NCBI GenBank assembly: GCA_963811315.1
Contig: CAWERH010000039.1
Location: forward strand, 4,501 to 68,500
Origin: an uncultured delta proteobacterium
GTDB taxonomy: Bacteria > Desulfobacterota > Binatia > UBA9968
Length of the DNA: 64,000 bases
Direction: 5' to 3'
Shown here: piece after piece, positions 1 through 64,000 of the stretch
Position numbering within the stretch: the stretch's first letter is position 1
Layout: the number at the start of each line of letters is the position of its first letter
Program-made: the position numbers and the translations under genes
Notes under the pieces: generated by a model
What the model was told of the DNA's origin: nothing
What the model saw: only the letters and a program-made list of their open reading frames with translations
Database searches by the model: none

Positions 1-363
1 TGTTCGCTGATTTTCGCCGCCGACGGTCGCGCGGCGCGATTGGCGACGTTGCAACCGGACCAGCATAGAATCGGCTCGACTTTTTCTTCGTCGCACCAAC
101 GCTGCAGCGCTTCGCGCACTTTCTGCACCGACTCGGCGCGCTGCTTGCCGGCGATGGATTTGTAGAGAATGCCGCGCATGCCGTTCTTCGACGCGAGCTT
201 GGCCACTGAAAGCGCGTCCTGGTGCGCCGCGTCGGCGTGACAATGGATGTCGATGGCGCCTTGGACGCCGCTGATTGCCGGCGGGTATTGAACGCCGCCT
301 TGATAGGCGCGGCGGATTTCGTAGGATTTGATGTATCGCGATTGTGTTGTTGCGTTTTCGCTC
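1..363 (-). CDS. amidohydrolase-related TIM-barrel metal-dependent hydrolase, N-terminal part only (gene runs off the window start)
   Basis: Minus-strand ORF from ATG 361-363: MSENATTQSRYIKSYEIRRAYQGG..AIDIHCHADAAHQD... The HxH metal motif and overall sequence are paralogous to the gene at 39600-40611 and to 60132-60963. Confidence 0.55.
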
Positions 364-480
364 ATTTCGTTCTCGCTTTCTCATGCGTCGAGGGTGTTTT
401 GAAGATTGCCGCCATAATGTTCCCTTCCAAGTGTATCCAATTTGCTATTGGAATGCTCGCTCGGAGAGCGCAGCGTACGA

Positions 481-1525
481 TCACTGCTCCATCAAGATCT
501 TAACCCGCTCGACTACTTCGGGCGGCTGCACCATGACTTGTTTGGCCAATGCTTCCAGTTCTTCGCCGCTGGTCGGGGTAATATCGAAATTCTTTCTCTT
601 GGCTTCGGCCAAAAGCTCGGGGTCCTTCATGACTTTCAAAAACGCCTCGCGAAGAATTCTCACTCGATCGGGGGCCACTCCCGGCGGCGCGACGATCGGA
701 CGGCCGAAATCGTTGGCGGCCAAGACCAGCGGGACCAAACGGCGCTCGGCCTCCGGAGTTTTGTGCTCATTCATGAGCTCTTGAAGCGTGGGTACGGTGG
801 ACAAGGCGGGGATCTCGCGTCGCGCCGGTCTGCATCAGAATGCGCGCGAAGTTGGTTTTGCGCCATGTGTGGTACGGTTCGCGCGAATGATACGCTTGAA
901 CGGTGAAGGCGCGGCAGTGCAGCTCGCCGCGCTCCACGGCGAGATCGATCTCACCGCCGCCCTGGTAACCGGTGACGACAGTAAACTTGGTGCCGAGAGT
1001 TTCTTCCAACATCCGCGGCATGTAGCTGCCCGAAGTGCCCGCTCCGGTGGAGCCGCATTTAGGCGGTTCTTTGGCCTTACGAACGTCGGCTAGAGTTTTA
1101 TAGGGCGTGTCGGCGCGCATGTAGAGCAAGTAGTCGGACTTATCGGAGCTGCCGATCCACGCGAACTTCGCCCAATCGTATTTCACTTCCTTCTGTTTCA
1201 ACAGTTGATTGAAGTAAATCGACGGCTGAATCGCGCCGATGGTCAGCCCATCGGGCTTGGAAACGTTGTAGATGTAATTCGTACCGATGATCGATCCCGC
1301 GCCGGTCATATTCTGGACGATGAAACTCGGATGTCCCGGAATATGCTTGCCCATGAACTGCGCCATCAGTCGGGCGTATAGATCGTAGGCGCTGCCCGCG
1401 CTTGCCGCGGCGATGAGCGTGATCGTCTTTCCCTGGTAGTAGGGAGTTTGCGACCAAGCCTCGGCATGGCAAAAAATCAAAATCGTCAGCAGCAGAAATT
1501 TCTTCATGGAGCCCTCATAATCCAA
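481..1525 (-). CDS. tripartite tricarboxylate transporter substrate-binding protein (Bug/TctC family); apparent 1-nt frameshift near 795-810
   Basis: ORFs 767-1525 and 481-804 together give a TctC-like protein with signal peptide MKKFLLLTILIFCHAEA, GTNYIYN, TGAGTSGSY and a C-terminus DVPTLQELMNEH...KILMEQ. The frame breaks between RDPRL and STVPTLQEL. Confidence 0.7.
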
Positions 1526-1532
1526 TCAATCA

Positions 1533-2646
1533 CTATAAACCGTAAAAGCGCGCGGGATTTTCGGTAAAGATTTTTTCGACCAACGATCGCGAGAGGTCTT
1601 CGCGCGATCTCATGGTGTCGACCAGCGCTTTTTCTTCCGCCGGATCGTTGTGGCCGTAGTCGGAGCCGATCAGCAAATGATCTTCGCCGACGAATTCGGC
1701 AAGGTATTTGATGTCTTCGTCGGCTTCGCAGGCGACATAGATCCGGTAATCACGGAACAAGTCCCGGCACGAGGCGTGTTTCCAGCGCGCGTTGGGAAAG
1801 GACGGGCGCGGGCGAGCCGAACGTTTCAGGTGGTGGTAAAGATAGGGTACCCAACTTGCCGAGGCTTCGAGAAAGCCGAATTTCAAACTCGGAAACTTTT
1901 CGGGAATCGCGCCGGCGATCAGGTCGCGAAAACCGATGACCGGCGGCAGTTGCGACGCCGCGAAGGTTCCATTGAGTTCAAGATCGAAGAAATCGAGCAG
2001 GTGACGCGAGCTTTGCCCGGTGTGCACGCAGATCGGTAGGCCGAGCTTTTCCGCTTCAGCGTAGATCGGTAAGAAGTGGGGATTGTTCAGGGTCAGCGTT
2101 GCCGACGATACCGCTGAAGAAGATTCCAACGGCGCCATTCTGTTTGGCTGCATGCATTTGCTTGATGGATTCGTCCACGGAATTGAGCGGCAGCACCGCG
2201 ACCCAACGGAGCCGGCCCTTCGCCCGCGCGCAGGCGTCACCCAGATAACGGTTGTAAGCGCCGCACAGCGCGACCTGCAAATCGACATCGTCGGTGACAT
2301 CAATCAAAAACAGCGTCGGGTAAATAATCTGAGTTTGGACTCCGGCCTTGTCCATGTCGGCAAGCCGGGCGTCAACGTCTGTGAGCTCGCGGCAAGCGCG
2401 CTGGATATCGGTTCGATTGGATTCGCGTTGGGAAGCGGCAGGGGTGATGATCCGAAAGCCGCCTTTGCCTGCGGCTTTGGGAAAAATCCTGCCGTCGATC
2501 AGCCACATGACGTTGAAGTCGCGATACAGCGTGTCGCCGGGAGCCGAAAGCATGACGGGGCGGCGAGCGTACATGCTCTCGTCGATGAGTTGCCACATAC
2601 TCTCCGATTCGGCGATATGAGTGTCGGCATCGATGATTCCAGTCAT
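1533..2646 (-). CDS. amidohydrolase-2 family (ACMSD/LigW-like) metal-dependent hydrolase/decarboxylase; frameshift near 2100
   Basis: N-terminus MTGIIDADTHIAESE... (ORF 2056-2889) and C-terminus ...PICVHTG...IGSDYGHND...FYGL (ORF 1533-2303). Paralog of 17018-18114. SD AAGGA lies 8 nt upstream of the ATG at 2644-2646. Confidence 0.75.
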
Positions 2647-2810
2647 TGCGGCGTCCTTTCGCTGTGCCGAGGACTGTAACGATTCTCCATTAATAACGTC
2701 AAGCGCATGGTCTGAGTTTTCTATCTGAATCTCTGGAAGTGTTTCAGTTAGAGAAAGATCTCTCACGGAGTCTACCCTGAGTCTGCCCGAAGGGTTCGAG
2801 ATGACAGATA

Positions 2811-2858
2811 AGTTGCCTGCTGTCATTCCGAGCGGAAGCGAGGAATCTTTCCCTGTCG
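2811..2858. repeat. partial MITE/REP-like element (single arm GTCATTCCGAGCGGAAGCGAGGAATC preceded by a short ATGACAG..CTGTCAT hairpin)
   Basis: Shares the GTCATTC[CT]GAGCG-AAGCG-GAATC arm with the full hairpin copies at 7135, 14928, 36470, 49717 and 52488. Confidence 0.4.
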
Positions 2859-2967
2859 TCGTTTGGTGACGAAAATCTAACTGAACCACTACCGAATCTC
2901 TATATCTAATTGCAGTTTGGCGCGGCGTTTCTTATGATCGCCGAAATTGTTTTCTGCGAGGTAGCCA

Positions 2968-3960
2968 ATGACGCTTCGGAGTCGTAAATCCAAGTTTCTT
3001 GTCTGCTTTATTTTGGCTGTTGTTATTCTCACCGGCACCCATACGGCTGCCCTCGCCCAGGACAAAATTCGCGCCGCCTATAGTTCGATCAGCGGGATTT
3101 TTACTCCGGTGTGGATCGCCAGCGATCTGCGGCTCTATCAAAAGTATCAGACCGACGCCGATCTCGTGTACATCGGCGGTTCGGCGGTGGCGGTGAGTGC
3201 GTTGATCGCCGGTGAAATCGATTTTATCTACGGCGGAGCCGATCCGATTATTGCCGGTATTTTGGGTGGCGCGGATCTCACGCTGGCGGGATTCATCTCC
3301 AATAAGACACCGATCAGTCTCTATGTTGGCCCTGGGCTTACCAAAGTCGAAGATCTGAAAGGCAAAACCGTGGCGGTGACCCGGTTGGCTTCGAGCACTG
3401 CCTATATGGCGAAGGTTTGCTTTGGCCAGTATCGCTTGGAGCCGGTGAAGGATATCCCGTTGATTCAATCGGGCGGCTACCCGGAATCGCTGGCGATGCT
3501 GCAAGCCGGACGCGTACAGGGCGCGATGCTATCGCCGCCGTTTACCTATAAAGCCGAGGCTCTTGGCTTCAAACGCATCTGGAACGGCTCCGGCGTGGAG
3601 TATCCGTCTTTCGTCCTGGCGACCCGCAAAACATTCATCCGTGACTCCGCCGATCGAGCACAAAGGGCTTTTAACGCGGTCGCCGAAGGCGTGCACATCT
3701 TCAGAACCGACAAGGAGCGGGCCATTCGCGTCATGGCGAAATACACCAAGGTCAACGACCGAACGATTCTTGAAAATACCTACTTGGATAACAAGGACGT
3801 CTACAGCCCCAACATGCGCCCGACCGCGAGCGGCGTAAAACCGATTCTGGATATTCTGGCAGCGTCCAATCCGAAGGCCGCAGCGGCGAAGCCGGAACAA
3901 TTTTTCGACGTGACCCTGTCACGGCGTTTGGAAGAGAGCGGCGTGATGAAAAAGTTCTAA
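2968..3960 (+). CDS. NMT1/THI5-like (SsuA/TauA-type) periplasmic substrate-binding protein
   Basis: 330 aa with signal peptide and DKIRAAYSSISG...DLKGKTVAV motifs. Member of a large paralog family in this window. Confidence 0.85.
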   Translation: MTLRSRKSKFLVCFILAVVILTGTHTAALAQDKIRAAYSSISGIFTPVWIASDLRLYQKYQTDADLVYIGGSAVAVSALIAGEIDFIYGGADPIIAGILGGADLTLAGFISNKTPISLYVGPGLTKVEDLKGKTVAVTRLASSTAYMAKVCFGQYRLEPVKDIPLIQSGGYPESLAMLQAGRVQGAMLSPPFTYKAEALGFKRIWNGSGVEYPSFVLATRKTFIRDSADRAQRAFNAVAEGVHIFRTDKERAIRVMAKYTKVNDRTILENTYLDNKDVYSPNMRPTASGVKPILDILAASNPKAAAAKPEQFFDVTLSRRLEESGVMKKF

Positions 3961-3965
3961 GCGGT

Positions 3966-5006
3966 TCACGTCATATTGTAAAATCGTTTGGCATTCTCGC
4001 TGAAAACTTTTCGCTTGACCCGTTCCGATAGATCGCCCCTTTCCCAGAATTCGGGGATGTCCTTGGCGAACGCGCCGGCTTCGCGCTCGTGGGGGAAGTC
4101 GGTGGGATACATCAGGTAATCCTCGCCCATCTCGCGCACGACGACATCGAGGGTCTTTTCATCGGTTTCACAGGTAATGTAGATGTTGCCGTTCTTGAAG
4201 TAGTCGCTGGGCTTCTTGCTCAGCGGAAAATGTCTGCGTTTGCGATCGATGTGGAATTTCTCATCCATTCTATCCATCATGTACGGAATCCATCCAGCGC
4301 CGGCTTCGAGGAATCCGATTCTCAGCTTCGGATAAAGGTCGAAGACACCGTCGAGGACGACGCTGGTAAGCTGGATCATCTGCGCGATCGGATGTTCGAG
4401 CGTGTGGATCATCGACATGGTCTGGAGAAAATCGAAACCCAAACCGCGGCTCACCGCCCCGTGCACGGTCAACGGTACGTTCAGATCCTGCGCTTCTTTA
4501 TAAATCGGATGGAAATCCTGATGGCCATAGCCTTTATTCAGCATGGTCACCGCGGGCAAGAGGCCCGCAACCATGCGCTGTTCTTTGACCGCGCGGCGCA
4601 GTTCGGCGGCGGCTTCCGGCGGATTGTGCACCGGCAGCAACGCCACGCCTTTCAATCGGGCGTCGACTTTGCAGTAACGATCGAAGAGCCAGTTGTTATA
4701 CATGCGCGCCACGACGCAGGCCCAATCGGGATCTTGGATCAAGCCCAGGGACAGCCCGGCGGTCGGATAGAGCACCGCGGCGGAGATCTTCGAGCCCTCG
4801 ATGAACTGGATCCAACTATCGGAGGTAACCTTGGTGACCTTGTCGATGCCGCGCACAAAGCCGCGCGGCCAGCCGTCGAGCGAGGGAAAAATTGAAAAAG
4901 TCCCGGTGCGCCGATGGCCTTTATAATCTCCATCAAAGTATTGCTCTAGCTCCGCGTCGGTTTCCAATACGTGGCCGTCCGCATCGATTACAGTGACTCC
5001 ATCCAT
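3966..5006 (-). CDS. amidohydrolase-2 family protein
   Basis: 346 aa, MDGVTVIDADGHVLE... with HxH start and a C-terminal DFPHE acid/His region. Intact ORF. Confidence 0.85.
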   Translation of the reverse strand: MDGVTVIDADGHVLETDAELEQYFDGDYKGHRRTGTFSIFPSLDGWPRGFVRGIDKVTKVTSDSWIQFIEGSKISAAVLYPTAGLSLGLIQDPDWACVVARMYNNWLFDRYCKVDARLKGVALLPVHNPPEAAAELRRAVKEQRMVAGLLPAVTMLNKGYGHQDFHPIYKEAQDLNVPLTVHGAVSRGLGFDFLQTMSMIHTLEHPIAQMIQLTSVVLDGVFDLYPKLRIGFLEAGAGWIPYMMDRMDEKFHIDRKRRHFPLSKKPSDYFKNGNIYITCETDEKTLDVVVREMGEDYLMYPTDFPHEREAGAFAKDIPEFWERGDLSERVKRKVFSENAKRFYNMT

Positions 5007-5205
5007 CTTATGAATCCTCCATCAGCGCGCTTTGGAAAAGCTTTTTCGTTTTGGCTTAGCACCAGCGCGAGAAGGGTGTCAATTCGCCGGATGGTGTTTC
5101 CGATGGGTAGTGACTTATGCGACGTGTGGCATGATCGAAAGTCCGGTTTTGACCGCGCCGCGGCTTTGTATTAAGTATCAGGAAGCCAGGAGGGAACGAG
5201 AGAAG

Positions 5206-5322
5206 ATGGATGCTGCGAATCTGCAAGACAAGATCGAAGCGACCGTTAAGTCTGGCAAAGACAAAATGTATTTCGATTTGTTCTTACTTGGCGCGGGTCT
5301 TTCAAAAACGCGTGAGGCATAA
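5206..5322 (+). CDS. small hypothetical protein (38 aa), possible leader or small ORF
   Basis: ATG at 5206 follows SD AGGAGGG (5188-5194). It encodes MDAANLQDKIEATVKSGKDKMYFDLFLLGAGLSKTREA and lies upstream of amidohydrolase 5364. No homology recognised. Confidence 0.25.
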   Translation: MDAANLQDKIEATVKSGKDKMYFDLFLLGAGLSKTREA

Positions 5323-5363
5323 TAAGAATTTAAATATCTTCATACAGTAAGGAGATCACGAGC

Positions 5364-6452
5364 GTGGGAATTATCGACGCAGACACTCATATCGACGAAA
5401 CGGACGCGACTTGGGAATACATTCAGGAAGACGACTTGCCCTACAAGCCGTCGACGGCTTATCCATCGAATCCGGACCCAAAACTGCCGCCGGCGCGTTA
5501 TTGGGTGATCGACGGCAAGCGTCAGGTGCGCTTCATTCGCAGCGATAAAGATTCGGGCACGACCGTGGCGACCCGCGAGCTGCTGGATGTCAAAGCACGC
5601 CTGAAGCATATGGATGAGTTGGGCACGGACATACAGGTGATTTATCCGACGTTGTTTCTCATGGAAGCGACGGAAAAGCCGGAAATCAATACCGCGATGC
5701 GACGCAGCTATAATCGTTGGTTGGGCGAGCGCTGCGGCGAATCGGGCGGCAGATTGCGTTGGGTGTGCATGCCGCCGCTGCAGAATATGGACGCGACTGT
5801 CGAAGAACTGACCTGGGCTAAAGAGCATGGCGCCTGCGGTGTTTTGAAAAAAGGTGACCGGGAAGTGGGTAAATATCCGGCCGATCCATACTTTGAACGG
5901 CTGTATGCCGAAGCCGAGAAACTCGATATGCCGATCTGTCTGCACACCGGATCCGGGATTCCGGATTTTTCGCCGGCGCGAGAATTCTCCCACGGTCAGT
6001 TCATGCGCACGAAGGCGGCAGTGATCAATGGAGTGCTCGGCCTGGTGCTGCACAAGATCCCCTTAAAGTTCCCCAAGCTGCGCATTGGCTGCATCGAAGC
6101 CGGTTCGATGTGGGCGCCGTTCGTGGCTTACGATTTAAAGCGCCAGGCTTTAAAACAGCAGGGACGTGAGTCGGTAGGGGTTCTCGGTGTGCCGCTGATC
6201 GACATTCCGGCGAACGTCTTCAAAGACAACCGAATCTATGTGACGTGTCAAGTGGACGAAGATTTGCCCTACATCCTCAAAACCATCGGTGAAGATAATT
6301 TGATGGTCGGATCGGATTACACCCACCGCGACCCGTCAATGGAACTGGAGTTCCGCAAGGAATTGGAAGGACGCGCCGACAAAGGCGACATCCCGCAGGC
6401 GTCGGTGCAGAAGATTCTTTACGACAACCCGAAGGCGTTCTATGCGCTATAA
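5364..6452 (+). CDS. amidohydrolase-2 family protein
   Basis: 362 aa, GTG start after SD AAGGAG: VGIIDADTHIDETD...YPTLFL...MVGSDYTHRDP. Intact. Confidence 0.85.
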   Translation: MGIIDADTHIDETDATWEYIQEDDLPYKPSTAYPSNPDPKLPPARYWVIDGKRQVRFIRSDKDSGTTVATRELLDVKARLKHMDELGTDIQVIYPTLFLMEATEKPEINTAMRRSYNRWLGERCGESGGRLRWVCMPPLQNMDATVEELTWAKEHGACGVLKKGDREVGKYPADPYFERLYAEAEKLDMPICLHTGSGIPDFSPAREFSHGQFMRTKAAVINGVLGLVLHKIPLKFPKLRIGCIEAGSMWAPFVAYDLKRQALKQQGRESVGVLGVPLIDIPANVFKDNRIYVTCQVDEDLPYILKTIGEDNLMVGSDYTHRDPSMELEFRKELEGRADKGDIPQASVQKILYDNPKAFYAL

Positions 6453-6522
6453 TCATCTTGTCGCCCGATTGCGGCGAGCTTAACGCCGTGAGCGGTCGTT
6501 AAACTGAAGAAGAGGAGTTTAG

Positions 6523-7074
6523 ATGATCATTCTCAGTCCGGAAGGAAAAGCGCAGACCTCAGGGGCAAAAATCGCGAGCTTGCCGCAGTTCACCGAACTG
6601 CGCGGCAAAGTGGTCGGTTGGCTCGACAACAGCAAGCCCAACGCCGACAAGCTGGCGGAACGGTTTGGCGAGCTTTTAAAAGAAAAATACGGCGTGGCCA
6701 ACATGATTACCAGGCGCAAACTGACCGCGCAGCAAGGCGCGCCGAAACAATATCTCGACGAGCTCGCATCGCAGGCCGACTTTGTCATCTGCGGCCTGGG
6801 TGATTGAGGCTCGTGCACGTCGTGGAGTGTCCACGACTCCCTCGAAATTCAAAAGCGCGGCCGTTTTGCGATCACGCTGATCACCCACGCTTTCGTGGCG
6901 CTGGCAAAATCCGAGAAGGAAGCTTTTGGCGCGCCCGATCACCCGGTGTTGGTCGTGCAGCATCCTATCGGCACGGTCAAAATCGAAGAAGTTAACAAGA
7001 AGGCCGAGGCGGCCTTCGATCAAGCTGGTAAAAATCCTGCTCGACGCCGGAAACGGCGCGGTCAAAGTCGCTAG
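6523..7074 (+). CDS. UGSC-motif selenoprotein (UGSC-family (seleno)protein), copy 1; in-frame UGA at 6805-6807 read as selenocysteine
   Basis: The ORF tool stops at TGA 6805-6807 (..FVICGLGD*). The same frame continues GSCTSWSVHDSLEIQKRGRF... to TAG 7072-7074. The downstream peptide is conserved with paralog 18780-19343. A SECIS-like hairpin sits 11 nt after the UGA. SD AGAGGAG lies 6 nt before the ATG. Confidence 0.7.
6819..6837 (+). other. candidate bacterial SECIS stem-loop GUCGUGG-AGUGU-CCACGAC
   Basis: A perfect 7-bp stem with a 5-nt G-containing loop starts 11 nt 3' of the UGA. The 27 nt tcgtgcacgtcgtggagtgtccacgac are identical to paralog 19071-19097, while flanking synonymous sites have diverged. 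Confidence 0.6.
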
Positions 7075-7134
7075 CCTGGAGGTTGGAGTTTCGGTCTCGA
7101 GTCCGCAGGATCGTCAAGCCGGCCCTTCGAAAGC

Positions 7135-7220
7135 TGTCATGATGAGCGCGAGCGAAGCATCCAGGTTCGCAGTGCCGTTCAGTTAAGAGAAGCCTGGATT
7201 CCTCGTGCTCATGGCAATGA
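7135..7220. repeat. MITE/REP-like imperfect hairpin element (termini GTCAT...ATGAC)
   Basis: tgtcatgatgagcgcgagcgaagcatccagg ... cctggattcctcgtgctcatggcaatgac form an ~85-nt inverted repeat. It is intergenic, between the selenoprotein gene and its partner gene. Confidence 0.55.
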
Positions 7221-7303
7221 CGGAAGGGCGACTTACAGTTGGCACAGTCAGGTTATTCTGGACGAAAGGTGACGGCGGGATTTGAGGGAACGTTTACGCA
7301 AAA

Positions 7304-8357
7304 ATGGCAGAACAACCACTTCAAGCGGAACGATTCGAAATTCCCGACGACCTTTGGGCGGCGCAGGCTTTTTTTGAAGAAAAGGGATGGTCCGATGGTT
7401 TGCCGATCATTCCGCCGACGGAAGAGCGGGTGGCGCAGATGCTCGGCGGCGACGACCCGAAAACCGGACGAGTTGATCGGCGCGGTGCCGCCGCGCTGGG
7501 CGCAGGCGAGCGTCGAGAAGATCGCGATCAATGGCGTCATGGCCGGATGCAAACCGGAGTACATGGCAACCCTGATTGCCGCGGTCGAAGCGATCACCGA
7601 TCCCAAGCTCAATCTTTATGCGTTGCAGGCGACCACGGGCGGACCGGCGGTGATGATCATCATCAACGGCCCGATCCGCCATAAGCTCAACGTCAACGGC
7701 GGGCCCAACGCGTTGGGCGAAGGGTGGCGCGCCAACGCCACCATCGGCCGGTTCGTGCAATTGATCAAACGCAATATCGGCGGCTCCTATCCGGGCACCA
7801 CCTGCAAGGCGACGCTTGGCTGGCCGGGAAAATATTCGATCTGCGTCGGCGAAAATGAAGAGGCGAGTCCGTGGGAACCGCTGCACGTGGAGCGCGGTTT
7901 CAAAGCCGAGCAAAGCACGGTGACGGCGATCAGCGCCGATGCTTCAATACGAGCGTCGGATTTGGACAGCTCGAAAGCGGAAGGCGTGCTGATCAATTTC
8001 GCGCAGAAAATGGACGGCCCGTCCGGGCCGGAAGCGATCATGGTCATTTGCCCGGAGCATGCCAAGATCATTGCCGATGACGGCTTCAGTAAGAAAGACG
8101 TGCAGAAATTTATCTGGGAGCGCGCCGCGTACCGGATGAAGGATTTGCCGGACGAGACCTTCGCGCAACGGGTCAAACGGCGCAGCGATCTGAAGCTCAC
8201 CCGCGACAGCATCATTCCGGTGACCGATAGGCCGGAGGACATACTCGTCATCGTCGCCGGCGGTGACGGCTCGCAGTCGCAGTACATCCACGTCTGGGGT
8301 CAGAGCACGCCGGAAGGCGGGTCGACGCGCAGCGTCACGAAACTCATACGGGATTAA
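7304..8357 (+). CDS. conserved hypothetical protein genetically linked to the UGSC selenoprotein (partner, copy 1); frameshift at the A4 run 7460-7463
   Basis: MAEQPLQAERFEIPDDLW..GLPIIPPTEERV (ORF 7304) continues in ORF 7239-8357 as ..ELIGAVPPRWAQASVEKIAINGVMAGCKPEY...GWPGKYSICVGENEE... It is paralogous to 19885-20967 along its whole length. Confidence 0.7.
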
Positions 8358-8405
8358 GAGTTCCAAACGTTCAAAACGTTCCAGTCGTTCCAAGTCGTTT
8401 CGGAT
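8358..8405. repeat. stop-proximal short tandem repeat array (GTTCCAAACG / GTTCAAAACG units)
   Basis: gagttccaaacgttcaaaacgttccagtcgttccaagtcgtttcgg lies immediately after the stop at 8357. Related arrays occur at 25249, 39516, 45745 and 57760. Confidence 0.4.
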
Positions 8406-8418
8406 AACGCATTGTCCG

Positions 8419-9440
8419 ATGTCTTACCCTCGCCCGCTTGCGGGAGAGGGAAGGGTGAGGGCGTGCATCGACGCGTTATTAATTATCAGCCTGCTTTTGA
8501 GCTTTGTTGTCCTGGTAGCGAAATTTGCTTCGCCGCCGACAAGCTGCGCATCAGTTACTCGGGCACGACGACGAGCAACGCGCTTCTTTGGGTGACCAAG
8601 GAAGCGAAACTTTTTGACAAGAACGGCATCGACGCGGAAGTGCTTTATCTGGCGGCGTCGCTCGGCCAGACCGCGTTGATCGCGGGCGAGACCCAGTTCG
8701 CGGTCTACACGGGACTGCTGATGACGCCAACCCGCCTGCAAGGCGCCGACGTTACGATGATCGCCGGGTTTCTAAATTATCTGGTCTCGCGCTTGGTCGT
8801 GCGTCCGGACATCAAGACCGCCGCGGATTTAAGAGGCAAACGTTTGGCCGTGTCGCGTTTCGGCACGGCGTCGGATTTCGGTACCCGCTTGATGGTGTCC
8901 AAGCTCGGTTTGAATCCCGACACCGACGTCACGATCTTGCAGATCGGCGACACGCCCACCCGGGTCGCCGCACTGATGGCCAAGAGCGTCGACGGCGCGA
9001 TCTTCGATCCGCCCGATCACAAAAAGGCCATCGAAAACGGCGGCCGCATCATGATGAACTTGGAGGAAACCGCGATTCCGTATCAGCATGCCGGTTTGAT
9101 GACGACGCGAAAGTACATCGCCGCCCGGCCGGACATCGTTCGGCGGGTGGTCAAAGCGATTGTCGAGGGCGCCGCGGTGGTGCGCAAAGATCCGGAGACC
9201 ACCAAGCGGGCGCTGTCGATCCGCATGCGCATCAAAGATCCCAAAGACCTCGAAGAAACCTATCAGCAGCTGCGCGGCTTCACGCAAGCCAAACCCTATC
9301 CAAGCCTGGAAGGTTTCAAAGCGATCTTGAACGATTTGTCCAAGCGCGTGCCCGCGGCGAAAAATGCCGATCCGAAAGATTTTGCCGATCTCCGGTTCGT
9401 CGAAGAACTGGATAAGTCGGGTTATATCGATGGACTCTAA
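8419..9440 (+). CDS. NMT1/SsuA-like periplasmic substrate-binding protein; frameshift near 8545
   Basis: The signal-peptide frame MSYPRPLAGEGRVRACIDALLIISLLLSFVVLVAKFA shifts into AADKLRISYSGTTTSNALLWV... The gene is a tandem paralog of 9494-10471. Confidence 0.75.
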
Positions 9441-9470
9441 AGGCGTGAGGCTTGAGGCGGGAGGCTAGAG
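9441..9470. repeat. 7-mer tandem array AGGCGTG AGGCTTG AGGCGGG AGGCTAG
   Basis: It follows the TAA stop at 9438-9440 directly. Confidence 0.4.
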
Positions 9471-9493
9471 TCGTGTGGACAAAGACGTATTTT

Positions 9494-10471
9494 ATGCTTG
9501 AAAAGTTAACGCCGATTCTCACTGTAATTCTGGCTGCAGTTTTGTTGCTGCGCTCCGCATCGGCCGGCGCCGCCGATAAGATTCGTATCGGTTACTCCGG
9601 CGCGACGGTCAGCAACGCGATGCTCTGGGTGACCGACGAAGGCAGACTGTTTCAAAAAAACGGCATCGATCCGCAAATCCTCTATTTGCAAACGACGCTC
9701 GGACAGACGGCGATGATCGCCGGTGAAATCGACATGTGCGTCTACTCCGGCAGTCTGCTCTCGGCGGCGCGCTTGCAGGGAGTCGACGTGGTGATGGTCG
9801 TAAGTTTTCTCAACAAGCCGCTCTATCGGCTGGTGGTTCGCCCCGAGATTCGCACGGTCGCCGATCTCAAGGGAAAACGGCTCGGCATCACGCGCTTCGG
9901 CACTGTCACCGATTCGATGTCCCGGCTCCTGATCAACAAACTCGGACTCGATGCCGAGAAAGACGTTTCTTATATTCAGGTCGGTGATGTGCCAATCCTG
10001 TTAGCTTCCTTGTCGTCAGGCAAGATTATCGACGGCGCGATCATTCAGCCGCCTTATTATTTGAAGGCGGTGGCCACCGGCATGCGCGTTTTGGTGAATA
10101 TGCAAGAGATGGACATCCCGGTCCAACAAACCGGGCTCAATACCACGCAGAAGTTCATCGCGAAAAATCCCGATGTCGTGCGGCGGGTAGTCAAGTCGGT
10201 GATCGAAGGGATCCATCTGATGCGCACCAATCCCGCCGTGGCCAAGCGGGCGCTCTCCAGGCGCATGCAGATCAAAGATGAAAAAGAGATCGAAGACACC
10301 TATCAATTGCTGAAGAGTTTCGTGCAGATCAAGCCGTATCCGACTCTGGAAGGCTTCAAAACCATTTTCGAAGATCTGGCGAAAAGAGTTCCGGCGGCAA
10401 AGAACGCCAATCCCAAGGAATTTGTCGACACCCGGTTTATCGAAGAGTTGGATAAGCTCGGGGTTTATTGA
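9494..10471 (+). CDS. NMT1/SsuA-like periplasmic substrate-binding protein
   Basis: MLEKLTPILTVILAAVLLLRSASAGAADKIRIGYSG... Intact. The ATG at 9494 is preferred over the ORF-tool start at 9452 because it gives a proper signal peptide. Confidence 0.85.
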   Translation: MLEKLTPILTVILAAVLLLRSASAGAADKIRIGYSGATVSNAMLWVTDEGRLFQKNGIDPQILYLQTTLGQTAMIAGEIDMCVYSGSLLSAARLQGVDVVMVVSFLNKPLYRLVVRPEIRTVADLKGKRLGITRFGTVTDSMSRLLINKLGLDAEKDVSYIQVGDVPILLASLSSGKIIDGAIIQPPYYLKAVATGMRVLVNMQEMDIPVQQTGLNTTQKFIAKNPDVVRRVVKSVIEGIHLMRTNPAVAKRALSRRMQIKDEKEIEDTYQLLKSFVQIKPYPTLEGFKTIFEDLAKRVPAAKNANPKEFVDTRFIEELDKLGVY

Positions 10472-10524
10472 CGCATTGGAGCGCCAGTGATACGCGATGC
10501 TTGACGGATAATTGGGGAGGAACG

Positions 10525-11520
10525 ATGTTGAGAATACAAAGATCGCTGATGGGTGTCGCTTTGATTGTGGCTTTCGCCACTCCTGCCCTGGGGCAAAGCC
10601 TGCCCAAAGTCCGCGCCGCCTACACATCCATAAGCATCCAATTCGATGCGGTTTACATCATGAAGGAGCTCAACCTGCCGCGGAAATACGGCTTGGATGC
10701 CGAAATTCTTTTTGTGCCGGTGAGTTCGCGCGCCGTGCAGGCGGCGCTCGCGGGCGAGATTCAATTTATCACCAGTGGCGGCGTGGCCAATATCAATGCG
10801 AACGTCACAGGCGCCGATTTCACCGGGCTTACCGCGACACTCAATACTTTTGTCTTCAAGGTCTTCGCGAGCCCGGAGATCAAAAAGCCTGAGATGTTAA
10901 AGGGCAAGAAGGTCGGCATTTCCCGTCTCGGCGGCGCCAGCGATTTTTCTATTCGCTATGCGCTAAATTACTGGGGTCTCGTCCCCGACAAAGACGTTGC
11001 CATCATCCAGGTGGGCGGCGAACCGGAGTCGCTTCTGGCGCTACAAAACAAAGCCGTGGACGCGGCGATCTTATCGGAACCGTTTGCAAGCCTGGCAAAG
11101 CGCAATGGCTCAGTGCTGCTGGCTGATTTAAGTCAGCTCGGCGTGCCTTACACGATGCACGGCTTCGGGGTGCGCAAGAGTTACATTCAGGCCAATCGGG
11201 ACGTTGTCGTCCGATTCATGAAAGCCTATCTCGAAGGCATCTATGTTTTCAAAACCAACAAGGACATTGCGTTGAACGTCCTGAAAAAATATACCCGGCA
11301 GGACGATCTTTCCCTCGTACAAGTGGCCTATGAGGAAATGTCCCAGAAGCTTATCCGCAGAGTCCCGTACCCCAACCGCGAAGGGATTCAGACGATCATA
11401 GATCAGCTCGCCAAGACCCGGCCGGAAATGAAAAATCTCAACCCCGGCGACTTCATCGATCCGTCGATCTTGAAAGAAATCGAGGACAGCGGGTTTATTA
11501 AAAAGTTGTATGGAAATTAG
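10525..11520 (+). CDS. NMT1/SsuA-like periplasmic substrate-binding protein
   Basis: ATG at 10525 after SD GGAGG: MLRIQRSLMGVALIVAFATPALGQSLPKVRAAYTS... Intact. Confidence 0.85.
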   Translation: MLRIQRSLMGVALIVAFATPALGQSLPKVRAAYTSISIQFDAVYIMKELNLPRKYGLDAEILFVPVSSRAVQAALAGEIQFITSGGVANINANVTGADFTGLTATLNTFVFKVFASPEIKKPEMLKGKKVGISRLGGASDFSIRYALNYWGLVPDKDVAIIQVGGEPESLLALQNKAVDAAILSEPFASLAKRNGSVLLADLSQLGVPYTMHGFGVRKSYIQANRDVVVRFMKAYLEGIYVFKTNKDIALNVLKKYTRQDDLSLVQVAYEEMSQKLIRRVPYPNREGIQTIIDQLAKTRPEMKNLNPGDFIDPSILKEIEDSGFIKKLYGN

Positions 11521-11616
11521 CGGTCGATGTCTCCATGCCTGATCCAGGATCTAATCCTGAATCTGGCCCAAACAAACTAAATCTTTGACTTACTCTGACT
11601 GTGAGATTCGGCGGCA

Positions 11617-12597
11617 TTGATGTCAAATCTAAAACTTACTCTTGCGTGTTGGGACTACGATCGTACCCGGCCGCTCATCGATGGTCGGGTGAAAGCTGAA
11701 GGAATCGATCTCGACATAAAAATCATGCGACCCCGCGAAATGTTTCCTCGGATGCTGGAAAAAAAAGAGTTTGAAATTTCCGAGCTATCGCTTGGTTCAT
11801 TATGTCACCCTCAAAGGCCGCGGCAGCTGTCCGTTCGTGGCGGTGCCCGTGGCGTTATCCAAGATCTTCCGCCACTCGTGTATTTACGTGCGGACGGATG
11901 CGGGCATCAGGAGCCCCCAGGATCTGCGGGGCAAGCGGGTGGGAACTACTCAGCTCGGGTCCACCGGAATTATTTTCATGAACGGCATGATGCAACACGA
12001 GTACGGCGTAGGTCTGGAAGATATCCACTGGTTTATTGGCGGATTGGATTCCCCGACCACGAGACCGGTGATTCCTCTGAATCTGCCGGATAAAATTAAG
12101 GTTGACTTTCTTCCTTCGGATCAAACTTTGGAGGGGATGTTAGAAGCCGGACAACTCGACGCTTTGTTCGCGCTGTACATTCCCTCGATCTTTCAGAAAG
12201 GGCTCGCCGCCGCATAGCGCGCCTGTTTCCGAACTATTATGAAGTCGAACAGGATTATTATCGTCGCACACAGATCTTTCCGATCATGCACACCGTCGTG
12301 GTGCGCGACGATGTTCATCGTGAGCATCCATGGGTGGCTGAAAGTATGTACAAGGCTTTCTGCGAGGCTCGGGATCTAGCCGTCGACGGACTTTACGACA
12401 CGGACGCGCTACGACTCTCGCTTCCTTGGCTCATCAACCATCTTGAGGAGACCTGGAAAGTCTTAGGGAAGGATTTCTGGGCCTACGGTTTGGAGCCCAA
12501 CCGCCCGGCTTTAGAGGCGATCGGCCAGTATGTCTACGAGCAGGGTTTCTCGCCCCGCGCAGTCAGCCCCGACGAGCTGTTCGCGCTGAATGTGTGA
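11617..12597 (+). CDS. cytoplasmic SBP-fold protein resembling 4,5-dihydroxyphthalate decarboxylase (PhtD-like); two frameshifts (near 11800 and 12205)
   Basis: Three ORFs (11617-12093, 11771-12217, 12286-12597) concatenate into MSNLKLTLACWDYDRTRPLIDGRVKAEGIDL...SYVTLKGRGSCPF...MHTVVVRDDVHREHPW... There is no signal peptide. Family assignment is from memory of the LTLACWDYDRTR N-terminal signature. Confidence 0.5.
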
Positions 12598-12669
12598 GGA
12601 CTCTTCTGCCAAGCATTCCTATTAACTCATGTTGTAAAACAATACTCATAGGTAAGTAGAGGAACATTA

Positions 12670-13521
12670 ATGAACGAGAGCATTTCTTCGACTGAGATGA
12701 ATGACCCTATGGTTCCGGTGCCGATTCCGGCGCAGGTTCCGGTCAAGGAGGGGATCGCCGAGCTTCCCGACACCCATCTTGGGTATTGGGATACGGGCGG
12801 CGGCGGAGAGCCGGTGGTGTTTCTCCATCCAGCGTCGGGTAGCGCGCTGGTCTGGCTGTACCAGCAGCCCGTATTTGCAAAAGCCGGTTACCGTGTCATC
12901 GCTTATTCGCGGCGCAACTATTACAACTCGGACTCGGCGCCCGAGGAGAATCCGGGGAGCGCATCGGAAGACCTGCAGAATCTGATCGAATTTCTCGGCC
13001 TGGAGAAGTTCCATTTAGTCAGCTCGGCCGCCGGCGGCAGCATCGCTGCCGACTACGCGCTATCCCACCCGGAGCGTCTGCTTAGCCTCACGGTATCCAG
13101 TAACAACCTTGCGGCTGCGAAAGGCTACATCGCCGAGGCCGCCGCCAGGATCAAACTCAGAGAGTGGGACGATCTGCCGCGCTGGCATCGCGAGCTCGGC
13201 CCTTCCTATCGCGCGGTCAACCCCGATGGCGTCGCCAAATGGACCGAGCTCAACCACAAATCAGAGACCGGCAGGGGCGCCCGGCAAAAGTTGGTGCATG
13301 TCGTGACGCCGGAGAAGCTGGCGACCCTCAAGGTTCGGACGTTGCTCATGACCGGCGCCGCCGATATGTTCACGCCGCCTTCGATTATGCGGATGATCGC
13401 GCGCCATGTTCCCGACAACGAGCTAGTGATCGTGCCCGAGTGCGGCCATTCGGTCTATTGGGAGCAACCCGAGCTGTTCAACCGCACCGTGCTCGGATTT
13501 ATCGGCCAAACTTCGAAATAG
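12670..13521 (+). CDS. alpha/beta hydrolase fold protein
   Basis: 283 aa: ..EPVVFLHPASGSALVW...HLVSSAAGGS (nucleophile elbow)...PECGHSVYWEQPELF. SD AGAGGAA lies 6 nt upstream. Confidence 0.8.
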   Translation: MNESISSTEMNDPMVPVPIPAQVPVKEGIAELPDTHLGYWDTGGGGEPVVFLHPASGSALVWLYQQPVFAKAGYRVIAYSRRNYYNSDSAPEENPGSASEDLQNLIEFLGLEKFHLVSSAAGGSIAADYALSHPERLLSLTVSSNNLAAAKGYIAEAAARIKLREWDDLPRWHRELGPSYRAVNPDGVAKWTELNHKSETGRGARQKLVHVVTPEKLATLKVRTLLMTGAADMFTPPSIMRMIARHVPDNELVIVPECGHSVYWEQPELFNRTVLGFIGQTSK

Positions 13522-13621
13522 ACCCGCGGTAAACCTGTTGCCACAGCGATAGCGCGGCAGACTGGCAACCAAAATGAGAAGAGATTGACCATAAAGGGCG
13601 CAAAGATCACAAAACAAAATG

Positions 13622-13645
13622 GAGGGCGGGTTTTCCAACCCGCCT
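13622..13645. terminator. GC-rich stem-loop GGCGGGTT-TTCC-AACCCGCC (same palindromic element as 54810-54837, opposite loop orientation)
   Basis: Perfect 8-bp stem with a tetraloop, 100 nt after the hydrolase stop. No U-tract follows. Confidence 0.3.
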
Positions 13646-13808
13646 TGGATGACGTGACAAGATTTGCGTGAGCCGCGAAACTTTTGAAGCATAGAGTGCG
13701 GAGAACATGGAGGGCAATTCCGTAACTTTGAGACTCGCTGTCCTCTGCGTCTCGGCGGTGAATCATCCGAGTTCGAGTTTATTTTCTAGAAATTTTCAGG
13801 AGATGGTC

Positions 13809-14881
13809 ATGAAAAAAAGTTTTTCGCCGCCGTGATTTCACTTCTGGTTTGCACATGGGCCGTCGCCGCGAGGCCAACGTCCGCGCAGGAGACCGCTGGC
13901 CAGATTTTGGCGAAGCTTGAAAAACTTTCCACCGAGAACCGGCAGAAAGTCCTGGTCGAGCGCGCAAGGAATGAGAAAGAAGTCACTTTCTATAGCTCCC
14001 TTCAGACCACCGATGCAGAACCCTACGTGAAGGCGTTCAACAAGCGCTATCCTTTTATCAAGGTCAATATCTACCGTGTCTCCGGGCAGAAACAGGTAAT
14101 CATGATCCAATCGGAATTTAACGCCGGCAGGCATGCCTTCGACATTACCAATGCCTCGGCTGCTCAAGCCTTTGGCATCAAGAAGACCGGCGCGTTGGAC
14201 CCGTATCAAAGTCCCCAGCGGCAATACTTTTCCACCGCGCATAAAGACAAGGAAGGATACTTCACCCCGACTTATATCGTCCCGGTGGTGCTTGGCTACA
14301 ACACCAATATGGTCAAGCGCAACGAATTGCCCAAACGCTATGAAGACCTGCTGGAGTCCAGATGGAAGAGTAATATGATCTTGGACATCGAGGAGTTTCC
14401 CTGGTTTGCGGTGTTACTCAAACACTATGGCCGCGAAAAGGGTTTGGACTACATGAGACGGCTGGCCAAACAGGATATCCAGATGGGGCGGGGACGCACC
14501 ACCCAGGCGCAGCTCATCAGCGCGGGCGAGCGGGCCGTCGGCATAGCGCTCAACAGCTCTTCCGTGCTCGACTTCAAAACTCGCGGCGCGCCAATCGACT
14601 GGACCATTCTCGATCCGTATTACGCCAAACCCAATATGCTGATGTTTGCGCGCCACGCGCCTCACCCGCATGCGGCGGCGCTATTGATCGACTGGACGCT
14701 CTCCGAGGAAGGGCAGTCGCTACTGGCGAATTCGGGTTACGTGGTAGCGCGCAAGGGCGTGAAACAAAGCACCCCGGCATTATTGGAAAAGGAGAGCTTT
14801 CTCGCCGATCCCGACTTTATTGGCCCGATCTTGGAAGAGACCGGCAGAGACTTTCGCAGCGTATTCACAGGCGGACGCTAG
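13809..14881 (+). CDS. extracellular solute-binding protein family 1 (Fe3+/ABC-type periplasmic binding protein); frameshift in the A7 run 13812-13818
   Basis: Adding one A gives MKKKFFAAVISLLVCTWAVAARPTSAQE... (signal peptide) followed by ..YPFIKVNIYR...LPKRYEDLL... Paralogous to 34193-35246, 35443-36451 and 42190-43242. Confidence 0.75.
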
Positions 14882-15061
14882 ATTTCGGTCCCGGAAGTTC
14901 GATGAAAAAGTTGATCACGCCTTAGCCGTCATACCTGCGGAAGCCGGTATCCAGATGGTTTTGAAATTCCTGGATTCCGGGTCGCCCCCGGCCTTCGCCG
15001 GGGTTGCCCGGAATGACGATCGATTTAATGTTGCTGGGCCAGGACGCTAGATTTCGGCCAA
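14874..15061. mobile_element. MITE-like hairpin element (14928-15033, termini GTCATACC..GGAATGAC) flanked by perfect 16-bp direct repeats GGACGCTAGATTTCGG (14874-14889 and 15046-15061)
   Basis: The direct repeat includes the TAG stop of the upstream SBP gene. The internal sequence is an imperfect long hairpin of the same family as 7135, 49717 and 52488. Confidence 0.5.
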
Positions 15062-15077
15062 CAACATACCGCTGCGG

Positions 15078-15611
15078 CTAGGTCCGGCGCGCGGGAAAGG
15101 TAACAAGGTTTGTGGGTTGAGTTCGCCTCTTATACATATTCACGCTAGCTTCACGAAGAAAGCTCATCGTTAAGTTCTCCGACTGTACAAAGCCAGTCCG
15201 AGTTTCATATTCAACCTGCACAACGGGATCGTCGGACAGTGAAACATGGCTGTTGTCAATCCGCAGCAACTGCCCGCGCTGGCTATCAACATATCCCCCG
15301 ATGCCGCGAAGTATTTCGGAGATGCTGTCGAACCGGATCCCGTCATTTGACTCGCCACGGCGCATTTTGCCTTCGCGATCAAGAACTTCTATTTGTGCGG
15401 TCGAAAAACGCATTTCTATCAGCGCGATGTAGGGTGGATTCGGGTCGCCGGCTTGTAAGCGGAATTCATCGGCATAGCTTTTCAATTCGAAGATATCGAT
15501 GGTTTGTTTTTGCAATGCCTGACCGATGCAGCGAAGCACTCCGGCGTAACCAAAATTCAACGGCACACAACCTCCCGCGGTTCTTGCAATAAAAACTTCA
15601 CCGCACCGCAA
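15078..15611 (-). CDS. hypothetical protein (lower-GC region)
   Basis: 177-aa ORF with non-repetitive sequence. No family recognised. It is flanked by the MITE on one side and a ~320-bp low-GC non-coding stretch on the other. Confidence 0.4.
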   Translation of the reverse strand: MRCGEVFIARTAGGCVPLNFGYAGVLRCIGQALQKQTIDIFELKSYADEFRLQAGDPNPPYIALIEMRFSTAQIEVLDREGKMRRGESNDGIRFDSISEILRGIGGYVDSQRGQLLRIDNSHVSLSDDPVVQVEYETRTGFVQSENLTMSFLREASVNMYKRRTQPTNLVTFPARRT

Positions 15612-16007
15612 AACTAGCGGTACAGCAATTCAATATGCGGCCCCAAGCGGAGCAGCCTGTGAATTTCCTTTTTTCCCGAAGTCTTTCTTTGATTGACGGA
15701 CGTGGTGTGTTTCTATGCGAGCTATGCCGCAAGTGGCATGCCATGTGAGCTGCAAAAAAAACACCGACGAGTATTTACCCCGTAAGCGCTTGAAAATTGC
15801 GGCTTTTTAAAAACAGCTTAGAAAATGACTGCGGTTAGGAAGAACTCGACTGTTCCATTTTACCGACACAATGCGATGCGGGAATTTCCGCTGTAGGAAA
15901 ATGACAACGGCGGCGTCGGCCTGTTCCTCGTGCAGGATCGGCGATTAAGCTTGCGGCGAGGTGATTGCCGGCGGTGCGGCGTGCAGCGCGACGGCTGCGT
16001 GCAGTCA

Positions 16008-17021
16008 TCAACGGTAGCCGGCATCGTCGGCAGGCAGACCACGTTCTTGGACCTCCACGAGGTAGCGCCAGCAGTCCGGCTGGGTGCCGTCGATGTCGGT
16101 GAAGCCGTAGATGGGGGCGAGCTGTCCGCTGGAGACGACCTTACCCGTCCAGCGCGCAACCTCCGGGTCCGCTGCGAGGGCGGCGACCGCGCGGCCGACG
16201 TAGGTCGGCGACTCGGAGATGCAAAAGTGCGGCATGCGGGCGGTCGCGTCCCGCCAGTTTGCTTCGGTCACGCCGTACGCGTCGAGCATCTTCTCCGAAC
16301 GCAGCCAGCCCGGAGTTACGGCGACGGCCGCGCCGTGGTGCGGGGCCAGCTCGTGACTCTGCGCGAGAGCCATGCGCTGCACGGCGTTTTTGACCAGGTC
16401 GTAGAAGAATCCCACCTGGTGGCGGTACGCCGCGTTGTACTCTGCGGTCCCGTCGGTCATCTCGATGACCAGCCCGCCGGGGCGGCGGATGAGCAGCGGC
16501 AGGGCGTGGTGGCTGGTGATCGCATGCGTGTCGATGCCCAGGCGCAGCATTCGCAGCCCGCCGGCGAGGTCGTGCTCCCACAGCTTGGTGTTGAACTGGA
16601 GGTAGGTGTCGCCGCCCCAGATGTCGTTCACGAGCACGTCGAGGCGGCCGTGGTCTCGGTCGATGCGCTGGACGAGATCGCGCACCTGCTCGCTTTCGAG
16701 GTGATCCACCCGCAAGGCGATTCCCACGCCCCCGGCGGCGGCGATCAGCTCACCGGTCTCTTCGATCGTCTCCGGCCGGTTGATTTCCGACCGGCCTGCC
16801 CGGCTGCTGCGCCCGGTGGCGTAAACTGTCGCACCCGCGCGGGCAAGCTCTACGGCAATCGCACGTCCGGCGCCGCGCGTGGCGCCTGCGACTAACGCCA
16901 CTTTCCCGGTTAATGCTCCAGCTTTTGCTTCATTCTTCGCTGTGGCTTCCATTGGCATTTTCTTCTTGCGCGCACCCTTCCGCGCGCCACGAAACTTAGG
17001 TGCGTTTTCAACAAGCCTCAT
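16008..17021 (-). CDS. short-chain dehydrogenase/reductase (SDR) family oxidoreductase
   Basis: ..GKVALVAGATRGAGRAIAVELARAGATV.. (TGxxxGxG Rossmann motif). The ATG at 17019-17021 overlaps the TGA of the upstream amidohydrolase in an ATGA arrangement. The +strand ORF 15930-16895 is an antisense artefact of ~70% GC. Confidence 0.8.
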   Translation of the reverse strand: MRLVENAPKFRGARKGARKKKMPMEATAKNEAKAGALTGKVALVAGATRGAGRAIAVELARAGATVYATGRSSRAGRSEINRPETIEETGELIAAAGGVGIALRVDHLESEQVRDLVQRIDRDHGRLDVLVNDIWGGDTYLQFNTKLWEHDLAGGLRMLRLGIDTHAITSHHALPLLIRRPGGLVIEMTDGTAEYNAAYRHQVGFFYDLVKNAVQRMALAQSHELAPHHGAAVAVTPGWLRSEKMLDAYGVTEANWRDATARMPHFCISESPTYVGRAVAALAADPEVARWTGKVVSSGQLAPIYGFTDIDGTQPDCWRYLVEVQERGLPADDAGYR

Positions 17022-18114
17022 AGCCCATAAAACTTCCTCGGATTGTCACACAAGATCTTTTCCACGAGACTTGGCGCCACGTCTTCGCGCGCCTTCATCT
17101 GGGTCACCAGATGAGCTTGTTCAGCGGGGTCGTTGTGACCGTAGTCGGAGCCGGTGAGCAGGTGGCCTTCGCCGGTGTACTTGATTAGGTAGGGAATATC
17201 TTCGTCGGCCTCGCAGGCGACGAAGAAACGGCAATCTTCGAAAAGATCGGCAGGGGATTGCCACGATGCTTTCCAGCGTTTGGTGTTGTCGCGCCGTAGC
17301 TTGTGGATCAAGTAGGGTATCCAACTGGCGGAAGCTTCGATGAAGCCGAAGCGCAGTTTTGGAAACATGTCGGGAATCTGATTGAGCACGAGATCGCGAA
17401 ACGCGTGCAGGGGCGGAAAGCCGGAGTGAGACCATTGCCGATTGCGCTCCAGATCGAACATCGCGGTGACGGCCGGGGTGCCGGAGCCGGTGTGAATGCA
17501 GATCGGTAGATCGAGTTCCATCGACGTTTGATATACCGGGAAAAAGTACGGGTTGTCCAAGGTCAAGTTGCCTTCCATGCCGCGGAAGAATACCCCGACG
17601 GCGCCGTTTTGCTTGGCCCACTTCAGCTCCTGCACCGATTCCTCGATGCAACGCAGCGGCGGGATCGCCACCCAGTGGATGCGGTCGTGACTCTGCGCGC
17701 AGGCTTGCGCCATGAAACGGTTATAGGCGCGGCTCAACGCCACGTCGAGCTCGGCGTCGTCGGTGAGGTAGATCAGAAACAGAGTCGGATAAACCACCTG
17801 AGCCGCGATGCCGCCGCGATCCATATCGGCGAGCCGGGCCGGGACGTCGGTCAACTCTCGGCACGCGACCTGAATGTCTTTTCTGTTCGATTGGATTTTC
17901 GACGCCGAGGGGTGACGAGACGGAAGCCGCCCTTGCCGACCGGCTTGGGAAAAATGTTGCCGTCGATCAGCCAGGTCGCATTCCAGCCGCCGTATAACGT
18001 GTCGTCCGGCAGAGACAGCAAAACCGGCCGGCGCGGGTACATCTCCTTGTCGATCATCTGCCACATGGCTTCCGATTCGGCTACGTGAGTATCGGCATCG
18101 ATGATGGGTTGCAT
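17018..18114 (-). CDS. amidohydrolase-2 family protein; frameshift at the G4 run near 17908-17911
   Basis: N-terminus MQPIIDADTHVAESEAMWQ..GKGGFRLVTP (ORF 17851-18114) joins ..SASKIQSNRKDIQVACRELTD...PICIHTG...TGSDYGHND..FYGL (ORF 17018-18064). Paralog of 1533-2646. Confidence 0.75.
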
Positions 18115-18213
18115 ATTTTTAATCCTTCCTTCGAAAGCGCAGTTATATCATAAGTCAGCTCTGCACTCAGGCGTTCTTTCTTCTATGCTGAGCAACTGTC
18201 GAAGTCATCTCGC

Positions 18214-18276
18214 GAAGATTTTCAGCTAATGCAAAGACGAGATTCTTCGCCTTCGGCTCAGAATGACATTGAGTCA
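18214..18276. repeat. degenerate MITE/REP-like hairpin copy
   Basis: gtcatctcgcgaagattttc...gagattcttcgccttcggctcagaatgac. The left arm lacks the CTGAGCCGAAG segment. Confidence 0.4.
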
Positions 18277-18779
18277 CAGTTCTCGATGGTGAAAAACCCC
18301 GGCTTAGACGTAGCATCAATACTGACTCCGATGTTATGGCAGAAAACTCAAGTCGACGAGCTGCGGCATGAAATCAAGACTGCGACCGACCAACGCTTGC
18401 ATCGACAACGTGCCGCCGGCGATGTAGATCACTTCAACGTCCAGTTGGTTCTGTTTAAGAATACCGGCGTCCTTGGCGATGCTGAAGGCACGGCTTCGGT
18501 GCTCGCCGGGGAATTGGTGCCGACCCGCAGAGATGTCAACTGCGCCGCAGCTATACTCGGACCGATAAGAAACAGTGCGGCGGCAAGGATTACCCAGGCA
18601 TAGCGCATCGATGAAGGAATGGATTTCAAATGAGATTCTCGCTGGGTTACGACGCTAGAGCTAGAACAATTGCCCGGACCTGTCAACGCGGAATCGCCGG
18701 CCGCTCAGGTTGCAGACACAGGATGACTTTGCCTATATAGAAACAGTCAAGTTTCGCGCTTCTTAGGAGGATTAGGTTC

Positions 18780-19343
18780 ATGGCGACGATTAAATTTCTC
18801 GATCCCCGAGTGGTGATCAATCCCAAAGACCAGCCGCTGGTGCCGGGTCTGGATACGCTCGAAGGAAAAGTTATCGGCATCATCGATAACGGGCAGGCCA
18901 ATTCGACGACGATGTTTCAAGAGCTGGCGCAACTGATGCAAGAAAAACTTCATACCAAGGAAGTTCTGTTCAAAACCAAACCGACGCACATGCAGGGCGC
19001 GCCGAAACCGATCATGGAAGAAATCCTCAACCGGTGCGACGCGGTGATCACCGGTTTAGGCGCTTGAGGGTCGTGCACGTCGTGGAGTGTCCACGACGCC
19101 ATCGAATTGCAAAAGAAGGGAAAGCCGACGGTAACCCTGTGCCAGTCGATCTTTATGGCGCTGGCGCGCACCGAGGCGAAGTTTTTCGGCATCGCTAAAT
19201 TACCTCTGGTCGAAATCCCGCATCATCCGAGCGGCGGCGCACGGCCTGGTGAGCATCGAGCGGATGCCGAGGGCGCGGTTAGTTTGGTTAATGAGCAGTT
19301 GACGCTGGGTGGGGCGGCGTTGAAGAAGACGCGACAGCGGTGA
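18780..19343 (+). CDS. UGSC-motif selenoprotein, copy 2; in-frame UGA at 19065-19067 read as selenocysteine
   Basis: ..VITGLGA U GSCTSWSVHDAIELQKKGKPTVTL... continues to TGA 19341-19343. The peptide after the UGA aligns with copy 1 (SLEIQKRGRFAITL.. versus AIELQKKGKPTVTL..). SD AGGAGG lies 9 nt before the ATG at 18780. Confidence 0.7.
19079..19097 (+). other. candidate bacterial SECIS stem-loop GUCGUGG-AGUGU-CCACGAC (identical to 6819-6837)
   Basis: It starts 11 nt after the UGA and its nucleotide sequence is conserved between the paralogs. Confidence 0.6.
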
Positions 19344-19465
19344 TCCTGGAGCGATGGAGGAAGAAATATGGATAAGCGTGATCGAGTTTCGGGTTGATTT
19401 TGAACGGTGCCGCATTCCTTTCCCCCTTGCGGGGAAAGGAAAGGATAGGGGGTATGCGAGCAACA

Positions 19466-19864
19466 ATGAACGCGAGCCCGGAAGCTGCGGAAAAATCCAA
19501 CCGATGCCGAGCGTTTGCTCTGGCAAAACTTCGTTTCTGGCAAGTTGACGGTTGCAAATTTCGCCGTCAACAACCCTATAGGAAATTACATTGTTGACTT
19601 TGTTTGTTTAGAAAAAAGATTGATTATCGAGGTCGACGGCGGACAGCATGCTGAACATATGAATTACGGATACCGACCGTGATGCTTGGTTACGAAATCC
19701 GAGGGTTATGTAATTTTAAGATTCTGGAACAACGATGTGTCTAAGAAGATAGATGGCGTCAAGGAAGTGATATTTCAATCCTTGCAAAGCACCCCCTACC
19801 TTAGTCCTTCCCCGCAATCGGGGGAGGAATGGTTGAGAAGCTAGGAAGATCGCATCGAGCACGA
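19466..19864 (+). pseudogene. DUF559 (Vsr-like endonuclease domain) gene with at least 4-5 frame disruptions; pseudogene or error-dense
   Basis: Reconstructable as M-TRARKLRKNPTDAERLLWQ|KLRFWQVDGCKFRRQQP|IGNYIVDFVCLEKRLIIEVDGGQHAEH..DRDAWLRN..GYVILRFWNNDV..IFQSLQ across three frames. Each break is at a short homopolymer. The gene sits in a ~540-bp lower-GC insert between the selenoprotein gene and its partner. Confidence 0.55.
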
Positions 19865-19884
19865 ATAATCTTTCAACGTGTGAA

Positions 19885-20967
19885 TTGGAGTTACCGACAG
19901 TGCAAAACCTCACCTCTAACCTCATCGAAGTCGAAGACAGCTGGGAAGCGGTCAATGACTGGTTCTGCAACGAAAAACTGAGTGACGGTTTGCCGATCGT
20001 GCCGCCTACGGCGGAGCGGGTCGAACGAATGCTCGAGCGCGACGAATCGCGGGATCCGCAGGAAGTCATCGGGCCAATCCCGCCGAAGTGGGCGCCTTGT
20101 TCGATCGAGAAGATTGCCATCAATGCGGTCATGGCCGGCTGTTTGCCGGAATATTTGCCGGTGATCATCGCGGCGGTGGAAGCGATCTGCGAACCGCGCT
20201 TCAATCTCTATGGCGTGCAAGCGACTACCGGATACGTCGGCCCGGCGCTCATGCTCAACGGTCCGATTCGCAAAGCACTCAACGTCAATTGCGATGCCGG
20301 CGTGTTTGGTCCCGGCTTTCGCTCCAACGCGACCATCGGCCGCGCCATTCGATTGATTCTCATCACCGTCGGCGGCGGCTACCCGGGCGACACCGATCGC
20401 TCGACTTTTGGCTGGCCGGGCAAGTACACCATGTGCTTTGGCGAAAATGAGGAGAAGAGTCCGTGGGAGCCGTATCACGTGGAGTTCGGTTTTAAACCTG
20501 ACGAAAACAGTGTGACGGTGTTCGGCATCAATGGTTTTTTGCCGATCCACACGGCCGGCAGTCGCGGCGAGCAGGCGCTTGCTTCGCTCGCAGAAGTTAT
20601 TCGCATGCACCACGGCGTGAGTCATCTCGACGTCGGCAGTTTTGGCGGCGGCACACCGCTGGTTGCCCTGGGCGTCGAAGACGCCGAGATCATGGCGCGC
20701 GACGGCATCACCAAGAAACAAGTCAAGGACTTTCTCTGGGAGCACGCGTCGCTCAAATTTTCCGAAGTTCCGGCGCGCCGCAAAGGCCACAAAGACGACG
20801 CCGAGTTGCTGCGCGAATCGCCCAACGTTACCCCCGATGGCGTCGTCCATCTTTCCACGAAGGCCGAAGACATCATGGTCATCGTGGTTGGCGGCAAGCA
20901 TCGCCATTCGGTATTTCTGCCGATGTGGACCGGGCGCAATACGCTGTGCGTGATCAAGCCAATTTAA
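19885..20967 (+). CDS. conserved hypothetical protein genetically linked to the UGSC selenoprotein (partner, copy 2)
   Basis: 360 aa and intact: ..SDGLPIVPPTAERV..EKIAINAVMAGCLPEY..NLYGVQATTG..GWPGKYTMCFGENEEKSPWEPYHVE.. TTG start at 19885. The 19891-21120 minus-strand ORF is antisense. Confidence 0.75.
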   Translation: MELPTVQNLTSNLIEVEDSWEAVNDWFCNEKLSDGLPIVPPTAERVERMLERDESRDPQEVIGPIPPKWAPCSIEKIAINAVMAGCLPEYLPVIIAAVEAICEPRFNLYGVQATTGYVGPALMLNGPIRKALNVNCDAGVFGPGFRSNATIGRAIRLILITVGGGYPGDTDRSTFGWPGKYTMCFGENEEKSPWEPYHVEFGFKPDENSVTVFGINGFLPIHTAGSRGEQALASLAEVIRMHHGVSHLDVGSFGGGTPLVALGVEDAEIMARDGITKKQVKDFLWEHASLKFSEVPARRKGHKDDAELLRESPNVTPDGVVHLSTKAEDIMVIVVGGKHRHSVFLPMWTGRNTLCVIKPI

Positions 20968-21010
20968 TAGCAATTGGAGTAGTGGAGTGATGCGGAAGAA
21001 GATCGAGGAT
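20968..21010. repeat. tandem repeat array (TGGAGTAG/TGGAGTGA then GAGGATG x3) overlapping the start region of the next gene
   Basis: ttggagtagtggagtgatgcggaagaagatcgaggatggaggatggaggatcg. Confidence 0.35.
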
Positions 21011-21999
21011 GGAGGATGGAGGATCGCCCGCGCGGCGGCGATTTTCATGCTCGCGTTTCTGTTCGCCACGGTTTGTAATGCGCAGGAGAAATTTCGCTTT
21101 CCGATCGCTGAATCGTCCAAGACCTTGAGCTATGGTCCGCTCTGGGTCGCCTCGAAGATGGGTTTCTTTGACAAGGAAGGCTTGGACGTGCCGATCGTCA
21201 CCATGCGCGGTTCGCCGCTGGCGATTCAGGCGCTGACCGCCGATTCGATTTATATCGCCAACGCGACCGTCGATACCCTGATCAACGCCTACGAGAAAGG
21301 CGCGGATATCACGATGATCGGCGGGCCTGATCAACGGGCTTGGACTTGAGCATGATCGGCGGCAAGCCCTATAAGACCTATGCCGACCTGCGCGGCACGA
21401 CGATCGGCACGCAGACGCTGACTTCCGGCACTGGATTCGCTCTTCGCTTGGTGCTCAAGGTGCACGGCTTGGAATATCCGCGCGACTACGCGCTGCTCAA
21501 CATCGGCGGCGCTTCGGACCGCTATCAAGCGCTGACGTCCGGTCAAATTTCTTCCGCCCCGGTCGGCGTGCCTCTCGATCTGGTTGCCAAACAGCAAGGC
21601 TTCAACATCATCGGTTATTTTGCCGATGACCAACCGAACTTTCAGTTTAATGTCTACATCGTCAAACGCTCCTGGGCGGAAAAAAACCGGCCGCTGACGG
21701 TGCGCTTCATGAAAGCGATGGCGTCGACCATGCGCTGGATGGCGGACAACCGCGACGCTGCCTGCACCTATCTTTCAAAGGAAATGGCGATCAGCGTCGA
21801 GCATTGCCGCTATGCCTCCGACTACAACTGGAAAAGCCGCATCTGGGACCGCAATGCCGATATCAACATCGAGGGCGTGCGCACGCTGATCAAAATCACC
21901 GCCGAGCAAGGCATTCTCAAAGAACCTTTACCCCAGCCGGCGAAATACCTCGATCAAAGTTATCTTAAGCAGGCGCTGGCGGAACTGGCGAAGAAATAA
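20987..21999 (+). CDS. NMT1-like periplasmic substrate-binding protein (subtype B, paralog of 29216-30186); frameshift near 21335
   Basis: ORF 20987-21349 (..FLFATVCNAQEKF..LWVASKMGFFD..TMIGGPDQR) joins ORF 21340-21999 (LDLSMIGGKPYKTYADLRG...LEYPRDY...). Confidence 0.75.
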
Positions 22000-22056
22000 C
22001 AAGGCGAAGAGGCACGAGGCTTGAGACGGAAAACTACAAGGGATTGAGGAGATCGC

Positions 22057-23058
22057 ATGAGACAATCAACGCGTTTGGGATTTTTGATTTTGTTCTTGAG
22101 CGCGGTGGCTGTCGCCGCTTCCGCGAATGCTCAGGACAAGATACGCATGGGGCTCAGCTCGGTGAGCGGGTTGCACAGCGCCGTGTGGGTCGCGGCGGAA
22201 AAGGGACTGTTTCGCAAGCACGGTATCGACGCCGAAGTGATCGTCACCGGGCAGGGCGGTACTGCCGGTATCAGCGCGCTGATCGCCAACGACGTCCAGA
22301 TAGTCAATTCAGCGGGTGATGTTCTAGTTGCGGCGGCGTTGCGCGGCGGTGACACCGTGATGATCGCGGGGGTCGTCAACAAGGGGCTGCAGCGATTGGT
22401 CACCAAACCGGAGATCAAAGCGCCGGCGGATTTGAAGGGCAAGCGGATCGGCGTCACCCGGATCGGCGCGGTCTCTCATTCGGTTCTGCTGATGATGCTG
22501 CAGCAGTGGAAAATGAGCCCCAGCGACGTGCAGGTCATGCAGCTCGGCTCGTCGCCGAGCATGCTGGCGAGCCTCGACAAGGGCGGCATCGAGGGCGCGG
22601 TGCTGACGATCCCGTCGATGTTCGTCGCCGAGGACCGCGGCTACCGTGTCTTGCTCGATATGGGGGATACCGACATTTACTATCTGCACACCATGGTCGC
22701 GACGACGCGCCAATACATCAAGACCAATCGCGACAAGGTTTTGCGATTTCTCAAAGGGTATGTCGAAGGTATCGCGTTCGTGAAGCAACACAAGAAGGAA
22801 AGTCTGGATATCGTCAAGAAAAAACTTCGGCTTGGCCCGGAGCAGGAACGCAATCTCGAACGGTCCATCGACCTGTTGATAGCGAAATACTACGAGTCGA
22901 TTCCCTATCCGTCGCTGCGCGGCGTCGAAACCGTGCTCGGGTTCGTCGAAAAGGACAACCCGAAAGCGAAAACCGCCGATCCGAAGTCTTTTGTCGATGA
23001 CAGTTTGCTGCGTGAGATCGAAGCCAGCGGGTTCGTCAAAACGCTTTACCAGCGCTAG
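22057..23058 (+). CDS. NMT1/SsuA-like periplasmic substrate-binding protein
   Basis: MRQSTRLGFLILFLSAVAVAASANAQDKIRMGLSS... 333 aa, intact. Confidence 0.85.
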   Translation: MRQSTRLGFLILFLSAVAVAASANAQDKIRMGLSSVSGLHSAVWVAAEKGLFRKHGIDAEVIVTGQGGTAGISALIANDVQIVNSAGDVLVAAALRGGDTVMIAGVVNKGLQRLVTKPEIKAPADLKGKRIGVTRIGAVSHSVLLMMLQQWKMSPSDVQVMQLGSSPSMLASLDKGGIEGAVLTIPSMFVAEDRGYRVLLDMGDTDIYYLHTMVATTRQYIKTNRDKVLRFLKGYVEGIAFVKQHKKESLDIVKKKLRLGPEQERNLERSIDLLIAKYYESIPYPSLRGVETVLGFVEKDNPKAKTADPKSFVDDSLLREIEASGFVKTLYQR

Positions 23059-23082
23059 GAAACGTTCGTTTCGGACAAGCCG

Positions 23083-24079
23083 ATGAAAATTCTCTGCTTT
23101 GGTCTTTTTGCCGTCGGCGTTCGCGCTTATTTTCGGCAGCCATGCCGACGCGCAGGACAAAATTAGAGTGGGGTTGAGCTCGGTGAGCGCTCTTCATGGC
23201 GCCATGTGGGTGGCTGAGCAAAAAGGATTGTTTCGTAAGCATGGCATCGAAACGGAAATCATCGTCACGGGCCAGGGTGCGACGGCGGGAATCGGCGCGC
23301 TGCTTGCCAACGATATTCAGATCGCCAGCGCCGGCGGAGATGCTCTGATTAACGCCGCCTTGCGCGGCGGCGAGACCGTGATGATCGCCGCCGGTATCAA
23401 TAAAGGATTGAACAGGATTATGGTGCGGTCGGATATCAAAACTCCGGCCGACCTTAAGGGAAGAAAGATCGGCGCGACTCGCGTCGGCGCCGTCTCTCAC
23501 TCGGTTCTTTTGATGATGCTCAAGCGCTGGAACATGAGCCCGGCGGATGTTCAGGTTCTCCAGCTCGGTTCTTCGCCGAACATGCTCCAAGCCTTGGACA
23601 AGGGCGGCATCGACGGCGCTGTGATGACGATCCCGTTCGTGTTCATCGCGGAAGATCGAGGTTTTCGCGTTTTAGTCGATCTGGCGGAAACGGATATTTA
23701 TTATCTTCACACGATGATTGCGTCCACGCGAAGCTATATCAAGGCCAATCGCGACAAGGCGTTAAGATTTCTCAAGGGTTTTCTCGAAGGCATCGCTTAT
23801 TTCAAGCATAACAAAAAGGAGAGTCTCGATATCGTCGGAAAAAAACTCCGTGTCAACGCAGACCAAGAGCGGAATCTCGAGCGCTCCTACGATCTTCTGG
23901 CGACGAAATATTACGAAGCCACGCCTTATCCGTCGCTGCGCGGCGTCGAAACCGTGCTCGGAATCGTCGAAAAGGACAATCCGAAAGCGAAAACTGCCGA
24001 TCCGAAATCTTTTGTCGATGACAGCTTGCTCCGCGAGATCGAACAGAGCGGTTTCGTAAAGACGCTGTACAAGAATTGA
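23083..24079 (+). CDS. NMT1/SsuA-like periplasmic substrate-binding protein, tandem near-duplicate of 22057-23058; frameshift in the T5 run 23104-23108
   Basis: MKILCFGL then a shift into LPSAFALIFGSHADAQDKIRVGLSS... The remainder is colinear with the upstream paralog. Confidence 0.75.
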
Positions 24080-24348
24080 CTGTGGTGCGCCAAGTCGTTG
24101 ATAGGGCAAGCGCGCCACGATGTGGTCGAAGGCGGACAAAGCGAAAAATCCCTCGCTTGACGCTGTGTCGTGATCTCGACTTCTTAAGTGGTCACGAAAC
24201 GCGAGATTCTCGCTAACGCTCAGAATCTTAGTGCACGTTTGGCAACTGCGACACGTCTCTGCTCGGCATGACAAACAAGTAAATATTCCAGTCCCGGAGA
24301 GAAGGAATTCGATAAAAGTAAAGCCCTGACTATAATTGCTAAGCGCGC

Positions 24349-24378
24349 TTGACAGATCGAGGAACGGTCGCATAAGGT
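24349..24378 (+). promoter_or_regulatory. weak sigma70-like promoter candidate (TTGACA-18-TAAGGT) ahead of the enoyl-CoA hydratase gene
   Basis: TTGACA at 24349-24354 in a 330-bp intergenic region. The -10 match is poor. SD AGGAGG 24394-24399 precedes GTG 24409. Confidence 0.25.
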
Positions 24379-24408
24379 CAAACAAAATTTCTCAGGAGGT
24401 ATAGAAAC

Positions 24409-25248
24409 GTGGCTGCAACATTATGGAAAGATTATAAGACGGTTAAAGTCGAAAAAGAGGACGGCATCACCTGGTGTATTCTCAATCGGCCGGAAAAAAG
24501 AAACGCCATGAATCCGCAGCTTCACTACGATATGCTCGAAGCTCTCACCGAATTGGAAGTCGATAAAGACACCAAAGTGCTGGTGATCACAGGCGCGGGG
24601 CCGAGTTGGTGCGCCGGACAGGACTTGCGCGAATATTTTCGCGGCACGGACACCAACCCGTTGGAGCGGCGCAAGGCGAGCTGGGCATCCCAAGAGTGGC
24701 GTTGGCGCCGGCTTTTCTGGTTCCCGAAACCGACCATCGCGATGGTGAACGGTTTCTGTTTCGGCGGTGCTTTCACCCCGCTGATCGCCTGCGATTTCGC
24801 GATCGCCGCGGAAGACGCGACCTTCGGCCTGAGCGAAGTCAATTGGGGTATTTTCCCGGGCGGTTTGGTCAGCCGAGTTTTGGCCGACGCGATGTGCTAC
24901 CGCGACGCCATGTGGGCGATCATGACCGGCGATCCCTTCGACGGCAAGAAAGCCGCTGAGATGAAGCTGATCAACTACGCTGTGCCGAAGGAGAAATTAC
25001 GCGAGGAGACGATCGCTCTGGCGCAGAAGCTGATGAAAAAGAACCCGCAGGTGCTGCGCGCCGCGAAAGAGGTTTATAAATATTGCCGCACGATGGATTA
25101 CAGCCAGGCGGAGGAATACATGAGCGCGAAAGGCACGGCGCTCCGTCTCACCGATCCGGAAAAGGGCCGCGAAACCGGCATGGAGCAATTTCTCGACAAG
25201 AAGACCTACCGTCCGGGATTGGGCGAGTACAATCGGGACGCGAAATAA
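24409..25248 (+). CDS. enoyl-CoA hydratase/isomerase (crotonase) family protein
   Basis: 279 aa: ..ILNRPEKRNAMNPQL..VITGAGPSWCAGQDL..FCFGGAFTPLIACDFAIAAEDATFGLSEVNWGIFPGG.. Confidence 0.85.
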   Translation: MAATLWKDYKTVKVEKEDGITWCILNRPEKRNAMNPQLHYDMLEALTELEVDKDTKVLVITGAGPSWCAGQDLREYFRGTDTNPLERRKASWASQEWRWRRLFWFPKPTIAMVNGFCFGGAFTPLIACDFAIAAEDATFGLSEVNWGIFPGGLVSRVLADAMCYRDAMWAIMTGDPFDGKKAAEMKLINYAVPKEKLREETIALAQKLMKKNPQVLRAAKEVYKYCRTMDYSQAEEYMSAKGTALRLTDPEKGRETGMEQFLDKKTYRPGLGEYNRDAK

Positions 25249-25300
25249 ATAAGTTCAAGGTTCAAAGGTTCAAGGTTCAACGCTGGGTGCGGATTTTGGT
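25249..25300. repeat. stop-proximal 8-9-nt tandem array (GTTCAAGG/GTTCAAAGG x4)
   Basis: aagttcaaggttcaaaggttcaaggttcaacg directly after the TAA at 25246-25248. Confidence 0.4.
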
Positions 25301-25369
25301 TTGAAGGATTGCCGTCAAGCCGAAATCCGCAATCCAAAAGTGATCCCCGCAGACTAAATTGGAGCGAAG

Positions 25370-26535
25370 GTGGATTTCAATCTTCCCGAAGAGCTGCAAG
25401 TTCTAAAAGACACCGTCCGCAAATTCGTCGATCGCGAGTTGATTCCGCTCGAGCGCGAGTGCCGCCCCGAGGGCGAGGACATGCCCGAGCAGTACATCAA
25501 GCCGCTGCAAGAAAAAGCCAAGGCCATCGGTCTATGGCTGCTCGATGTGCCGGAGGAATACGGCGGCGCCGGCCTGGATCTCATGAGCCGTTGCGTGATC
25601 ATGGAAGAGGTCGCGCGCACGGTGGCGATCCCGTTTCGCTATGCGCCGATCTTCGGGCCGGAAGTGCGGCCGGTATTGTTCCACTGCAACGAGGAACAGA
25701 AGAAGCGATTTTTGCTGCCGGTGATCGAAGGCAAGATGCGGATTTGCTTTGCGCAAACCGAGCCCGATGCCGGCAGCGATCCAGCCGGGGATGAAGACGC
25801 GGGCGGTAAGAGACGGCGATCATTACATTATCAATGGCACCAAGCGCTTCATCACCGGCGCAAAGCACGCCGACTACGCCCAAGTCATTGCGGTCACGGA
25901 CCCGCAGAAGGGCGCGCGCGGCGGCGTGAGTTGTTTCATGGTCAGCATGAAGGCGCCGGGCGTTACGCTAGAGCGGCTGTGGCCGACGATGATGGGCGAC
26001 ACGCCGGGACAGATTCATTTCGAAAACGCGCGAGTGGCTGCCGCCGACATGATCGGCGGGGAAGGGCAAGGGTTTTGCGATCGCGCAAAAATGGATCGAG
26101 GAAGGGCGCATCCGCGGCCATGGCGCGCGTCCGGTCGGCATCGCGTCGCGCGCGCTCGACATGATGATCGAGTATTCCAAAGTCCGCACGACCTTCGGCC
26201 AGCCGCTGGCGAACCGCCAGGCGATTCAATTCATGATCGCCGACTCGGCGATGGAACTGCATGCCTGCCGCTTGATGGTTTACGAGTGCGCCTGGCGTCA
26301 CGACCGCGGCGAAGATATTCGCCAGCTTTCTTACATGACGAAAATTCAGTGCGCCGAGATGGCGAGCCGGGTGGTCGACCGCTCGATTCAAGTGCACGGC
26401 GGCTTGGGACTAATGCGCGAGCTGCCGCTCGAGTGGTGGTATCGCCAGGTGCGCAGCATCCGCATCACCGAAGGCACGCCGGAAGTTTTGCGCTGGCGTT
26501 TGGCAGAGCACATCATTAAGAATCACAAAGGATGA
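25370..26535 (+). CDS. acyl-CoA dehydrogenase; two frameshifts (G4 run 25791-25794 and T4 run 26073-26076)
   Basis: Three ORFs concatenate: MDFNLPEELQVLKDTVRKF..EPDAGSDPAG | MKTRAVRDGDHYIINGTKRFITG..GEGQGF | AIAQKWIEEGRI...QVHGGLGLMRELPLEWWYRQVRSIRITEGTPEV.. Confidence 0.75.
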
Positions 26536-26540
26536 TTTGG

Positions 26541-26620
26541 CCGTCGAGGATAGAGGATCGAGGATCGAGGATAGCGTCCGGTCGATCTTCGCATCCTCCA
26601 TCTTCTATCCTCGGCTGAAA
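26541..26620. repeat. 8-mer tandem array (GAGGATAG/GAGGATCG x4) paired with its inverted complement, forming an imperfect hairpin
   Basis: cgaggatagaggatcgaggatcgaggatag...catcctccatcttctatcctcgg. Confidence 0.45.
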
Positions 26621-26645
26621 ACCGATTACACTATCATGGATTGCA

Positions 26646-27856
26646 ATGACTGATACGCTCGATGCAACTGCGCTGCTGCCCGGCTACCGAGTCCTCGATC
26701 TCACCTCGTCGATCGGCGCGCTGTGCGGCAAATTGCTCGGCGACCTGGGAATGGATGTCATCAAGATCGAGCCGCCCGACGGTGGCGCGGCGCGCAGGGA
26801 GCCGCCCTTCGCCAATGGGCACGCGCATCGGGAGGGCAGTCTCCGCTTCGCCTATCTCAACGCCGGCAAGCGCAGCATCACGCTCGATCTCACCAAGCCG
26901 AGCGCGCGAAATTTGTTGCTCCAGTTAGTCGAGCGCGCCGACGTAATCGTCGAGGACTTCGCTCCCGGGTATCTATCCGGATTGGGTTTGAGCTATGAAG
27001 CTCTGCTCGAAAAACAGAGCAAGCTTATTCTCGTGTCGATCAGCGGCTTCGGTCAGGACGGGCCCTACGCGAATTACCAAACCACGGATCTGATCGGCAA
27101 TGCCATGGGCGGGCTGCTCTATATCAGCGGCGACCCGAAAATGACGCCGTGCAATCCGCCGGAAACCCAGTCGCTCTATTACGCGAGTCTGTTCGCGTCC
27201 TACGGCGTCATGCTGGCGCTGTGGCAGCGCGAGACCCGCGGCATCGGCGCGTGGATCGATACTTCGGTGCAAGCGAGCATGGCGCTGCACGAGCACGTGG
27301 CGTTCAACTATTCCGCCGAGGGACGGGTGATGAAGCGCGCCGGCAGCCAGCACCAGCACAATGCGCCGGCGAATTTGTTCCAATGCAAGAACGGTTGGAT
27401 CTCGCTCTTCGTCACGCAGACGCATTGGCCGCTCCTGCTTAAAGTTTGGCCCGATCACGATCCCGAGCTCGACGATCCCAAGTGGATCAACAGCAACCTG
27501 CGCCGGCAGCATGCCGATTACATCAACGCGCAGGTGACCGCGTTTACGTCGGGTTTTCTCAAGGAAGATCTGGCGGAGCTGATGCAGAAGCACGGTATTC
27601 CCGGTTTGCCGGTCAACTCGCCGTCGGATTTTATGAAGGACCCGCACATTCAAGCGCGCGGGTTTTTTGCCAATGTGACGCATCCCGTGCTCGGTTCGTT
27701 TGCCCAGCCGGGAACTCCTTTTATGGTCGACGGCCAGCGCTCGCGCGCCGTCGCCCGCGCCGCTGCTGGGACAGCACAATCATGAAGTGCTTTGTGGCGA
27801 GCTGGGATTGAGCGCGGGCGAGATGGCGGTGCTGGCGGCGGAAAAAACTATTTGAG
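26646..27856 (+). CDS. CoA-transferase family III (CaiB/BaiF/BbsE-like); frameshift near 27735
   Basis: ..YRVLDLTSSIGALCGKLLGDLGMDVIKIEPPDGG... and a C-terminus recovered in the other frame: PPLLGQHNHEVLCGELGLSAGEMAVLAAEKTI*. Confidence 0.75.
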
Positions 27857-27859
27857 GCC

Positions 27860-27957
27860 AATTAAAAATTAAAAAGGCAAAATTAAAAAAGCGGGAACCC
27901 GGAACACTTTGGACCGATTCGTAGATTATTTGAATTTTTAACTTTTAATTTTTAATT
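27860..27957. promoter_or_regulatory. AT-rich inverted repeat between the tandem CoA-transferase genes (arms AATTAAAAATTAAAA..., ~40-nt spacer)
   Basis: aattaaaaattaaaaaggcaaaattaaaaaa ... ttgaatttttaacttttaatttttaatt. The arms share 15/15 nt at their outer ends. Local GC is about 25% in a ~63% GC context. Confidence 0.4.
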
Positions 27958-27959
27958 CT

Positions 27960-29171
27960 ATGTCTCCTAGTCAGATTTTAAAAGGCGTGCGCATTCTCGC
28001 TTTCACCACGGGCTACGCCGGTCCTTACGCCGGCAGGCTGCTTGCGGCCTACGGCGCGGAGGTGATCAAGATCGAGTCGAGGAAGGGCGGGCTCGATACC
28101 TTTCGCCATTACGGCCAGCACAAGGATATCGACGCCGCGCCGCGTTTCATCGAGTGCAACCTCGGCGTGCGCTCGTTTGCGGTCAATCTCAAACATCCGA
28201 CCGGCGCCAGACTGGTTCGCGAACTGGCCGGTAAATCGGATGCGATTCTGCAAAATTTTCGTCCTAGAGTGTTGGATAAGCTGGGTTTGGGTGACGACGA
28301 ACTGAGAAAACTTAATCCTAAACTTGTGGTTGTGAAATTGCCGGGCTTCGGTTCCGAAGGGCCGAAGAGCGGTTACGGCACTTGGGGATTTAATCTTACG
28401 GCTTTCTCCGGCATGACCTATCTGTGGAATCATCCCGAGCAGGATCGCCCCATCGGCAGTCAGGGCGTCTATCCCGATCACTTGGGTTTCGTTATGGGGC
28501 CGACGCTGCTGGTCGCGGCGCTGCTGAACAGCCGGCGTAGCGGCAAGGGCGTGACCATCGATTTGGCGCAGATCGAAGGCACGGCGTACACGCTCGGCGC
28601 GACTTACCTGGAAACCTCGGTGAACGGCGACGATCCTCAGCCGCAGGGAAATCACTACGCGCTCGCCGCGCCGCACGGCTGTTACCGTTGCCAGGGCGAT
28701 GACCGCTGGTGCGTTATTTCGGTGCGTGACGACGATGAGTGGCGCGCTTTCTGCCGCGTCATCGGCAGGGCGGAATTGATCAGCGACGCGCGTTTTACCG
28801 ATCTGCAAACCCGACTGGGGCATCGGACTGAGCTCGACGACATTGTCAGCGCGTGGACGCAAGCGCGGCCTGCGGAAGAGGTCATGACCCAGATGCAATC
28901 CGCCGGGGTGCCTGCCGGTGTGGTGCAGAGCGGCGCGGACCTGCTCAAGGATCCTCAACTGCGCCACCGCAACTATTTTTCGCCATTCGCCGATTCGTTG
29001 ATCGGTCCGTTTGAAATCCCGCGCAGTGGTTTCCTGTTCCGCGGCTTGAACGAAGAACCTCTGCGCTTACCCAATCGACTCGGCGCAGACAATGAGCCAA
29101 TTCTAACCGATTTGCTCGGTTATGATCAGGCAACGATCGAGCAATGGCGCCAGGAAGAAGTGCTCACATAA
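27960..29171 (+). CDS. CoA-transferase family III (CaiB/BaiF/BbsF-like)
   Basis: 403 aa, intact: ..VRILAFTTGYAGPYAGRLLAAYGAEVIKIESRKGG... Confidence 0.85.
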   Translation: MSPSQILKGVRILAFTTGYAGPYAGRLLAAYGAEVIKIESRKGGLDTFRHYGQHKDIDAAPRFIECNLGVRSFAVNLKHPTGARLVRELAGKSDAILQNFRPRVLDKLGLGDDELRKLNPKLVVVKLPGFGSEGPKSGYGTWGFNLTAFSGMTYLWNHPEQDRPIGSQGVYPDHLGFVMGPTLLVAALLNSRRSGKGVTIDLAQIEGTAYTLGATYLETSVNGDDPQPQGNHYALAAPHGCYRCQGDDRWCVISVRDDDEWRAFCRVIGRAELISDARFTDLQTRLGHRTELDDIVSAWTQARPAEEVMTQMQSAGVPAGVVQSGADLLKDPQLRHRNYFSPFADSLIGPFEIPRSGFLFRGLNEEPLRLPNRLGADNEPILTDLLGYDQATIEQWRQEEVLT

Positions 29172-29215
29172 ATTCTTAGGACCAACCCCATCGATTAAAT
29201 ACGAGAGGGATTCAG

Positions 29216-30186
29216 ATGTGGAAACGGGTTTTAGACACGGCTCATCCTCCTTTTGTTCCTCTCGTGGGCAATTCCGTGCTCACGCTCAAGAAGTCATTAA
29301 ACTCCATGCCAGCGTCGTAGCGAAAACATTCGGTTTTGGTCCCGTCTGGGTTGCGTCCAAGCAAGGATTTTTCAATCAGCAAAAACTCGACGTCGAGGTT
29401 CTCCTCATCCGCGGCTCGGACGTTTCCACGCAGGCTCTGGCCAGCGGCTCGCTGCAAGTTTCCGGCGCATCGGCCGACGCGCCAATCGCCGCCTTTGACC
29501 GCGGCTTGGACATGGTGATTATCGGCGGGATCATCAACGGTCTCAGCCAATCGCTCATGGGCGGCAAAAACTACAAAACCTATGAAGATTTGCGCGGCGC
29601 CACCCTCGGCGCCAATAGTCTTACCGCCGGCACGGCGTTCGCTCTGCGGCGCGTGCTCAAAGCCAAAGGCTTGGAATACCCGCGCGACTACAAGCTGATC
29701 AACGTCGGTGGCACGCCGCAGGCCCTGGCGGCATTGGCTTCAGGGCAGATCGCCGCGGCGCCGCTTTCTTTGCCGGTGAATTTTGTCGCCGAGGAACAGG
29801 GGTTCAATACCATCGGCCGGTTTATCGATGTGATTCCGCACTATCAGCTTTCGGTCTATTCGGTGATGCGGCCGTGGGCCGAAAAAAATCGCGGAGTCGT
29901 CGTCCGTTTCATGAGATCGATCTCATTGGCGGCGCGCTGGATATTCGCGAACAAGGATGCCGCAGTAGATTTGCTCGCCAAAGAGATGGGCCTCAAACGC
30001 GAGTACGCGCGCAAAGGCTGGGAGTTCTACACCGAAAAAGGGTTGTGGAGTCCGGTCGGCGACGTGACGCTTGACGGCCTCGCCATCGTCGCGCAAATCT
30101 ACGCGGAGCAAAACCAGCTCAAGGGACCGCCGCCCAATCCGGCCAAGTACGTCGATCAAAGTTATCTGCAGGAAGCGCTGAAATGA
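29216..30186 (+). CDS. NMT1-like periplasmic substrate-binding protein (subtype B, paralog of 20987-21999); frameshift(s) in the first 80 nt
   Basis: ATG 29216 gives MWKRVL. The signal-like TRLILLLFLSWAIP lies in a second frame and the mature part AHAQEVIKLHASVVAKTFGFGPVWVASKQG in a third. One or two indels are needed to join them. Confidence 0.65.
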
Positions 30187-30317
30187 AAAGCAGGCAATAG
30201 GCATTAGGCCAGTGAGATGCAAATGGCTCTTGCAATTCTTACTGCTAGTGCCTAGTCGCCTTCCCAGTCTCTTGAATATTTTTGGCTGTGCCCTTATAAC
30301 TCACCGATCACAAGGAG

Positions 30318-30870
30318 TTGAATCTTCCGAGAGTGATAAACCCGCCTACAAGTCTCAAAACCGATCGATTAAGTCTCAGAAAGGCAAAGTTGGCAGATGC
30401 GGAGGCGATTTTTCGCCAATACGCCACTGATCCTGAAGTCACCAAGTACGTAAGTTGGCGCGCGCACCGGAATCTCGAGGAGACCCGCGATTACATGCGT
30501 ATGTGTTCGCTCGCGTGGGATGTCGGCAGGGCATTCCATTGGGTGATCGAGCGCGCCGCAGACAAGCAGGTGATGGGCATGATGATCGCCCGCGTGGATG
30601 CCGGGAAATGGGAATTGGGTTACGTCCTGGCGCGGCAGCACTGGGGCGCAGGGCTTCATGACCGAAGCGTTGAAGGAGTTGATCGCTTGGGCGTTGAAGC
30701 AAAAAGATATTTACCGCGTTTGGGCGGTGTGCGACGTCGACAATCTCGCATCTGCGCGGGTGATGGAAAAATCGGGTATGCAACGCGAGGGCGTTTTACG
30801 GCGCTGGTCGGTGCATCCGAATCTCAGTCCCGAGCCCCGCGACTCGTATTGTTATGCGATTGTGAAGTAG
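30318..30870 (+). CDS. GNAT family N-acetyltransferase (RimJ/RimL-like); frameshift near 30648
   Basis: ..DRLSLRKAKLADAEAIF..WVIERAADKQVMGMMIARVDAGKWELGYVLARQHWG | QGFMTEALKELIAWAL..VWAVCDVDNLASARVMEKSGMQREGVLRRW.. Confidence 0.7.
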
Positions 30871-30871
30871 G

Positions 30872-30925
30872 GGAAAGGACTCGGTTGGAGTATTGGAGTA
30901 ATGGAGTATTGGAGTGATGGAAGGG
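30872..30925. repeat. 8-mer tandem array (TTGGAGTA/ATGGAGTA x5); an inverted copy of the same array is at 38182-38232
   Basis: ggttggagtattggagtaatggagtattggagtgatggaag. Confidence 0.45.
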
Positions 30926-30965
30926 AGCAGGTGCTCGATGACGGCATACCGAACTAGATGATTCC

Positions 30966-31990
30966 ATGACCCAACTCCGATTTCGTGCTGTCGCTTCGTT
31001 GGTTGCCATTCTCGTTTCGCTGCACGCCGACTTGGATTGTCATGCCGCCAGCGATGCCGGAAAGTTGGAGAAAACCGAGATCGTGCTCGCCTATCCGCAG
31101 CCCAGCGGCGTCTTTACGCCGATCTTCGTCGCCGGCGAAGCGGGGCTGTTCAAGAAGTACGGTCTCAATGTGAAGCTGCAGCAGCTCAATCCGCAGTCGT
31201 CGGTGCAAGCCGTGGTTTCGGGATCGGCGGATATGTCGGTGGCGGCGGGCGATCTGGTGAACGCTTCGCTGCAGGGCGCCAAAATCAAATTGGTCGGCAG
31301 CTCCATGTCACAGCTCGTGTTTCAGCTTTGGGCGGCCAAGGAAATCACCGGCGTAGCCCAGCTCAAGGGCAAAACTCTCGCCGGCACGACGCCGCGTTCG
31401 GTGCTTGAAATCGCCACCCGCGAAGCGCTCAAGCGGCAAGGACTCGCCTTCGGCACAGACTATCAATTGATCTACGTGCAAAGCGTGCCGGCGATTCTCA
31501 CCGCAATTACCAGCGGTCGAGCGGCGGCCGGCGCTATGTCGGCGCCGATCACCGGCAAAGCGAAGGAAGCCGGCCTCAATATGCTCGTCGACATCGCCAA
31601 GGCGAATGTTCCGGGGTTGCAGCTCGCGTACGGCTTCAGCGAAAAGTTTATCAAAGAAAATCCCAACACGATCTTCGGCGATTCTGAAAGGCGTCGCGGA
31701 GGGCGTGGCGCGAACCAAAAACGATCCGGCCGCGGCCAAGCGCGCGATCGCGAAATATACCCAAACCGAAGACATCCCGGATCGTCGACGACACCTATGA
31801 TTTTTATGCGCCGTACTTCGTCACCAGTCTCGCGCTCAAGCCCGAGCAGCTGACGACTTGGTTCGGCTATCTCGACGAGAAAGAATATCCGCAAGTAAGC
31901 AAGGCGAGCGCCAAAGATTTCTACGACAATTCCTTTGTCGAGGCGCTCGAGAAATCCGGTTTCTTTCAAAAGCTCGCGCAATCCAAAGTA
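30966..31990 (+). CDS. NMT1/SsuA-like periplasmic substrate-binding protein; three frameshifts (near 31680, 31785 and 31985). In one frame there is no stop before the next gene
   Basis: MTQLRFRAVASLVAILVSLHA...NPNTIF | AILKGVAEGVARTKNDPAAAKRAIAKYTQTEDIPD | DDTYDFYAPYF..EALEKSGFFQKLAQSK. The likely stop is TAG 31988-31990 after an A-run correction. Confidence 0.6.
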
Positions 31991-32020
31991 GAAGATATTT
32001 GCGAACCTCTCGGGGGATCC

Positions 32021-33006
32021 ATGTCGAAATTCTTGATCTGTGCCGTTACGATTATCTGTCTGTTGATGGGTGCGAAGATAAGCCGCGCTCAAGAGCGCGT
32101 GCGGGTCGGCTGGGCGGCGATGACCGCGTCGCACACACCGCTGTGGGTGGCGCAAGACAGAGGCTTCTTGGCTAAACAAGGGTTGGCCGTAGAGTCGATT
32201 TTTTTTGGCGCCGGTCCGCCGGCCATGCAGGCGCTGGTGGCGGGCGATCTCGATATCGTCGTTACGTCCGCGCCTAACGTCGTCAATCCGCGTCTCGGCG
32301 GCGTTGATGCGGTGATGATCCTGTCGATCATCCCGACTTTTATCGACCATATCGTCAGCGCGGCGAACATCACGACCACCGAGCAGTTGCGCGGCAAGAT
32401 CGGTTCGGTCAATCGTTTCGGCAGCATCTCGGAGATGGGGTTGCGGCTGTCGTTGCGGCGACTGGGCATCGATCCGGAAAAGGACGTGACGATCGTGCCC
32501 GCGGGCGGGAATCCCGAGCGGCTCGCGTCCATTTCCCGAGGGATTTCTCAGTTTACGATCATGAGTGAACCGTTTGTCAGAGAGGCCGAAAAGCTTGGGC
32601 TGCGCAATCTGGTCAGCATGGCCAATTTGAAAATCCCGCTCCATGGCAACGGTGTGGTGACGCGGGAGGCGATCATCAAGAACAAAAGGCCGATGGTCGC
32701 AAAATTTGTCCGCGGCATCACCGAAGCTATTTACTTTATCAAGAACGATAAGGAAGCGACCAAGGCAATTATCGGCAAGTATACTCGATTCACCGACCCC
32801 GAAGGCCTGGAGCGCACTTATAGAAATCACGTGGCGGTTTTGTTGGACGTGCCGTACGCCGATCCGGTGGGCATCAAGACTCTGCTGGATGATATGGCTC
32901 CGCGAAATCCCAAAGCCGCGGCAGCCGATCCGAAGGCATTTGTCGACGCCAGCTTCGTTCAGGAGATGGAAACTCAGGGTTCATCAAGCAACTGCAGAAA
33001 CGGTAG
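32021..33006 (+). CDS. NMT1/SsuA-like periplasmic substrate-binding protein; C-terminal frameshift near 32978
   Basis: MSKFLICAVTIICLLMGAKISRAQERVRVGW.. SD GGGGGA lies 6 nt upstream. The expected end ..ETQGFIKQLQKR* is recovered after a T-run correction. Confidence 0.8.
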
Positions 33007-33121
33007 GAAGGCATAGGCATCAGGCAATAGGCAACAGTGGATAAAGGCAAAAGTAAAAAGGTGAAATAAGAGACGAAATTCTAAAGCGGCAATAAACGTT
33101 CTTAGCCACGGAGGTCGCGAT

Positions 33122-34120
33122 ATGATCGCGCGAGTCGTTCGTCGATGCTGTTCGTTAGTGATCGCTTTTTTGTGTATCAGCTACCCCGCGTTGCCCGCCG
33201 AGAAACTTGTCGGCCTTCAATCCGCTCCCAGCATCGCCATGGCCGTGCCATGGTTCGCCGAGGTAGCGCGGCTTTATCCGAAATACGATCTCGACTTTCA
33301 ACTGGTTTATATCGCCTCGTCGGGCATCGTCACTGCCGCGATGAGCGGCGGCAATGGCAGTGTGGCGATCGTCGGCGGCGAAGGACCGATCCGCGCGTTC
33401 CTGAGCGGCAATACCGATTTCGTTTTCATCGGTTCGGTGAAGAACGTTCTTACTCACAGCATCATGGGCAAGGGCGACATCAGGCGTCCCGAGGATTTAA
33501 GAGGCAAGCGCATCGGCGTCGGTCGCATCGGCGGCAACTCGCACTATTTCACCCAATTGGCGATGCGCCAAAAGGGCCTCGATCCGCTCAAGGATGCCAA
33601 CTTGATTCAAACCGGCGGCGCGCCGGAAACTTTTTTGGCGCTTGCGACGGGCGCCGTCGACGCGGCTTCGATAACGACGCCGCAGGACACGCGCGCGGCT
33701 TTCCAGGGCTTCAACTACGTCATCGACGGCCGTGAGATCAAGCCGCCGTACGTCGCCACCGGGTTCGTTACGCTGCGCTCGGTTATCGCGAAACGGCCGA
33801 AAGTGATCAGCCAGTTCATGCACATGATGGCGGAGTCGCTAAAAATCATGGTGACGGATCGCGAGTTGGCGTTTCGACTGATGGCCAAAAAAATCGGCCT
33901 CACCGACCGAAAAGTTTTCGACGCCGCCTACACAGCCGAATTGAAAGTGCTGGAGCCGCGCCTGGACATCAAACCCATTGCGATCCAGGCAACCCTCGAC
34001 GAGATCGCCAAGACTGACCCCCGCGCCAAGCAAGTAAAAGCCGAGCAGTTGATCGACCGGCGCTTTCTCGAAGAGATGGAGAAGGACGGGACGTTTGATC
34101 GGCTGGGAATGGCGCGCTGA
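33122..34120 (+). CDS. NMT1/SsuA-like periplasmic substrate-binding protein
   Basis: 332 aa, intact: ..LRGKRIGVGRIGGNSHYF...RFLEEMEKDGTFDRLGMAR*. Confidence 0.85.
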   Translation: MIARVVRRCCSLVIAFLCISYPALPAEKLVGLQSAPSIAMAVPWFAEVARLYPKYDLDFQLVYIASSGIVTAAMSGGNGSVAIVGGEGPIRAFLSGNTDFVFIGSVKNVLTHSIMGKGDIRRPEDLRGKRIGVGRIGGNSHYFTQLAMRQKGLDPLKDANLIQTGGAPETFLALATGAVDAASITTPQDTRAAFQGFNYVIDGREIKPPYVATGFVTLRSVIAKRPKVISQFMHMMAESLKIMVTDRELAFRLMAKKIGLTDRKVFDAAYTAELKVLEPRLDIKPIAIQATLDEIAKTDPRAKQVKAEQLIDRRFLEEMEKDGTFDRLGMAR

Positions 34121-34192
34121 CGCGCGGCAAGGGCGTTCAAGCTTCAAAGTTTGGGAACGGAATTACCTTGCACCTGAAGTTGTCTCAACCCA

Positions 34193-35246
34193 TCACCGAC
34201 GCATGAATTCTGAAACAGTCTTCTGCCACTTGGCCATCGCCTGATCGTATTGAGAAGTTGTCAAACCCTCTTCCGGATACCAGCGTTTAAACCCGTAATC
34301 CTTTAAAGGGCTGCCGTGTTTGAAAGTCTCGATGAGCATTTTCTGTCCTTCGGGACTGAGAAGAAAATCGACCAATAACAGTGCACCATGAGGACGTTGG
34401 GCGTGAGAAAAAACAGCCGCACCGCCGGAGATCGCGGGCACGAGATCCATCGGAACCCATGCGACGGGCGCGCCTTTGTCGACTGCATGACCAATGTTGC
34501 TATGAATAGCCGTAAACGATATCGGCACCTCTCCGGATACCATTAATTCATTGAAGCCGGGACCACTAACCCCATGGACCGTAATGTCCTGTTCCTTTAA
34601 TTTTTTCACGAAACCTTCACCTTTTGCTTTGATTATGCCGCCGATAAGTCGAGCGGCGACATCGTCGTTGCTGATCGACATTTTTCCCTTCAGGGCCGGC
34701 TTTAACAGATCGTCGAAGCTCTTAGGGATGTCGGCTGAGGGCAGAGCATTCTTGTTGTAGCCCACGCCGATATAGGACTCCCGGTCAGTCGTCCAAAAAA
34801 CCAACCCGCGCGGGGCCTTTTGTTTGGCGGCGTCGGGGTATTCGGACAAATACGGCGAGGTGTATGGTAAGAGCAGTTGGCTGTCCCGTAACACCATTAG
34901 TCCGGGAGGCGAAGTTTCAATTACATCTCCGAGATAACGTTTCGAACTCGCTTCGGCCAAGACCCGGGTCGCCAGTTGGGTGCCGCTCGCTCGATAGGTC
35001 TCGATGGTTACACCGGGATATTTGGATTCAAATATTTTAACGATTTCCTTGTTCGCAATCAGAGAGGTGTACCATAAGAGCTTGCCTTCTTGCTTCGCTC
35101 CTTCATAGAGCAACCGCCCGCGGTCGGAGCCCTGTATATTTGGCCAAATCAGCTAGAGTCGTCGGCTTGGCGCTTTGACCCCAAGCGCTTCCTGGAAGAC
35201 TTGAAAGAAAAAAAATGGCGGCGAACAAGATTTGTCGGCCAGACAT
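34193..35246 (-). CDS. extracellular solute-binding protein family 1 (Fe3+-type); frameshift at the C3/G3 run near 35130
   Basis: The signal-peptide ORF 35103-35354 (MSGRQILFAAIFFLSSLPGSAWG..ADLAKYTG) joins ORF 34193-35113 (LYEGAKQEGKLLWYTSL..). SD GGAGG lies 7 nt before ATG 35244-35246. Confidence 0.75.
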
Positions 35247-35442
35247 CTGAATTCCTCCGGGTAGCACTTTGTAGTTTACGGTTCTTAGCTGCAGTGAACG
35301 GACAAAGTCAATGTAAGAAAACAACGACGGCGTTGGGATACGTTTGCTTAGCACGCATCTCTAAGGTTGACGTAAGATCCGGTTGTTGGATATCGTCTGA
35401 TCACGACCAGCGATATCGTTACCCGTCGGAGAACGTGACACG

Positions 35443-36451
35443 ATGATGCGTTTTGCTTTGGCTCTATGGATCGCCGCCTTTGTTGCCTTTGGTTTTTCTT
35501 CAGAATCGAGCGCAGCAACGAGAGAAGATCTCATTGAAGCGGCAAAAAAAGAACGTGAAGTGGTTTTTTACACCACGACGAATTTAGAAGAAGCCGCCGC
35601 GATGAGCGCGTCGCTTCAAGGCGAAATATCCGTTCCTCGACGTCAACATCAACCGGGCAGAAGGCGAAAGGATCGTCACCAAAGTCCTGCAGGAGGCGCG
35701 CGCCAAGAAATCCCTTGTGGACGTAATGCAAACGCCGGCATTTTATCTCCATGCGCTAAAAACAAGGGGGATTTTAGGCGAATACTCCTCGCCAGAGGAC
35801 CGTTTTTACCCGCGGAACTTTAAAGAAGAGAAATCCTGGACCACGACCTACTACAATCCGTACGTGGTTCTCTACAACACCAAGCTCGTCTCCGCTCAAA
35901 ACCTGCCGAAGCGGTACGAAGATCTGCTGAATCCTTTCTGGAAAAATAAAATGATCTTGGAAAAGGACAAGATCGATTGGTTCACGGCGATGCTGCAGAT
36001 TATGGGAAGAGAAAAGGGCGTTAGATACATGAGAGACCTGTCCCGGCAGAATCCGATGTTGCGGATCGGGCAGACCCTCATAACCCAATTGGTTGCCGCC
36101 GGTGAAATAGCGCTGCAGATCAACGCCAACGCCGTGAGCGTTAACCGGCTAAAGCAAAGAGGCGCTCCGATCGATTGGGTTGCGCTGGGACCTCTGCCGG
36201 GCCTGATGGTCGGAGTGGGTCTCATGTCTCAAGCGCCGCACCCTGCCGCAGCGAGACTGTTTGTCGACTTCTTGCTGTCCAAAGAGGGGCAACAGCTTTA
36301 TCAAAGCGCCGGGCGACTGGTCGCGAGATCCGATTTGCCCCAGGATGAGAGCATGAAAGTTAGAGGAGCCCAGATTGTGCCCGTCGACCCTGCCTGGGCC
36401 GAAAACTTCGACGAAGACTCGAAGCTAATGAAAGAGATTTTTTCCAACTGA
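35443..36451 (+). CDS. extracellular solute-binding protein family 1 (Fe3+-type); frameshift near 35600
   Basis: MMRFALALWIAAFVAFGFSSESSAATREDLIEAAKKEREVVFYTTTN..SASL | KAKYPFLDVNINRAEGER...LPKRYEDLLNPFWKNKM... Confidence 0.75.
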
Positions 36452-36469
36452 GAATCGAACGCGAGCATA

Positions 36470-36522
36470 TTGTCATCCCGAGCGAAAGTGCGGATCTAGA
36501 TTTCTCGCTGCGGTCGAAATGA
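36470..36522. repeat. MITE/REP-like hairpin (short copy)
   Basis: gtcatcccgagcgaaagtgcggatctagatttctcgctgcggtcgaaatgac. Confidence 0.45.
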
Positions 36523-36577
36523 CGACAGAGCACATGTTTCGGGTACGCCAAGGACTAAAGCATAGAATGAGGTAAAC

Positions 36578-37761
36578 ATGCCGGAGCAATCGATCAAAGA
36601 CAAAACCGCGATCGTCGGGATCGGATGGACCGCGTTCTCGCGTAAATCCGGAGTCACGACCTTAAGCCTCGCTGCCGAGGCAAGCCTCAAGGCGATCGCC
36701 GATGCCGGGCTGCAAGTCCAGGACATCGATGGAGTGGTTTCGTTTTACCACCGGCAGCCGGAAGGCCAGATGGTACGGGAATTGGTCCGCGCGCTCGGTC
36801 TAAAGAAATGCAACTTCGAATTCTACAGCGACGGCGGCGGCGGTTGGAACTGCGGCGCGGTGCTCTCCGGCGCGATGCTCGTGCACTCGGGGATCTGCAA
36901 GAACGTCCTGGTTTTCAAAGCGCGCAATCGTTATAGCCAAGGACGCGCCGCGCGGGCGGAGCGGGCCAACGACGTCAAGGGCGACGCGCAGTTCACCACG
37001 CCTTTCGGCATCCACCATGCCGCCGCTTCTTTCGGTCCCATCGCGACGGCGCACATGGCGCGCTACGGCACCACGACGCTGGACTTTGCCCATCTCGCCG
37101 TCACCGAGCGCAGCCACGCCGCCCTCAACCAAAAGGCGATGATGCGCAAGCCGATCACCATCGACGACCACCAGAACTCGCGCTGGATCATCTATCCTTT
37201 TCGATTGCTCGATTGCTGCCAGGAGAGCGACGGCGGCGTCGCCATGGTGATCACCTCGGCGGAACGGGCGCGCGATCTGAAACAGGCGCCGGTCTATATC
37301 ATGTCGGGCATGGGCGGCCAGGGTCAGACGGCGGGTCTTTGGGAAACCAACGGCGCCAACTCCGCTCCGCTTCTTTATGAAGGGGCGGGCATCACGCCGA
37401 AGGATGTCAGCATTGCCGAGATTTACGATCCGTTTACATTCATGTGCATGACGCACATCGAAGACTTCGGTCTGGTCAAGAAGGGCGAGATCGGCGGATG
37501 GGTCACGGCGGGCCACAATCGCCTCGACGGCGACTCTGCCGGTGAACACTCACGGCGGCCTGCATGTCCGAGGCGCACATTCACGGGCTCAATCACGTGA
37601 TCGAGGCGGTCCAGCAACTGCGCCCCGAAGGCGTGGTCGATGATCTTTGCGACGGCGCGCATACCTATGACCGCTCCACTTGCCGCCAGGTGCGAAACCC
37701 AGAGATCGCGCTGGTATGCGGCGAGTGCGGCGAGAGCGCCATGCTCCTGAGGAGGGCGTAA
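36578..37761 (+). CDS. thiolase-like protein, SCP-x/nonspecific lipid-transfer-protein type (BbsB-like); two frameshifts at 37530-37570
   Basis: MPEQSIKDKTAIVGIGWTAFSRKSG..DCCQESDGGVAMVITSAERA.. then LPVNTHGGLH and SEAHIHGLNHVIEAVQQLR..ALVCGECGESAMLL in the two other frames. Confidence 0.75.
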
Positions 37762-37763
37762 CG

Positions 37764-38181
37764 ATGGCAGACTATACCAAGCCGCTACCGATACCGGATC
37801 TTGATTCACAGCCATTCTGGGACCGATGCAAAGCGCACGAGCTTTCGGCACAGCGCTGCGACGATTGTGGAAAATTCCGCTGGCCGCCCCAAGCTTTCTG
37901 CCCGCATTGCTATTCTTGGAAATTCGCACTGGACGAAGCTCGGCGAAACCGGCACCGTGTATTCTTTCGTGGTCGTGCATTACGTGTCGATTCCTGCTTT
38001 TGAGGGCGACGTGCCGTACGTCGTAGCGCACATCACCCTCGACGGCACCGAGGATCAGATAACGATGATCAGCAACGTGATCCAATGCCCGTGGCAGGAA
38101 GTGCGGATCGGGATGCCCGTGCGGGTGGTCTTCGAAGATGTCACACCGGAAGTGACTCTGCCGAAGTTTCGCCCGCTCTGA
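37764..38181 (+). CDS. DUF35 Zn-ribbon/OB-fold protein (thiolase partner, BbsA-like); frameshift near 37905
   Basis: MADYTKPLP..FWDRCKAHELSAQRCDDCGKFRWPPQAFCPHCYSW | SHWTKLGETGTVYSFVVVHY.. The ATG is 2 nt after the thiolase stop. SD GGAGG is present. Confidence 0.7.
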
Positions 38182-38232
38182 AGAATGTGAACTCCAACAA
38201 TCCAATACTCCATCACTCCAATACTCCAGCTG
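38182..38232. repeat. inverted copy of the TGGAGTA 8-mer tandem array
   Basis: ctccaacaatccaatactccatcactccaatactccag is the reverse complement of the array at 30872-30925. Confidence 0.45.
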
Positions 38233-38252
38233 CTTTCTAGGAGGTATCAACC

Positions 38253-39415
38253 ATGCCCGGCGCTCTCCAAGACTTACGTGTGATCGACTTTACCCACGCC
38301 CTCGCCGGACCTTTCTGCGTGATGTTGCTTGGCCATCTGGGCGCCGACATTATCAAGGTCGAGCCGCCCAACGGCGATGAGTTTCGCCGGTTATGGATGC
38401 AGCCCGGCGCCACCACCGATGCCTACGAGTCCTTATGGATAAACGTCAACAAGAAAAGCATCGTGCTCAATCTAAAGACCCAAAAGGGAGTCGAGCTGGC
38501 GCGCCGGCTCATTGCCCGCGCCGACGTGCTCGTCGAGAACTACCAAAAAGGCGTGATGGAGCGATTCGGTCTGGACTACGACTCAGTCAAGGCTCTCAAC
38601 CCGCGGCTGATCTACGCCTGCTCGCGCGGTTACGGCGAGTGGGGACCGTATGCCAACTACGGCAATACCGCGGCGAGCAACAACAGCATCGCCGGATGGC
38701 TCCATAGCGCATGGAAAAACAACGGCGCGCCGGGGACCAAGACGCTTGGGCATCGGCGACGAAGCCGCCGGCGTGAGCATCGCGCTCGGCATCCTCGCGG
38801 CTCTGCACGCGCGCGAGCGCACCGGCGAGGGCCAGAAGGTCGAGGTTTCGATGCAAGAAGCCGTCCTTGGTTTCATGACCAGCTCGATGCACGAGCATTT
38901 CACAGGCAATCGCGTCGGCAATCGGCCCGATGAAAGTGGCCGACGGCTATTTCACCTTGCGTGTGCCGGACATGAGTGATGCGGTTTGGGCGCAGGCAGC
39001 AAAGGTCATCGGCGGAAACGAGCTACTTCAAGATCCCCGTTTTGCAACGGCGAGCGCGCGCCGCCAGCACCGCGCCGAACTGGAGGAGATCGTCAAAGAC
39101 TGGGCAAGCGGGAAAACTCGTCAGGAAATTTGGGACGGGCTGCGCGAGCTCGATTACTTCGGCGCGCCTGTGCTGTCCATTGGCGAAGTAATGGAAGATC
39201 AGCACATCAAAGAGCGGCGCGCGTTCATTGAACGCGATCACCCGACCGCGGGGCCGACTACATTGCTTGCTCCCTGGATTCACCTCTCTAAAACTCCCAC
39301 TAGCATCCATCATGATGCGCCCGCCATCGGCCAGCACACCGACGAAGTGCTCGGCGCGCTTGGCTTGACCACGGCGGATTTGGCCGACCTGCGGGCGCAG
39401 GGTGTTATTAAGTAG
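38253..39415 (+). CDS. CoA-transferase family III (third copy); two frameshifts (near 38745 and 38935)
   Basis: MPGALQDLRVIDFTHALAGPFCVMLLGHLGADIIKVEPPNGDE.. | ..GIGDEAAGVSIALGILAALHARERTGEGQKVEVSMQE.. | ..DYFGAPVLSIGEVMEDQHIKERRAF.. Confidence 0.7.
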
Positions 39416-39429
39416 CGCCGAGAGCGTCG

Positions 39430-39515
39430 CCGCCGAGCCACTCGATCGGCGCTTTCTCGAAGAGAGAGAAACGATGGGAGTTTGAGCGGCTGGGAATGGC
39501 GCACTGACGCGCGGT
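39430..39515 (+). pseudogene. non-coding remnant: duplicated 3' end of an NMT1-like SBP gene plus its downstream repeat
   Basis: ctcgatcggcgctttctcgaagaga...gagcggctgggaatggcgcactgacgcgcgg matches the last ~25 codons and stop of 33122-34120 (gatcgaccggcgctttctcgaagagatgg...gatcggctgggaatggcgcgctgacgcgcgg). Confidence 0.5.
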
Positions 39516-39590
39516 CGGTGCTTCAAAGTTCAAGGGTTCAATTTGAGGCGCGGGCACCTTGAACTTTTGAACATTGAACCTTGAACGGTT
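39516..39590. repeat. GTTCAAGG-type tandem units in inverted arrangement around CGCGGG (hairpin between convergent genes)
   Basis: caaagttcaagggttcaatttgaggcgcgggcaccttgaacttttgaacattgaaccttgaacgg. Confidence 0.4.
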
Positions 39591-39599
39591 TGCTCTGCT

Positions 39600-40611
39600 T
39601 TATTGCAGCTCCAACCCCACCACCTTCGCGGGGTTTTTCGTGCATACCGTATAGAGCTCTTCCTGATTTAATCCGAACGCTTCCATATAGCCGCGCACCA
39701 AACGCATCGCTTCCACTGAGTCGGGGAACAGTGGTTCGCCGGCGTCGCTGGAGAGCGTGAAGTGTTCCGGGCCGACTTCGCGGATGGTGTTGTACATGAT
39801 CTGCGGGATCGACGCCGAGGAGCGGTGAAAGTTCGTCCCAGGTGAAGTTAAAGAGAATTCCGACCGGGGCAAGTTCCTTCATCATCTCGGGCGAGACATT
39901 CAAGAACGGACTGAAGGGATGGTCGATGACGGCGCGCTTTAAACCGGCTTTGTCGACTTCTTCGGCGAGCTTGTAAATCTCCGCATGGGTCGCATGACCG
40001 AAAAAGAGCGCGACGTTTCGGTCGGCGCAGAGATGGACGATGTCGCGAATCTCGGGCTTTAACTTGCCGTTTTCATCGAGATCGTAGTGGCCAATCTGCA
40101 TGGCTTCATCCCATGGAAGAGGCCCGGTCCAACCTGGAGTGTTGCGGCTCTCGACGAAACGGCCGTAGGTGCCGACGGTGCTCATGGTGATCACGTGGGT
40201 GAACACCGGCAGCCAGACCGCGGTGATGCCGCGATCGATCATGGCGCTGACCGTCTTCGCCGAGACCGGCGCCATCTGCCGGCCGCAGACATAGCTCGAC
40301 CAGCAGGTGATCGGTGCAACGCCTTCCTTTTCCGCCCAGCGATTGACGTCGTCCTGTACGTCTTGGGTGGCTTTTACCGGATCGTCACCGGGGATGCTCT
40401 TGAAAAGCAGCCCTTTCATTTCGGCCAGCGCAGCGCGCCGCGCCAAGTCGAAAGGATCTTGCTGGCCCTCATGGGTGTGGCAGTGGATATCGATGGCGTC
40501 TTTGACTTTGATATGCGGCGGATGCACTACGCCCGGTTTGTATTGGGTGCGCGCGGCATAAGAAGTCACGCAACGTTCGTGGGTCGGGGTGGAAACTTTT
40601 TGAGTGGGCAT
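39600..40611 (-). CDS. amidohydrolase-related TIM-barrel metal-dependent hydrolase; frameshift near 39850-39880
   Basis: ATG 40609-40611 after SD AAGGAGGG: MPTQKVSTPTHERCV..VKDAIDIHCHTHEG..ILFNFTWDELSPLLGV | ..SSDAGEPLFPDSVEAMRLVRGYMEAFGLNQEELYTVCTKNPAKVVGLELQ*. Paralog of 1-363 and 60132-60963. Confidence 0.7.
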
Positions 40612-40841
40612 CGGATCGCCCTCCTTTGGGTTGCTGTTCGCGATGTTGCTACAGATCAGGTGGAAAAGGCAATAGGGAATATTGGATGGCGAGCGTTCAA
40701 GCCGTTCAAAAAGCCTAACTGTGAGATTCGGAGCGAAAGCGCGACGAAAATTGTACTTGGTTTTTGCCCTGGAGTCATTGTAAGAACGAGCGAACTGTTT
40801 GACTCTCGTTGAAACTTTCTTTGTGCCCAGGGGGGGCCGTC

Positions 40842-41858
40842 GTGAAAGCGAAACGCTTCTATCCGACTTTGCGGGCATCGTGTCTATTTCTCGCGGCGAT
40901 GCTGTTGGTCCTGCCTGAGACGAGATCTCTTGCGGCGGACAAGGTCAATATGATCTACACCGCGCGCGTGATGTCGCAGGCCTATCCCTGGTTCGCTCAG
41001 GAGGCGGGACTTTTCAAGAAATATGATCTGGACGTTCCGCTGGTTTTCGTCACGCCGGGCGCTCCGTCGGTGGCGGCGATCTTATCGGGCGACAGCGAGA
41101 TCGCCATCATTGGCGCGGCGAGCATCACCCGGCCGTTTGTGCAGGGAAACAAGGATCCGGTCTTGATCGGCGGCATCAAGAGTTTGCTGACTCACAGCAT
41201 CATCGCCAAGCCGGACATCAAACGCCCCGAGCAACTCAAGGGTAAACGCATCGGCGTCTCGCGCATCGGCAGCAATCCGCATTATTTCGCGGTGCAGGCG
41301 CTGCGCCACTTTGGCATCGAATCGCGCGAGGTCAGCTACATTCAGGCCGGCGGCGCGCCGGAGACACTCGCCGCGCTGGTGGCCCAAGGAATCGATGCGG
41401 CGGTGTTGACCGTGCCGACGGACGCGCAAGCGCTCAAGCTCGGTTATCACTATGTTGTCTATGGTCCGGACCTTGGAATCGCCTACGCCGCGACGACGAT
41501 CACGACGCGCCGCTCGATCATCGCCAAGCGCGGCCCGGTCATCGGCCGCGTGATGCGCGCCCTGGCGGAGGCCGCGAAGATCATGCACACGGACAGAGAA
41601 TATATGTACAAGGTCATGGCAAAGTATCTCCGCGTCGACGACCGCAAACTTTTGGAAGCGAGTTTCAACGTGGAAAGCAAAGCGCTGGAGCCGAGACTGG
41701 CAATAAAACTGGAAGGCATCCAATCGACGCTCGACGAGATCGCGCCGACCGAGCCACGCGCCAAGGCAGTAAAGCCGCAAGAGATGATCGACACACGCTA
41801 TCTCGACGAAATGGAAAAAAGCGGATTCATGGAACAGCTTTGGAGCGGAAAGAAGTGA
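40842..41858 (+). CDS. NMT1/SsuA-like periplasmic substrate-binding protein
   Basis: GTG 40842 after the G7 SD run: VKAKRFYPTLRASCLFLAAMLLVLPETRSLAADKVNMIYTA.. Intact. The minus-strand ORF 41082-42008 is antisense. Confidence 0.8.
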   Translation: MKAKRFYPTLRASCLFLAAMLLVLPETRSLAADKVNMIYTARVMSQAYPWFAQEAGLFKKYDLDVPLVFVTPGAPSVAAILSGDSEIAIIGAASITRPFVQGNKDPVLIGGIKSLLTHSIIAKPDIKRPEQLKGKRIGVSRIGSNPHYFAVQALRHFGIESREVSYIQAGGAPETLAALVAQGIDAAVLTVPTDAQALKLGYHYVVYGPDLGIAYAATTITTRRSIIAKRGPVIGRVMRALAEAAKIMHTDREYMYKVMAKYLRVDDRKLLEASFNVESKALEPRLAIKLEGIQSTLDEIAPTEPRAKAVKPQEMIDTRYLDEMEKSGFMEQLWSGKK

Positions 41859-42189
41859 GAGGTCATAGGCCGATCGTGCTCCGCGCACAGCCGTCCACAA
41901 GAGAGTAATTTTCCGCCTGTCGTTTGAGCATCGTGTGAGCAACAAATAAGCATCGCGCAGGGCGAAAATACTTCGCTGAATTAACGTGCGTGTGAACGCA
42001 AATCTCATGGCATAAGCATTGCTGAGCTGGCTATATGAGCGCGCGAAGCAGACGACCGTGCGAAGGGCAGATGCGAGCTACTGGAAGGCATCAGGAATTG
42101 GCGAGTACATCTCTCTTAGCGTTCAGTTATTGCTGTGCGGATATGAGTTTCACAAAAAGCGGCGTTCGGAACATGAAAGGAGAAATGTC

Positions 42190-43242
42190 ATGAGTCGTCA
42201 GCAACCTTTGTCGAACTCGATCGGACCGGGTAATCGTTCTTTGGGTTTTGGCCTTCGCTCTGGTGTTTTGCGAGACTTTTGCCGGCGCCGTTTCGTCGGC
42301 TGCGGAGTCGATCGATCAGCTTTATGAGAAAGCGAAGAAAGAAGGAAAGGTCACGATCTATGCGCCGTTTTCTGCCCGAGCGATGACGGTGATTCCGGCG
42401 GGTTTCATGAAGAGATTTCCCGGCGTCACGGTGGACCATATAGACGGCACGACCGATGTTCTGATCGCGCGAGTCATGGCCGAGTCGAAGGGAGGGCGGG
42501 TCATTGCCGATGTTATGAGCGGCGCGCTGACCTATTTGCCGCAAATCCTCGACATGAAGATTTCGGCGCTCCGTAGAAGTACCCGAGGCTGCGTCCTATC
42601 CGGCCCAGTTGAAGGGCGACCTTTGGATCGCGACCGATACGCAATATTACATTGGCGGTTGGAACACCAATCTTGTCAAAAAGGGCGAGGAGCCAAAGAG
42701 CTATGAGGATCTTGGCGAACCCTAAGTGGAAGGATAGCCTCATGGGCGAGCCGCGCGATTTCCAAGTGCTCGTCGGCTTTGCCAAGCGCAAATTCCGCAG
42801 CGACGAAAAAGCAATCGATTTGTTCAAGAAGATCGCGGCTACTCAGGTCGAGTTTCACAGGGGGCATTCTCAGTTGGCCGAGTTTCTCGTGGCCGGCCAG
42901 CGCGCCGTTTGTTTTACTTGCTATGCGCACCATTTCCCGCCACGGGTGAAGCAAGGCGCGCCGATTCAAGCGTTGATGACCGAAGGCATCGGTGAAATCG
43001 GCGGCTCTGCGACCGTGCTAAAGGGCGCGCCGCATCCCAACGCCGCTTTGCTATGGGTTCGTTGGGCTGTCAGCGAAGAGGGACAAAAGGTTTATGCTCA
43101 AGCCGGAGAAACTCCCGCCCATCCCAAAGTGGAACCTTTGGAAAAAATCCGGCCGGCAACGGCGCATATGCTGACGATCGACGACGTTAAGGAATTTCCC
43201 AGGTATGAAAAAATCTGGAAGGAGATCTTTCAAATCCGTTGA
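42190..43242 (+). CDS. extracellular solute-binding protein family 1 (Fe3+-type); three frameshifts (near 42245, 42570 and 42715)
   Basis: MSRQQPLSNSIGPGNRSL | VLAFALVFCETFAGAVSSAAESIDQLYEKAKKEGKVTIY.. | ..VEVPEAASYPAQLKGDLWIATDTQYYIGGWNTN..SYEDL | ANPKWKDSLMGEP...IFQIR*. SD AAGGAG is present. Confidence 0.6.
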
Positions 43243-43340
43243 ATTACCCAGCGGCAAGCTGACAGATATCAGAGCCGATGGAATTCGTCCCAAAGCCGTC
43301 GCTCTCCGAATGTCTCAATCAGGGACAGTTCGAGTCTAGC

Positions 43341-43372
43341 CTGGATTCCCGCTTAAAGCATGCGGGAATGAC
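43341..43372. repeat. partial MITE/REP-like arm (..GCGGGAATGAC) with a TCCCGC..GCGGGA hairpin
   Basis: ctggattcccgcttaaagcatgcgggaatgacg. Confidence 0.3.
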
Positions 43373-43495
43373 GACCTTCGGATAGATGTGCCCCTGTTTG
43401 TGAAGCCCGAGTTCTAACGTACTAAGGAAGCAGTTGCGGCGCATCGGCATGATTGAGCCGACGCGCCGCAAGCAGAAGAGCTGTCGATCGGATTA

Positions 43496-44479
43496 CTAAG
43501 CCTGTTGCACCGCCGCAAGTTTCCAAGAGTTCGGTCCGACGGGACGGGTGAAAGTCCAGTATTCTTCGAACTCGATGGGATCGGAGTTGCTGCCGGTGAC
43601 TACGGCGCCTGTCTTGGCGTCGACCGTGTAATCGAGCAGGTTGGCGCGCAACCGGACGGTGATGAAGTCGTTGCCGCTTTCGGTCCACACTTCGGTGATG
43701 TCGCTGTCGCGCAGGGCGATATTCTCCATGCGATTTTGCTGGCCGCGCGCGCGCAGATGGTCGAGCTCTTCCTGCCAGGTTTGCATCAGCTCGGCGCCGC
43801 AAAAAGTGCTTAGCGCCGCGGTGTCCTGCTTGTTCCATGCGCCCTGCACTTTGAAGAAAGTATCTTGAGCGCTTTTTAGAAAGCGATCCGGCTCGAAGCT
43901 GCGATCCATCATTGTCAATGATCGATAGTCAACCGGGTCGTTTGCCAGTTGCGCTTCTTGGACCGGTTCGCTCGCCGACGCATACTGCATGGACGGCTGG
44001 GTATTCTGATATTGCATCGAGCCGAATCCGGACGCGACGGCGGGCCTGCGAAAAAACTTACGATAGAGGAAATACCCCAAACCGCCGAGCAATAAAATCT
44101 CCATCATGCCGAATCCGCTCCCGCCAAGCCCCCCAGGGCCGCCGAAGCCGCCGAAGGCATTAGCGACGCCCGAGAAGAGCATCGAGCCCAAAAATCCCCC
44201 AAGAATAGCCGTGCCTATGCCGCGCATGAAACCGCCCGATTGCGCTCCAAACATGCCCCCGGGTTGCTGGGGCGGTGGGGTTTCCCGGCGCGCTTGAGAC
44301 GGGCTAGACGGTTGGGTCGGCCGGGCTGGCGCCTGGTAACTCCGGGAACCGCGGAAACCGCCTGAGCGGCCGCCGCCGGCGCGGGCATCGGCGTAGCTTT
44401 CCAGAACAATTTGCGAAAGCCCGAGCACTGCGAAAAGGCTGATCGCGGTCAAAACTGATGTACGTTTTGATATCGTCAT
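43496..44479 (-). CDS. Tim44-like domain membrane-associated protein with a Gly-rich low-complexity N-terminal region
   Basis: 327 aa with signal/TM, GGFGGPGGLGGSGFG and a TM segment, then a C-terminal ..FDPDRFLKSAQDTFFKVQGAWNKQD...TFTRP domain typical of Tim44-like (PF04280) proteins. Confidence 0.7.
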   Translation of the reverse strand: MTISKRTSVLTAISLFAVLGLSQIVLESYADARAGGGRSGGFRGSRSYQAPARPTQPSSPSQARRETPPPQQPGGMFGAQSGGFMRGIGTAILGGFLGSMLFSGVANAFGGFGGPGGLGGSGFGMMEILLLGGLGYFLYRKFFRRPAVASGFGSMQYQNTQPSMQYASASEPVQEAQLANDPVDYRSLTMMDRSFEPDRFLKSAQDTFFKVQGAWNKQDTAALSTFCGAELMQTWQEELDHLRARGQQNRMENIALRDSDITEVWTESGNDFITVRLRANLLDYTVDAKTGAVVTGSNSDPIEFEEYWTFTRPVGPNSWKLAAVQQA

Positions 44480-44848
44480 AAGAACTTTGCCTCCTTAGAC
44501 TAGCATTCGAAGTCTAGGCTGGAAAAAGCTAATGTCAATAGCAACGTCAAATGTGGGTTAGATAAGCAGAATCTGACAGAAGTGAACGGAGGCGACAACA
44601 TTAGGGTTACCCTCCCTAGCTGACATCTTGGGGTTGCTATGATCCAATAAATACTCTGCACCTACAGTATAGCTTTTTCGATTGACAGCGCTAACGCACG
44701 GTTGTTATGTACCCAATTCGTAGCCGGTGCGTAGATTGGTCAATGTACATTTTGGGTATGTCGGTTAACGCCGCGCTTGTCCACGGGATGAGAAAATAAT
44801 TGCTGCGTGAATGACAGCGACGCGGCAAGGCAAGAGGATCGGTTTTCC

Positions 44849-45703
44849 ATGACACAACTTTCATTGACTTGGCCCAACAATGCGCGGGTGGCATTTGTGC
44901 TCGGTATCGCCTTCGAGGCCTGGGATAGAAGCAAACCATCGCAAGGCGGTGCTCTGCAATCGCCGCTGCCGAAAGACGCCCTGTGGAAATGGGACTGGTC
45001 GACGGAAACTTTCCGTGACTTCGGGCCGAAAGTGGGGCTCAAGAGGCTGCTCGATATTTGCGATAAATATGATTTGAAAGTGAGCGTGCCGTTAAATGGC
45101 CTGTCGTGCGTTTATTATCCCGAACTGGTCAAATATGCTCACGAGCGCGGCCATGAATTGGTCGCGCACGGGTGGGATCAGGGCGAGCGGCTGTACATGC
45201 TGACACGGGAGCAGGAACGGGAGAATATTCTCAAGACCATCGATGCCATCGTAAAAGTCACCGGCGAGCGACCGACGGGGTGGTCCTCACCCGGCGTGCG
45301 TCCGACCGACAATACGATCGAGCTGGTTCTCGAAGCGGGACTGGAATATCACTGTGACTTTCATGACGACGAAATGCCTTATCCGATCTGGGTCAAAGAC
45401 AAGCTCCTGATCGAGTTCCCGCATCAATATACGATCAACGATCATCGCATGCAGGAAGAGGGAACGCGCCACGAGTTTTTCGAGAAGTTCAAGGATGAAT
45501 TCGACTACCGCTATAAAATCGGCGGCGATAATCCGACGATGATGAACGTGATCACCCATGCCTATTTAAGCTCGCGCATCCCGCTCATCGATACCTTCGA
45601 GCAGATTATCACCTACGCCACCAGCCACAAAGATGTCTGGCTGGCCCGTCGCGGCGACGTCGCGGCGTGGGCGCGGAAACAGATATTAGCAAACCGAACA
45701 TAG
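44849..45703 (+). CDS. polysaccharide deacetylase (NodB-homology, PuuE-like) family protein
   Basis: MTQLSLTWPNNARVAFVLGIAFEAW...VPLNGLSCVYYPELVKYAHERGHELVAHGWDQGE..DFHDDEMPYPIWV.. An alternative upstream ATG is at 44807. Confidence 0.75.
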   Translation: MTQLSLTWPNNARVAFVLGIAFEAWDRSKPSQGGALQSPLPKDALWKWDWSTETFRDFGPKVGLKRLLDICDKYDLKVSVPLNGLSCVYYPELVKYAHERGHELVAHGWDQGERLYMLTREQERENILKTIDAIVKVTGERPTGWSSPGVRPTDNTIELVLEAGLEYHCDFHDDEMPYPIWVKDKLLIEFPHQYTINDHRMQEEGTRHEFFEKFKDEFDYRYKIGGDNPTMMNVITHAYLSSRIPLIDTFEQIITYATSHKDVWLARRGDVAAWARKQILANRT

Positions 45704-45744
45704 CAGCTGAGTTAGCAGCGGTCATTTGCCATCGGCAGCCGCCA

Positions 45745-45800
45745 AATCACTTTTTCGTTCCAGCCGTTCAAAACGTTCCAATCGTTCCAGTTGTTTCGGA
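45745..45800. repeat. GTTCCA/GTTCAAAACG-type tandem units ending in the CCAGTT-GTTTCGG-AACTGG hairpin
   Basis: ccagccgttcaaaacgttccaatcgttccagttgtttcggaactgg after the stop at 45703. Confidence 0.4.
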
Positions 45801-45821
45801 ACTGGGCGCGCCAAGTCTCGG

Positions 45822-46793
45822 TCACTTGACCCAGAGATTGTTTAGGTCGCCGATGTTCGGCAATAGGCCGAGCGATATCCCGGACTGCAAAATTTTATTT
45901 TGCGATTGAAAAAAGGCCTCGCCCCATTTGTCGGCGAAGTTGGCTTTATTTTGCTTGATGCCGGCGGCGATTTCCTCCGGGGTGCTTAGGTTAAATAGCT
46001 CTTTGGATTTCGATTTGAAAAAATCTTCGTCCTGGCCGGCCTTGATCATCTGCACCGCGTCCGCATAGGCGCTCCTGATGGCTTTGACGATTTGCGGCTG
46101 TTTGTCGATGGTTTCCTTGAGCATGCCGACCGTCGACTTGAGCGGCGGCGCGCCGAAGATCTGCTCGAGCTCGATGTCGAAGTCGAGAAGCACGCGATAT
46201 CTGCCGGACATCACGAGCCGCGTTGTGTGCGGTTCGAACATGTTGATCGCTTCAACTTCGCCGCGCTCCAGCAACGCAATCAACGCGCCGGTTTCGGCGG
46301 GAACGTTTTGGAAGTCTTTTTCGATGTCGAGCTTTCTTTCCTTGGCGATCACCGCGGAAAAAAAGTAGGCGCCGGTGACCCGCGCGAAGTTGCCGATCTT
46401 CTTGCCTTTGAGATCACCGAGGCTTTTATACGGCGCGTCTTTTTTAATCAGCCACGAATTGCCGGACCAGATCTGCGGCGCGATCAAGCGTATGTCGGCG
46501 CCGCTCTTGACCAGGTTGACCGCCGTGCTGGGCTGCATGGCGCTGGCTATGGTGCGGCCGAGCTTGACCGCATTGGCCGCTTCGGTGAAGTCCATCATCA
46601 TGTTGGTGATCTTGAGGCCGTACTTGGTATCGAGTCCTTTGTTCTCAATCAGCGCAGCGATGTAACCGGATTGACCGGAGGCGCTGGTGGCAATGTTGAT
46701 GGGTTGCAAGGCTTGGCCGGCTTGGGCCGTGCCGCATAGTCCGGCGGCGGCAAAAAACCCACTGATTAGCCCGAGCAAAGTTCTCATCTTCAT
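45822..46793 (-). CDS. ABC transporter substrate-binding protein (NitT/TauT/SsuA family)
   Basis: 323 aa with signal peptide MKMRTLLGLISGFFAAAGLCGTAQA. Its ATG overlaps the stop of the ATPase gene (ATGA). Confidence 0.85.
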   Translation of the reverse strand: MKMRTLLGLISGFFAAAGLCGTAQAGQALQPINIATSASGQSGYIAALIENKGLDTKYGLKITNMMMDFTEAANAVKLGRTIASAMQPSTAVNLVKSGADIRLIAPQIWSGNSWLIKKDAPYKSLGDLKGKKIGNFARVTGAYFFSAVIAKERKLDIEKDFQNVPAETGALIALLERGEVEAINMFEPHTTRLVMSGRYRVLLDFDIELEQIFGAPPLKSTVGMLKETIDKQPQIVKAIRSAYADAVQMIKAGQDEDFFKSKSKELFNLSTPEEIAAGIKQNKANFADKWGEAFFQSQNKILQSGISLGLLPNIGDLNNLWVK

Positions 46794-47551
46794 GACTCTC
46801 CGTCCTCCTTCAACGTGACCTTGGTCTCCAACTCTGCGGCGAAATTATAAATCTCCGGGCCCCAATGCCGCGGCGTCGGCAGCGGATTGGCCACGTAGGC
46901 GTCGAGCGTCGCCGGCCGGCGCGTCAGCGTGACGACGAAGTCGCTCATATACGCGGCTTCCGCGAGATTGTGCGTGACGAACAACACGGTGCGATGCAAT
47001 TGTTCACACAAGCGCCGCGTGGTTTGACGCAGCTGGCGCGCGGTCAGCTCGTCGACACTGGCGAAGGGCTCGTCCATCAACACCAGATCCGATTCGACGG
47101 CCAAAGCGCGAGCCAAACCGACGCGCTGGCGCTGCCCGCCGGAGAGATAAAGCGGATATTGATTGATGTATTCGTCGAGCCCGACCAATTGCAGGTAGTG
47201 CTCCACGCGCTTCTTCCATTGCGCCTGCGGCACGTCGGCGCCTTTGAGCGCCAGACACAAGTTCTCGCCAATGGTTTTCCATGGCAACAAGCGCGGGCTT
47301 TGAAATACGTAGCCGATCAATGGGCGCTGCTGCACCTGGCCGTTGTTTGAATAGCGCAACTCACCGCGGTCGAGCGCTTCGAGCCCGACGATGGAGTTGA
47401 GCAGCGTCGATTTGCCGCAGCCCGACGGACCGATCAATACGGTAACCGAACCCGCGCGCGCTTCGAACGATAGCCGATCGATGACCTTGAACGGCTGTCC
47501 ATCTTCGCGGCGGAACCATTTTTCCGCGTCTTTGACGACGAGTTCGGCCAC
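46790..47551 (-). CDS. ABC transporter ATP-binding protein (NitT/TauT family)
   Basis: Walker A GPSGCGKST, signature LSGGQRQRV and Walker B LVLMDEPF. Confidence 0.9.
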   Translation of the reverse strand: MAELVVKDAEKWFRREDGQPFKVIDRLSFEARAGSVTVLIGPSGCGKSTLLNSIVGLEALDRGELRYSNNGQVQQRPLIGYVFQSPRLLPWKTIGENLCLALKGADVPQAQWKKRVEHYLQLVGLDEYINQYPLYLSGGQRQRVGLARALAVESDLVLMDEPFASVDELTARQLRQTTRRLCEQLHRTVLFVTHNLAEAAYMSDFVVTLTRRPATLDAYVANPLPTPRHWGPEIYNFAAELETKVTLKEDGES

Positions 47552-48415
47552 TCAGCGTCTCCACACATCGATCTTCGGCCGCCACGCGGTGAGCCGGCGT
47601 TCGGCGAAGTTGATGATGCCGTATTCGATGACGATCATCGCGACGACGAAAGTAAGCGTCCAGGCGATGACCCCTTCCATGTTGAAGACTTGATAGGATT
47701 TCATGACCTGATAACCGACGCCGTTGCTGGTGCCGAACATTTCGACAACTACGACGACTTTCCAGGCGAGTCCGAGACCGTAGCGGGTGGCGGCGAAAAT
47801 ATTGGGCACGAGCTGGGGCAGGATCACCTGCGAAATCTTCATCCATTTGGTGAAGTGAAACACATGGCTCATGTCCATCAGCTCTTTGTCGAGGGACTTT
47901 ACGCCGGCCCAGATATTGATGACCAGCATCGGAAAGATGGTCACGGTGACGGCGAAGTACGGCGAGAATTCGTTGATGCCGAACAGCATCACCGCGATCA
48001 GCGCCCACATGAGCCCCGGGATCGTCAAGCCGAGCACGACGAGAGGCTGAAAAAATCGTTCGCCCATGACCACGGTGCCCATGTAGATCCCGACACCGAT
48101 GCTGAAAAACATGGCGATCACCGAGCCGACAAAAACCCGTCGCAGGCTCTGAACCATGTGAAAGAAAAACGTGCCGTCGGTAACCAGTCGAATCGCTTCA
48201 TTGACGGTGCTGGCTGGGCTAGGCAACAAACGCGGATAGATCAGATAGAGCAGCCACCAAATTGCGCCGACGCTCGTCACCGCGAGCAAGGGCGGGAGGC
48301 CGCGCAGCGCGAGCTCATAGAGGAAGGATCCGCCATGTCCCGGAAATTCGTCGGCGTGATTGATGCCCGAAGGCTGTCCGGTCAGCGCCGCTTGATGATG
48401 ATGATCCAACGCCAC
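47552..48415 (-). CDS. ABC transporter permease (BPD_transp_1, SsuC/TauC-like)
   Basis: Six predicted TM helices. It directly abuts the ATPase start, and the three genes together form the only complete transporter operon in the window. Confidence 0.8.
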   Translation of the reverse strand: MALDHHHQAALTGQPSGINHADEFPGHGGSFLYELALRGLPPLLAVTSVGAIWWLLYLIYPRLLPSPASTVNEAIRLVTDGTFFFHMVQSLRRVFVGSVIAMFFSIGVGIYMGTVVMGERFFQPLVVLGLTIPGLMWALIAVMLFGINEFSPYFAVTVTIFPMLVINIWAGVKSLDKELMDMSHVFHFTKWMKISQVILPQLVPNIFAATRYGLGLAWKVVVVVEMFGTSNGVGYQVMKSYQVFNMEGVIAWTLTFVVAMIVIEYGIINFAERRLTAWRPKIDVWRR

Positions 48416-48555
48416 AAAATCATTACTGCAACAGAACCGGGAGCGCTGTCAATGCGAAGCGGCTTCAGTTTAGCGCCGCTTGTCGTTGACTTGAAGCTTT
48501 TGCTTCGATTACGCTCTCGGTCGTTGCACGAGCCAAATTGTCGGAGGTGACGGTT

Positions 48556-49678
48556 ATGGCGAATTCGAACAATCCTTTCGGGCCGCGGCCGATGAATGAA
48601 GTGAAAGAAGAGTTGCTCGGCCGCGCCAAGGAAAATCGCAATCCGTTTCTCTACACGATCTTCGAGGAAGTCGCGCCGGTGATCGCGGGGCTCGATTCTG
48701 TCGATCGCGAAGCTTGGGCGCGCGGGTTCAGCGCGCTGGCGGCGCCGCATGAAGAACGCGCGGCGAAAGCGGCAGCGGCGGGGGACACAGACACCGCGCG
48801 AAGAGAATATTTGGTCGCGTACGATTGTCATCATGTCGCGCGCTATCCAGCGCCCAACTCGCCGGGCAAGTTGGCGGCCTATAGAAAGTCCCAGGAAAAT
48901 TTTCTCAAAGCAGCGCGCTATTTCGATCCGCCGCTGGAGCGGGTCGACATGCCGTTCAACGGAAAATCGGCTGAAGGCAAAGTTTCCGTTGGCCTATTGC
49001 GCAAACCGAAAGGCGCGACGCAAGCCGCCGGTCGTGGTGCTTTGGGGCGGCATCGACGCGTTCAAGGAAGAGCGGCCGAGCGATCGTTATCTGCAAGCGG
49101 GAATGGCAACGCTCGCCATCGATATGCCGGGCGTGGCGGATGCCCCACTGGCGGGCTCAGAGAACGGCGAGCGGCTGTGGGATGCGGTCTTCGACTATAT
49201 CGCCGGGCGCGCCGATTTAGACGTTGGCCGGGTTGGCCTGCACGGTGGCAGCACCGGCGGTTACTGGGCAACCAAGGTCGCGCACACGCACGCCAACCGG
49301 CTGCGCGCGGCGGTCAATCAGGGAGGGCCGGCGCACTTCGCTTTTCAGGCGGATTGGATCATCAAGGCGCAGCGCGGCGAATATCCCTTCGAGCTCGCCG
49401 AAACCTTGGCGTGCGCGTTTGGCCGCTCCAGCGGCGAAGAGTGGATCGAGTACGCGCCTAAACTATCGCTCCTGATCAAGGAATTCTCGATCGGCCGTGC
49501 GCGCCGCTGCTGTGCGTCAACGGCGTCAACGATAGCGTGTTTCCGATCGCCGATATGCATCTCTTGCTCGAACACGGCAGTCCAAAGGCCGCGCGTTTCT
49601 ATCCCGGCGGCCACATGGGTGGCGGCGATTCACAATCGGTGATTGTCGCGTGGTTGAAGGAGAGATTGTCGGCGTGAT
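48556..49678 (+). CDS. alpha/beta hydrolase, FrsA/DUF1100-like esterase; two frameshifts (near 49010 and 49500)
   Basis: ATG 48556 after SD GGAGG: MANSNNPFGPRPMNEVKEELLGRAKENRNPFLY.. | ..PPVVVLWGGIDAFKEERPSD..VGLHGGSTGGYWA (GxSxG).. | ..PLLCVNGVNDSVFPIADMHLLLEHGSPKAARFYPGGHMGGG.. Confidence 0.7.
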
Positions 49679-49716
49679 CGCGGCGGACAAAATTCTTCTT
49701 GTACGTTTATTGGGAT

Positions 49717-49804
49717 GTCATCCTGAGCCGCAGGCGAAGGATCTGCTTCTGAGATAGAAAGACGCGAAAGCAGATTCTTCGTCGCGCGGCTCCTCAGAAT
49801 GACA
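49717..49804. repeat. MITE/REP-like hairpin, full copy (GTCATCCTGAGCCGCAGGCGAAGGATCTGC...GCAGATTCTTCGTCGCGCGGCTCCTCAGAATGAC)
   Basis: ~88-nt imperfect inverted repeat. The 3' flank gaatgacaccgtctatg..aaatgat is shared with the copy at 52488-52590. Confidence 0.55.
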
Positions 49805-49859
49805 CCGTCTATGTTGAAATGATGCGTGGGGTCACAGCGTGATGCGTGCGGAGTAGTGA

Positions 49860-50336
49860 TTACTTGCGCTGCAGACGGTCGAGGTTTTGCTGGGTTTGAT
49901 TGCGGCGGATTTGGTCTTGCAGGGAATCGATTCGCTGCTGGCGCTGCAAATTGTCAATTTGCTGTTGCTGGCGCACCGGATTCGACTCGCGCTGGATACG
50001 ATTGATCTGCTGGTCAGTCTGTAAGCGCTCGAGCTGCTGATCGTTTCTGTTCTGATCGAGGTCGCGCTGAATCTGTCCGGCTTGTGGTTGTGACTGAGAT
50101 GGTTCGCTCTTCTGGTTTTTGATTTGATCGAGTTGTTGCTGCTGCCGCTGGCTTTCCTGGTCGCGCTTGAGATTTTCGATCTGTTCCTGGCGCTGCGCCG
50201 CTTTGGCTTTCTCTTCCTGGCGCGCTTTGGCTTGCTCCTTCAATATTTGTTCGACCTGGTCCGTGGCAGCCGACGCGTTCACAGCGAACAGTACGATAAA
50301 AAGCGCGCTGGCGGCTGCTGTCGCAACGAATCTCAT
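49860..50336 (-). CDS. secreted Gln/Arg-rich low-complexity (coiled-coil-like) protein
   Basis: MRFVATAAASALFIVLFAVNASAATDQ (signal peptide), then ~130 aa of QxxQxQRxQ periodic repeats (..QQQQLDQIKNQ..QIQRDLDQNRNDQQLERLQTDQQINRIQRE..). Confidence 0.5.
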   Translation of the reverse strand: MRFVATAAASALFIVLFAVNASAATDQVEQILKEQAKARQEEKAKAAQRQEQIENLKRDQESQRQQQQLDQIKNQKSEPSQSQPQAGQIQRDLDQNRNDQQLERLQTDQQINRIQRESNPVRQQQQIDNLQRQQRIDSLQDQIRRNQTQQNLDRLQRK

Positions 50337-50353
50337 ACAATTATCAAAGCAAA

Positions 50354-51294
50354 CTAACGGGGTGATGGCAACATCGAGAAGTCTACTAATTTCTCGGGGT
50401 CAAGATTCTCCGGGAGCGGCCGCTCGTCACGCAGGAGCGCTAGGTAGCCGCGCACTTTTTTCAAGTCGATGGCGCCGTTGGGCGAAAGAATGCCCATGAT
50501 CGTTTCGTAGGATCTGTCTGCTTCGCTGCGGCTGATCTTAAAGCGTACCTCAATCATCCGGACGGTCTCGGCGCGGTTGGCGCGTTGCCAAGCGATGGCG
50601 TCCATGACCGCGGCGATGGTCTTTCGAATCCGCTCTCGATTGTTGCGAATCTCGTTCTGAGAGGTGAACAAGCCGACGTAGGGAATATCCGCCAAGTCAC
50701 CGAGAAAGAGGAATTTCTTGTAGCCCAGGGATACTGCCTTCTCGTCAAACGGCGGGCTCAGGACCGCGCCAACCACTTGATTGCTCGTCAGCGTCGCGAA
50801 GCTGTTGGCCGTTCCACCGGTGGTGAGAAGACCGACCTGCTTTTCGTCCAAGCCAAGCTTCTTTAATCCGGCGCGCGCGAAATAATACGGCGAAGAACGG
50901 ATGTCTGAGATGGCAATTTTCTTGCCCACCAAATCTCGAGCGCTGGAAATCTCCGCATTGGTGACCAATACCCACGGCGTGTCTCATAGAGTGACAGAAC
51001 GACTACGAGCGGCAGGCCCGCCACCGCCGCGTTGATTGCGGCTTGGGGTGAAGTGAAGAAATGGATGTTGCCGTTCATTACCGCCTGCGGGCCGATGGCG
51101 CTGCGCATCTGGATATAGTCGACGTCCAAGCCCGCTCTCGTGAAAAAGCCCTGTTCCTTCGCGACCTCGAAAGGGAGCGTGGAGACCGCCGAAGAGGGAT
51201 AGCCGATACGAACCTTTTGTGCCGGATCAGCAGGCCAGGCGACGCGCGCACTAAGGACAGAGGCGATTGTTAAGATCAGCGTCAAGGATTTCAT
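50354..51294 (-). CDS. NMT1/SsuA-like periplasmic substrate-binding protein; frameshift near 50965-50990
   Basis: MKSLTLILTIASVLSARVAWPADPAQKVRIGYPSS..VVLSLYETR | ..VTNAEISSARDLVGKKIAISDIRSSPYYF... It lies 25 nt downstream of amidohydrolase 51319-52452 on the same strand. Confidence 0.75.
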
Positions 51295-51318
51295 GGGCCT
51301 GACGATTTTGCCGGATTA

Positions 51319-52452
51319 TTACATTCCCGTCATTCCGTAATAGGTTGCGCAGTTGTCCCAGAGAATCTTTCGCTTGTCCTCGTCGGTGATTGGCAGTTGC
51401 AAGAAGCGCTCGACCGCTCTCGGATATTTCGTATCGACATGGGGAAAGTCCGTGGAGAAGACCAAGCGCTCGTTGCCGCAGAAATCGATCGCGTATTTCA
51501 CCGGATCTTCGTCGCATTCCACCGAGGCATAGCATTGCCGTTTGAAATAGTAACTTGGCGGGTTTTTGAGCTGCGGCGCCCACTGGTCGCCGTAAAGCTC
51601 CCAATGTTCATCGAGACGCCACATGAGAAAGGGCAGCCAGCCGCAGTTGCCTTCGAGAAACGCCACCCGCAGTTTCGGATGACGGTCTAAGATTCCGCCG
51701 CCGCAGAAGCTTCCGACCGCAAGCATTTGTTCCACGGGATGGGAAAAGGTATGGCGCAGCATGAAATCGTAACCGAATTGCTCGCCGACCTGGCGCGCCG
51801 CCGAGTTGTTGGACTCATGGAAGCCGAGCGGCACTCCGAGATCTTCGAGCGCGGACCAGAGCGGCTCATAGTACGGCTCGTGCCAGTTGTGGCCGTTGAC
51901 GATGTTGGCGCGCAGAAAGATCGCGCGAAAACCCAACTGTTCGACGCAGCGGCGCGTCTCGGCGATCGCATCGTCGATGTTGAAGGGCGATACCATGCCG
52001 GCGCCGATGAGCTTGCGCGGATCCGCTTGGCAGAATTCATAGAGCCAGTCGTTGTAGGCGCGCGCCAGCGCGGCGGCGAATTCGCCGTCCAAATCCGGGA
52101 TACTGAGCACGTTCAGCCCGCGGCTCGGATAGAGAATCGCCAGATCGATTCCTTCCTCCGCCATTGCGTCGAGCTGCACTTGCGGCGACCAGCCGCGCTC
52201 ATTGTGAGTCTTAAAAAGTTTCTGGTTTTTGTGAAAAATATGTCCCGGCGGGGGAAGTGTTCCCGGAGGCGGGTCGACGGGGCGGCCCCAGGCTCTGCCG
52301 TCGGGACCGATCATGCGAAGGTCGCGCACATGGTCGGTCGTGCCGATGGGCGCGAGATGTTTAAATCTCTTGTCGATGTAGCGCGGCCAAAGATCGGCCG
52401 GCTCGAGGATGTGCATGTCGCTGTCGAGAACTTTGAAACCGTTGTTGGCCAT
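51319..52452 (-). CDS. amidohydrolase-2 family protein
   Basis: MANNGFKVLDSDMHILEPADLW...LGFHESNNS...VFSTDFPHVD.. ATG 52450-52452 after SD GGAGG. Confidence 0.85.
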   Translation of the reverse strand: MANNGFKVLDSDMHILEPADLWPRYIDKRFKHLAPIGTTDHVRDLRMIGPDGRAWGRPVDPPPGTLPPPGHIFHKNQKLFKTHNERGWSPQVQLDAMAEEGIDLAILYPSRGLNVLSIPDLDGEFAAALARAYNDWLYEFCQADPRKLIGAGMVSPFNIDDAIAETRRCVEQLGFRAIFLRANIVNGHNWHEPYYEPLWSALEDLGVPLGFHESNNSAARQVGEQFGYDFMLRHTFSHPVEQMLAVGSFCGGGILDRHPKLRVAFLEGNCGWLPFLMWRLDEHWELYGDQWAPQLKNPPSYYFKRQCYASVECDEDPVKYAIDFCGNERLVFSTDFPHVDTKYPRAVERFLQLPITDEDKRKILWDNCATYYGMTGM

Positions 52453-52487
52453 AGATCCTCCTACCCGAATAAAAAACCCCATGCATG

Positions 52488-52562
52488 TCATGCTGAGCAA
52501 AGCGAAGCATCTCGCATTCCTGAATGTTTAGGTTGAGATTCTTCGGCTGCGCCTCAGAATGA
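52488..52562. repeat. MITE/REP-like hairpin, full copy (GTCATGCTGAGCAAAGCGAAGCATCTCGC...GAGATTCTTCGGCTGCGCCTCAGAATGAC)
   Basis: ~75-nt imperfect inverted repeat, intergenic. Confidence 0.55.
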
Positions 52563-52607
52563 CACCTATGAATGGCAAAATGATCAGGTTGCATCATCTT
52601 CGCGTGC

Positions 52608-53564
52608 TCATGTTGACTGCGGATTCGTCGAAATATATTTCGCCGCTTTTTGCGGGTCGATGCCGTCAGCGCGCAGTTGCACTTGCGCCGCCTCTTCCTG
52701 AAGTTGAAAGGTCACCGTGTAGGCCGACTCGTCGCCCCAGCCACGGTTGACTCCCGCTATCAGAGCTTGCTCCGCCAAATTGGCAAGCGGCAAGGGCACG
52801 TCAAGCTCACGTCCCAATGCCGTCGCCAAACCGACGTCTTTACGGAGCAACTTGAGTGGAAATGTATCGGTTTCGTAATCGTTGCGAAAAACCGTCTGCG
52901 GCACTTGCACATGGAGTACGTGCATCCGGCCGACCATGCCCCGGCGCACGCACTCCCAGAGTGATTCGGTATCGACACCCGCTTTGACGCCAAGGGTGAG
53001 TCCTTCGGCGATGGCTTGAGAGATCGTGCTGTTGATCATTTGGTGGACGAGCTTGCAGATGCTGCCGCTGCCCAATGGACCTGCGTATAAGACTTGATCG
53101 CCGAACGCGCGCAGCACCGGAGTAACCCGCTCAAAGATTTCTCGAGCCCCGCCGACCATGACCTCATGAATACCGCGCGCCGCGCCCGGCTGACCGGAGG
53201 CGACGGGCGCGTCGAGCACGAAAGCGCCTTTGGCGCGAAAAAGCGGTTCGAGGCGGCGAACCAACGACGGTGGACTGGTGGAGATATCGATGAAGACCGA
53301 TCCCGGCTTTATACCTTCGAGAATTCCCTGGACGCCGGCTGCGATCTGCTCGACGTCCTTGGGCATCGGTAGCGCGGTGATGATGATATCGCTTTGCCGC
53401 GCCAGGTCCCTGGCGGAGTCAACGACTTTGGCGCCGTGTTCGCCAAACGAGCGAGTTGCTTCGTCGCGCAGATCGAACACAACCATTGGAAAGCCCGCCC
53501 GCTGGATATGGCCCGCGACGGGTCCGCCCATGTTGCCGAGACCGATGAAACCGATTGTCTCCAT
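52608..53564 (-). CDS. NAD(P)-dependent oxidoreductase, 3-hydroxyisobutyrate dehydrogenase/6-phosphogluconate dehydrogenase-like family
   Basis: METIGFIGLGNMGGPVAGHI (Rossmann fold) ...GPLGSGSICKLVHQMI.. 318 aa, intact. Confidence 0.85.
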   Translation of the reverse strand: METIGFIGLGNMGGPVAGHIQRAGFPMVVFDLRDEATRSFGEHGAKVVDSARDLARQSDIIITALPMPKDVEQIAAGVQGILEGIKPGSVFIDISTSPPSLVRRLEPLFRAKGAFVLDAPVASGQPGAARGIHEVMVGGAREIFERVTPVLRAFGDQVLYAGPLGSGSICKLVHQMINSTISQAIAEGLTLGVKAGVDTESLWECVRRGMVGRMHVLHVQVPQTVFRNDYETDTFPLKLLRKDVGLATALGRELDVPLPLANLAEQALIAGVNRGWGDESAYTVTFQLQEEAAQVQLRADGIDPQKAAKYISTNPQST

Positions 53565-53786
53565 CGTTGCTCCTCATCGCCACGTATGATTTCCCAGCTT
53601 ATCGCAGAACGCCCAGTCCAGTGTCAACGCGGGGATACGGAAATTTCACGACGGGGAGCGCTGAGTGCGCAGAGGCAAAAGCTCAAATGAAAGAGTTGCG
53701 TTCGCAGTGTCGCCGCGGTGAGAACTTTGCCTTTCTCGTCTGCTACGATTCTGATAATGATCAGGCGCCGGAGAGGAGCAAATTCT

Positions 53787-54788
53787 ATGGGACACATGAT
53801 GGACGGCAAATGGGTTGACGACGACCGCATCACCGCCGATACGCGCGGCGCCTTCGTGCGCGCCGATTCGCAATTTCGCAGTTGGATTACCGCCGACGGC
53901 GGCGCGGGACCTTCAGGCAGCGCCGGTTTCAAAGCGGAGCCCGGCCGCTATCATCTGTTCGTTTCCTACAACTGTCCTTGGGCGCACCGCGCGATCATCT
54001 TTCGCAAGCTAAAGAAGCTCGAAGACGTGATTTCCATGTCGCTTGCCGACAAGCCCAAAGCGCATGGCTGGGCTTATTCCGAAGTCATCGACGATTTTCG
54101 TCCCGAGGACGACGGCATCTTTCGTTTGCACCAGGTCTATGCGGCGGCGGATCCGAAATATACCGGCAAGGTTACCGTGCCGACACTCTGGGACCGCGAG
54201 CGGCGCACGATCGTCAACAACGAATCCTCCGAAATCATTCGCATGTTCAATTCCGCCTTCGGGGCGTTTACCGAGGTTGATTACGATTTCTATCCGGCGT
54301 CTTTACGCGGCGAGATCGACCGGATCAACGAATTGGTTTACGGCCATTTCAATAACGGCGTGTACCGCGCCGGCTTTGCGCGCAGTCAGGAAGCCTACGA
54401 AGACGCCGCGCGCAAAGTTTTTATTTGTCTCGACGAAATGGAACGCCTGCTCGGTGCGCGGCGTTATCTTGCGGGGGAGCGAGTCACCGAAGCCGATTGG
54501 CGCGCATTTCCGACGCTGTTGCGCTTCGATCTCGTTTACTACAGCCACTTCAAGTGCAACCTGCGCCGGATCCAGGATTATCCCAACCTGGCGAATTATC
54601 TGCGCGAGCTCTATCAGTGGCCGGGGATCAAAGGCACCTTCGATTTGCAGAAAATCAAAGAGGGTTACTACAGCCAGCGCAACGTCAACCCGACGGGCAT
54701 CGTGCCGATCGGGCCGATTCTCGATCATTTAGAATCGCCGCACGACCGGAACCGGTTGCCTGCCGACGGCGGCTTGAAGGAATATTAG
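53787..54788 (+). CDS. glutathionyl-hydroquinone reductase (Xi-class GST, YqjG/ECM4 family)
   Basis: ..FRSWITADGGAGPSGSAGFKAEPGRYHLFVSYNCPWAHRAIIFRKLK.. (CPWA active site). ATG 53787 after a GGAG-rich SD. Confidence 0.8.
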   Translation: MGHMMDGKWVDDDRITADTRGAFVRADSQFRSWITADGGAGPSGSAGFKAEPGRYHLFVSYNCPWAHRAIIFRKLKKLEDVISMSLADKPKAHGWAYSEVIDDFRPEDDGIFRLHQVYAAADPKYTGKVTVPTLWDRERRTIVNNESSEIIRMFNSAFGAFTEVDYDFYPASLRGEIDRINELVYGHFNNGVYRAGFARSQEAYEDAARKVFICLDEMERLLGARRYLAGERVTEADWRAFPTLLRFDLVYYSHFKCNLRRIQDYPNLANYLRELYQWPGIKGTFDLQKIKEGYYSQRNVNPTGIVPIGPILDHLESPHDRNRLPADGGLKEY

Positions 54789-54809
54789 ACCCGAAAGGAC
54801 CAAGAGGGC

Positions 54810-54837
54810 GGGTTGGAAAACCCGCCCTCCAGGTTAG
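54810..54837. terminator. perfect palindromic hairpin GAGGGCGGGTT-GGAA-AACCCGCCCTC between convergent genes (candidate bidirectional terminator)
   Basis: 11-bp GC-rich stem with a tetraloop, between the GST stop (54788) and the corrected PPOX stop (54850). A related copy is at 13622-13645. Confidence 0.45.
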
Positions 54838-54849
54838 ACACTTTTGTGG

Positions 54850-55270
54850 TTAAATTCTGTTTACGCTCTGGGGGCCGACTTTTTCCATTTTGACGCGGAT
54901 GATCACGCGCTTTTCGTCGGCCATTTTGGTTCTTGTACTCGTCCCAGTTCTTGTGCTCGCCGCGGATCTGCTTGTACCAATAAATCAACATATCCATCGC
55001 GTCTGGCAGCTCGATTATTTCCGCTGTGCCATGGATCTGCACGAACTTCGAGCCGCTGTATTGCTCGCCGAAGATCAACAGGGAAACGCGCGGATCGCGG
55101 CGCAAATGCTTGATCTTGTAGGTCGTGCCGCGGGAGGTGATGATTACGCGTCCTTCGGCGTCGATGCCCGGCGTGACGAAAGTCATCTGCGGCCAGCCGT
55201 CTTTCTGGCGCACTGCAATACAGGCCCGGTGGTTTTGCTGTAGAAACTTTTGCGCGTCGGCGATTTCCAT
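54850..55270 (-). CDS. pyridoxamine 5'-phosphate oxidase (PPOX) family protein, putative F420/FMN-binding split-barrel; frameshift at the A4/T4 run near 54905
   Basis: ATG 55268-55270 after SD AAGGAG: MEIADAQKFLQQNHRACIAV..RVIITSRGTTYKIKHLRRDPRVSLLIF.. The C-terminus is recovered as ..MADEKRVIIRVKMEKVGPQSVNRI* in the adjacent frame. The ORF-tool tail translating the hairpin is rejected. Confidence 0.7.
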
Positions 55271-55470
55271 TGTCTCTCCTTTTAGTCGCTGCGGCTGCTT
55301 TCCGGCAGCTTGCTGCGTAACGATCAGTCTTGGTTCGTCATTCCCGCATGCTTTTAGCGGTGAATCCAGGCGCAATCAGGCGGATCGGAACTGCCCCGAT
55401 TAAAGCATTCGGGGGTGACGGTTCAGGTAAAAATTCTAAATCTAATGCCGTCAACCCAACGGGCCCGGGT

Positions 55471-55710
55471 TTAACCGTGCCCATTGGTTCCCCAGGTTCT
55501 GCCGTCGATCCACAGCTTCGCGAGTTCGAGCGCGTAGGCGTCGGCCTGCCGCTGCGTGTCGAAAGTGCCGCGGCGCCGGCCGAAGATCGGGATGCGTTTT
55601 TCTTTTTGATTTTCAAATACCACAATGGTCGCTCTGGCGACCCACTCGCCCGATTTGGTTTGCTCGGCCTCCAGTTCGACGCGATGGCCCCGATAGGTTT
55701 TAGTTCGCAC
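55471..55710 (-). CDS. small hypothetical protein (79 aa)
   Basis: Non-repetitive ORF MRTKTYRGHRVELEAEQTKSGEWVARATIVVFENQKEKRIPIFG.. No clear SD and no family recognised. Confidence 0.3.
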   Translation of the reverse strand: MRTKTYRGHRVELEAEQTKSGEWVARATIVVFENQKEKRIPIFGRRRGTFDTQRQADAYALELAKLWIDGRTWGTNGHG

Positions 55711-55718
55711 TGGTAGAG

Positions 55719-55818
55719 GAAAGGATGAAGGATAAAGGCGGAAGGATGAAGTACGCAGATCGTCGATTTGGGTCTTCCCTCAATTTATCCTTTATCCTTT
55801 TGCCTTTATCCTTTCTTC
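55719..55818. repeat. AAGGATRA-type 8-mer tandem units and their inverted complement forming a long imperfect hairpin
   Basis: ggaaaggatgaaggataaaggcggaaggatgaag ... cctcaatttatcctttatccttttgcctttatcctttc. Confidence 0.45.
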
Positions 55819-56647
55819 AAATACTGACCTTGCCGCCGTTGAGCTTGATGCCGAGCTTCGCCAATGCTTCGACCACTGGGATCTCCGCGCCGAGCGCTTT
55901 GCCGACATCGGCGGCGAGCGGCAGATCTTTGTCGTAGAGATTCGTGCCGGGATTGAACGTCAATTCGCCGCCGGAGATGTCGTAGCGGGTTTCCCAGCGA
56001 TCGAGGATGTGCTGCGACTTGGTTTTTTTCATCAGATCGAGCGCGGCCTTGTAGCTGACGCCGCCGGCCTTGGCGATCTGCAGCGCTTCATAGACGATCA
56101 ACGCTTCGGAGGCGGTGACCATGTTTTTGAATAGTTTGGTCACGTTGCCGCAGCCAAGCGGACCCATGTGCACGGCGTCTTTCGCCATCTTCAGCAGATG
56201 CGGCTTGGCGCGCTCGAAAAAAGCTTTTTGCCCGCCGACGAGAAAGGTCAAACCGCCCTGGCGCACCATGCTGGGAACCGCCGTCATGCAGGCGTCGATG
56301 ACGTTGACGCGTTTGTCGGCCGCCAGCTCGGCAACTTTTTTTGTCGTTGCCGGACGGATCGTGCTGTGGAGCAAGACCAGCGCGCCGGGCGACGCGCCCT
56401 CCAAAATGCCGTCGGCTCCGAGCACGCAGTCCAAGACTTCCTGATCGGTGCGCACGACGACGTCGATGAGCGTGCAGGATTGCGCCACGGCCTTCGCCGA
56501 CGGCGCGGTTTCAGCGCCTTCCGCGCGCGCCGCTTCCAAAGCGGCGGGGGCGATATCGAAGGCGGTAGCGACGACGTTGGCGAGTTTCAATCGCGATAAC
56601 AGGGCGCTGCCCATCGCGCCGGTGCCGACAAAGCCGATTTTGTCCAT
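55817..56647 (-). CDS. NAD(P)-dependent oxidoreductase, 3-hydroxyisobutyrate dehydrogenase-like family
   Basis: MDKIGFVGTGAMGSALLSRL.. 276 aa, intact. Confidence 0.85.
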   Translation of the reverse strand: MDKIGFVGTGAMGSALLSRLKLANVVATAFDIAPAALEAARAEGAETAPSAKAVAQSCTLIDVVVRTDQEVLDCVLGADGILEGASPGALVLLHSTIRPATTKKVAELAADKRVNVIDACMTAVPSMVRQGGLTFLVGGQKAFFERAKPHLLKMAKDAVHMGPLGCGNVTKLFKNMVTASEALIVYEALQIAKAGGVSYKAALDLMKKTKSQHILDRWETRYDISGGELTFNPGTNLYDKDLPLAADVGKALGAEIPVVEALAKLGIKLNGGKVSI

Positions 56648-56660
56648 GATTCGATTCCTC

Positions 56661-57677
56661 CTAAGCTTTTGCTTCGAGCTGCGGCATGACCTGTTTGGTA
56701 AATAATTCCAACGAGCGTGAGGTTTCGTCCGGCGACAGATCGCCGAAAGCGAATTGACCGACGAGATAGTTGCAGCCCGCTTGAGCCATTTGATCCTGTA
56801 AAAAAGCGGTAACGGTCGCCGGACTGCCGGCGATACCCTGGCCCACTTTTATGAGCGCGTCCAACTCCGCCGGTCGCTGATGCACCGGGCCTTTGCCGCC
56901 GCGATGGTAGAAAAGATGGTTGAAGCTCTTATGCCATACCGGATAGGCCCTGCGGCCAATCTTGACCGCTGCATCGTCGGTTTCCGCGACGAAGATGAAG
57001 CGGCCCAGACCGATCAGCGGCGCGATGGGATTTTTCGCCTGCGTCTCGCGCCATACTTCGCGAAAGCGATCGGTGAATTCACGGGTCTTGTCGGCGGGAT
57101 CGAGGCTCACGACATTCAGTCCTTGGCGCGCCGCTCGTTCCGCGCTCACCGTCGAGTGCACGCCGTACCAGACCGGCGGATGGGGTTTTTGCAAGCACTC
57201 CAATTCCATTGGCACGTCATCGAACGAGAAACAGTCGCCGTGAAAGTCGAGCGTCTTGTGGGTCAAGCCGCGCATGATGAGTTCGAGTCCCTCGACGTAC
57301 ATTGCCTCGGCCTTGGCGGGATCATTGCCGTAGATCGCTGCTTCGATCTGCGATGCGCCGCGGCCGAAGCCGATGTCGAGGCGGCCGCCGCTCATCTGAT
57401 CGAGCATGCAAATCTCTTCGATCAGGCGGATCGGATGATAGAGCGGCAGGGCATAAACCAGCGGCCCGAAACGCAGCCGCTTGGTGCGCTGCGCCACCGC
57501 GGAGAGAAAAACGCTGGGCGAAGGCGCCATGCCGAGCGGCGTCGAGTGATGCTCGGCGACGTGATAGGCGTAAAAACCCTCGCGATCGTAAGTCTCGATG
57601 AGTTGAAGGCGCGCCTCGTAATATTCGCGCAGCGGCAAATTGTTGCGGTCCAGGTGGTCGAAAATCCCAAACTTCAT
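56661..57677 (-). CDS. LLM-class flavin-dependent oxidoreductase (luciferase-like monooxygenase)
   Basis: MKFGIFDHL...YHVAEHH..LVYALPLYHPIRLIEEICMLDQMSGGRLDIGFGRG.. 338 aa, intact. Confidence 0.85.
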   Translation of the reverse strand: MKFGIFDHLDRNNLPLREYYEARLQLIETYDREGFYAYHVAEHHSTPLGMAPSPSVFLSAVAQRTKRLRFGPLVYALPLYHPIRLIEEICMLDQMSGGRLDIGFGRGASQIEAAIYGNDPAKAEAMYVEGLELIMRGLTHKTLDFHGDCFSFDDVPMELECLQKPHPPVWYGVHSTVSAERAARQGLNVVSLDPADKTREFTDRFREVWRETQAKNPIAPLIGLGRFIFVAETDDAAVKIGRRAYPVWHKSFNHLFYHRGGKGPVHQRPAELDALIKVGQGIAGSPATVTAFLQDQMAQAGCNYLVGQFAFGDLSPDETSRSLELFTKQVMPQLEAKA

Positions 57678-57759
57678 ATCACGCGGGATATATCGTGAAT
57701 CTTGGTGAAATCAAAGGCCGCGGCGGAGAAATTGAAGACGCGGCGGCCGGTTCGGTTTT

Positions 57760-57812
57760 GAATCAGCCAACGGCTTGAACGTTTTGAACGATTGGAACGT
57801 CTTGAACCCGGT
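57760..57812. repeat. inverted copy of the GTTCAAAACG/GTTCCAA tandem array
   Basis: ggcttgaacgttttgaacgattggaacgtcttgaaccc is the reverse complement of the 8358 and 45745 arrays. Confidence 0.4.
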
Positions 57813-57818
57813 TAAAAT

Positions 57819-58880
57819 TCAGCCAAGTCCGTAAAACTTGCGCGGATTTGACTCGAGAATCTTCTCGATGACCGCCGGGGCGATGCGGCGATCGTTGCGC
57901 AGCAGACGGATCGCGTTGAGCTCGGATGAGGGATCGTGGTGACCGTAGTCGGTGCCGATCATGAGAGCATTTTCACCGGCATGGCTCAGGACGTAAGGGA
58001 GATCGTCGGTATTCTCGCACGCCACCCACATGTTGTTGGCGGCGAGCGGATCGGCGGGAAACGGCCTGCCCTGACGGCGGAAGCGATCGGCCAGATCGTT
58101 CAGAACATAGGGCACCCATTGGGCGCTGACCTCGACGAAGCCCCAACGGACCTTCGGGAATTTTTTCGGCAACTCTTTCTCGATCAGCGTGTGACAGGCG
58201 CCGACGACCGTGAGTTTGAACTTGGTAAATGTCGTGTCCTCGGCGAAAAAATCGTGGTGGAGGAAACTGCCGTTGGCGGAATGGACGCAGACGGGCAGAT
58301 CAAGATCGCCGCACATCTCCCAGAGCGGATAAAAGTAGGGAGATCCGAGCGCCTGCTCGCACTCCAACCCGCGCATGAAAAGCCCGCAGGCGCCGTGGTT
58401 CTTGGCCCACTCCAACTCATCGCGCACCGCTGCCGGAGTTTTTTCCAGAAGCCGCAGCGGCGGCTTCACCACCCAGCGCAACCGGCCCCGTCCTTGGCGC
58501 CAGAGATCGCCCATCCAGCGATTGTACGATCTGCAGAGAGCGCGTTCGCGCGCGGCGTCCTGCACGATCGGGCGGAGAAACAGCGTCGGATAGAGCACCT
58601 GAGTCTCGATGCCAAGCTCGTCCATGTGCGCGAGCCGGGATTCGACGCTGAGCATTTCGCGCGATTCTTTCGAGGTGTCGGTGCCGACGTTGCGGTCTTT
58701 GCCGTGCGCGCGTCCTTCGATCACCCAAAAGTCGCGCACAGCAGTGCCCTCGTTGCTGCGCAGCTCCGCGCCGAAGCTCTGGGTCATCAGTTGCGGCGCA
58801 AAGCGGCGCTCATCGTCGTCAAGATAACTCCAAGTCTGCACCGTCTCGATCACGTGCGCGTCAGCGTCAATCGCTCCCAT
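57819..58880 (-). CDS. amidohydrolase-2 family protein
   Basis: MGAIDADAHVIETVQTW...YPTLFL..PVCVHSANG..IGTDYGHHDPS..FYGLG. 353 aa, intact. Confidence 0.85.
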   Translation of the reverse strand: MGAIDADAHVIETVQTWSYLDDDERRFAPQLMTQSFGAELRSNEGTAVRDFWVIEGRAHGKDRNVGTDTSKESREMLSVESRLAHMDELGIETQVLYPTLFLRPIVQDAARERALCRSYNRWMGDLWRQGRGRLRWVVKPPLRLLEKTPAAVRDELEWAKNHGACGLFMRGLECEQALGSPYFYPLWEMCGDLDLPVCVHSANGSFLHHDFFAEDTTFTKFKLTVVGACHTLIEKELPKKFPKVRWGFVEVSAQWVPYVLNDLADRFRRQGRPFPADPLAANNMWVACENTDDLPYVLSHAGENALMIGTDYGHHDPSSELNAIRLLRNDRRIAPAVIEKILESNPRKFYGLG

Positions 58881-58893
58881 CGGTTTCTCCTTA

Positions 58894-59883
58894 CTAAAGG
58901 CCCTTGGCGGCCTCTCGCACCACCGATGTGTCGATAAGTGCCGCCGGCGCGACGTTCTTTGCCTCGGGAGTACTCCTCGCTAGATCTTCAAGGATCGTCT
59001 TTATTCCATCCTCGTACGGGGTTGGAATATCGGGAAGGATTTTTATTTGGTGCTCCAGCGCCGTCTTTACCGCTTCGTGATCGGTTGTGCGCACATATTT
59101 GGCGAGTACTCTTTCGGCAAACGGCCGGTCGTTTTTGATCCGTTTGATCGCCAGCATGGAGGCTCTCATAAATCTGACCACCACTGAGCGATTCTTTTCC
59201 AAAAAGCTCCGCGTCGTGCCATGTCCCGTGAGCAAGTAGGGAACTTTGAGTTCTTCCAAATCGAGCAGGATGTGCATGCCGGCTTTCTTCACTACCGGTG
59301 TGATGATCGGCGAGAAAACCGACAGAGAAATATCTCCTCGTTGCATGGCAAGCAGTCTGTCGCCTTCTAGCCCAATTTGAATCATCGTCACGTCGGTCTT
59401 CTTTAATCCTAGATGCTTTAAGGCATACTCGGCAACGAAGTCGGAGGTCGAGCCGAAGCGGCTGACGGCCAATTTTTTTCCTTTTATATCTTCGGGCTTT
59501 TGGATCTCAGGCTTCGCTCCCAGGGTGTAGGCCATCACGTTCTGCAGTCGGCTGATGACGACCACGTCTTTATTTCCTTGCAGGTACGCATAAGCGGCGG
59601 ATGTGCCGCCGATCAAGCCGATGGGACTCTGGCCGGTAACCAGCAGCTGCACCGCGAGCGAGCCGCCACGAATCAAAAGCATGCGCACGTCCAAGCCTTG
59701 CTCGTCGAAATAGCCGGCATCCTTCGCGACCCAGAGGCTCAGCATATTCGCGTTGGTGGCGGAGTAGGTCACGGGCAGTACGGTCTTTTCCTGCGCCAAA
59801 GATTTCGAGTCGCCGCAAAAGAGAAAAATAACGGCGAGCACAAGCATCGAAGCGTTTTTCATGAGACGACTCTCCCGCGCCAT
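58894..59883 (-). CDS. NMT1/SsuA-like periplasmic substrate-binding protein
   Basis: 329 aa with signal peptide. It lies 14 nt upstream (transcriptionally) of amidohydrolase 57819-58880 on the same strand. Confidence 0.85.
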   Translation of the reverse strand: MARESRLMKNASMLVLAVIFLFCGDSKSLAQEKTVLPVTYSATNANMLSLWVAKDAGYFDEQGLDVRMLLIRGGSLAVQLLVTGQSPIGLIGGTSAAYAYLQGNKDVVVISRLQNVMAYTLGAKPEIQKPEDIKGKKLAVSRFGSTSDFVAEYALKHLGLKKTDVTMIQIGLEGDRLLAMQRGDISLSVFSPIITPVVKKAGMHILLDLEELKVPYLLTGHGTTRSFLEKNRSVVVRFMRASMLAIKRIKNDRPFAERVLAKYVRTTDHEAVKTALEHQIKILPDIPTPYEDGIKTILEDLARSTPEAKNVAPAALIDTSVVREAAKGL

Positions 59884-60131
59884 GACTGCGATTCTTGGTT
59901 GCTCCCCTTTGAAGAAGAAAACTGAGCGGATTTGATCTTTCGTGGACCCTACATCTTGTAATCTGACGGAACCTAATCCAGTTCAAGTTCGTCTGTCAAT
60001 GCGCGGAGTGCGCAAATGCCAAATGTTACGTGACGGCAGTGCGTCAGCGCTTGACAGAGTTCGCCGCGGACGTGTTATAGGTCGCCTTGAAAATGATCAA
60101 CCTTGCTAAGCGAGTGAAGGAGAGCTATCTT

Positions 60132-60963
60132 ATGATTACCGACAAAGCCGGACGCGATCACTTCGTTATCGACCAACACGTACACGTCGGCATGCGACCC
60201 GCACGCTCGACGACTGCGTCGAGTTCGTACTTACCCGATGAGTTGCTCGCCAACATGGACGCAAGCGGCGTCGATATGGTGGTGGGATTTCCGAAAGCCA
60301 ATTCGCATACGGACTACCGGGTGGAAAACGAGCGGATCATCGCCGCGATGAAGCAGCACCCGACGCGGATCGTTGCCTTTGCCCGGATCAACCCGTACTT
60401 CGGCGCCAAGGCGGTCGCCGATGTTCACGACTACGCGGCGAAAGGCGCGCTCGGCTTAAAGATTCATCCGCTGCGGGATTTCTCCGGCAACCGTGTCAAC
60501 GATCCCGAGTTGATGTTCCCCATCGTCGAAGCGGCGCAAGCGGAAAAGCTTTTGCTTCTCGTGCACAGCGGCAATTCTTGGAACTGCGCGCCGACCTTGA
60601 TCGCCGATCTCGCAAGCAATTTTCCCAAAGGCTAATTTCGTGATCGCCCACTCGGCGGGCTTCGAGGGCCATCAAGAGGCGATCGTGGCAGCGCGCCATC
60701 AAGATAATTTGTATTTCGACACCGCGTCGAACGGGTATCCCGACATCACCACCAACGTCGTGCGTGCCCTCGGCCCTGAGCGGGTCGTTTACGGTTCGGA
60801 CCATCCAACCTTGCCGTTTGGATTCGAGATCGGCAAAATCGTCAAGTATGCGGGCCTCAATTCCGATCAGTTGGATTTGATCCTCGGTAAAAACCTCACG
60901 CGCCTGTTGCGCATCGAGCCGAAACCGTCCGCGCCGAAAACCATGGACATCACGCAAATCTGA
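60132..60963 (+). CDS. amidohydrolase-related TIM-barrel metal-dependent hydrolase; frameshift near 60625
   Basis: ATG 60132 after SD AAGGAGAG: MITDKAGRDHFVIDQHVHVG..LKIHPLRDF..LLLLVHSGNSW..SNFPK | ANFVIAHSAGFEGHQEAI..LYFDTASNGYPD..VVYGSDHPTLP.. Confidence 0.7.
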
Positions 60964-61415
60964 CTCCCGTGGGTTTCATCCTTGATAGAGGCCGTTGGCG
61001 AGCGCTCGCATCACTAAAGTGTCGATCCGTGCCGCCGTTAGATTCGTACGGATAAGTCTTCATTCCGCTCTGAATGCTCGTGCGACGCGTACGCCGTCGA
61101 ATGCTACTCCAACTTGACTGTCGGGGCAGGCGCCGCAGAATGTTTCTTTGTCGATGCATCCACGCTGAACGGCCCCGCAGATGCCTTCCAAGAGCTTGGC
61201 CTGAACGATTGAGTTCCGATGAATTGCGAGCGGCTCGTCGGACGCAGATGCGCCAGCATTTGCCGCCAAAGCCCATGCGTCGACGCCGACGAATTCCCGG
61301 TTCTCCATTGCGACCGGCCTTTCCGCGTGCTTTCCTAAAAGGGTTGTGGAAGCCACGGATTTTGAGCCAGGCTCGCGCGCTGTTTTGACTGCCGGCGAAA
61401 AGCGGAGGAGCCGCC

Positions 61416-63897
61416 GTGGCTGAACACGCATCGGCTTTGGGACGCGTCCGACGTTTCTACCTGCGCCTCGCGGGATATTTCTCGGCCGCGATCGACGCCG
61501 GCAGGACGCCGCGGGCCAGAATCATTTCCGGCGCGAAGGCGCTGGCCGTGTTAGCCGCACTCGGGTTGGCGCTGTTGTTTGCGTACGCGATCATTCTAAT
61601 TCCGTTCACGCCGAGCATTGCCAATATCCGCAAAGCGAAGATCGACCAACCCAGCGTGCTGATCTCCGCCGATGGCAAGCGCCTGGCCACACTCAAGCCG
61701 ATGAATCGCGAGTGGGTCCGGTTAACGCAGATTTCGCCGCACGTGGTTAATGCCCTGATCGCCACCGAAGATCACCGCTTCTATCACCACTACGGCATCG
61801 ATGTGCTGCGCACCGTGATCGGATTCCTGCATACGATGACCGGCGATCCTGAGGGCGGTTCCACGCTAACGCAGCAACTGGCGCGCAATCTCTATCCCGA
61901 AGATGTCGGCCGCCAGCGCACGATTACGCGAAAAATGAAAGAGACGATTACGGCGATCAAGATCGAATACGCCTACAGCAAAAAGGAGATTTTGGAAATT
62001 TATCTCAACACGATTCCGTTTTTGTACAACGCCTTCGGCATCGAGATGGCGGCGCGCACCTATTTCGATAAGCCCGCGCAAAAACTCAACGTGCTCGAAA
62101 GCGCGACGTTGATCGCCATGCTCAAAGGCACCAGCTATTACAATCCGGTGCTCAATCCCGAGCGCGCGCTCAAGCGGCGCAACGTGGTGATGGGGCAAAT
62201 GGTCAAGCGCGGCGTTTTGAACCAGGCCGATTTCGATCGCTTAAAGGATAGGCCGATACACCTCGATTTCGAGCGCCAGCCGGACGCTATCGGTCCTTCC
62301 CCTCACCTGGCTACCCAGATTCGCAAATGGCTGATCGATTGGGCGGACCGTAACAATCATGACATTTATTCCGATGGATTGATGATCTACACGACCATCG
62401 ATTCTCGTTTGCAGGCCGCGGCCAACCAAGCCGTGCAGCGTCAGATGGATGCGTTACAGGCAGTAGCCGACGTCGAATGGGGGATGAGCTCTGCGGCCGT
62501 GATCTCTTCGGATGCGAACGTCTATCTCGATCAACGCAGGCGTGTACAGCCCTTCGGTTATTTCTGGAAAACCAAGAGCGCCTTGATCGATACCTTTATT
62601 CGAGAATCGGCGGCGTATCGCGGCGCCGCTGGATGCCGGCACTGCGCCGGACGAAGCCCTGGCACAGCTCAAGAGCAACAAAGAATTCATGGCGAAGCTG
62701 CGTGGTGACAAGACCCGTTTGCAGGCGGGCTTCGTCGCAATCGATCCGGCCACCGGTTACGTCAAGGCGTGGGTCGGCAGCCGCGACTTCAAAACCGACC
62801 CGTTCGACCACGTGGCGCAAGCGCGGCGGCAACCGGGTTCGACGTTCAAACCGTTCGTGTATGGCGCGGCGCTTGAACATGGCATGTCGCCCGATAAACG
62901 CTTCGTCGATCAAGCCGTCGAGATTCCGCTGCCTGACGGCAGCGTGTGGCGCCCGACCGATCTCTCCGAGCCGACCGGCCGGTCGATGACTGCGCGCGAG
63001 GGTCTCATCTATTCCAAAAACACGATCACCGCGCAGGTCATGCGGGAAATCGGCCCGAGAAAAACCGCGGAACTGGCGCGCCGCATGGGCGTTAACGGAA
63101 GCAAACTCGACGAAGTGCCCGCGTTAGCGCTGGGCACCAGTCCGGTGACGCCATTGGAGATGGTCTCCGCTTACAGCACTCTCGCTAACCGTGGCCAATA
63201 CCGCGAGCCCATTTCCGTCACCCGCATTACCGACAAGAACGGCAACGTGCTCGCCGACTTCAAAACCCAAAGTCAGGTCGTCATGTCCGACAAGACCGTG
63301 GGCGACTTGATCAACATGCTGCGCGATGCCGTCGACCTGGGCACCGGGCAGGTGGTGCGGGGGCGCTTCGGCGTGCGCGCCGATGTCGCGGGCAAGACCG
63401 GCACCACACAAAAAAATACCGACGGCTGGTTTATCTTGATGCATCCACGTCTGGTCGCCGGATCGTGGGTCGGCTTCAACGACTCGAGGGTCACCATGCG
63501 CAGTAACTACTGGGGCGAGGGCGGCCACAACGCGGTGCTCGTAGTAGGAGATTTTTTTCAGCGTGCTCTGGACGCGCGCTTGATCGATGGCAGCGCCCGC
63601 TTTCCGTATGCTAAACCGCGCGATTCGACCATCGAGCCGTATTTGGATGCAGCCAAAGATTGGTTCGACACGCTAAGCGGTTGGCTGTTCGGCGACAAAA
63701 CCCAATCGCGATCTCTGCCGCCGCGTGCGCCGCGCCGCAACCTCGACCGCGAAGCATCGCTACCCGACCCGATGAAAGATGAAGGAGCGCGCTCCGACAA
63801 TTCGCCGGAGCAGGGGACAATCGACAGGCAACGCGAACGTCAGCGGCTGTTGGAGCTGTTGAAGCAGAAGCGCGAAGAGCGCGAGCGGGAACAGTAG
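61416..63897 (+). CDS. mrcA: penicillin-binding protein 1A (class A PBP, GT51 transglycosylase + transpeptidase); frameshift near 62625
   Basis: TM anchor LAVLAALGLALLFAYAIILIPF, GT51 motifs IATEDHRFYHHYGID and GGSTLTQQLARN, then transpeptidase motifs STFKPFVY, SKN and KTGTT in ORF 62689-63897. Confidence 0.8.
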
Positions 63898-64000
63898 AAA
63901 AAAGAATACTTTCCCGGGCGATGATGTCCACCTGGGTACCGAGTCGATAGGAGCTAGGCGGAATCACTTGCCGCTGAATTCAGTGCCGGTAGAACTTCTT

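What the first reader, a model, noticed from the sequence alone, without database searches (positions are those of the whole stretch)
7304..8357. Conserved ~360-aa unknown protein always immediately downstream of the UGSC selenoprotein (two paralogous cassettes)
The genes 7304-8357 and 19885-20967 are paralogs over their full length. Shared blocks include GLPI(I/V)PPT(E/A)ERV, EKIAIN(G/A)VMAGC(K/L)PEY, LY(A/G)(L/V)QATTG, NATIGR, GWPGKY(S/T)(I/M)C(V/F)GENEE and SPWEP(L/Y)HVE. Each follows a UGSC selenoprotein gene on the same strand, separated by 230 bp in copy 1 and 540 bp in copy 2. I do not recognise the family. The invariant Cys in the VMAGC motif together with a Sec-containing small partner suggests a two-component redox or catalytic system. 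Both cassettes are embedded among amidohydrolase and SBP genes, so they may act on the same unknown substrate class. This is my best candidate for an undescribed system in the window.
Basis: partly seen in the sequence, partly recalled or inferred. Interest (0 to 1): 0.8.

Follow-up and report, generated by a model that had tools for sequence, protein, structure and literature searches.

The report
Obligate partner protein of UGSC selenoproteins
Two copies of an unnamed ~355-residue protein lie beside UGSC selenoprotein genes here, and in about 1,800 prokaryotic genera the two families are neighbours or fused, so they are probably the two halves of an uncharacterised selenium-dependent enzyme.

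Summary
Genes 7304-8357 and 19885-20967 are paralogs (45% identity, E 2e-84). Each follows a true UGSC selenoprotein gene with an in-frame TGA and a SECIS hairpin. The large protein ("X") matches no Pfam or NCBIfam model, no PDB sequence and no solved fold. The linkage to UGSC is very strong. X occurs in 1845 genera and UGSC in 1842. Each has the other within 2 kb in 264/300 and 252/300 carriers tried, against fewer than 3 at random places. Gene order varies (46 upstream, 22 downstream of 80 loci). Natural UGSC-X, X-UGSC and X-thioredoxin-reductase fusions exist. The split halves of one natural fusion are predicted to bind (ipSAE 0.75, best control 0.01), with the Sec-equivalent loop in the interface. 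UGSC is homologous to the Sec-bearing C-terminal module of GrdB/PrdB (hhalign 96.4%). X is not related to GrdE/PrdA. My best reading is a two-subunit, thioredoxin-reductase-fed selenoenzyme with substrate-specific paralogs, often next to solute-binding-protein genes. The substrate is unknown. Cys86 is not invariant (285/350). One Chloroflexi MAG holds at least 150 copies.

The parts
6523..7074 (+). UGSC selenoprotein gene, copy 1 (183 aa; Sec codon TGA at 6805-6807, motif GLGD-U-GSC)
   Evidence: Translation with TGA=U. PF24696 147.3 bits, NF041046 127.8 bits against a cut-off of 125. All 9 strain variants fall on third codon positions, 4 of them after the TGA.
6819..6837 (+). SECIS-like hairpin of copy 1 (8-bp stem, GUG loop), 14 nt after the UGA
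   Evidence: Fold. The same hairpin in 71 unique UGSC genes shows compensatory changes (pair 21-27: GC 49, CG 20). The segment is nucleotide-conserved in many soil contigs.
7304..8357 (+). X gene, copy 1 (about 350 aa if read through). Frame of 7304 up to about 7447, then frame of 7449-8357. One extra base at about 7445-7449.
   Evidence: Contigs of related soil strains have one base fewer here, which restores the frame. 29 of 31 strain variants fall on third codon positions.
8412..11520 (+). Three tandem NMT1-type solute-binding-protein genes (8412-9440, 9452-10471, 10468-11520), starting 55 nt after X copy 1
   Evidence: PF09084 E 1e-16 to 1e-20.
18780..19343 (+). UGSC selenoprotein gene, copy 2 (187 aa; Sec codon TGA at 19065-19067, motif GLGA-U-GSC)
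   Evidence: PF24696 140 bits. NF041046 110.2 bits, below its cut-off of 125. 40% identical to copy 1.
19078..19098 (+). SECIS-like hairpin of copy 2 (9-bp stem, GUG loop)
19515..19844 (+). Broken DUF559 gene (two ORF pieces) inserted in the UGSC-X spacer of copy 2
   Evidence: PF04480 E 2.5e-14 and 1.3e-5, on model positions 21-70 and 79-109.
19885..20967 (+). X gene, copy 2 (360 aa, intact), used as the reference for residue numbers
   Evidence: AlphaFold2 model pLDDT 87.4, pTM 0.90.
20987..24079 (+). Three NMT1-type solute-binding-protein genes (20987-21999 split by a frameshift, 22057-23058, 23099-24079), starting 20 nt after X copy 2
3966..6452 (.). Two Amidohydro_2 genes upstream of cassette 1 (3966-5006 minus strand, 5364-6452 plus strand). 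Context only; linkage not conserved elsewhere.
   Evidence: Only 3 of 126 neighbours across taxa are Amidohydro_2.

Best explanation
UGSC and X are the two subunits of one selenium-dependent enzyme. In many organisms they are the two domains of a single polypeptide. UGSC is a small flavodoxin-like alpha/beta protein. It is homologous to the C-terminal Sec-bearing module of the GrdB/PrdB 'selenoprotein B' subunits of glycine/betaine/sarcosine/D-proline reductases. Its selenocysteine sits in a G-x-G-[D/A]-U-G-S-C loop at the start of a helix. X is a ~350-residue protein with no recognisable fold relative. It docks onto UGSC partly by capturing UGSC's otherwise disordered N-terminal strand. X turns its most conserved motifs (PPT, EKIAINAVM-AGC, QATT, the GGG loop) towards the Sec loop, which makes a composite active site. 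I infer that X binds a small-molecule substrate and that Sec reduces it or reductively cleaves it. Sec then forms a Se-S bond with the Cys three residues on. That bond is re-reduced with NAD(P)H by a thioredoxin-reductase-type flavoprotein, which is sometimes fused or adjacent and otherwise the cell's own. Paralogs (5 in this genome, at least 150 in one Chloroflexi MAG) would have different substrates, probably solutes imported through the binding proteins encoded next to them. Shown: gene structure, paralogy, family membership of UGSC, synteny, fusions, homology to the GrdB module, purifying selection. Predicted: the complex and its interface. Inferred: catalysis, electron path, substrate class.
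For: Linkage. X occurs in 1845 of 36145 genera. UGSC lies within 2 kb in 264 of 300 carriers tried (by likeness band 63/75, 186/210, 3/6, 6/9), against fewer than 3 at random places. The reverse count is UGSC in 1842 genera with X nearby in 252/300 (39/63, 72/75, 72/84, 66/75), random fewer than 3. This genome has 5 of 5 pairs. Of 80 loci, 68 have UGSC adjacent on the same strand.

Fusions. UGSC-X, X-UGSC, X-X and X-TrxR proteins exist. Of 149 representatives, 36 carry UGSC sequence. This genome's C11 has an in-frame U-containing fusion. The TrxR parts keep the CAxCDG redox motif.

Complex. The halves of the natural fusion P0283 score ipSAE 0.75 against a best control of 0.01. That mark was reached by 51 of 78 solved complexes and 2 of 108 mismatched pairs. 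The runs agree in at least 93% of contacts and the partner's pLDDT is at least 82. No like complex has been solved. The interface lists the Sec-equivalent Cys107, G108, N109, T111 and S112. On X it lists the equivalents of P41, T42, 67-83, 109-115 and 157-164.

Homology. UGSC against full-length GrdB gives hhalign probability 96.4%, E 1.4e-9, with Sec aligned on Sec. A weak TIGR01917/01918 hit covers the same region.

Sec use. TGA stands at the U position in 1515 of 1797 carriers. The SECIS hairpin covaries. Third-position variants continue after the TGA. selD is present in 19 of 20 relatives.

Paralog expansion beside binding-protein genes.
Against: No biochemical datum exists for either family; reviews up to 2026 list UGSC as function unknown. 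X shows no homology to GrdE/PrdA (hhalign 0.09%), so the Grd/Prd analogy covers only the Sec module. A TrxR gene is near the cassette in only 2 of 80 loci. Neighbours are heterogeneous, so no pathway can be named. The complex was predicted for a Cys-type fusion from another organism, without alignments, and not for the window's own pair. This MAG itself lacks detectable selD, selA, selB and tRNA-Sec. It is 92.7% complete and also lacks tRNA-Phe and tRNA-Ile.
Confidence: 0.6

Rival explanations
1. X alone is the enzyme and uses its own cysteine pair (Cys86/Cys184) as the redox centre. UGSC is only a dedicated thioredoxin-like electron shuttle between thioredoxin reductase and X. This would resemble the AhpF N-terminal domain with AhpC, or thioredoxin with methionine sulfoxide reductase.
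For: Cys86 and Cys184 are both Cys in 249 of 350 relatives (215 unfused plus 34 fused). The U/CxxC motif and the TrxR fusions fit a dithiol relay. In the 633-aa fusions, loss of the CxxC goes with loss of both X cysteines.
Against: Sec-bearing members keep the Sec while Cys86 is Ala, Val or Gly (own C11 fusion; P0303, P0327, P0253). The most invariant X residues are not cysteines: G35, P41, A84, G85, G126, N148, G152, R153, E187, W194. 84% of UGSC genes insist on Sec, which is unusual for a mere carrier. UGSC is predicted to be flavodoxin-like and GrdB-like, not thioredoxin-fold. Neither Cys86 nor Cys184 is listed in the predicted interface.
Confidence: 0.22
2. The pair is not a reductase. It is a metal, iron-sulfur or selenium/sulfur-handling complex. 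For example, it could be a hydro-lyase-like enzyme whose cluster is held jointly by Cys86 and Cys184 of X and by Sec and Cys of UGSC. Or it could be a Se/S carrier.
For: The best, though weak, fold matches of X are Fe-S hydro-lyases. The class I fumarate hydratase alpha subunit 7xky_A gives Foldseek E 1.4e-3, TM 0.25, and VIA Z 4.0, rmsd 5.3 over 191 residues. L-serine dehydratase 4rqo_B and CyuA 9fsl_A give Z 2.6-2.7. The four conserved Cys/Sec positions across the two chains would make a full ligand set.
Against: Z 4 is below the level at which such matches mean anything (note). hhalign of X against the Fumerase domain gives probability 1%. The structural and sequence alignments put Cys86 in different places. 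The TrxR fusions argue for dithiol chemistry.
Confidence: 0.08
3. Copy 1 (7304-8357) is a real pseudogene in this organism rather than a victim of an assembly error, so only cassette 2 is functional in the window.
For: The extra base is in the assembly. The site (CTCGGCGGCG) is not a long homopolymer.
Against: Apart from one base the gene is intact and gap-free against its ortholog (74% and 84% identity). Related strains in two soil studies have the intact frame, and 29 of 31 variants are third-position. At least three other genes in this window are split in the same way: 17018-18114, 20987-21999 and 25370-26519. So are X on C47 and a TrxR-like gene on C52. This points to indel errors in the assembly.
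Confidence: 0.3

Closest known systems
Selenoprotein B components of glycine/sarcosine/betaine reductase and D-proline reductase (GrdB with GrdE, PrdB with PrdA)
   Same: The UGSC protein is homologous to the C-terminal ~90-160 residues of GrdB, with Sec aligned on Sec in a UxxC motif (hhalign 96.4%, E 1.4e-9). Both are Sec subunits that work with a second, larger, substrate-specific subunit. Both depend on a thioredoxin system (established knowledge for Grd; fusions here). Substrate-specific paralogs exist in both.
   Different: UGSC lacks the ~335-residue N-terminal GRDB domain (no PF07355 hit). X is unrelated to GrdE/PrdA (0.09%) and to the GrdB N-domain (0.2%). No GrdA, GrdC or GrdD is in the neighbourhood. 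Carriers are mostly soil, groundwater and marine lineages (Binatia, Acidimicrobiia, Dehalococcoidia, Proteobacteria), whereas the GrdB genes I retrieved came from Bacillota.
UGSC family (seleno)protein, PF24696 / NF041046 ('UGSC-containing protein' of Zhang and Gladyshev)
   Same: The two upstream genes are members. [quoted passage not shown]
   Different: The literature calls it 'likely Trx-like fold'. The model here is a five-strand flavodoxin-like sandwich. A 'UGSC/Unknown_1' fusion was noted in 2008, but its alignment is an image that I could not read. So I cannot tell whether Unknown_1 is X. I found no paper that describes the obligate partner.
Thioredoxin reductase-coupled two-protein systems (AhpF-AhpC; TrxR-Trx-Msr)
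   Same: A TrxR-type flavoprotein with a CAxCDG motif is fused to or adjacent to the enzyme. A small U/CxxC protein sits between it and a larger protein.
   Different: Neither UGSC nor X has a thioredoxin or peroxiredoxin fold or any Pfam match to them. TrxR is nearby in only 2 of 80 loci.

Membership tests
UGSC family (PF24696 / NF041046), for genes 6523-7074 and 18780-19343 | Profile score above the curated cut-off | tested here: met
   PF24696 scores 147.3 and 140 bits (cut-off 25). NF041046 scores 127.8 bits (cut-off 125) for copy 1 and 110.2 bits, below the cut-off, for copy 2.
UGSC family (PF24696 / NF041046) | U-G-S-C motif with Sec encoded by in-frame TGA, followed by a bacterial SECIS hairpin | tested here: met
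   TGA at 6805 and 19065 in GLG[DA]-U-GSC. Hairpins at 6819-6837 and 19078-19098. Covariation in 71 sequences. U in 1515 of 1797 carriers.
UGSC family, as a working selenoprotein in this organism | Sec machinery (selD, selA, selB, tRNA-Sec) present | tested here: inconclusive
   None found over cut-off in this 92.7%-complete MAG. selD with its own TGA is present in 19 of 20 relatives, 11 of 12 in the genus.
X family (unnamed), for genes 7304-8357 and 19885-20967 | Full-length homology and the conserved motifs (DGLP..PPT, AINAVMAG, QATT, NATIGR, GENEE, PW) | tested here: met
   More than 7500 homologs, all 'hypothetical'. 4954 clusters at 50% identity. Invariant columns. Copy 1 is 74% and 84% identical to P0115 in its two frames.
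GrdB/PrdB selenoprotein B (PF07355, TIGR01917/01918), considered for UGSC | C-terminal Sec module with UxxC | tested here: met
   hhalign 96.4%, E 1.4e-9. UGSC 84-177 aligns on GrdB 336-424, Sec on Sec.
GrdB/PrdB selenoprotein B | N-terminal ~335-residue GRDB domain; total length about 430 aa | tested here: not met
   UGSC is 183-187 aa with no PF07355 hit. The TIGR01917 score is 15 bits against a cut-off of 602.
GrdB/PrdB selenoprotein B | Partner is a GrdE/PrdA-type pyruvoyl proprotein (PF09338) | tested here: not met
   X against a GrdE alignment gives hhalign probability 0.09%. No PF09338 hit for X.
Pyruvoyl-dependent proenzyme (self-cleavage at Cys), considered for X by analogy | Autoprocessing before a Cys/Ser to give an N-terminal pyruvoyl group | not testable with these tools
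   This needs mass spectrometry of the protein. Cys86 is Ala or Val in 57 of 350 relatives, which argues against a universal role.
Thioredoxin-fold redox proteins, the literature's guess for UGSC | Thioredoxin fold with CxxC at the start of helix 1 | tested here: not met
   The AlphaFold2 model (pLDDT 86.7) has five beta-alpha units. The top Foldseek matches are flavodoxin-like domains, TM 0.45-0.5. This rests on a predicted structure only.
Class I fumarate hydratase / Fe-S hydro-lyases, considered for X | Shared fold and three Cys ligands of a 4Fe-4S cluster | tested here: inconclusive
   Best VIA Z 4.0, rmsd 5.3, 191 aligned. Foldseek E 1.4e-3, TM 0.25. hhalign 1%. X has only two conserved Cys.

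The most novel reading that the evidence does not exclude
UGSC-X is a widespread, so far unrecognised class of selenium-dependent reductases. Its substrate subunit has a new fold. The class has diversified into substrate-specific paralogs, each coupled to an uptake binding protein, and reaches well over 100 per genome in some Chloroflexi. If so, it is a major unknown route for reductive processing of dissolved organic compounds in soil, groundwater and sea water. It would also explain the largest bacterial selenoproteomes.
Probability: 0.35. Interest if true: 0.9.

Novelty: new variant of a known kind. Interest (0 to 1): 0.8.

Why it matters
[quoted passage not shown] It has had no function and no known partner since its discovery about twenty years ago. 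It almost never occurs without one particular unnamed protein, it is often fused to that protein, and it is predicted to bind it. It is also a stand-alone copy of the GrdB/PrdB Sec module. Together these facts turn an orphan selenoprotein into a defined two-subunit enzyme that can be expressed and assayed. The partner family has 4954 clusters at 50% identity, occurs in about 5% of prokaryotic genera and has no Pfam or NCBIfam model, so it deserves a family definition. Annotation pipelines now truncate or split these genes at the TGA. The expansion to at least 150 copies in one 5-Mb genome would more than double the published upper bound for a bacterial selenoproteome (63). It suggests a large hidden demand for selenium in subsurface Chloroflexi.

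Tried and rejected
X gave no hit in Pfam or NCBIfam at E up to 0.1, nor by PDB sequence search with the single protein and with a profile. UGSC gave no PDB sequence hit either.

Fold searches of the X model found nothing convincing: Foldseek PDB had no match at E up to 0.001, and VIA-align over 48,161 chains had a best Z of 4.0. The ESM Atlas returned only X's own family and no named cluster.

hhalign of X against the Fumerase domain (1%), GrdE (0.09%) and GrdB (0.2%) was negative in each case.

Rfam at gathering threshold found nothing in the window.

I did not resend those rows. I did not send the window's own UGSC, because that tool takes code-11 proteins only. I used the two halves of the natural Cys-type fusion P0283 instead.

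I first placed the frameshift at the A-run 7460-7463. Contigs of relatives and the ortholog alignment moved it to 7445-7449. I rejected programmed frameshifting because relatives have the plain intact frame.

I rejected TrxR as a core third gene: it is nearby in only 2 of 80 loci. I rejected amidohydrolase as a conserved neighbour: 3 of 126.

The supplement figure for the 2008 'Unknown_1' fusion is an image, so its identity with X could not be checked.
Full report
WHAT IS IN THE WINDOW. The ORF map shows copy 2 of the large gene as one open frame, 19885-20967, 360 aa. Copy 1 is not one frame. An ORF from ATG 7304 encodes the first ~47 residues, ending '...PPTEERVAQML'. The rest, from '...ATTRKPDELIGAVPPRW' on, lies in the frame of 7239-8357. 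The span 7304-8357 is 1054 nt, which is not a multiple of three. BLASTP of copy 2 against the two pieces gives 45% identity, E 2e-84, over residues 60-353, and 42%, E 2e-10, over residues 7-56. The ortholog P0115, from an unrelated metagenome contig, matches the first frame over its residues 1-47 (74%) and the second frame over residues 49-349 (84%). Neither match has a gap. The lesion is therefore a single extra base at about 7445-7449 (CTCGGCGGCG).

Contigs of related strains from two independent soil studies have one base fewer at this site and read straight through (tables 4 and 7). Of the strain variants listed inside copy 1, 29 of 31 fall on third codon positions of the second frame. The gene is therefore under purifying selection in nature. 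At least three other genes of the window are split in the same way: the amidohydrolase 17018-18114, the binding protein 20987-21999 and the acyl-CoA dehydrogenase 25370-26519. So are the X gene on contig C47 and a TrxR-like gene on C52. I therefore think an assembly indel is more likely than a pseudogene, but only the raw reads can tell.

THE UPSTREAM GENES. With TGA read as Sec, 6523-7074 and 18780-19343 give proteins of 183 and 187 aa with GLG[D/A]-U-GSC. They are 40% identical. Both match Pfam UGSC at 147 and 140 bits. Copy 1 also passes NCBIfam NF041046, while copy 2 falls below its cut-off. Both have an 8-9 bp hairpin with a GUG loop 14 nt after the UGA.

In 71 distinct UGSC genes from other genomes the same stem is kept through compensatory changes. 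Pair 21-27 is GC in 49 and CG in 20, and other pairs show AU, CG and GU variants. All nine strain variants in UGSC-1 are third-position changes, four of them downstream of the TGA. So the UGA is read through.

This MAG (6.9 Mb, 88 contigs, 92.7% complete) has no selD, selA, selB or tRNA-Sec over threshold. It also lacks tRNA-Phe and tRNA-Ile. By contrast, 19 of 20 relatives (11 of 12 in the genus) have selD with its own TGA, often on small contigs. I read the absence as an assembly gap.

The longer one contains a broken DUF559 gene.

X HAS NO KNOWN FAMILY OR FOLD. X gave no Pfam, NCBIfam or PDB sequence hit. More than 7500 homologs are all annotated 'hypothetical', and they form 4954 clusters at 50% identity. 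The AlphaFold2 model is confident (pLDDT 87.4, pTM 0.90). Even so, Foldseek finds nothing at E up to 0.001, and an exhaustive VIA-align pass gives a best Z of 4.0. The weak top hits are Fe-S hydro-lyases. A profile comparison with the Fumerase domain gives 1%.

LINKAGE TO UGSC. In this genome all five UGSC genes, each with a TGA, are followed on the same strand by an X gene. One pair, on C11, is a single reading frame with U in a UGAC motif.

Across one genome per genus, X is found in 1845 genera of 36 phyla. UGSC lies within 2 kb in 264 of 300 carriers tried (bands 63/75, 186/210, 3/6, 6/9), against fewer than 3 at random places. The reverse count gives 1842 genera and 252 of 300 (39/63, 72/75, 72/84, 66/75), again with fewer than 3 at random. 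In 80 named loci UGSC is on the same strand upstream in 46, downstream in 22, and not seen within 1.5 kb in 12. So adjacency and co-orientation are conserved, but the order is not.

Fusions occur in every arrangement. There are UGSC-X proteins. There are X-UGSC proteins, seen as gene calls that stop at the TGA. There are X-X tandems and X-TrxR proteins in both orders. Of 149 representatives, 36 carry UGSC sequence. The TrxR parts keep the canonical CAxCDG redox motif. A separate TrxR gene precedes the pair in L001, and a TrxR-like fragment follows X on C52. Only 2 of 80 loci have one nearby.

PREDICTED COMPLEX. I therefore sent the two halves of the natural Cys-type fusion P0283. The score was 0.75 against a best control of 0.01. 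That mark was reached by 51 of 78 solved complexes and 2 of 108 mismatched pairs. The runs agree in at least 93% of contacts and the partner's pLDDT is at least 82. No similar complex has been solved, so the pass is not from memory.

The listed interface contains the Sec-equivalent Cys107 with G108, N109, T111 and S112. It also contains the N-terminal strand of UGSC (residues 12-25), which has low confidence in the monomer model. On X it contains the equivalents of P41, T42, 67-83 (the helix that ends in AGC), 109-115 (YG..ATT) and 157-164. Cys86 and Cys184 are not listed.

WHAT UGSC IS. Its model (pLDDT 86.7) is a five-strand parallel alpha/beta sandwich of the flavodoxin-like kind, with Sec at the start of helix 3. 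It is not the thioredoxin fold suggested in the literature. I assembled twelve full-length GrdB sequences, read through their TGA, from Bacillota genomes. hhalign against them gives 96.4%, E 1.4e-9, with UGSC 84-177 on GrdB 336-424 and Sec on Sec. UGSC is thus a free-standing copy of the Sec module of selenoprotein B. X is not related to GrdE/PrdA or to the GrdB N-domain.

CONSERVED RESIDUES. Over 350 relatives, the near-invariant positions are G35, P41, A84, G85, G126, N148, G152, R153, E187, W194 and G202. Cys86 is Cys in 285 and Cys184 in 260. Several Sec-type members have Ala, Val or Gly at position 86. In the 633-aa fusions the loss of the CxxC goes with the loss of both X cysteines. This is a weak correlation and is not corrected for phylogeny.

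CONTEXT. Neighbours across taxa are mixed: TctC 12, FMN_dh 5, luciferase-like 4, SDR 4, Amidohydro_2 3 and NMT1 3, out of 126. Solute-binding proteins recur, however. Three NMT1-type genes start 55 nt and 20 nt after the two window copies. On C47 an NMT1 gene follows X. On C11 the gene after X has a weak TctC match, and on C52 there is a TctC gene. An SBP is the nearest neighbour in 13 of 68 diverse loci by my own profiles of three families.

All but four of the listed UGSC matches carry a TGA. There are 19 copies on one 350-kb contig. Two 20-kb samples of that MAG show Sec-containing UGSC-X fusion genes of 564-595 aa alternating with SBP_bac_5 genes. That MAG has selD. The published upper bound for a bacterial selenoproteome is 63.

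INTERPRETATION. The pair is best read as one two-subunit selenoenzyme. It has a GrdB-type Sec module, a new substrate subunit and a thioredoxin-reductase-type electron supply, and it has diversified into substrate-specific paralogs. The linkage and probable binding are well supported. The chemistry and the substrates are inferred.

In the papers I could search, the UGSC family is known but has no function, and a fusion to an 'Unknown_1' domain was noted in 2008. I found no description of X as the obligate partner.

Noticed in passing
Up to 19 lie on one contig. Many are in-frame Sec-containing UGSC-X fusions that alternate with SBP_bac_5 genes. The published maximum for a bacterial selenoproteome is 63 genes.
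   Followed up: partly
window 17018-18114 (-), 20987-21999 (+), 25370-26519 (+); also G000 C47:65958-66900 and L037:6754-7915: Several genes are split by single frameshifts: an amidohydrolase, an NMT1 binding protein, an acyl-CoA dehydrogenase, another X copy and a TrxR-like gene. This suggests that the assembly is prone to indel errors.
   Followed up: partly
window 19515-19844: A broken DUF559 gene, in two ORF pieces, sits between UGSC copy 2 and X copy 2. It accounts for the longer spacer.
   Followed up: yes
whole genome G000: No selD, selA, selB or tRNA-Sec was found in this 92.7%-complete MAG, although it has five TGA-containing UGSC genes. 19 of 20 relatives have selD, itself with a TGA, often on very small contigs.
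   Followed up: partly
G000 C11:289560-291299 (L035:5560-7299): An in-frame UGSC-X fusion selenoprotein with motif UGAC. The X part has Ala in place of Cys86 but keeps Cys184.
   Followed up: partly
window 6802-6837: The 36-nt stretch from the TGA through the SECIS hairpin has 10- to 20-fold higher summed contig depth in soil metagenomes than its flanks, and the contigs diverge on both sides. So this stretch is conserved at the nucleotide level among many different organisms' UGSC genes.
   Followed up: partly
proteins P0352-P0355 (public JGI gene calls): These full-length UGSC calls show W at the Sec position (GLGAWGSC). The TGA was read as Trp by the gene caller. Most other public calls stop at the TGA or start after it.
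   Followed up: no
proteins P0166, P0177, P0198 and similar (643-1631 aa): The N-terminal half of X (about residues 17-215) also occurs in long proteins with fn3 and Big_2 domains, some labelled Oscillospiraceae. These lack both conserved cysteines and have no UGSC domain.
   Followed up: no
window 2968-3960, 8412-11520, 20987-24079, 29122-30186: At least eight NMT1/THI5-type solute-binding-protein genes lie within 30 kb. No ABC permease or ATPase gene was seen beside the ones I examined.
   Followed up: no
UGSC model: UGSC is predicted to be flavodoxin-like, not thioredoxin-like as the literature suggests. Its first ~22 residues have low confidence alone, but they form the best-defined contacts in the predicted complex.
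   Followed up: partly

What the first reader, a model, noticed from the sequence alone, without database searches (positions are those of the whole stretch)
8358..57812. Stop-codon-proximal 7-9-nt tandem repeat arrays recurring in more than 14 intergenic regions, some in inverted pairs
Short arrays of 3-5 units sit immediately after stop codons. GTTCAAGG/GTTCCAAACG units are at 8358, 25249, 34121, 39516, 45745 and 57760 (the last inverted). TTGGAGTA units are at 30872 and, inverted, at 38182, plus 20968. GAGGATCG units are at 26541 and 20990. AAGGATGA units are at 55719. AGGCNNG/AGGCAAT units are at 9441, 30188, 33017 and 21990. Several arrays are followed by their own reverse complement (26541-26620, 55719-55818, 39516-39590), so the RNA would fold into long hairpins with periodic bulges. 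Many units contain GGA or AGGA, reminiscent of the repeated GGA loops of CsrB/RsmZ-type sRNAs that titrate CsrA. Alternatively they are a genome-specific terminator or REP class. The unit sequence varies while period and position are conserved, which is unusual.
Basis: partly seen in the sequence, partly recalled or inferred. Interest (0 to 1): 0.6.

Follow-up and report, generated by a model that had tools for sequence, protein, structure and literature searches.

The report
Heptamer repeat hairpins between Binatia genes
Short 7-9-base tandem repeats fill many gaps between genes in this uncultured soil bacterium (Candidatus Binatia), often pairing into long RNA hairpins; this is a new lineage for a known but unexplained kind of bacterial repeat.

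Summary
The window holds 14 arrays that pass Tandem Repeats Finder (period 6-10, at least 2.8 copies) against 0.84 expected, plus weaker ones, in about 16 spacers. Thirteen of 21 start 0-15 nt after a stop codon (8.8% expected).

The window comes from a relative of Candidatus Binatia. In 765 kb of related genomes, period 7 dominates sharply (133 noncoding arrays; none at 5 or below, or at 10-13). Arrays are almost all noncoding and are depleted between divergent genes.

The strand read with the genes is G-rich. About half the arrays are followed by a complementary C-rich array, giving a hairpin of about 28 bp that spans the whole spacer. The G-rich arm always comes first. The sense RNA folds better than the antisense RNA. 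Genes after hairpins mostly lack a Shine-Dalgarno (SD) motif. Orthologous spacers keep a hairpin while the repeat unit changes.

None is an intrinsic terminator or matches Rfam. The CsrA-sponge idea is not supported.

These match the known but functionally unexplained intergenic heptanucleotide repeats: cyanobacterial STRR, Xanthomonas GGGAATC and Beggiatoa TAACTGA. My best reading, which is inferred, is that they are structures in the mRNA between genes. They would couple translation of adjacent genes and protect or process the mRNA, and they would be generated by replication slippage. It is a new member of a known kind, of moderate interest.

The parts
8360..8403 (+). GTTCMAANN array, about 4 units of 9-10 nt, starting 2 nt after the stop at 8355-8357. 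It is a single array on the sense strand.
9441..9470 (+). AGGCNNG heptamer array, about 4 units, directly after the TAA of the solute-binding-protein (SBP) gene 8412-9440. The next SBP gene probably starts at ATG 9494.
20974..20992 (+). Weak TGGAGTR array of about 2.5 units, 6 nt after the stop at 20965-20967. Orthologues carry 3-5 units here.
20998..21024 (+). GAGGATN array of 4 units. It overlaps the possible 5' end of the SBP ORF (MRKKIEDGGWRI...). The same arrangement is seen in L001, L008, L011, L023, L069 and L074.
22000..22029 (+). Degenerate AGGCNNN-type array filling the spacer between two SBP genes. Orthologues have GGAGTRA or AAAATTA arrays at this position.
25253..25280 (+). GTTCAAG array of about 4 units, 4 nt after the stop of the enoyl-CoA hydratase gene. 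The same array is present at this position in at least 10 relatives.
25284..25345 (+). Hairpin with a GGATTTTGG-type 5' arm and AATCCAA-type 3' arm heptamers.
   Evidence: (region 25249-25369: sense -44.0 kcal/mol, z -4.8; antisense -32.2)
26543..26616 (+). GAGGATN x4 5' arm (26546-26574) and NATCYTC 3' arm (26585-26615), forming a hairpin of about 30 bp between the acyl-CoA dehydrogenase and CoA-transferase genes.
   Evidence: (-48.2 sense against -38.4 antisense)
27860..27957 (+). AATTAAA x4 (27860-27889) and TTTTAAT x4 (27929-27957), an A/U-rich inverted pair that ends 2 nt before the CoA-transferase ATG.
30192..30212 (+). AGGCAAT x3, 5 nt after the SBP stop. The orthologue in L012 is a full AGGCAAT/TTGCCTA hairpin.
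30885..30921 (+). TTGGAGTA octamer array of 4.5 units, 14 nt after the orthologue-supported stop of the GNAT acetyltransferase gene (30868-30870) and 44 nt before the next ATG.
33009..33037 (+). AGGCAWY array of about 4 units at the stop of SBP gene 32021-33016. It is nearly identical in L022.
34135..34158 (+). Degenerate GTTCAAG-type remnant, 14 nt after the SBP stop. It is the paralogous copy of the element at 39520.
38191..38228 (+). ACTCCAAY octamer array of 4.8 units. The C-rich strand is on the sense strand, which is an exception. It lies between the gene with the ChsH2 OB-fold domain and the CoA-transferase gene, just upstream of an AGGAGG SD.
39520..39586 (+). GTTCAAG-type array (39520-39541) with its inverted copy (39558-39586), forming a hairpin next to the stop (39538-39540) of the minus-strand DUF6282 ORF 39538-40878; the 3' arm overlaps that ORF's 3' end.
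45755..45789 (+). GTTCCAANN nonamer array of 3.9 units between convergent genes. It is on the sense strand of the + gene that ends at 45703.
55721..55814 (.). AAGGATR x4.4 (55721-55751) and TTTATCC x4.4 (55784-55814), forming a hairpin 2 nt after the stop of the minus-strand dehydrogenase gene 55817-56647.
   Evidence: (-44.4 on +, -30.4 on -)
57775..57807 (-). GTTCAAGNN nonamer array of 3.7 units, read on the minus strand, 11 nt after the stop of the minus-strand amidohydrolase gene 57819-58880.

Best explanation
These are the Binatia counterpart of the intergenic heptanucleotide repeat arrays known from a few other bacterial lineages (cyanobacterial STRR, Xanthomonas GGGAATC, Beggiatoa TAACTGA).

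Shown:
- They are a lineage-wide class of noncoding tandem arrays of 3-5 units, overwhelmingly of 7 nt. They are drawn from about ten recurring unit families and placed in spacers between co-directional or convergent genes.
- The strand read with the genes is G-rich and C-poor.
- About half are followed by a complementary C-rich array, so the transcript can form a helix of about 28 bp. It starts about 7 nt after the upstream stop codon and ends about 10 nt before the next start codon.

Inferred mechanism:
- The elements act in the polycistronic mRNA. The helix closes the spacer and brings the stop and the next start together.
- The terminating ribosome must melt the base of the helix. The downstream gene usually has no SD, so its translation would be coupled to translation of the upstream gene.
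- The long helix would also serve as a barrier to 3' exonucleases and/or as an RNase III processing site, setting the stability of each gene's segment separately.
- Single G-rich arrays, many with SD-like GGAG/GAGG/AGGA cores, would supply ribosome contacts in short spacers.

Inferred origin:
- Replication slippage, for which a bias towards period 7 has been proposed in prokaryotes.
- Copying between the two arms and selection then keep the arms complementary.
For: Identity and kind:
- The window's CoA-transferase is 79-89% identical to genes in MAGs (metagenome-assembled genomes) labelled Candidatus Binatia.
- Arrays in the window: 14 against 0.84 expected.
- In 765 kb of relatives there are 226 arrays. 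Noncoding counts by period are 7:133, 8:35, 9:15 and 6:11, with none at 5 or below or at 10-13.
- Density per kb of spacer is 2.1 for co-directional, 1.45 for convergent and 0.62 for divergent gene pairs.
- The same unit families recur across genomes.

Polarity:
- 5' arms have G>C in 35 of 37 cases; 3' arms have C>G in 35 of 42 cases.
- The order G-rich then C-rich occurs at least 23 times; the reverse order never.
- Single arrays have G>C on the sense strand in 43 of 56 cases.
- By family, sense against antisense counts are 18:4, 38:13 and 11:3.

Action at the RNA level:
- In spacers with arrays the sense RNA is more stable than the antisense RNA in 55 of 72 cases (mean -4.5 kcal/mol). In array-free spacers it is 112 of 194 (-0.8). 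Mann-Whitney p=4e-4.
- Median folding z is -3.7 with arrays and -0.5 without.

Geometry:
- The helix has a median of 28 bp.
- It begins 7 nt after the stop and ends 10 nt before the start.

Coupling:
- An SD-like 4-mer lies at -18..-4 in 13% of genes after hairpin spacers, against 39% after array-free spacers (p=3e-4).
- At the orthologous CoA-transferase junction, high-GC Binatia have an overlapping TGATG stop/start.

Constraint:
- The orthologous spacer keeps a heptamer-armed hairpin while the unit changes: AATTAAA, AATGGAT, CAGATTN, GCAAATT.
- GAGGATN arms are 0.82 identical between the window and its orthologues. Fourfold-degenerate sites in the neighbouring gene are 0.50-0.58 identical.

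Literature:
- STRR hairpins of 7-bp repeats lie between hupS and hupL, with transcript stability or translational coupling proposed (PMC2670836).
- Heptamers are the most abundant long simple-sequence repeats in most prokaryotic genomes, and a polymerase-slippage explanation has been proposed (PMC4679880 and PMC4692102, citing Mrazek 2007).
- Xanthomonas and Nostoc arrays mostly have 4 units. They lie G-rich downstream on the coding strand and are under-represented between divergent genes. They sometimes occur inverted, and sit at conserved positions with variable sequence (PMC4692102).
Against: - There are no expression data, so co-transcription, cleavage and coupling are all inferred.
- The excess of G:U pairs on the sense strand could come from transcription-associated C-to-T mutation rather than selection.
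- Some relatives have no array at the same junction (L005, L009, L021, L026, L028), so the elements are dispensable there.
- RNAalifold on 15 GAGGATN hairpins found no compensatory pair changes, because the paired columns are invariant. Structural support therefore rests on comparisons between unit families.
- Start codons are my own longest-ORF calls, so the SD result and the distances to starts are approximate.
- The counts include orthologous sites, so the p-values overstate independence.
- 38191-38228 is a C-rich single array on the sense strand, and the 55721-55814 hairpin folds better on the strand opposite to its only confirmed neighbouring gene.
- Why particular units recur is not explained.
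Confidence: 0.5

Rival explanations
1. The arrays are selfish or neutral repeats with no function for the host. They would be slippage-generated microsatellites, or REP/MITE-like palindromic elements that spread between spacers. Their location and strand bias would only reflect where they are tolerated.
For: - The same hairpin family, with the same higher-order unit order (AATGGAT AATGGAT AATTGAG AATGGAT), sits in two different spacers of L002, L015 and L022.
- One orthologous spacer is occupied by different families in different species and is empty in some.
- The genome carries other REP-like palindromes.
- A slippage bias towards period 7 has been proposed for prokaryotes (PMC4679880, PMC4692102).
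- Mismatches recur in the same unit phases, which fits duplication of 14- or 16-nt double units.
Against: - Arms are far more conserved than fourfold-degenerate sites (0.82 against 0.50-0.58).
- Single arrays have a strong orientation bias relative to genes.
- The sense strand has a folding advantage.
- Genes downstream of hairpins are depleted in SD motifs.
- Loops differ between copies in one genome, and no RAYT (REP-associated transposase) was seen in the 1.28 Mb held (weak evidence).
- The array at 33009 keeps its unit number against L022 at 96% identity, unlike hypermutable repeats.
Confidence: 0.3
2. The arrays are binding sites for a trans-acting RNA-binding protein with sequence specificity, such as CsrA, ribosomal protein S1, a cold-shock protein or an unknown factor. 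This includes the first reader's CsrA-titration idea.
For: - GGA is enriched in G-rich units (43 of 78 against 26 expected).
- The AAGGATG and GAGGATG units resemble the CsrA core ARGGAUG (my own knowledge).
- Each lineage prefers a limited set of units, and those units are conserved at orthologous sites.
- MacGregor proposed S1, Csp or CsrA as binders for the TAACTGA repeats (PMC4679880).
Against: - Several abundant families lack GGA (GTTCAAG, AGGCAAT, AATTAAA, GCAAATT).
- In hairpins the GGA is base-paired.
- The arrays are not stand-alone sRNA genes, and Rfam finds no Csr/Rsm match.
- Ten or more unrelated unit families are hard to assign to one binding protein.
- The presence of csrA is unknown.
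Confidence: 0.1
3. The hairpins are Rho-independent transcription terminators.
For: They lie directly after stop codons, some between convergent genes (39520-39586, 55721-55814). Their stems are long and stable.
Against: - No array hairpin appears among the terminator-like sites, and such sites are not enriched (32 against 24.7±5.0).
- There is no T-tract after the stems.
- The stems are A/U-rich with large apical regions (median 19 nt).
- Most lie between tightly spaced co-directional genes, 10 nt before the next start.
Confidence: 0.04
4. The arrays act at the DNA level, through non-B structures (G-quadruplex, cruciform) or as binding sites for a DNA-binding protein.
For: Rehm et al. showed G4 formation by GGGAATC and GGGGAYT repeats, with a preference for four units (PMC4692102). 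The arrays here also have about 4 units.
Against: - Most units here have at most GG and no G3 tracts.
- Orientation follows gene direction where that differs from GC skew (57775-57807).
- The sense-specific G:U asymmetry points to RNA.
Confidence: 0.05

Closest known systems
G-rich heptamer repeats of Xanthomonas (GGGAATC) and Nostoc (GGGGAYT), Rehm et al. 2015 (PMC4692102)
   Same: - 7-nt units, mostly about 4 copies, with a strong noncoding bias.
- The G-rich strand lies downstream of genes on the coding strand.
- Under-represented between divergent genes.
- Some inverted pairs can form stem-loops.
[quoted passage not shown]
- Function unknown.
   Different: - The units here lack G3 tracts, so G-quadruplexes are unlikely.
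- There are about ten unit families instead of one.
- About half of the arrays are hairpin arms with a fixed order, G-rich arm first.
- The phylum is different (Binatia).
Cyanobacterial STRR (short tandemly repeated repetitive) sequences, e.g. the hupS-hupL intergenic hairpin (PMC2670836; Mazel 1990 from my own knowledge)
   Same: - Tandem heptamers of several unit types in intergenic regions of operons.
- They form hairpins between adjacent genes.
- The proposed roles are transcript stability or translational coupling.
   Different: - Different units (STRR1-3 are CCCCAGT, TTGGTCA and CAACAGT, from my own knowledge).
- Restricted to heterocystous cyanobacteria.
- No relation by sequence.
TAACTGA direct repeats of marine Beggiatoaceae (PMC4679880)
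   Same: - Intergenic heptamer arrays of 2-6 copies close to ORF ends.
[quoted passage not shown]
- Post-transcriptional or translational roles were proposed.
   Different: - A single unit type, mostly directly upstream of start codons.
- Only one inverted case was reported.
- Here there are many families, the arrays start next to stop codons, and hairpins are frequent.
REP/BIME and REPIN elements, Neisseria Correia elements (PMC3116915 for REPINs; roles in mRNA stability and RNase III processing from my own knowledge)
   Same: - Extragenic palindromic repeats just after stop codons.
- Co-transcribed, forming hairpins that can protect upstream mRNA or be cut by RNase III.
- The same intergenic sites are occupied in related species.
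   Different: - Those elements are not built from tandem heptamers, and they have family-wide conserved full-length sequences.
- REPs depend on RAYT transposases, and Correia elements have terminal inverted repeats (TIRs) and target-site duplications.
- None of these features was shown here.

Membership tests
Intergenic heptanucleotide long simple-sequence repeats (STRR-like) | Head-to-tail tandem copies of a unit of about 7 nt, longer or more frequent than chance | tested here: met
   14 arrays against 0.84 in shuffles. Period 7 accounts for 133 of 201 noncoding arrays.
Intergenic heptanucleotide long simple-sequence repeats (STRR-like) | Strong bias to noncoding DNA | tested here: met
   Period-7 arrays are essentially all noncoding. 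The few 'coding' calls are gene-calling errors or GC-rich 6- and 9-mers.
Intergenic heptanucleotide long simple-sequence repeats (STRR-like) | A small set of preferred units recurring at many loci of a lineage | tested here: met
   GTTCAAG, TGGAGTR, GAGGATN, AGGCAAN, AATGGAN, GTCRGAR and others recur across 35 or more genomes.
Intergenic heptanucleotide long simple-sequence repeats (STRR-like) | STRR in the strict sense: units CCCCAGT, TTGGTCA or CAACAGT in heterocystous cyanobacteria | tested here: not met
   The units differ and the organism is a Binatia relative. It is the same kind of element, not the same sequence family.
CsrB/RsmZ-type CsrA-titrating sRNA | Stand-alone sRNA gene with many GGA motifs in loops or single-stranded stretches | tested here: not met
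   The arrays lie 0-15 nt after stops inside gene strings. GGA is in 43 of 78 units and in stems within hairpins. There are only 3-5 units per array.
CsrB/RsmZ-type CsrA-titrating sRNA | Match to an Rfam Csr/Rsm covariance model | tested here: not met
   No Rfam family reaches its gathering score anywhere in the window.
CsrB/RsmZ-type CsrA-titrating sRNA | csrA/rsmA present in the genome | not testable with these tools
   There is no csrA in the 1.28 Mb held, but that is a tiny part of these genomes.
Rho-independent terminator | G+C-rich stem with a short loop, followed by a T-tract | tested here: not met
   No array hairpin is among the terminator-like sites of 20001-40000. No T-tract follows the stems.
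REP/REPIN | Short imperfect palindromes in extragenic positions, often as inverted pairs that form a hairpin | tested here: met
   Inverted array pairs form helices with a median of 28 bp in spacers.
REP/REPIN | Associated RAYT (IS200/IS605-like) transposase and a conserved full-length element sequence | tested here: inconclusive
   No RAYT was found in the held sequence, but coverage is too small to conclude. Loops differ between copies in one genome.
MITE | Terminal inverted repeats flanking a conserved internal sequence, with target-site duplications | tested here: not met
   Copies of the AATGGAT hairpin in L015, L002 and L022 share arms but not loops. Target-site duplications were not examined.
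Phase-variable contingency repeats | Perfect repeats whose unit number varies between close relatives, in promoters or 5' coding regions | tested here: not met
   Arrays show 73-95% matches. The array at 33009 has the same unit number in L022 at 96% flank identity. Arrays are depleted in divergent, promoter-containing spacers.

The most novel reading that the evidence does not exclude
The heptad arrays are a cis-acting code for regulation of operons after transcription. G-rich units placed just after a stop codon would hold the terminating ribosome or an unknown heptad-reading RNA-binding factor. The built-in complementary arm and the number of units would set how efficiently the next gene, which lacks an SD, is translated. 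Slippage in unit number would then act as an evolvable dial for expression ratios within operons. If true, this would give a function to the long-unexplained excess of heptanucleotide repeats in several bacterial phyla.
Probability: 0.15. Interest if true: 0.8.

Novelty: new member of a known kind. Interest (0 to 1): 0.45.

Why it matters
Intergenic heptanucleotide arrays have been known since 1990 in cyanobacteria, and were later reported in Xanthomonas, Burkholderia and Beggiatoaceae. Their function is still unknown.

The Binatia case adds a new phylum and many sequenced relatives. In these, orthologous spacers can be compared directly. The comparison gives several leads that are not reported for the known cases:
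- a fixed hairpin polarity, with the G-rich arm first;
- a folding advantage of the sense strand;
- helices that span from stop codon to start codon;
- downstream genes that lack SD motifs;
- replacement of a stop/start overlap by a hairpin-filled spacer.

These observations turn a vague idea, 'stability or coupling', into specific hypotheses that can be tested with reporters.

There is also a practical consequence. The arrays extend spurious ORFs and mislead start-codon calling in these MAGs.

Tried and rejected
- Rfam at gathering thresholds gave no family.
- An exact look-up of a window protein found nothing on record.
- Terminator scan: no overlap with the arrays.
- The idea that heptamers place stop codons in all three frames is rejected. 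Stop triplets are depleted in units (33 against 47±3.7).
- RNAalifold covariation on 15 GAGGATN hairpins was uninformative, because the paired columns never vary.
- Per-position conservation from regex hits was discarded as circular. I replaced it with a TRF-based test of mismatch phase. That test may itself reflect higher-order duplication of 14- or 16-nt double units.
- Rho avoidance as the reason for the G-first polarity was considered and is weak. C-first REP-like hairpins (CCCTCTCCC...GGGAGAGGG) occur in the same spacers. The few C residues in the units are mostly in YC dinucleotides.
- G-quadruplexes are unlikely, because the units lack G3 tracts.
- tblastn for CsrA, Hfq and RAYT against all held sequence gave no hits, which is uninformative.
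- HutP/TRAP-like (UAG/GAG-N4) periodic sites were a lead from memory only and were not pursued.

Full report
**1. The observation**

Tandem Repeats Finder lists 41 rows in the window. After merging, 14 are arrays of period 6-10 with at least 2.8 copies. They lie at 9441, 21001, 25253, 26546, 27860, 27929, 30885, 33009, 38191, 39567, 45755, 55721, 55784 and 57775. The 9-10-nt array at 8360-8403 also shows up, as two rows of about 2.4 copies.

Four of them have only 2-3 degenerate units: 20974, 22000, 30192 and 34135.

Dinucleotide shuffles of the window give 0.84 arrays on average, with a maximum of 4 in 100. Shuffles of the noncoding part give 0.06.

With a curated gene set, 13 of 21 arrays begin 0-15 nt 3' of a stop codon. 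Only 8.8% of noncoding bases lie in that zone (p=2e-9).

The inverted pairs fold into long hairpins:

| Region | Sense energy (kcal/mol) | z |
|---|---|---|
| 26536-26645 | -48.2 | -4.6 |
| 55717-55816 | -44.4 | -6.2 |
| 25249-25369 | -44.0 | -4.8 |
| 39505-39600 | -30.8 | -1.8 |

The A/U-rich pair at 27860 is weak in energy, but its arms are clearly complementary.

**2. The organism and its genes**

The genes are mostly NMT1-type solute-binding proteins (SBPs), family III CoA-transferases, enoyl-CoA hydratases, acyl-CoA dehydrogenases and similar.

A scan of species-representative genomes with the CoA-transferase at 27960-29171 returned 80 loci. The best are 79-89% identical and come from MAGs labelled Candidatus Binatia or 'uncultured delta proteobacterium'. 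Nucleotide identity to the nearest relatives is about 80%. Identity at fourfold-degenerate sites is 0.50-0.58. These are therefore different species, with close to saturated neutral divergence.

**3. The phenomenon is lineage-wide and sharply heptameric**

I analysed the window plus 54 loci of G+C 0.53-0.60, 765 kb in all, using gene calls from my own codon model.

- TRF finds 226 arrays.
- Over all periods, the noncoding counts are 133 at period 7, 35 at 8, 15 at 9 and 11 at 6. There are none at 5 or below and none at 10-13.
- The 'coding' cases are GC-rich 6- and 9-mers, or artefacts of ORFs that run through arrays.
- Density per kb of spacer is 2.1 between co-directional genes, 1.45 between convergent genes and 0.62 between divergent genes.
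- High-GC Binatia, Chloroflexota and Actinomycetota loci from the same scan lack such arrays.
- The same unit families recur across dozens of genomes: GTTCAAG(N), TGGAGTR, GAGGATN, AGGCAAN, AATGGAN, GTCRGAR, GCAAATT, CAGATTN and TTTGGAT.

**4. Anatomy and polarity**

Each spacer was folded as sense RNA, and each array was classed as a 5' arm, a 3' arm or a single array.

- 5' arms have G>C in 35 of 37 cases (p=1e-8). 3' arms have C>G in 35 of 42 cases.
- The order purine-rich then pyrimidine-rich occurs 23 or more times. The reverse order never occurs. This polarity looks the same from either DNA strand.
- Single arrays do reveal orientation. They have G>C on the sense strand in 43 of 56 cases (p=7e-5).
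- By family, sense against antisense counts are GTTCMA-type 18:4, GGAGT-type 38:13 and AGGC-type 11:3. The antisense cases lie 40-150 nt from the stop, so most are probably 3' arms.
- The inverted array at 57775 follows the minus-strand genes, although GC skew there is unchanged. Orientation therefore tracks transcription.

For 32 hairpins:

- The helix has a median of 28 bp (range 11-47), with 3 G:U pairs.
- It starts 7 nt after the stop (interquartile range 3-16.5).
- It ends 10 nt before the called start (interquartile range 4-23.5).
- The median spacer is 113.5 nt.

The helix therefore closes the whole spacer.

**5. Evidence that the RNA matters**

- Spacers with arrays fold better as sense than as antisense RNA in 55 of 72 cases, by a mean of -4.5 kcal/mol. 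Array-free spacers do so in 112 of 194 cases, by -0.8. The difference is significant (Mann-Whitney p=4e-4).
- Median z is -3.7 with arrays and -0.5 without.
- The asymmetry comes from G:U pairs, with GAGGAT opposite ATCTTC. Transcription-linked C-to-T mutation could contribute, so this evidence is suggestive, not decisive.
- None of the hairpins is terminator-like, and Rfam has no match.

**6. Comparative evidence**

At the spacer upstream of the CoA-transferase (27786-27959), about 20 relatives have a hairpin with heptamer arms, but the unit differs by lineage. It is AATTAAA in the window and AATGGAT in L012, L015 and L019. It is CAGATTN in L003, L007, L013 and L016, and GCAAATT in L008 and L072. 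Both arms have changed together.

At the spacer after the enoyl-CoA hydratase gene, at least 10 relatives keep (GTTCAAG)3-4 directly after the stop. Others carry AATGGAT, GTCRGAR or CAGTAGT hairpins there.

In 15 GAGGATN hairpins, 14 of them from the spacer upstream of the 26646 CoA-transferase gene, the arms are 0.82 identical to the window's. That is far above the 0.50-0.58 seen at fourfold-degenerate sites. Because the paired columns never vary, RNAalifold finds no compensatory changes. The 7th position of the unit is variable and often unpaired.

Within arrays, mismatches cluster in about two of the seven phases (453 against 376±11). This could reflect selection, or it could reflect duplication of 14- or 16-nt double units.

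Some relatives have no array at a given junction. High-GC Binatia have an overlapping TGATG stop/start at the CoA-transferase junction.

**7. Links to translation**

- Units of the G-rich arrays are enriched in GGA (43 of 78 against 26±3.8).
- They are also enriched in SD-like cores GGAG, GAGG or AGGA (37 of 78 against 17±3.2).
- Stop triplets are depleted (33 against 47±3.7).
- In short spacers the array is the whole spacer and its last unit sits where an SD should be. An example is L009: TGA-(GGAGTRA)5-GGAGTGGCC-ATG.
- Genes that follow hairpin spacers have an SD-like 4-mer at -18..-4 in only 13% of cases (7 of 52). The figure is 39% after array-free spacers and 59% after single arrays (Fisher p=3e-4). 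Start calls are approximate.

**8. Interpretation**

Shown: this is a Binatia-wide class of noncoding heptamer arrays. It has a strand polarity tied to gene direction and frequently forms hairpins that span the spacer.

Inferred: the arrays act in the mRNA.

- The helix begins within the reach of a ribosome terminating at the upstream stop, and it ends just before a start codon with no SD. Termination upstream should therefore open the helix base and hand the ribosome to the next gene. This is translational coupling, which replaces the stop/start overlap seen in relatives.
- A helix of about 28 bp is also long enough to be an RNase III substrate or a 3'-exonuclease barrier. This comparison draws on my own knowledge of REP, Correia and phage T7 sites.
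- The origin by polymerase slippage follows the explanation proposed for the general excess of heptamers in prokaryotes (PMC4679880 and PMC4692102, citing Mrazek 2007).

Not explained: why a limited set of units recurs and is conserved.

**9. Comparison with what is known**

The features match published descriptions closely.

- STRR hairpins of 7-bp repeats lie between hupS and hupL. Stability or coupling roles were proposed for them (PMC2670836).
- Xanthomonas GGGAATC and Nostoc GGGGAYT arrays mostly have four units. They are noncoding, with the G-rich strand downstream on the coding strand, and rare between divergent genes. They are sometimes inverted, and they are conserved in position but variable in sequence (PMC4692102).
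- Beggiatoaceae TAACTGA repeats lie next to ORF ends in spacers that lack canonical ribosome-binding sites. S1, Csp or CsrA were proposed as binders (PMC4679880).

A full-text search found no paper that mentions both Binatota and tandem repeats. This is therefore a new member of a known, functionally unresolved kind.

The CsrA-sponge reading is not supported. csrA itself could not be checked.

**10. Verdict**

Interest is moderate. The repeat class is known, but the comparative signals here give concrete, testable hypotheses for a long-standing puzzle.

Noticed in passing
window 34046-34125 and 39441-39520: About 80 nt of the 3' end of SBP gene 33122-34120, including its stop and the start of a GTTCAAG array, is duplicated 5.4 kb downstream. 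In L022 the two flanks are only about 700 nt apart. The 34.1-39.5 kb block (SBP, thiolase-like, OB-fold and CoA-transferase genes) therefore looks like an insertion bounded by this repeat.
   Followed up: partly
window 25370-26164/26161-26535; 38253-38933/38930-39415; 20987-21349/21340-21999; 30318-30917 against 30598-30870: Four genes are split into two overlapping ORFs in different frames: an acyl-CoA dehydrogenase, a CoA-transferase, an NMT1-type SBP and a GNAT acetyltransferase. These are either frameshift errors of a long-read assembly or pseudogenes.
   Followed up: partly
window 32087-34111 against L022 13221-15248: This 2-kb segment is 96% identical to L022, while the neighbouring segments are 78-88% identical. 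This suggests recent exchange between lineages.
   Followed up: no
window 8438-8478; 14940-15015; 43330-43375; 36466-36530; 49720-49830: Other palindromic repeat families that are not heptamers lie in spacers. They include CCCTCGCCC...GGGAGAGGGAAGGGTGAGGG, CTGGATTCCCGC...GCGGGAATGACG and GTCATCCYGAGC... types. Related copies occur in L006, L009, L018, L023, L027, L069 and L070, and in a Chloroflexota locus (L077).
   Followed up: partly
window 20990-21060 and orthologues in L001, L008, L011, L023, L069, L074: A GAGGATN array lies directly after a candidate ATG of an SBP gene. If that ATG is used, the array would be translated as the N-terminal R/K-I-E-D-G-G. In L008 a second array (AAAATTA) follows in the same frame. 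Whether the array is coding or is an SD array for a start further downstream is unresolved.
   Followed up: partly
window 38191-38252: The only C-rich single array on the sense strand, (ACUCCAAY)5, sits immediately upstream of a strong AGGAGG SD. Its CUCC repeats could pair with that SD.
   Followed up: no
L043-L068 (high-GC Binatia), junction orthologous to window 27786-27959: The two CoA-transferase genes overlap as ...ATCTGATGCCC (a TGA/ATG overlap) instead of being separated by a spacer of about 170 nt that carries a hairpin.
   Followed up: yes
window 8412-11520, 20987-24079, 29122-34120, 45822-46793: There are at least ten NMT1/THI5-like SBP genes, several in tandem. All four AGGC-type arrays in the window follow such genes. 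Two of those genes (ending 21999 and 30186) have similar 3' ends, so some arrays may have spread by gene duplication.
   Followed up: partly

What the first reader, a model, noticed from the sequence alone, without database searches (positions are those of the whole stretch)
16008..39415. Complete Bbs-like modified beta-oxidation gene set (two-subunit-type family-III CoA-transferases, ACAD, ECH, SCP-x thiolase + DUF35, SDR)
The set comprises ECH (24409), ACAD (25370), an adjacent pair of family-III CoA-transferases (26646, 27960) plus a third (38253), an SCP-x thiolase with an immediately following DUF35 Zn-ribbon/OB protein (36578/37764, 2-nt spacer), and an SDR (16008). This is the enzyme complement of benzylsuccinate-type (bbsA-H) or steroid/alicyclic side-chain beta-oxidation, where a DUF35 protein partners the thiolase and two family-III subunits form the CoA-transferase. 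The gene order differs from bbs, so this could be an analogous pathway for a different 2-substituted acid.
Basis: inference. Interest (0 to 1): 0.55.

Follow-up and report, generated by a model that had tools for sequence, protein, structure and literature searches.

The report
CoA-transferase plus retro-aldol lyase cassette
The genes are real, but they are not one benzylsuccinate-style beta-oxidation pathway: a conserved, uncharacterised four-gene cassette in soil Binatia bacteria probably cuts an acid side chain into an aldehyde plus a short acyl-CoA, and the "thiolase" and reductase nearby belong to separate units.

Summary
All named genes exist at the stated coordinates. About 11 frameshifts interrupt eight genes in or between them (ACAD, CoA-transferases 1 and 3, thiolase-like, DUF35, two binding proteins, a GNAT). 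They sit at G-runs and differ between related assemblies, so they are probably long-read errors. The source is a Candidatus Binatia soil MAG.

The "complete set" splits into three unrelated units.

1. A conserved cassette at 24409-29171: HCHL-type enoyl-CoA hydratase/lyase, ACAD, then two family-III CoA-transferases. These pair one-to-one with the two chains of benzylsuccinate CoA-transferase. CoAT1 keeps the catalytic Asp. CoAT2 has Gly there, like Bbs chain B.
2. A separate module at 35425-39415: binding protein, Ltp2-like thiolase-fold protein lacking the nucleophilic Cys, DUF35, and an Asp-less CoA-transferase. It is absent from close relatives and lies on another contig in one MAG.
3. An SDR on the opposite strand, outside the conserved block.

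In other lineages the CoA-transferase pair sits beside either an HCHL-like lyase or a Sal-like aldolase with DUF35, never both.

Best reading: CoA transfer, dehydrogenation, hydration and retro-aldol cleavage to an aldehyde plus acyl-CoA, with no thiolysis. The substrate is unknown; 3-arylpropionates are the leading guess. This is a new variant of known kinds.

The parts
24309..24336 (+). Promoter-like site (TCGATA-16-TATAAT, 10 of 12 matches), about 70 nt upstream of the ECH start.
   Evidence: It is the best-scoring site in 23900-39700, but the total count of sites is no higher than in shuffled sequence, so it is only suggestive.
24409..25248 (+). Module 1, gene 1: HCHL-type enoyl-CoA hydratase/lyase (279 aa, intact).
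   Evidence: Pfam ECH_1. NCBIfam NF006588 scores 402 bits against a cut-off of 276. PDB 2J5I/2VSS gives E 8e-96 at 56% identity. Glu143 is conserved. Tyr239 is Ser/Gly/Ala in 45 of 48 orthologs and never Tyr.
25370..26535 (+). Module 1, gene 2: acyl-CoA dehydrogenase. It has two frameshifts, near 25789 and 26062-26075. Intact relatives are 387 aa.
   Evidence: Pfam N-terminal and C-terminal ACAD domains in different frames. tblastn with intact orthologs. It resembles SCAD/Bcd/CarC enzymes. The catalytic Glu in 'ITEGT' is seen in the ortholog.
26646..27855 (+). Module 1, gene 3: CoAT1, the catalytic family-III CoA-transferase subunit (like Bbs chain A). It has one frameshift near 27740. Intact relatives are 402 aa.
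   Evidence: Pfam CoA_transf_3. Best PDB match is 9FN0_A. The catalytic Asp is present in the window copy and in 75 of 76 orthologs. The TGA stop at 27853-27855 was checked.
27960..29171 (+). Module 1, gene 4: CoAT2, an Asp-less family-III subunit (like Bbs chain B), 403 aa and intact.
   Evidence: Pfam CoA_transf_3. Best PDB match is 9FN0_B at 192 bits. Gly occupies the catalytic Asp position in 83 of 83 orthologs and in 9FN0_B. It groups with chain B at 99% bootstrap.
29122..30186 (+). NMT1/THI5-type solute-binding protein, a conserved downstream neighbour of CoAT2. The true start is probably near 29284.
   Evidence: Pfam. An ortholog sits in the same position in L001-L003.
35425..36451 (+). 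Module 2, gene 1: SBP_bac_1/6-type solute-binding protein, with a frameshift near 35607.
   Evidence: Pfam. It is 80% identical to the SBP directly upstream of the thiolase-like gene in L085.
36578..37761 (+). Module 2, gene 2: Ltp2-like thiolase-fold protein, a probable aldolase and not a thiolase. It has two frameshifts, near 37535 and 37563. Intact relatives are 393 aa.
   Evidence: Best PDB match is 6OK1 (Ltp2) at E 1e-71; BbsB (7PXP) scores only 9e-24. Gly sits at the nucleophilic Cys position. The motif is YDPF, and His replaces Ltp2 Tyr344.
37764..38181 (+). Module 2, gene 3: stand-alone DUF35 protein (zinc ribbon plus OB fold), with a frameshift near 37925. Intact relatives are 138 aa.
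   Evidence: Pfam zf-ChsH2 and OB_ChsH2_C lie in two frames. tblastn with the L085 ortholog. The 2-nt spacer after the upstream gene was confirmed.
38253..39415 (+). Module 2, gene 4: CoAT3, a family-III CoA-transferase homolog with Ala at the catalytic Asp position. It has two frameshifts. Intact relatives are 387 aa.
   Evidence: Pfam. tblastn. Asp column. All NCBIfam matches are below their cut-offs.
16008..17021 (-). The SDR named in the finding, judged NOT part of either module. It overlaps the end of Amidohydro_2 (17018-18064, minus strand) by 4 nt.
   Evidence: Pfam and NCBIfam PRK08303. It lies outside the block collinear with L001. No ortholog appears in any of the 80 related loci, although their 10-kb flank stops about 1 kb short of the SDR's position in the window.

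Best explanation
The region holds two independent catabolic modules plus an unrelated SDR.

Module 1 (24409-29171) is a self-contained cassette that shortens an acid side chain in three steps.
1. A heteromeric family-III CoA-transferase moves CoA from a donor acyl-CoA onto a free carboxylic acid. CoAT1 carries the catalytic Asp. CoAT2 is an Asp-less partner, as in benzylsuccinate CoA-transferase.
2. The ACAD introduces the 2,3 double bond.
3. The HCHL-type crotonase hydrates the enoyl-CoA and cleaves it by a retro-aldol reaction. The products are an aldehyde and a short acyl-CoA, which can serve again as CoA donor. This 'CoA loop' would explain why the cassette has no ligase, no 3-hydroxyacyl-CoA dehydrogenase and no thiolase.

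The most likely substrates are 3-arylpropionate or dihydrocinnamate-type plant and humic acids, giving an aryl aldehyde plus acetyl-CoA.

Module 2 (35425-39415) is a separate unit built around an Ltp2-like aldolase with a DUF35 partner and a catalytically suspect CoA-transferase homolog.

Shown here: the family assignments, the catalytic-residue states, and the conservation and independence of the modules.
Inferred: the order of the reactions, the CoA loop, the heteromer and the substrate class.
For: The cassette is conserved.
- Across 80 species-level genome loci, CoAT1 is adjacent to CoAT2 in 71 of 71 loci with room for it, and the ACAD in 64 of 65.
- The HCHL-like gene is adjacent in 39 of 63 overall, and in 30 of 30 loci within the clade at 75% or more CoAT2 identity.
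- The loci are labelled mainly Binatia or deltaproteobacterial, with a few Chloroflexota, Acidobacteriota and Actinomycetota.

The lyase assignment is strong.
- NF006588 scores 402 bits against a cut-off of 276.
- Identity to the solved P. fluorescens HCHL is 56% over the full length, at E 8e-96.
- The catalytic Glu143 is invariant.

The transferase architecture matches Bbs.
- Best hits to 9FN0 chains A and B are reciprocal, with 89% and 99% bootstrap support.
- Asp is kept in 75 of 76 CoAT1 orthologs. Gly replaces it in 83 of 83 CoAT2 orthologs and in Bbs chain B.

Independent comparative support points to aldehyde-forming cleavage.
- In Actinomycetota locus L084 and metagenome locus L098, the ACAD-CoAT1-CoAT2 core follows a Sal-like thiolase-fold gene and a DUF35 gene. 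In L084, where the sequence was read, that protein lacks the nucleophilic Cys and has a YDCF motif. L084 also has a canonical crotonase directly after CoAT2 and two aldehyde dehydrogenases further downstream.
- Marine Binatia loci carry the same Sal-like/DUF35 pair 1-10 kb away.
- Of 41 loci of at least 18 kb, 23 have the HCHL-like gene only, 12 have Sal-like plus DUF35 only, none has both, one has DUF35 alone at the locus edge and 5 have neither.
- Other metagenome contigs place an HCHL-like gene beside the pair in shuffled orders: HCHL-CoAT1-CoAT2 in L093 and CoAT1-CoAT2-HCHL in L096.

Precedents exist.
- CarA and CarC of Acetobacterium woodii form a CoA loop on caffeate and hydrocaffeate (PMC8085960). 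CarC is the second-best solved match of the ACAD.
- The P. putida fcs-ech-vdh operon also carries an ACAD (PMC7136493).

The window context is rich in Amidohydro_2 genes, with a GST, alpha/beta-hydrolases and luciferase-like monooxygenases. This fits breakdown of aromatic or humic acids.

Module independence is documented.
Against: - No enzyme of this cassette has been assayed, and the substrate is not identified.
- HCHL Tyr239, which I recall as a phenolate ligand (Bennett et al. 2008, not checked with the tools), is never Tyr in the 48 orthologs: it is Ser, Gly or Ala in 45. Met70 becomes Gln and Ser123 becomes Thr in all 48. A 4-hydroxycinnamoyl-CoA substrate therefore cannot be assumed.
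- Identity of CoAT1 and CoAT2 to the Bbs chains is only 29-32%. CoAT1 is equally close to human SUGCT.
- The tree used only five solved reference sequences. Other two-subunit enzymes (SmtAB, phthalate SptAB) and CarA, FldA, Frc, CaiB and BaiF were not available.
- The window has no aldehyde dehydrogenase to take the product.
- Five of 41 long loci have neither lyase type within 10 kb.
- The intergenic gaps of 105-120 nt leave co-transcription unproven.
- The either/or pattern of lyase partners is partly clade-structured, so the number of independent events is small: roughly three to six.
Confidence: 0.55

Rival explanations
1. One complete Bbs-like modified beta-oxidation: the CoAT pair activates a 2-substituted succinate, the ACAD and ECH act on it, the SDR at 16008 oxidises the 3-hydroxyacyl-CoA, and the thiolase/DUF35 pair at 36578/37764 cleaves it thiolytically.
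For: All the families are present within 23 kb. The CoAT pair is of the Bbs type. In BbsAB a DUF35 protein partners the thiolase (PMC10818641). Some contigs (L077, L113, L125) repeat the window's arrangement, with the thiolase-like gene about 7-8 kb downstream.
Against: - The thiolase-fold protein has Gly at the nucleophilic Cys position, and YDPF in place of the HDCF motif of SCP-2 thiolases.
- Its BbsB model score is 88 bits against a cut-off of 750.
- The ECH is a hydratase/lyase rather than a BbsH-like hydratase.
- The SDR is on the other strand and outside the syntenic block.
- Module 2 is absent from 18 of 18 close relatives with enough flank. It is deleted in L026 and on another contig in JACQUW01.
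Confidence: 0.05
2. Same three-step scheme, but on a 2-substituted succinate such as a benzylsuccinate or alkylsuccinate analogue. Succinyl-CoA is the donor. Retro-aldol cleavage of the hydrated alkylidene-succinyl-CoA releases an aldehyde plus succinyl-CoA, closing a succinyl-CoA loop.
For: - The transferase is of the Bbs type, including its pseudo-subunit.
- BbsEF uses succinyl-CoA as donor (PMC10818641).
- The loss of Tyr239 and the invariant Met70-to-Gln change in the lyase point to a substrate other than 4-hydroxycinnamoyl-CoA.
- The chemistry is formally the same as the HCHL reaction.
Against: - The lyase is 56% identical to an enzyme that releases acetyl-CoA.
- Transferase identity to Bbs is only about 30%.
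- The window has no fumarate-adding glycyl-radical enzyme, and no stop-free frame exceeds 502 codons.
- From general knowledge, 2-substituted succinates are rare outside anoxic hydrocarbon degradation, whereas these cassettes are common in soil MAGs.
Confidence: 0.12
3. A carnitine/crotonobetaine-type set, with ACAD as CaiA, the family-III CoA-transferase as CaiB and the crotonase as CaiD. The nearby NMT1-type binding proteins would import a quaternary amine.
For: The same three families occur together in the cai operon (my own knowledge). JGI annotation names many orthologs 'CaiB-like'.
Against: - The CaiB model scores 89-102 bits against a cut-off of 413.
- The CaiA model scores 174 bits against a cut-off of 540.
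- The crotonase passes the HCHL cut-off, and no CaiD-type model appears among its 25 best NCBIfam matches.
- CaiB is not known to me as a heteromer with an Asp-less subunit.
Confidence: 0.02
4. Module 2, or both modules together, degrade a steroid or bile-acid side chain, as Ltp2-ChsH2 and Sal-Shy do.
For: The best solved relative of the thiolase-fold protein is the steroid aldolase Ltp2, at E 1e-71. A DUF35 partner is present. Some sources name homologs at 58-60% identity IgrF or 17-hydroxy-3-oxo-4-pregnene-20-carboxyl-CoA lyase.
Against: - There is no MaoC hydratase and no heteromeric ChsE-type ACAD, and no steroid ring-degradation genes appear in the window or in related loci.
- DUF35 is stand-alone rather than fused to a hydratase.
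- The second catalytic residue differs: His in place of Tyr344, and Pro in place of the His or Cys of the YDxF motif.
Confidence: 0.05
5. The frameshifted genes are true pseudogenes, so the region is a decaying, non-functional paralog graveyard.
For: There are eleven frameshifts in about 23 kb.
Against: - Those inspected sit at short G-runs.
- The closest relative, L001 (88-94% nucleotide identity), has frameshifts in different genes: CoAT2 is split and CoAT1 intact.
- Orthologs in other assemblies are full length.
- Protein identity across each frameshift stays at 86-96%.
Confidence: 0.05

Closest known systems
Benzylsuccinate beta-oxidation, BbsEF-BbsG-BbsH-BbsCD-BbsAB (Thauera aromatica, Geobacter metallireducens; PMC10818641; PDB 9FN0, 7PXP)
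   Same: Both have a two-gene family-III CoA-transferase in which one chain carries the catalytic Asp and the other carries Gly. Both place it next to an ACAD and a crotonase-fold enzyme. Best hits are reciprocal, CoAT1 to chain A and CoAT2 to chain B.
   Different: - Identity is only 29-32%.
- The crotonase here is an HCHL-type lyase rather than a plain hydratase.
- The conserved cassette has no BbsCD-type dehydrogenase and no Cys-bearing BbsB thiolase.
- The gene order differs.
- The host is Binatia, and the window has no bss genes.
CoA-dependent, non-beta-oxidative hydroxycinnamate pathway, Fcs-Ech(HCHL)-Vdh (Pseudomonas fluorescens AN103, P. putida; PDB 2J5I, 2VSS)
   Same: The hydratase/lyase is 56% identical over its full length and passes the NCBIfam equivalog cut-off. 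Glu143 and (mostly) Tyr75 are conserved. The predicted products are likewise an aldehyde plus acyl-CoA.
   Different: - Activation is by a CoA-transferase pair rather than an ATP-dependent ligase.
- An ACAD precedes the lyase.
- No vanillin-type aldehyde dehydrogenase is adjacent.
- Tyr239 is replaced, mostly by Ser, Gly or Ala, and Met70 by Gln, in all 48 orthologs.
Steroid side-chain aldolases Ltp2-ChsH2(DUF35) and Sal-Shy(DUF35) (PDB 6OK1; PMC12329534)
   Same: A thiolase-fold protein without the nucleophilic Cys keeps the Tyr of the YDxF motif and pairs with a DUF35 zinc-ribbon/OB protein. This applies to module 2 of the window, and to the Sal-like (YDCF) partners of the core in L047 and L084.
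   Different: DUF35 is stand-alone and no MaoC hydratase is present. The window protein has YDPF, with His at the Tyr344 position. There is no steroid context.
Caffeate CoA loop, CarA (CoA-transferase) and CarC (ACAD), of Acetobacterium woodii (PMC8085960; PDB 6FAH)
   Same: A CoA-transferase and an ACAD act on a phenylpropanoid and its dihydro form, and the product thioester re-primes activation. CarC is the second-best solved match of the ACAD.
   Different: The Car system runs reductively with an electron-bifurcating Etf and has no lyase. Relatedness of CarA to CoAT1 and CoAT2 was not tested.

Membership tests
Bbs benzylsuccinate beta-oxidation pathway | Two-subunit family-III succinyl-CoA:benzylsuccinate CoA-transferase (BbsEF) | tested here: met
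   The architecture matches. Best PDB hits to 9FN0 chains A and B are reciprocal, bootstrap support is 89% and 99%, and the Asp/Gly split is shared. Identity is only about 30% and substrate specificity was not tested.
Bbs benzylsuccinate beta-oxidation pathway | BbsH-type hydratase that stops at the 3-hydroxyacyl-CoA | tested here: not met
   The crotonase passes the HCHL hydratase/lyase equivalog model at 402 bits (cut-off 276) and is 56% identical to solved HCHL.
Bbs benzylsuccinate beta-oxidation pathway | BbsCD short-chain alcohol dehydrogenase encoded with the pathway | tested here: not met
   The only SDR (16008-17021) is on the opposite strand and outside the syntenic block, and no ortholog appears in the 80 related loci, whose flank however ends just short of its position.
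Bbs benzylsuccinate beta-oxidation pathway | BbsAB thiolase: a Cys-nucleophile thiolase subunit plus a DUF35 subunit | tested here: not met
   DUF35 is present, but the thiolase-fold protein has Gly at the nucleophile position. The BbsB model scores 88 bits against a cut-off of 750, and the 7PXP match is only E 9e-24.
Bbs benzylsuccinate beta-oxidation pathway | BbsG-type benzylsuccinyl-CoA dehydrogenase | tested here: inconclusive
   The ACAD is generically like SCAD, Bcd and CarC. No BbsG reference sequence or model was available.
Bbs benzylsuccinate beta-oxidation pathway | A fumarate-adding glycyl-radical enzyme in the genome | not testable with these tools
   None is present in the 64-kb window. 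The rest of the genome is not available.
HCHL (p-hydroxycinnamoyl-CoA hydratase/lyase) | Passes the curated equivalog model, with full-length similarity to a solved HCHL | tested here: met
   NF006588 scores 402 bits against a cut-off of 276. The match to 2J5I is E 8e-96 over residues 8-276.
HCHL (p-hydroxycinnamoyl-CoA hydratase/lyase) | Catalytic Glu143 | tested here: met
   Glu is present in 48 of 48 orthologs and in 25 of 26 family representatives.
HCHL (p-hydroxycinnamoyl-CoA hydratase/lyase) | Phenolate-binding pair Tyr75 and Tyr239 (roles recalled from Bennett et al. 2008, not verified with the tools) | tested here: not met
   Tyr75 is kept (42 Tyr, 6 Phe). Position 239 is Ser, Gly or Ala in 45 of 48 orthologs and never Tyr. 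None of the 26 other family representatives has Tyr there either.
Family-III CoA-transferase (active enzyme) | Pfam CoA_transf_3 fold | tested here: met
   All three proteins match: E 6e-86, 8e-90, and 1e-49 plus 4e-26 for the two CoAT3 fragments.
Family-III CoA-transferase (active enzyme) | Catalytic Asp, the residue aligned with the Asp of SUGCT, YfdE and 4ED9 | tested here: inconclusive
   The result differs by protein. CoAT1 has Asp, so the feature is met. CoAT2 has Gly and CoAT3 has Ala, so it is not met for them.
SCP-x / SCP-2 thiolase | Nucleophilic Cys and the HDCF motif | tested here: not met
   Gly aligns with the Cys of thiolase 7YVY, and the motif is YDPF. The definitions come from PMC12329534.
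Ltp2/Sal thiolase-fold aldolases | No nucleophilic Cys, a catalytic Tyr in YDxF/Y, and a DUF35 partner | tested here: met
   All three features are present. The best solved relative is Ltp2 (6OK1) at E 1e-71.
Ltp2/Sal thiolase-fold aldolases | Second catalytic residue: Tyr344 in Ltp2, or the Cys of YDCY in Sal | tested here: not met
   The window protein has His at the Tyr344 position and Pro at the Cys/His position. The L047 and L084 partners do have YDCF.

The most novel reading that the evidence does not exclude
The cassette is a previously undescribed route that needs neither ATP nor a thiolase. A benzylsuccinate-type heteromeric CoA-transferase feeds an HCHL-type lyase, which cleaves a 2-substituted (arylmethyl- or alkyl-) succinyl-CoA derivative into an aldehyde plus succinyl-CoA. 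The succinyl-CoA then re-primes the transferase. Soil Binatia would thereby scavenge fumarate-addition products, or similar branched dicarboxylates, in three steps instead of the five of the Bbs pathway.
Probability: 0.12. Interest if true: 0.7.

Novelty: new variant of a known kind. Interest (0 to 1): 0.45.

Why it matters
If the reading holds, a large and widespread group of uncultured soil and marine bacteria shortens acid side chains through a CoA loop. These are mainly Binatia, with relatives in Chloroflexota, Acidobacteriota and Actinomycetota. The loop joins a Bbs-type heteromeric CoA-transferase, so far known to me mainly from anaerobic toluene degradation, to retro-aldol lyases.

The scheme would cost no ATP for activation. 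It would also yield aldehydes, a product class of interest for lignin valorisation and vanillin-type biocatalysis.

The analysis also gives a practical annotation rule. 'Thiolase + DUF35 + CaiB-like + ACAD + ECH' clusters in these phyla should not be read as beta-oxidation unless the thiolase Cys and the transferase Asp are checked. It also flags Asp-less family-III paralogs as likely partner subunits rather than enzymes.

Tried and rejected
- **Exact-sequence look-up of CoAT1.** It found nothing because the window copy is frameshifted.
- **Literature searches.** Searches for the HCHL residue roles, for a known ACAD + HCHL + CoA-transferase system, for Binatia metabolism and for a paper on the BbsEF structure found nothing directly usable. 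The roles of Tyr75 and Tyr239 therefore rest on my memory.
- **unk354 (19885-20967) as a fifth cassette member.** I considered this because it lies upstream on the same strand in many soil-Binatia loci. I rejected it because it always travels with a UGSC-domain gene, in unrelated contexts in other phyla.
- **Module 2 as the cleavage partner of module 1 in this genome.** I rejected this because the HCHL-type lyase is already present. In addition, module 2 is missing from close relatives and is unlinked in JACQUW01.
- **The Sal-like/DUF35 pair and the core as one operon in marine Binatia (L047).** This does not hold. The pair is on the opposite strand, and a RES-domain (toxin-type) gene lies between them.
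- **The CaiABD reading.** Rejected on model scores.
- **Rfam and tRNA scans of the window.** Both were empty.
- **Position 239 of Sphingobium FerB (7XWC).** It could not be checked, because only the five best alignments can be displayed.

Full report
**Source and sequence quality**

The window is about 57% G+C. Its proteins are 85-100% identical to proteins of MAGs labelled Candidatus Binatia or 'uncultured delta proteobacterium' (MFD isolates), many of them on long 'contig_N' assemblies.

Eleven frameshifts fall in eight genes between 20987 and 39415:
- ACAD, 2
- CoAT1, 1
- thiolase-like gene, 2
- DUF35, 1
- CoAT3, 2
- an NMT1 binding protein, a GNAT and an SBP, 1 each

Those inspected lie at short G-runs. 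The closest relative, L001, is 88-94% identical at the nucleotide level. It has CoAT1 intact but CoAT2 split. Other relatives carry full-length genes. I therefore treat the frameshifts as assembly errors. I used intact orthologs wherever a full sequence was needed.

**What is at the stated coordinates**

The SDR (16008-17021) is on the minus strand and overlaps an Amidohydro_2 gene by 4 nt.

The window as a whole is dense with paralogs:
- about 14 NMT1-type solute-binding proteins
- at least eight Amidohydro_2 proteins
- two 3-hydroxyisobutyrate-dehydrogenase-like proteins, a GST and a luciferase-like monooxygenase
- one ABC transporter

In such a region, finding one member of each beta-oxidation family within 23 kb means little on its own. 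The useful question is which genes stay together.

**Which genes stay together**

I fetched 80 species-level genome loci around CoAT2 orthologs. The counts below are for loci with room for the gene in question.

| Gene | Adjacent to the core |
|---|---|
| CoAT1 | 71 of 71 |
| ACAD | 64 of 65 |
| ECH, all loci | 39 of 63 |
| ECH, clade at 75% or more CoAT2 identity | 30 of 30 |

In the 18 loci of that close clade with at least 9 kb of downstream sequence, none has an ortholog of the thiolase-like gene, DUF35 or CoAT3; no SDR ortholog appears in any locus, though the 10-kb flank ends about 1 kb short of where the SDR lies in the window.

Nucleotide comparison adds three points.
- L001 is collinear with the window only from position 18650 onward, which leaves the SDR and its Amidohydro_2 partner outside the block.
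- L026, whose CoAT2 is 89% identical, runs collinear to 34111 and then jumps to 39602. It therefore lacks the whole stretch with the two SBPs, the thiolase-like gene, DUF35 and CoAT3.
- In MAG JACQUW01 the ECH-ACAD-CoAT1-CoAT2 cassette (L041) and the SBP-thiolase-like-DUF35-CoAT3 unit (L085) are on different contigs. The second sits among housekeeping and toxin-antitoxin genes.

The finding therefore joins a conserved four-gene cassette (module 1), a separate four-gene unit (module 2) and an unrelated SDR.

**Module 1: the crotonase is a lyase**

The ECH scores 402 bits on NCBIfam NF006588, p-hydroxycinnamoyl-CoA hydratase/lyase, whose cut-off is 276. It is 56% identical over its full length to the solved Pseudomonas fluorescens enzyme, at E 8e-96. 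Glu143 is invariant in 48 orthologs.

Other positions differ from the canonical enzyme. Tyr75 is Tyr in 42 orthologs and Phe in 6. Tyr239 is Ser, Gly or Ala in 45 of 48 and never Tyr. Met70 becomes Gln and Ser123 becomes Thr in all 48.

A scan of 1.8 billion cluster representatives found only 228 clusters at E 1e-30 or better. Among 26 full-length representatives, none other than canonical HCHL has Tyr at position 239, while Glu143 is nearly universal. The enzyme is therefore a close HCHL relative with a remodelled substrate pocket. The catalytic role of Glu143 and the phenolate-binding role of Tyr75 and Tyr239 are recalled from the literature, not verified here.

**Module 1: the transferase pair is of the Bbs type**

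CoAT1 and CoAT2 are only 26% identical to each other. CoAT1 matches 9FN0 chain A best (176 bits, against 132 for chain B). CoAT2 matches chain B best (192 bits, against 111 for chain A).

In a neighbour-joining tree with five solved references, CoAT1 orthologs group with chain A at 89% bootstrap and CoAT2 orthologs with chain B at 99%.

The column holding the catalytic Asp of SUGCT, YfdE and 4ED9 reads as follows:
- Asp in chain A and in 75 of 76 CoAT1 orthologs
- Gly in chain B and in 83 of 83 CoAT2 orthologs

This is a shared, specific feature: one catalytic subunit and one pseudo-subunit. All NCBIfam matches (formyl-CoA, mesaconate, glutarate, oxalate, carnitine) fall far below their cut-offs. 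Absolute identity to the Bbs chains is only 29-32%, so the architecture is shared but the substrate need not be.

The ACAD is of the SCAD/Bcd type and keeps the catalytic Glu. Its second-best solved relative is the caffeyl-CoA reductase CarC.

**Module 2**

Intact relatives of the thiolase-like protein are 393 aa. Its best solved relative is the steroid side-chain aldolase Ltp2 (6OK1, E 1e-71). BbsB (7PXP) scores only E 9e-24, and the BbsB model gives 88 bits against a cut-off of 750.

Where thiolases carry the nucleophilic Cys, this protein has Gly. Its motif is YDPF, compared with YDHF in Ltp2, YDCY in Sal and HDCF in SCP-2 thiolases (PMC12329534). His replaces Ltp2 Tyr344. It cannot perform thiolysis.

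The unit thiolase-like + DUF35 (2-nt spacer), usually with a CoA-transferase homolog and an SBP, recurs elsewhere. CoAT3 has Ala at the catalytic Asp position.

**Comparative evidence for an aldehyde-forming scheme**

Distant relatives of the core pair it with a different lyase.
- In Actinomycetota locus L084 the order is: GntR-like regulator (identified by eye from the translation; not scanned against a profile library), one unidentified gene, Sal-like thiolase-fold protein (no nucleophilic Cys, YDCF), DUF35, ACAD, CoAT1, CoAT2, canonical crotonase. Two aldehyde dehydrogenases lie further downstream.
- Metagenome contig L098 repeats the Sal-like, DUF35, ACAD, CoAT1, CoAT2 order.
- Marine Binatia chromosomes carry the same Sal-like/DUF35 pair 1-10 kb from the core. 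This pair is 61% identical to the L084 protein.

Among 41 loci of at least 18 kb:

| Lyase partner in the locus | Loci |
|---|---|
| HCHL-like only | 23 |
| Sal-like plus DUF35 only | 12 |
| Both HCHL-like and Sal-like | 0 |
| DUF35 only, at the locus edge | 1 |
| Neither | 5 |

Other contigs show HCHL-CoAT1-CoAT2 (L093, with no ACAD between) and CoAT1-CoAT2-HCHL (L096). The transferase pair is thus repeatedly linked, in shuffled orders, to one of two kinds of retro-aldol C-C lyase. It is never linked to a Cys-bearing thiolase or an SDR. The pattern is partly clade-structured, so it reflects only a handful of independent events.

**Proposed mechanism**

Activation is by CoA transfer (CoAT1/CoAT2). 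The ACAD then dehydrogenates the acyl-CoA. The HCHL-like enzyme hydrates the product and cleaves it to an aldehyde plus a short acyl-CoA, which can act again as CoA donor. No ligase, dehydrogenase or thiolase is required.

Two precedents exist. The CarA/CarC CoA loop acts on caffeate and hydrocaffeate (PMC8085960). An ACAD sits in the Pseudomonas fcs-ech-vdh operon (PMC7136493).

I favour 3-arylpropionate or dihydrocinnamate-type substrates for three reasons: the lyase is so close to HCHL, the window is rich in Amidohydro_2, GST and hydrolase genes, and such acids are common in soil. The altered pocket keeps this open. A 2-substituted succinate yielding succinyl-CoA is the main alternative.

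A promoter-like site lies about 70 nt upstream of the ECH. Gaps of 105-120 nt separate the four genes, and co-transcription is not shown.

**Verdict**

The Bbs-like transferase pair with an ACAD and a crotonase is real and conserved. The 'complete Bbs-like beta-oxidation set' is not, because three of its defining features were tested and not met. The cassette is an uncharacterised new variant that combines known enzyme kinds.

Noticed in passing
window 18780-19067 (+) and 19885-20967 (+); paralog at 7239-8357 (+): A roughly 95-aa UGSC-domain protein is followed by a 354-360-aa protein with no Pfam, NCBIfam or PDB sequence match. More than 7500 homologs exist, all called 'hypothetical'. The pair recurs in Acidobacteriota and other phyla in unrelated contexts. 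An AlphaFold model is confident (pLDDT 88.6, pTM 0.90), yet Foldseek finds nothing in the PDB at E 0.001 or better. The weak top hits are class I fumarate hydratase (TM 0.24-0.29). Cys86 and Cys184 are invariant.
   Followed up: partly
window 38253-39415; L085 9661-10824: CoAT3, the family-III homolog next to the Ltp2-like/DUF35 pair, has Ala at the catalytic Asp position. It may be a pseudo-enzyme or a partner subunit rather than a transferase.
   Followed up: partly
L084 8811-9998: The actinobacterial CoAT1 ortholog has His where the other 75 of 76 orthologs have the catalytic Asp.
   Followed up: no
whole window, e.g. 2968-3960, 8412-11520, 20987-24079, 29122-34120, 40809-41858, 45822-46793, 58894-59883: About 14 NMT1/THI5-type solute-binding protein paralogs lie in 64 kb. 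Only one ABC permease/ATPase pair is present (46790-48415), so most are orphan binding proteins.
   Followed up: no
window 1533-2889, 3966-5006, 5364-6452, 17018-18064, 51319-52500, 57819-58880; also DUF6282 at 39538-40878: At least eight Amidohydro_2 (PF04909) paralogs occur, none reaching any NCBIfam cut-off. In other genomes the same family recurs next to thiolase-like/DUF35 pairs (L047, L088).
   Followed up: no
window 20987-39415: There are eleven frameshifts in about 18 kb, those inspected at short G-runs. This is typical of an incompletely polished long-read assembly, so any gene call in this window needs frameshift-aware translation.
   Followed up: yes
window 61416-62708 and 62689-63897: Transglycosylase and transpeptidase domains lie in two overlapping ORFs. 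This is probably one class A penicillin-binding protein split by another frameshift.
   Followed up: no
L002 4817-7537, L003 4866-7586: Several relatives carry a 906-aa response-regulator/GAF/GGDEF/EAL gene between the NMT1 genes and the ECH. It is absent at this position in the window and in L001.
   Followed up: no
window 43496-44479 (-): A 327-aa protein with a Tim44-like domain (E 3e-40).
   Followed up: no
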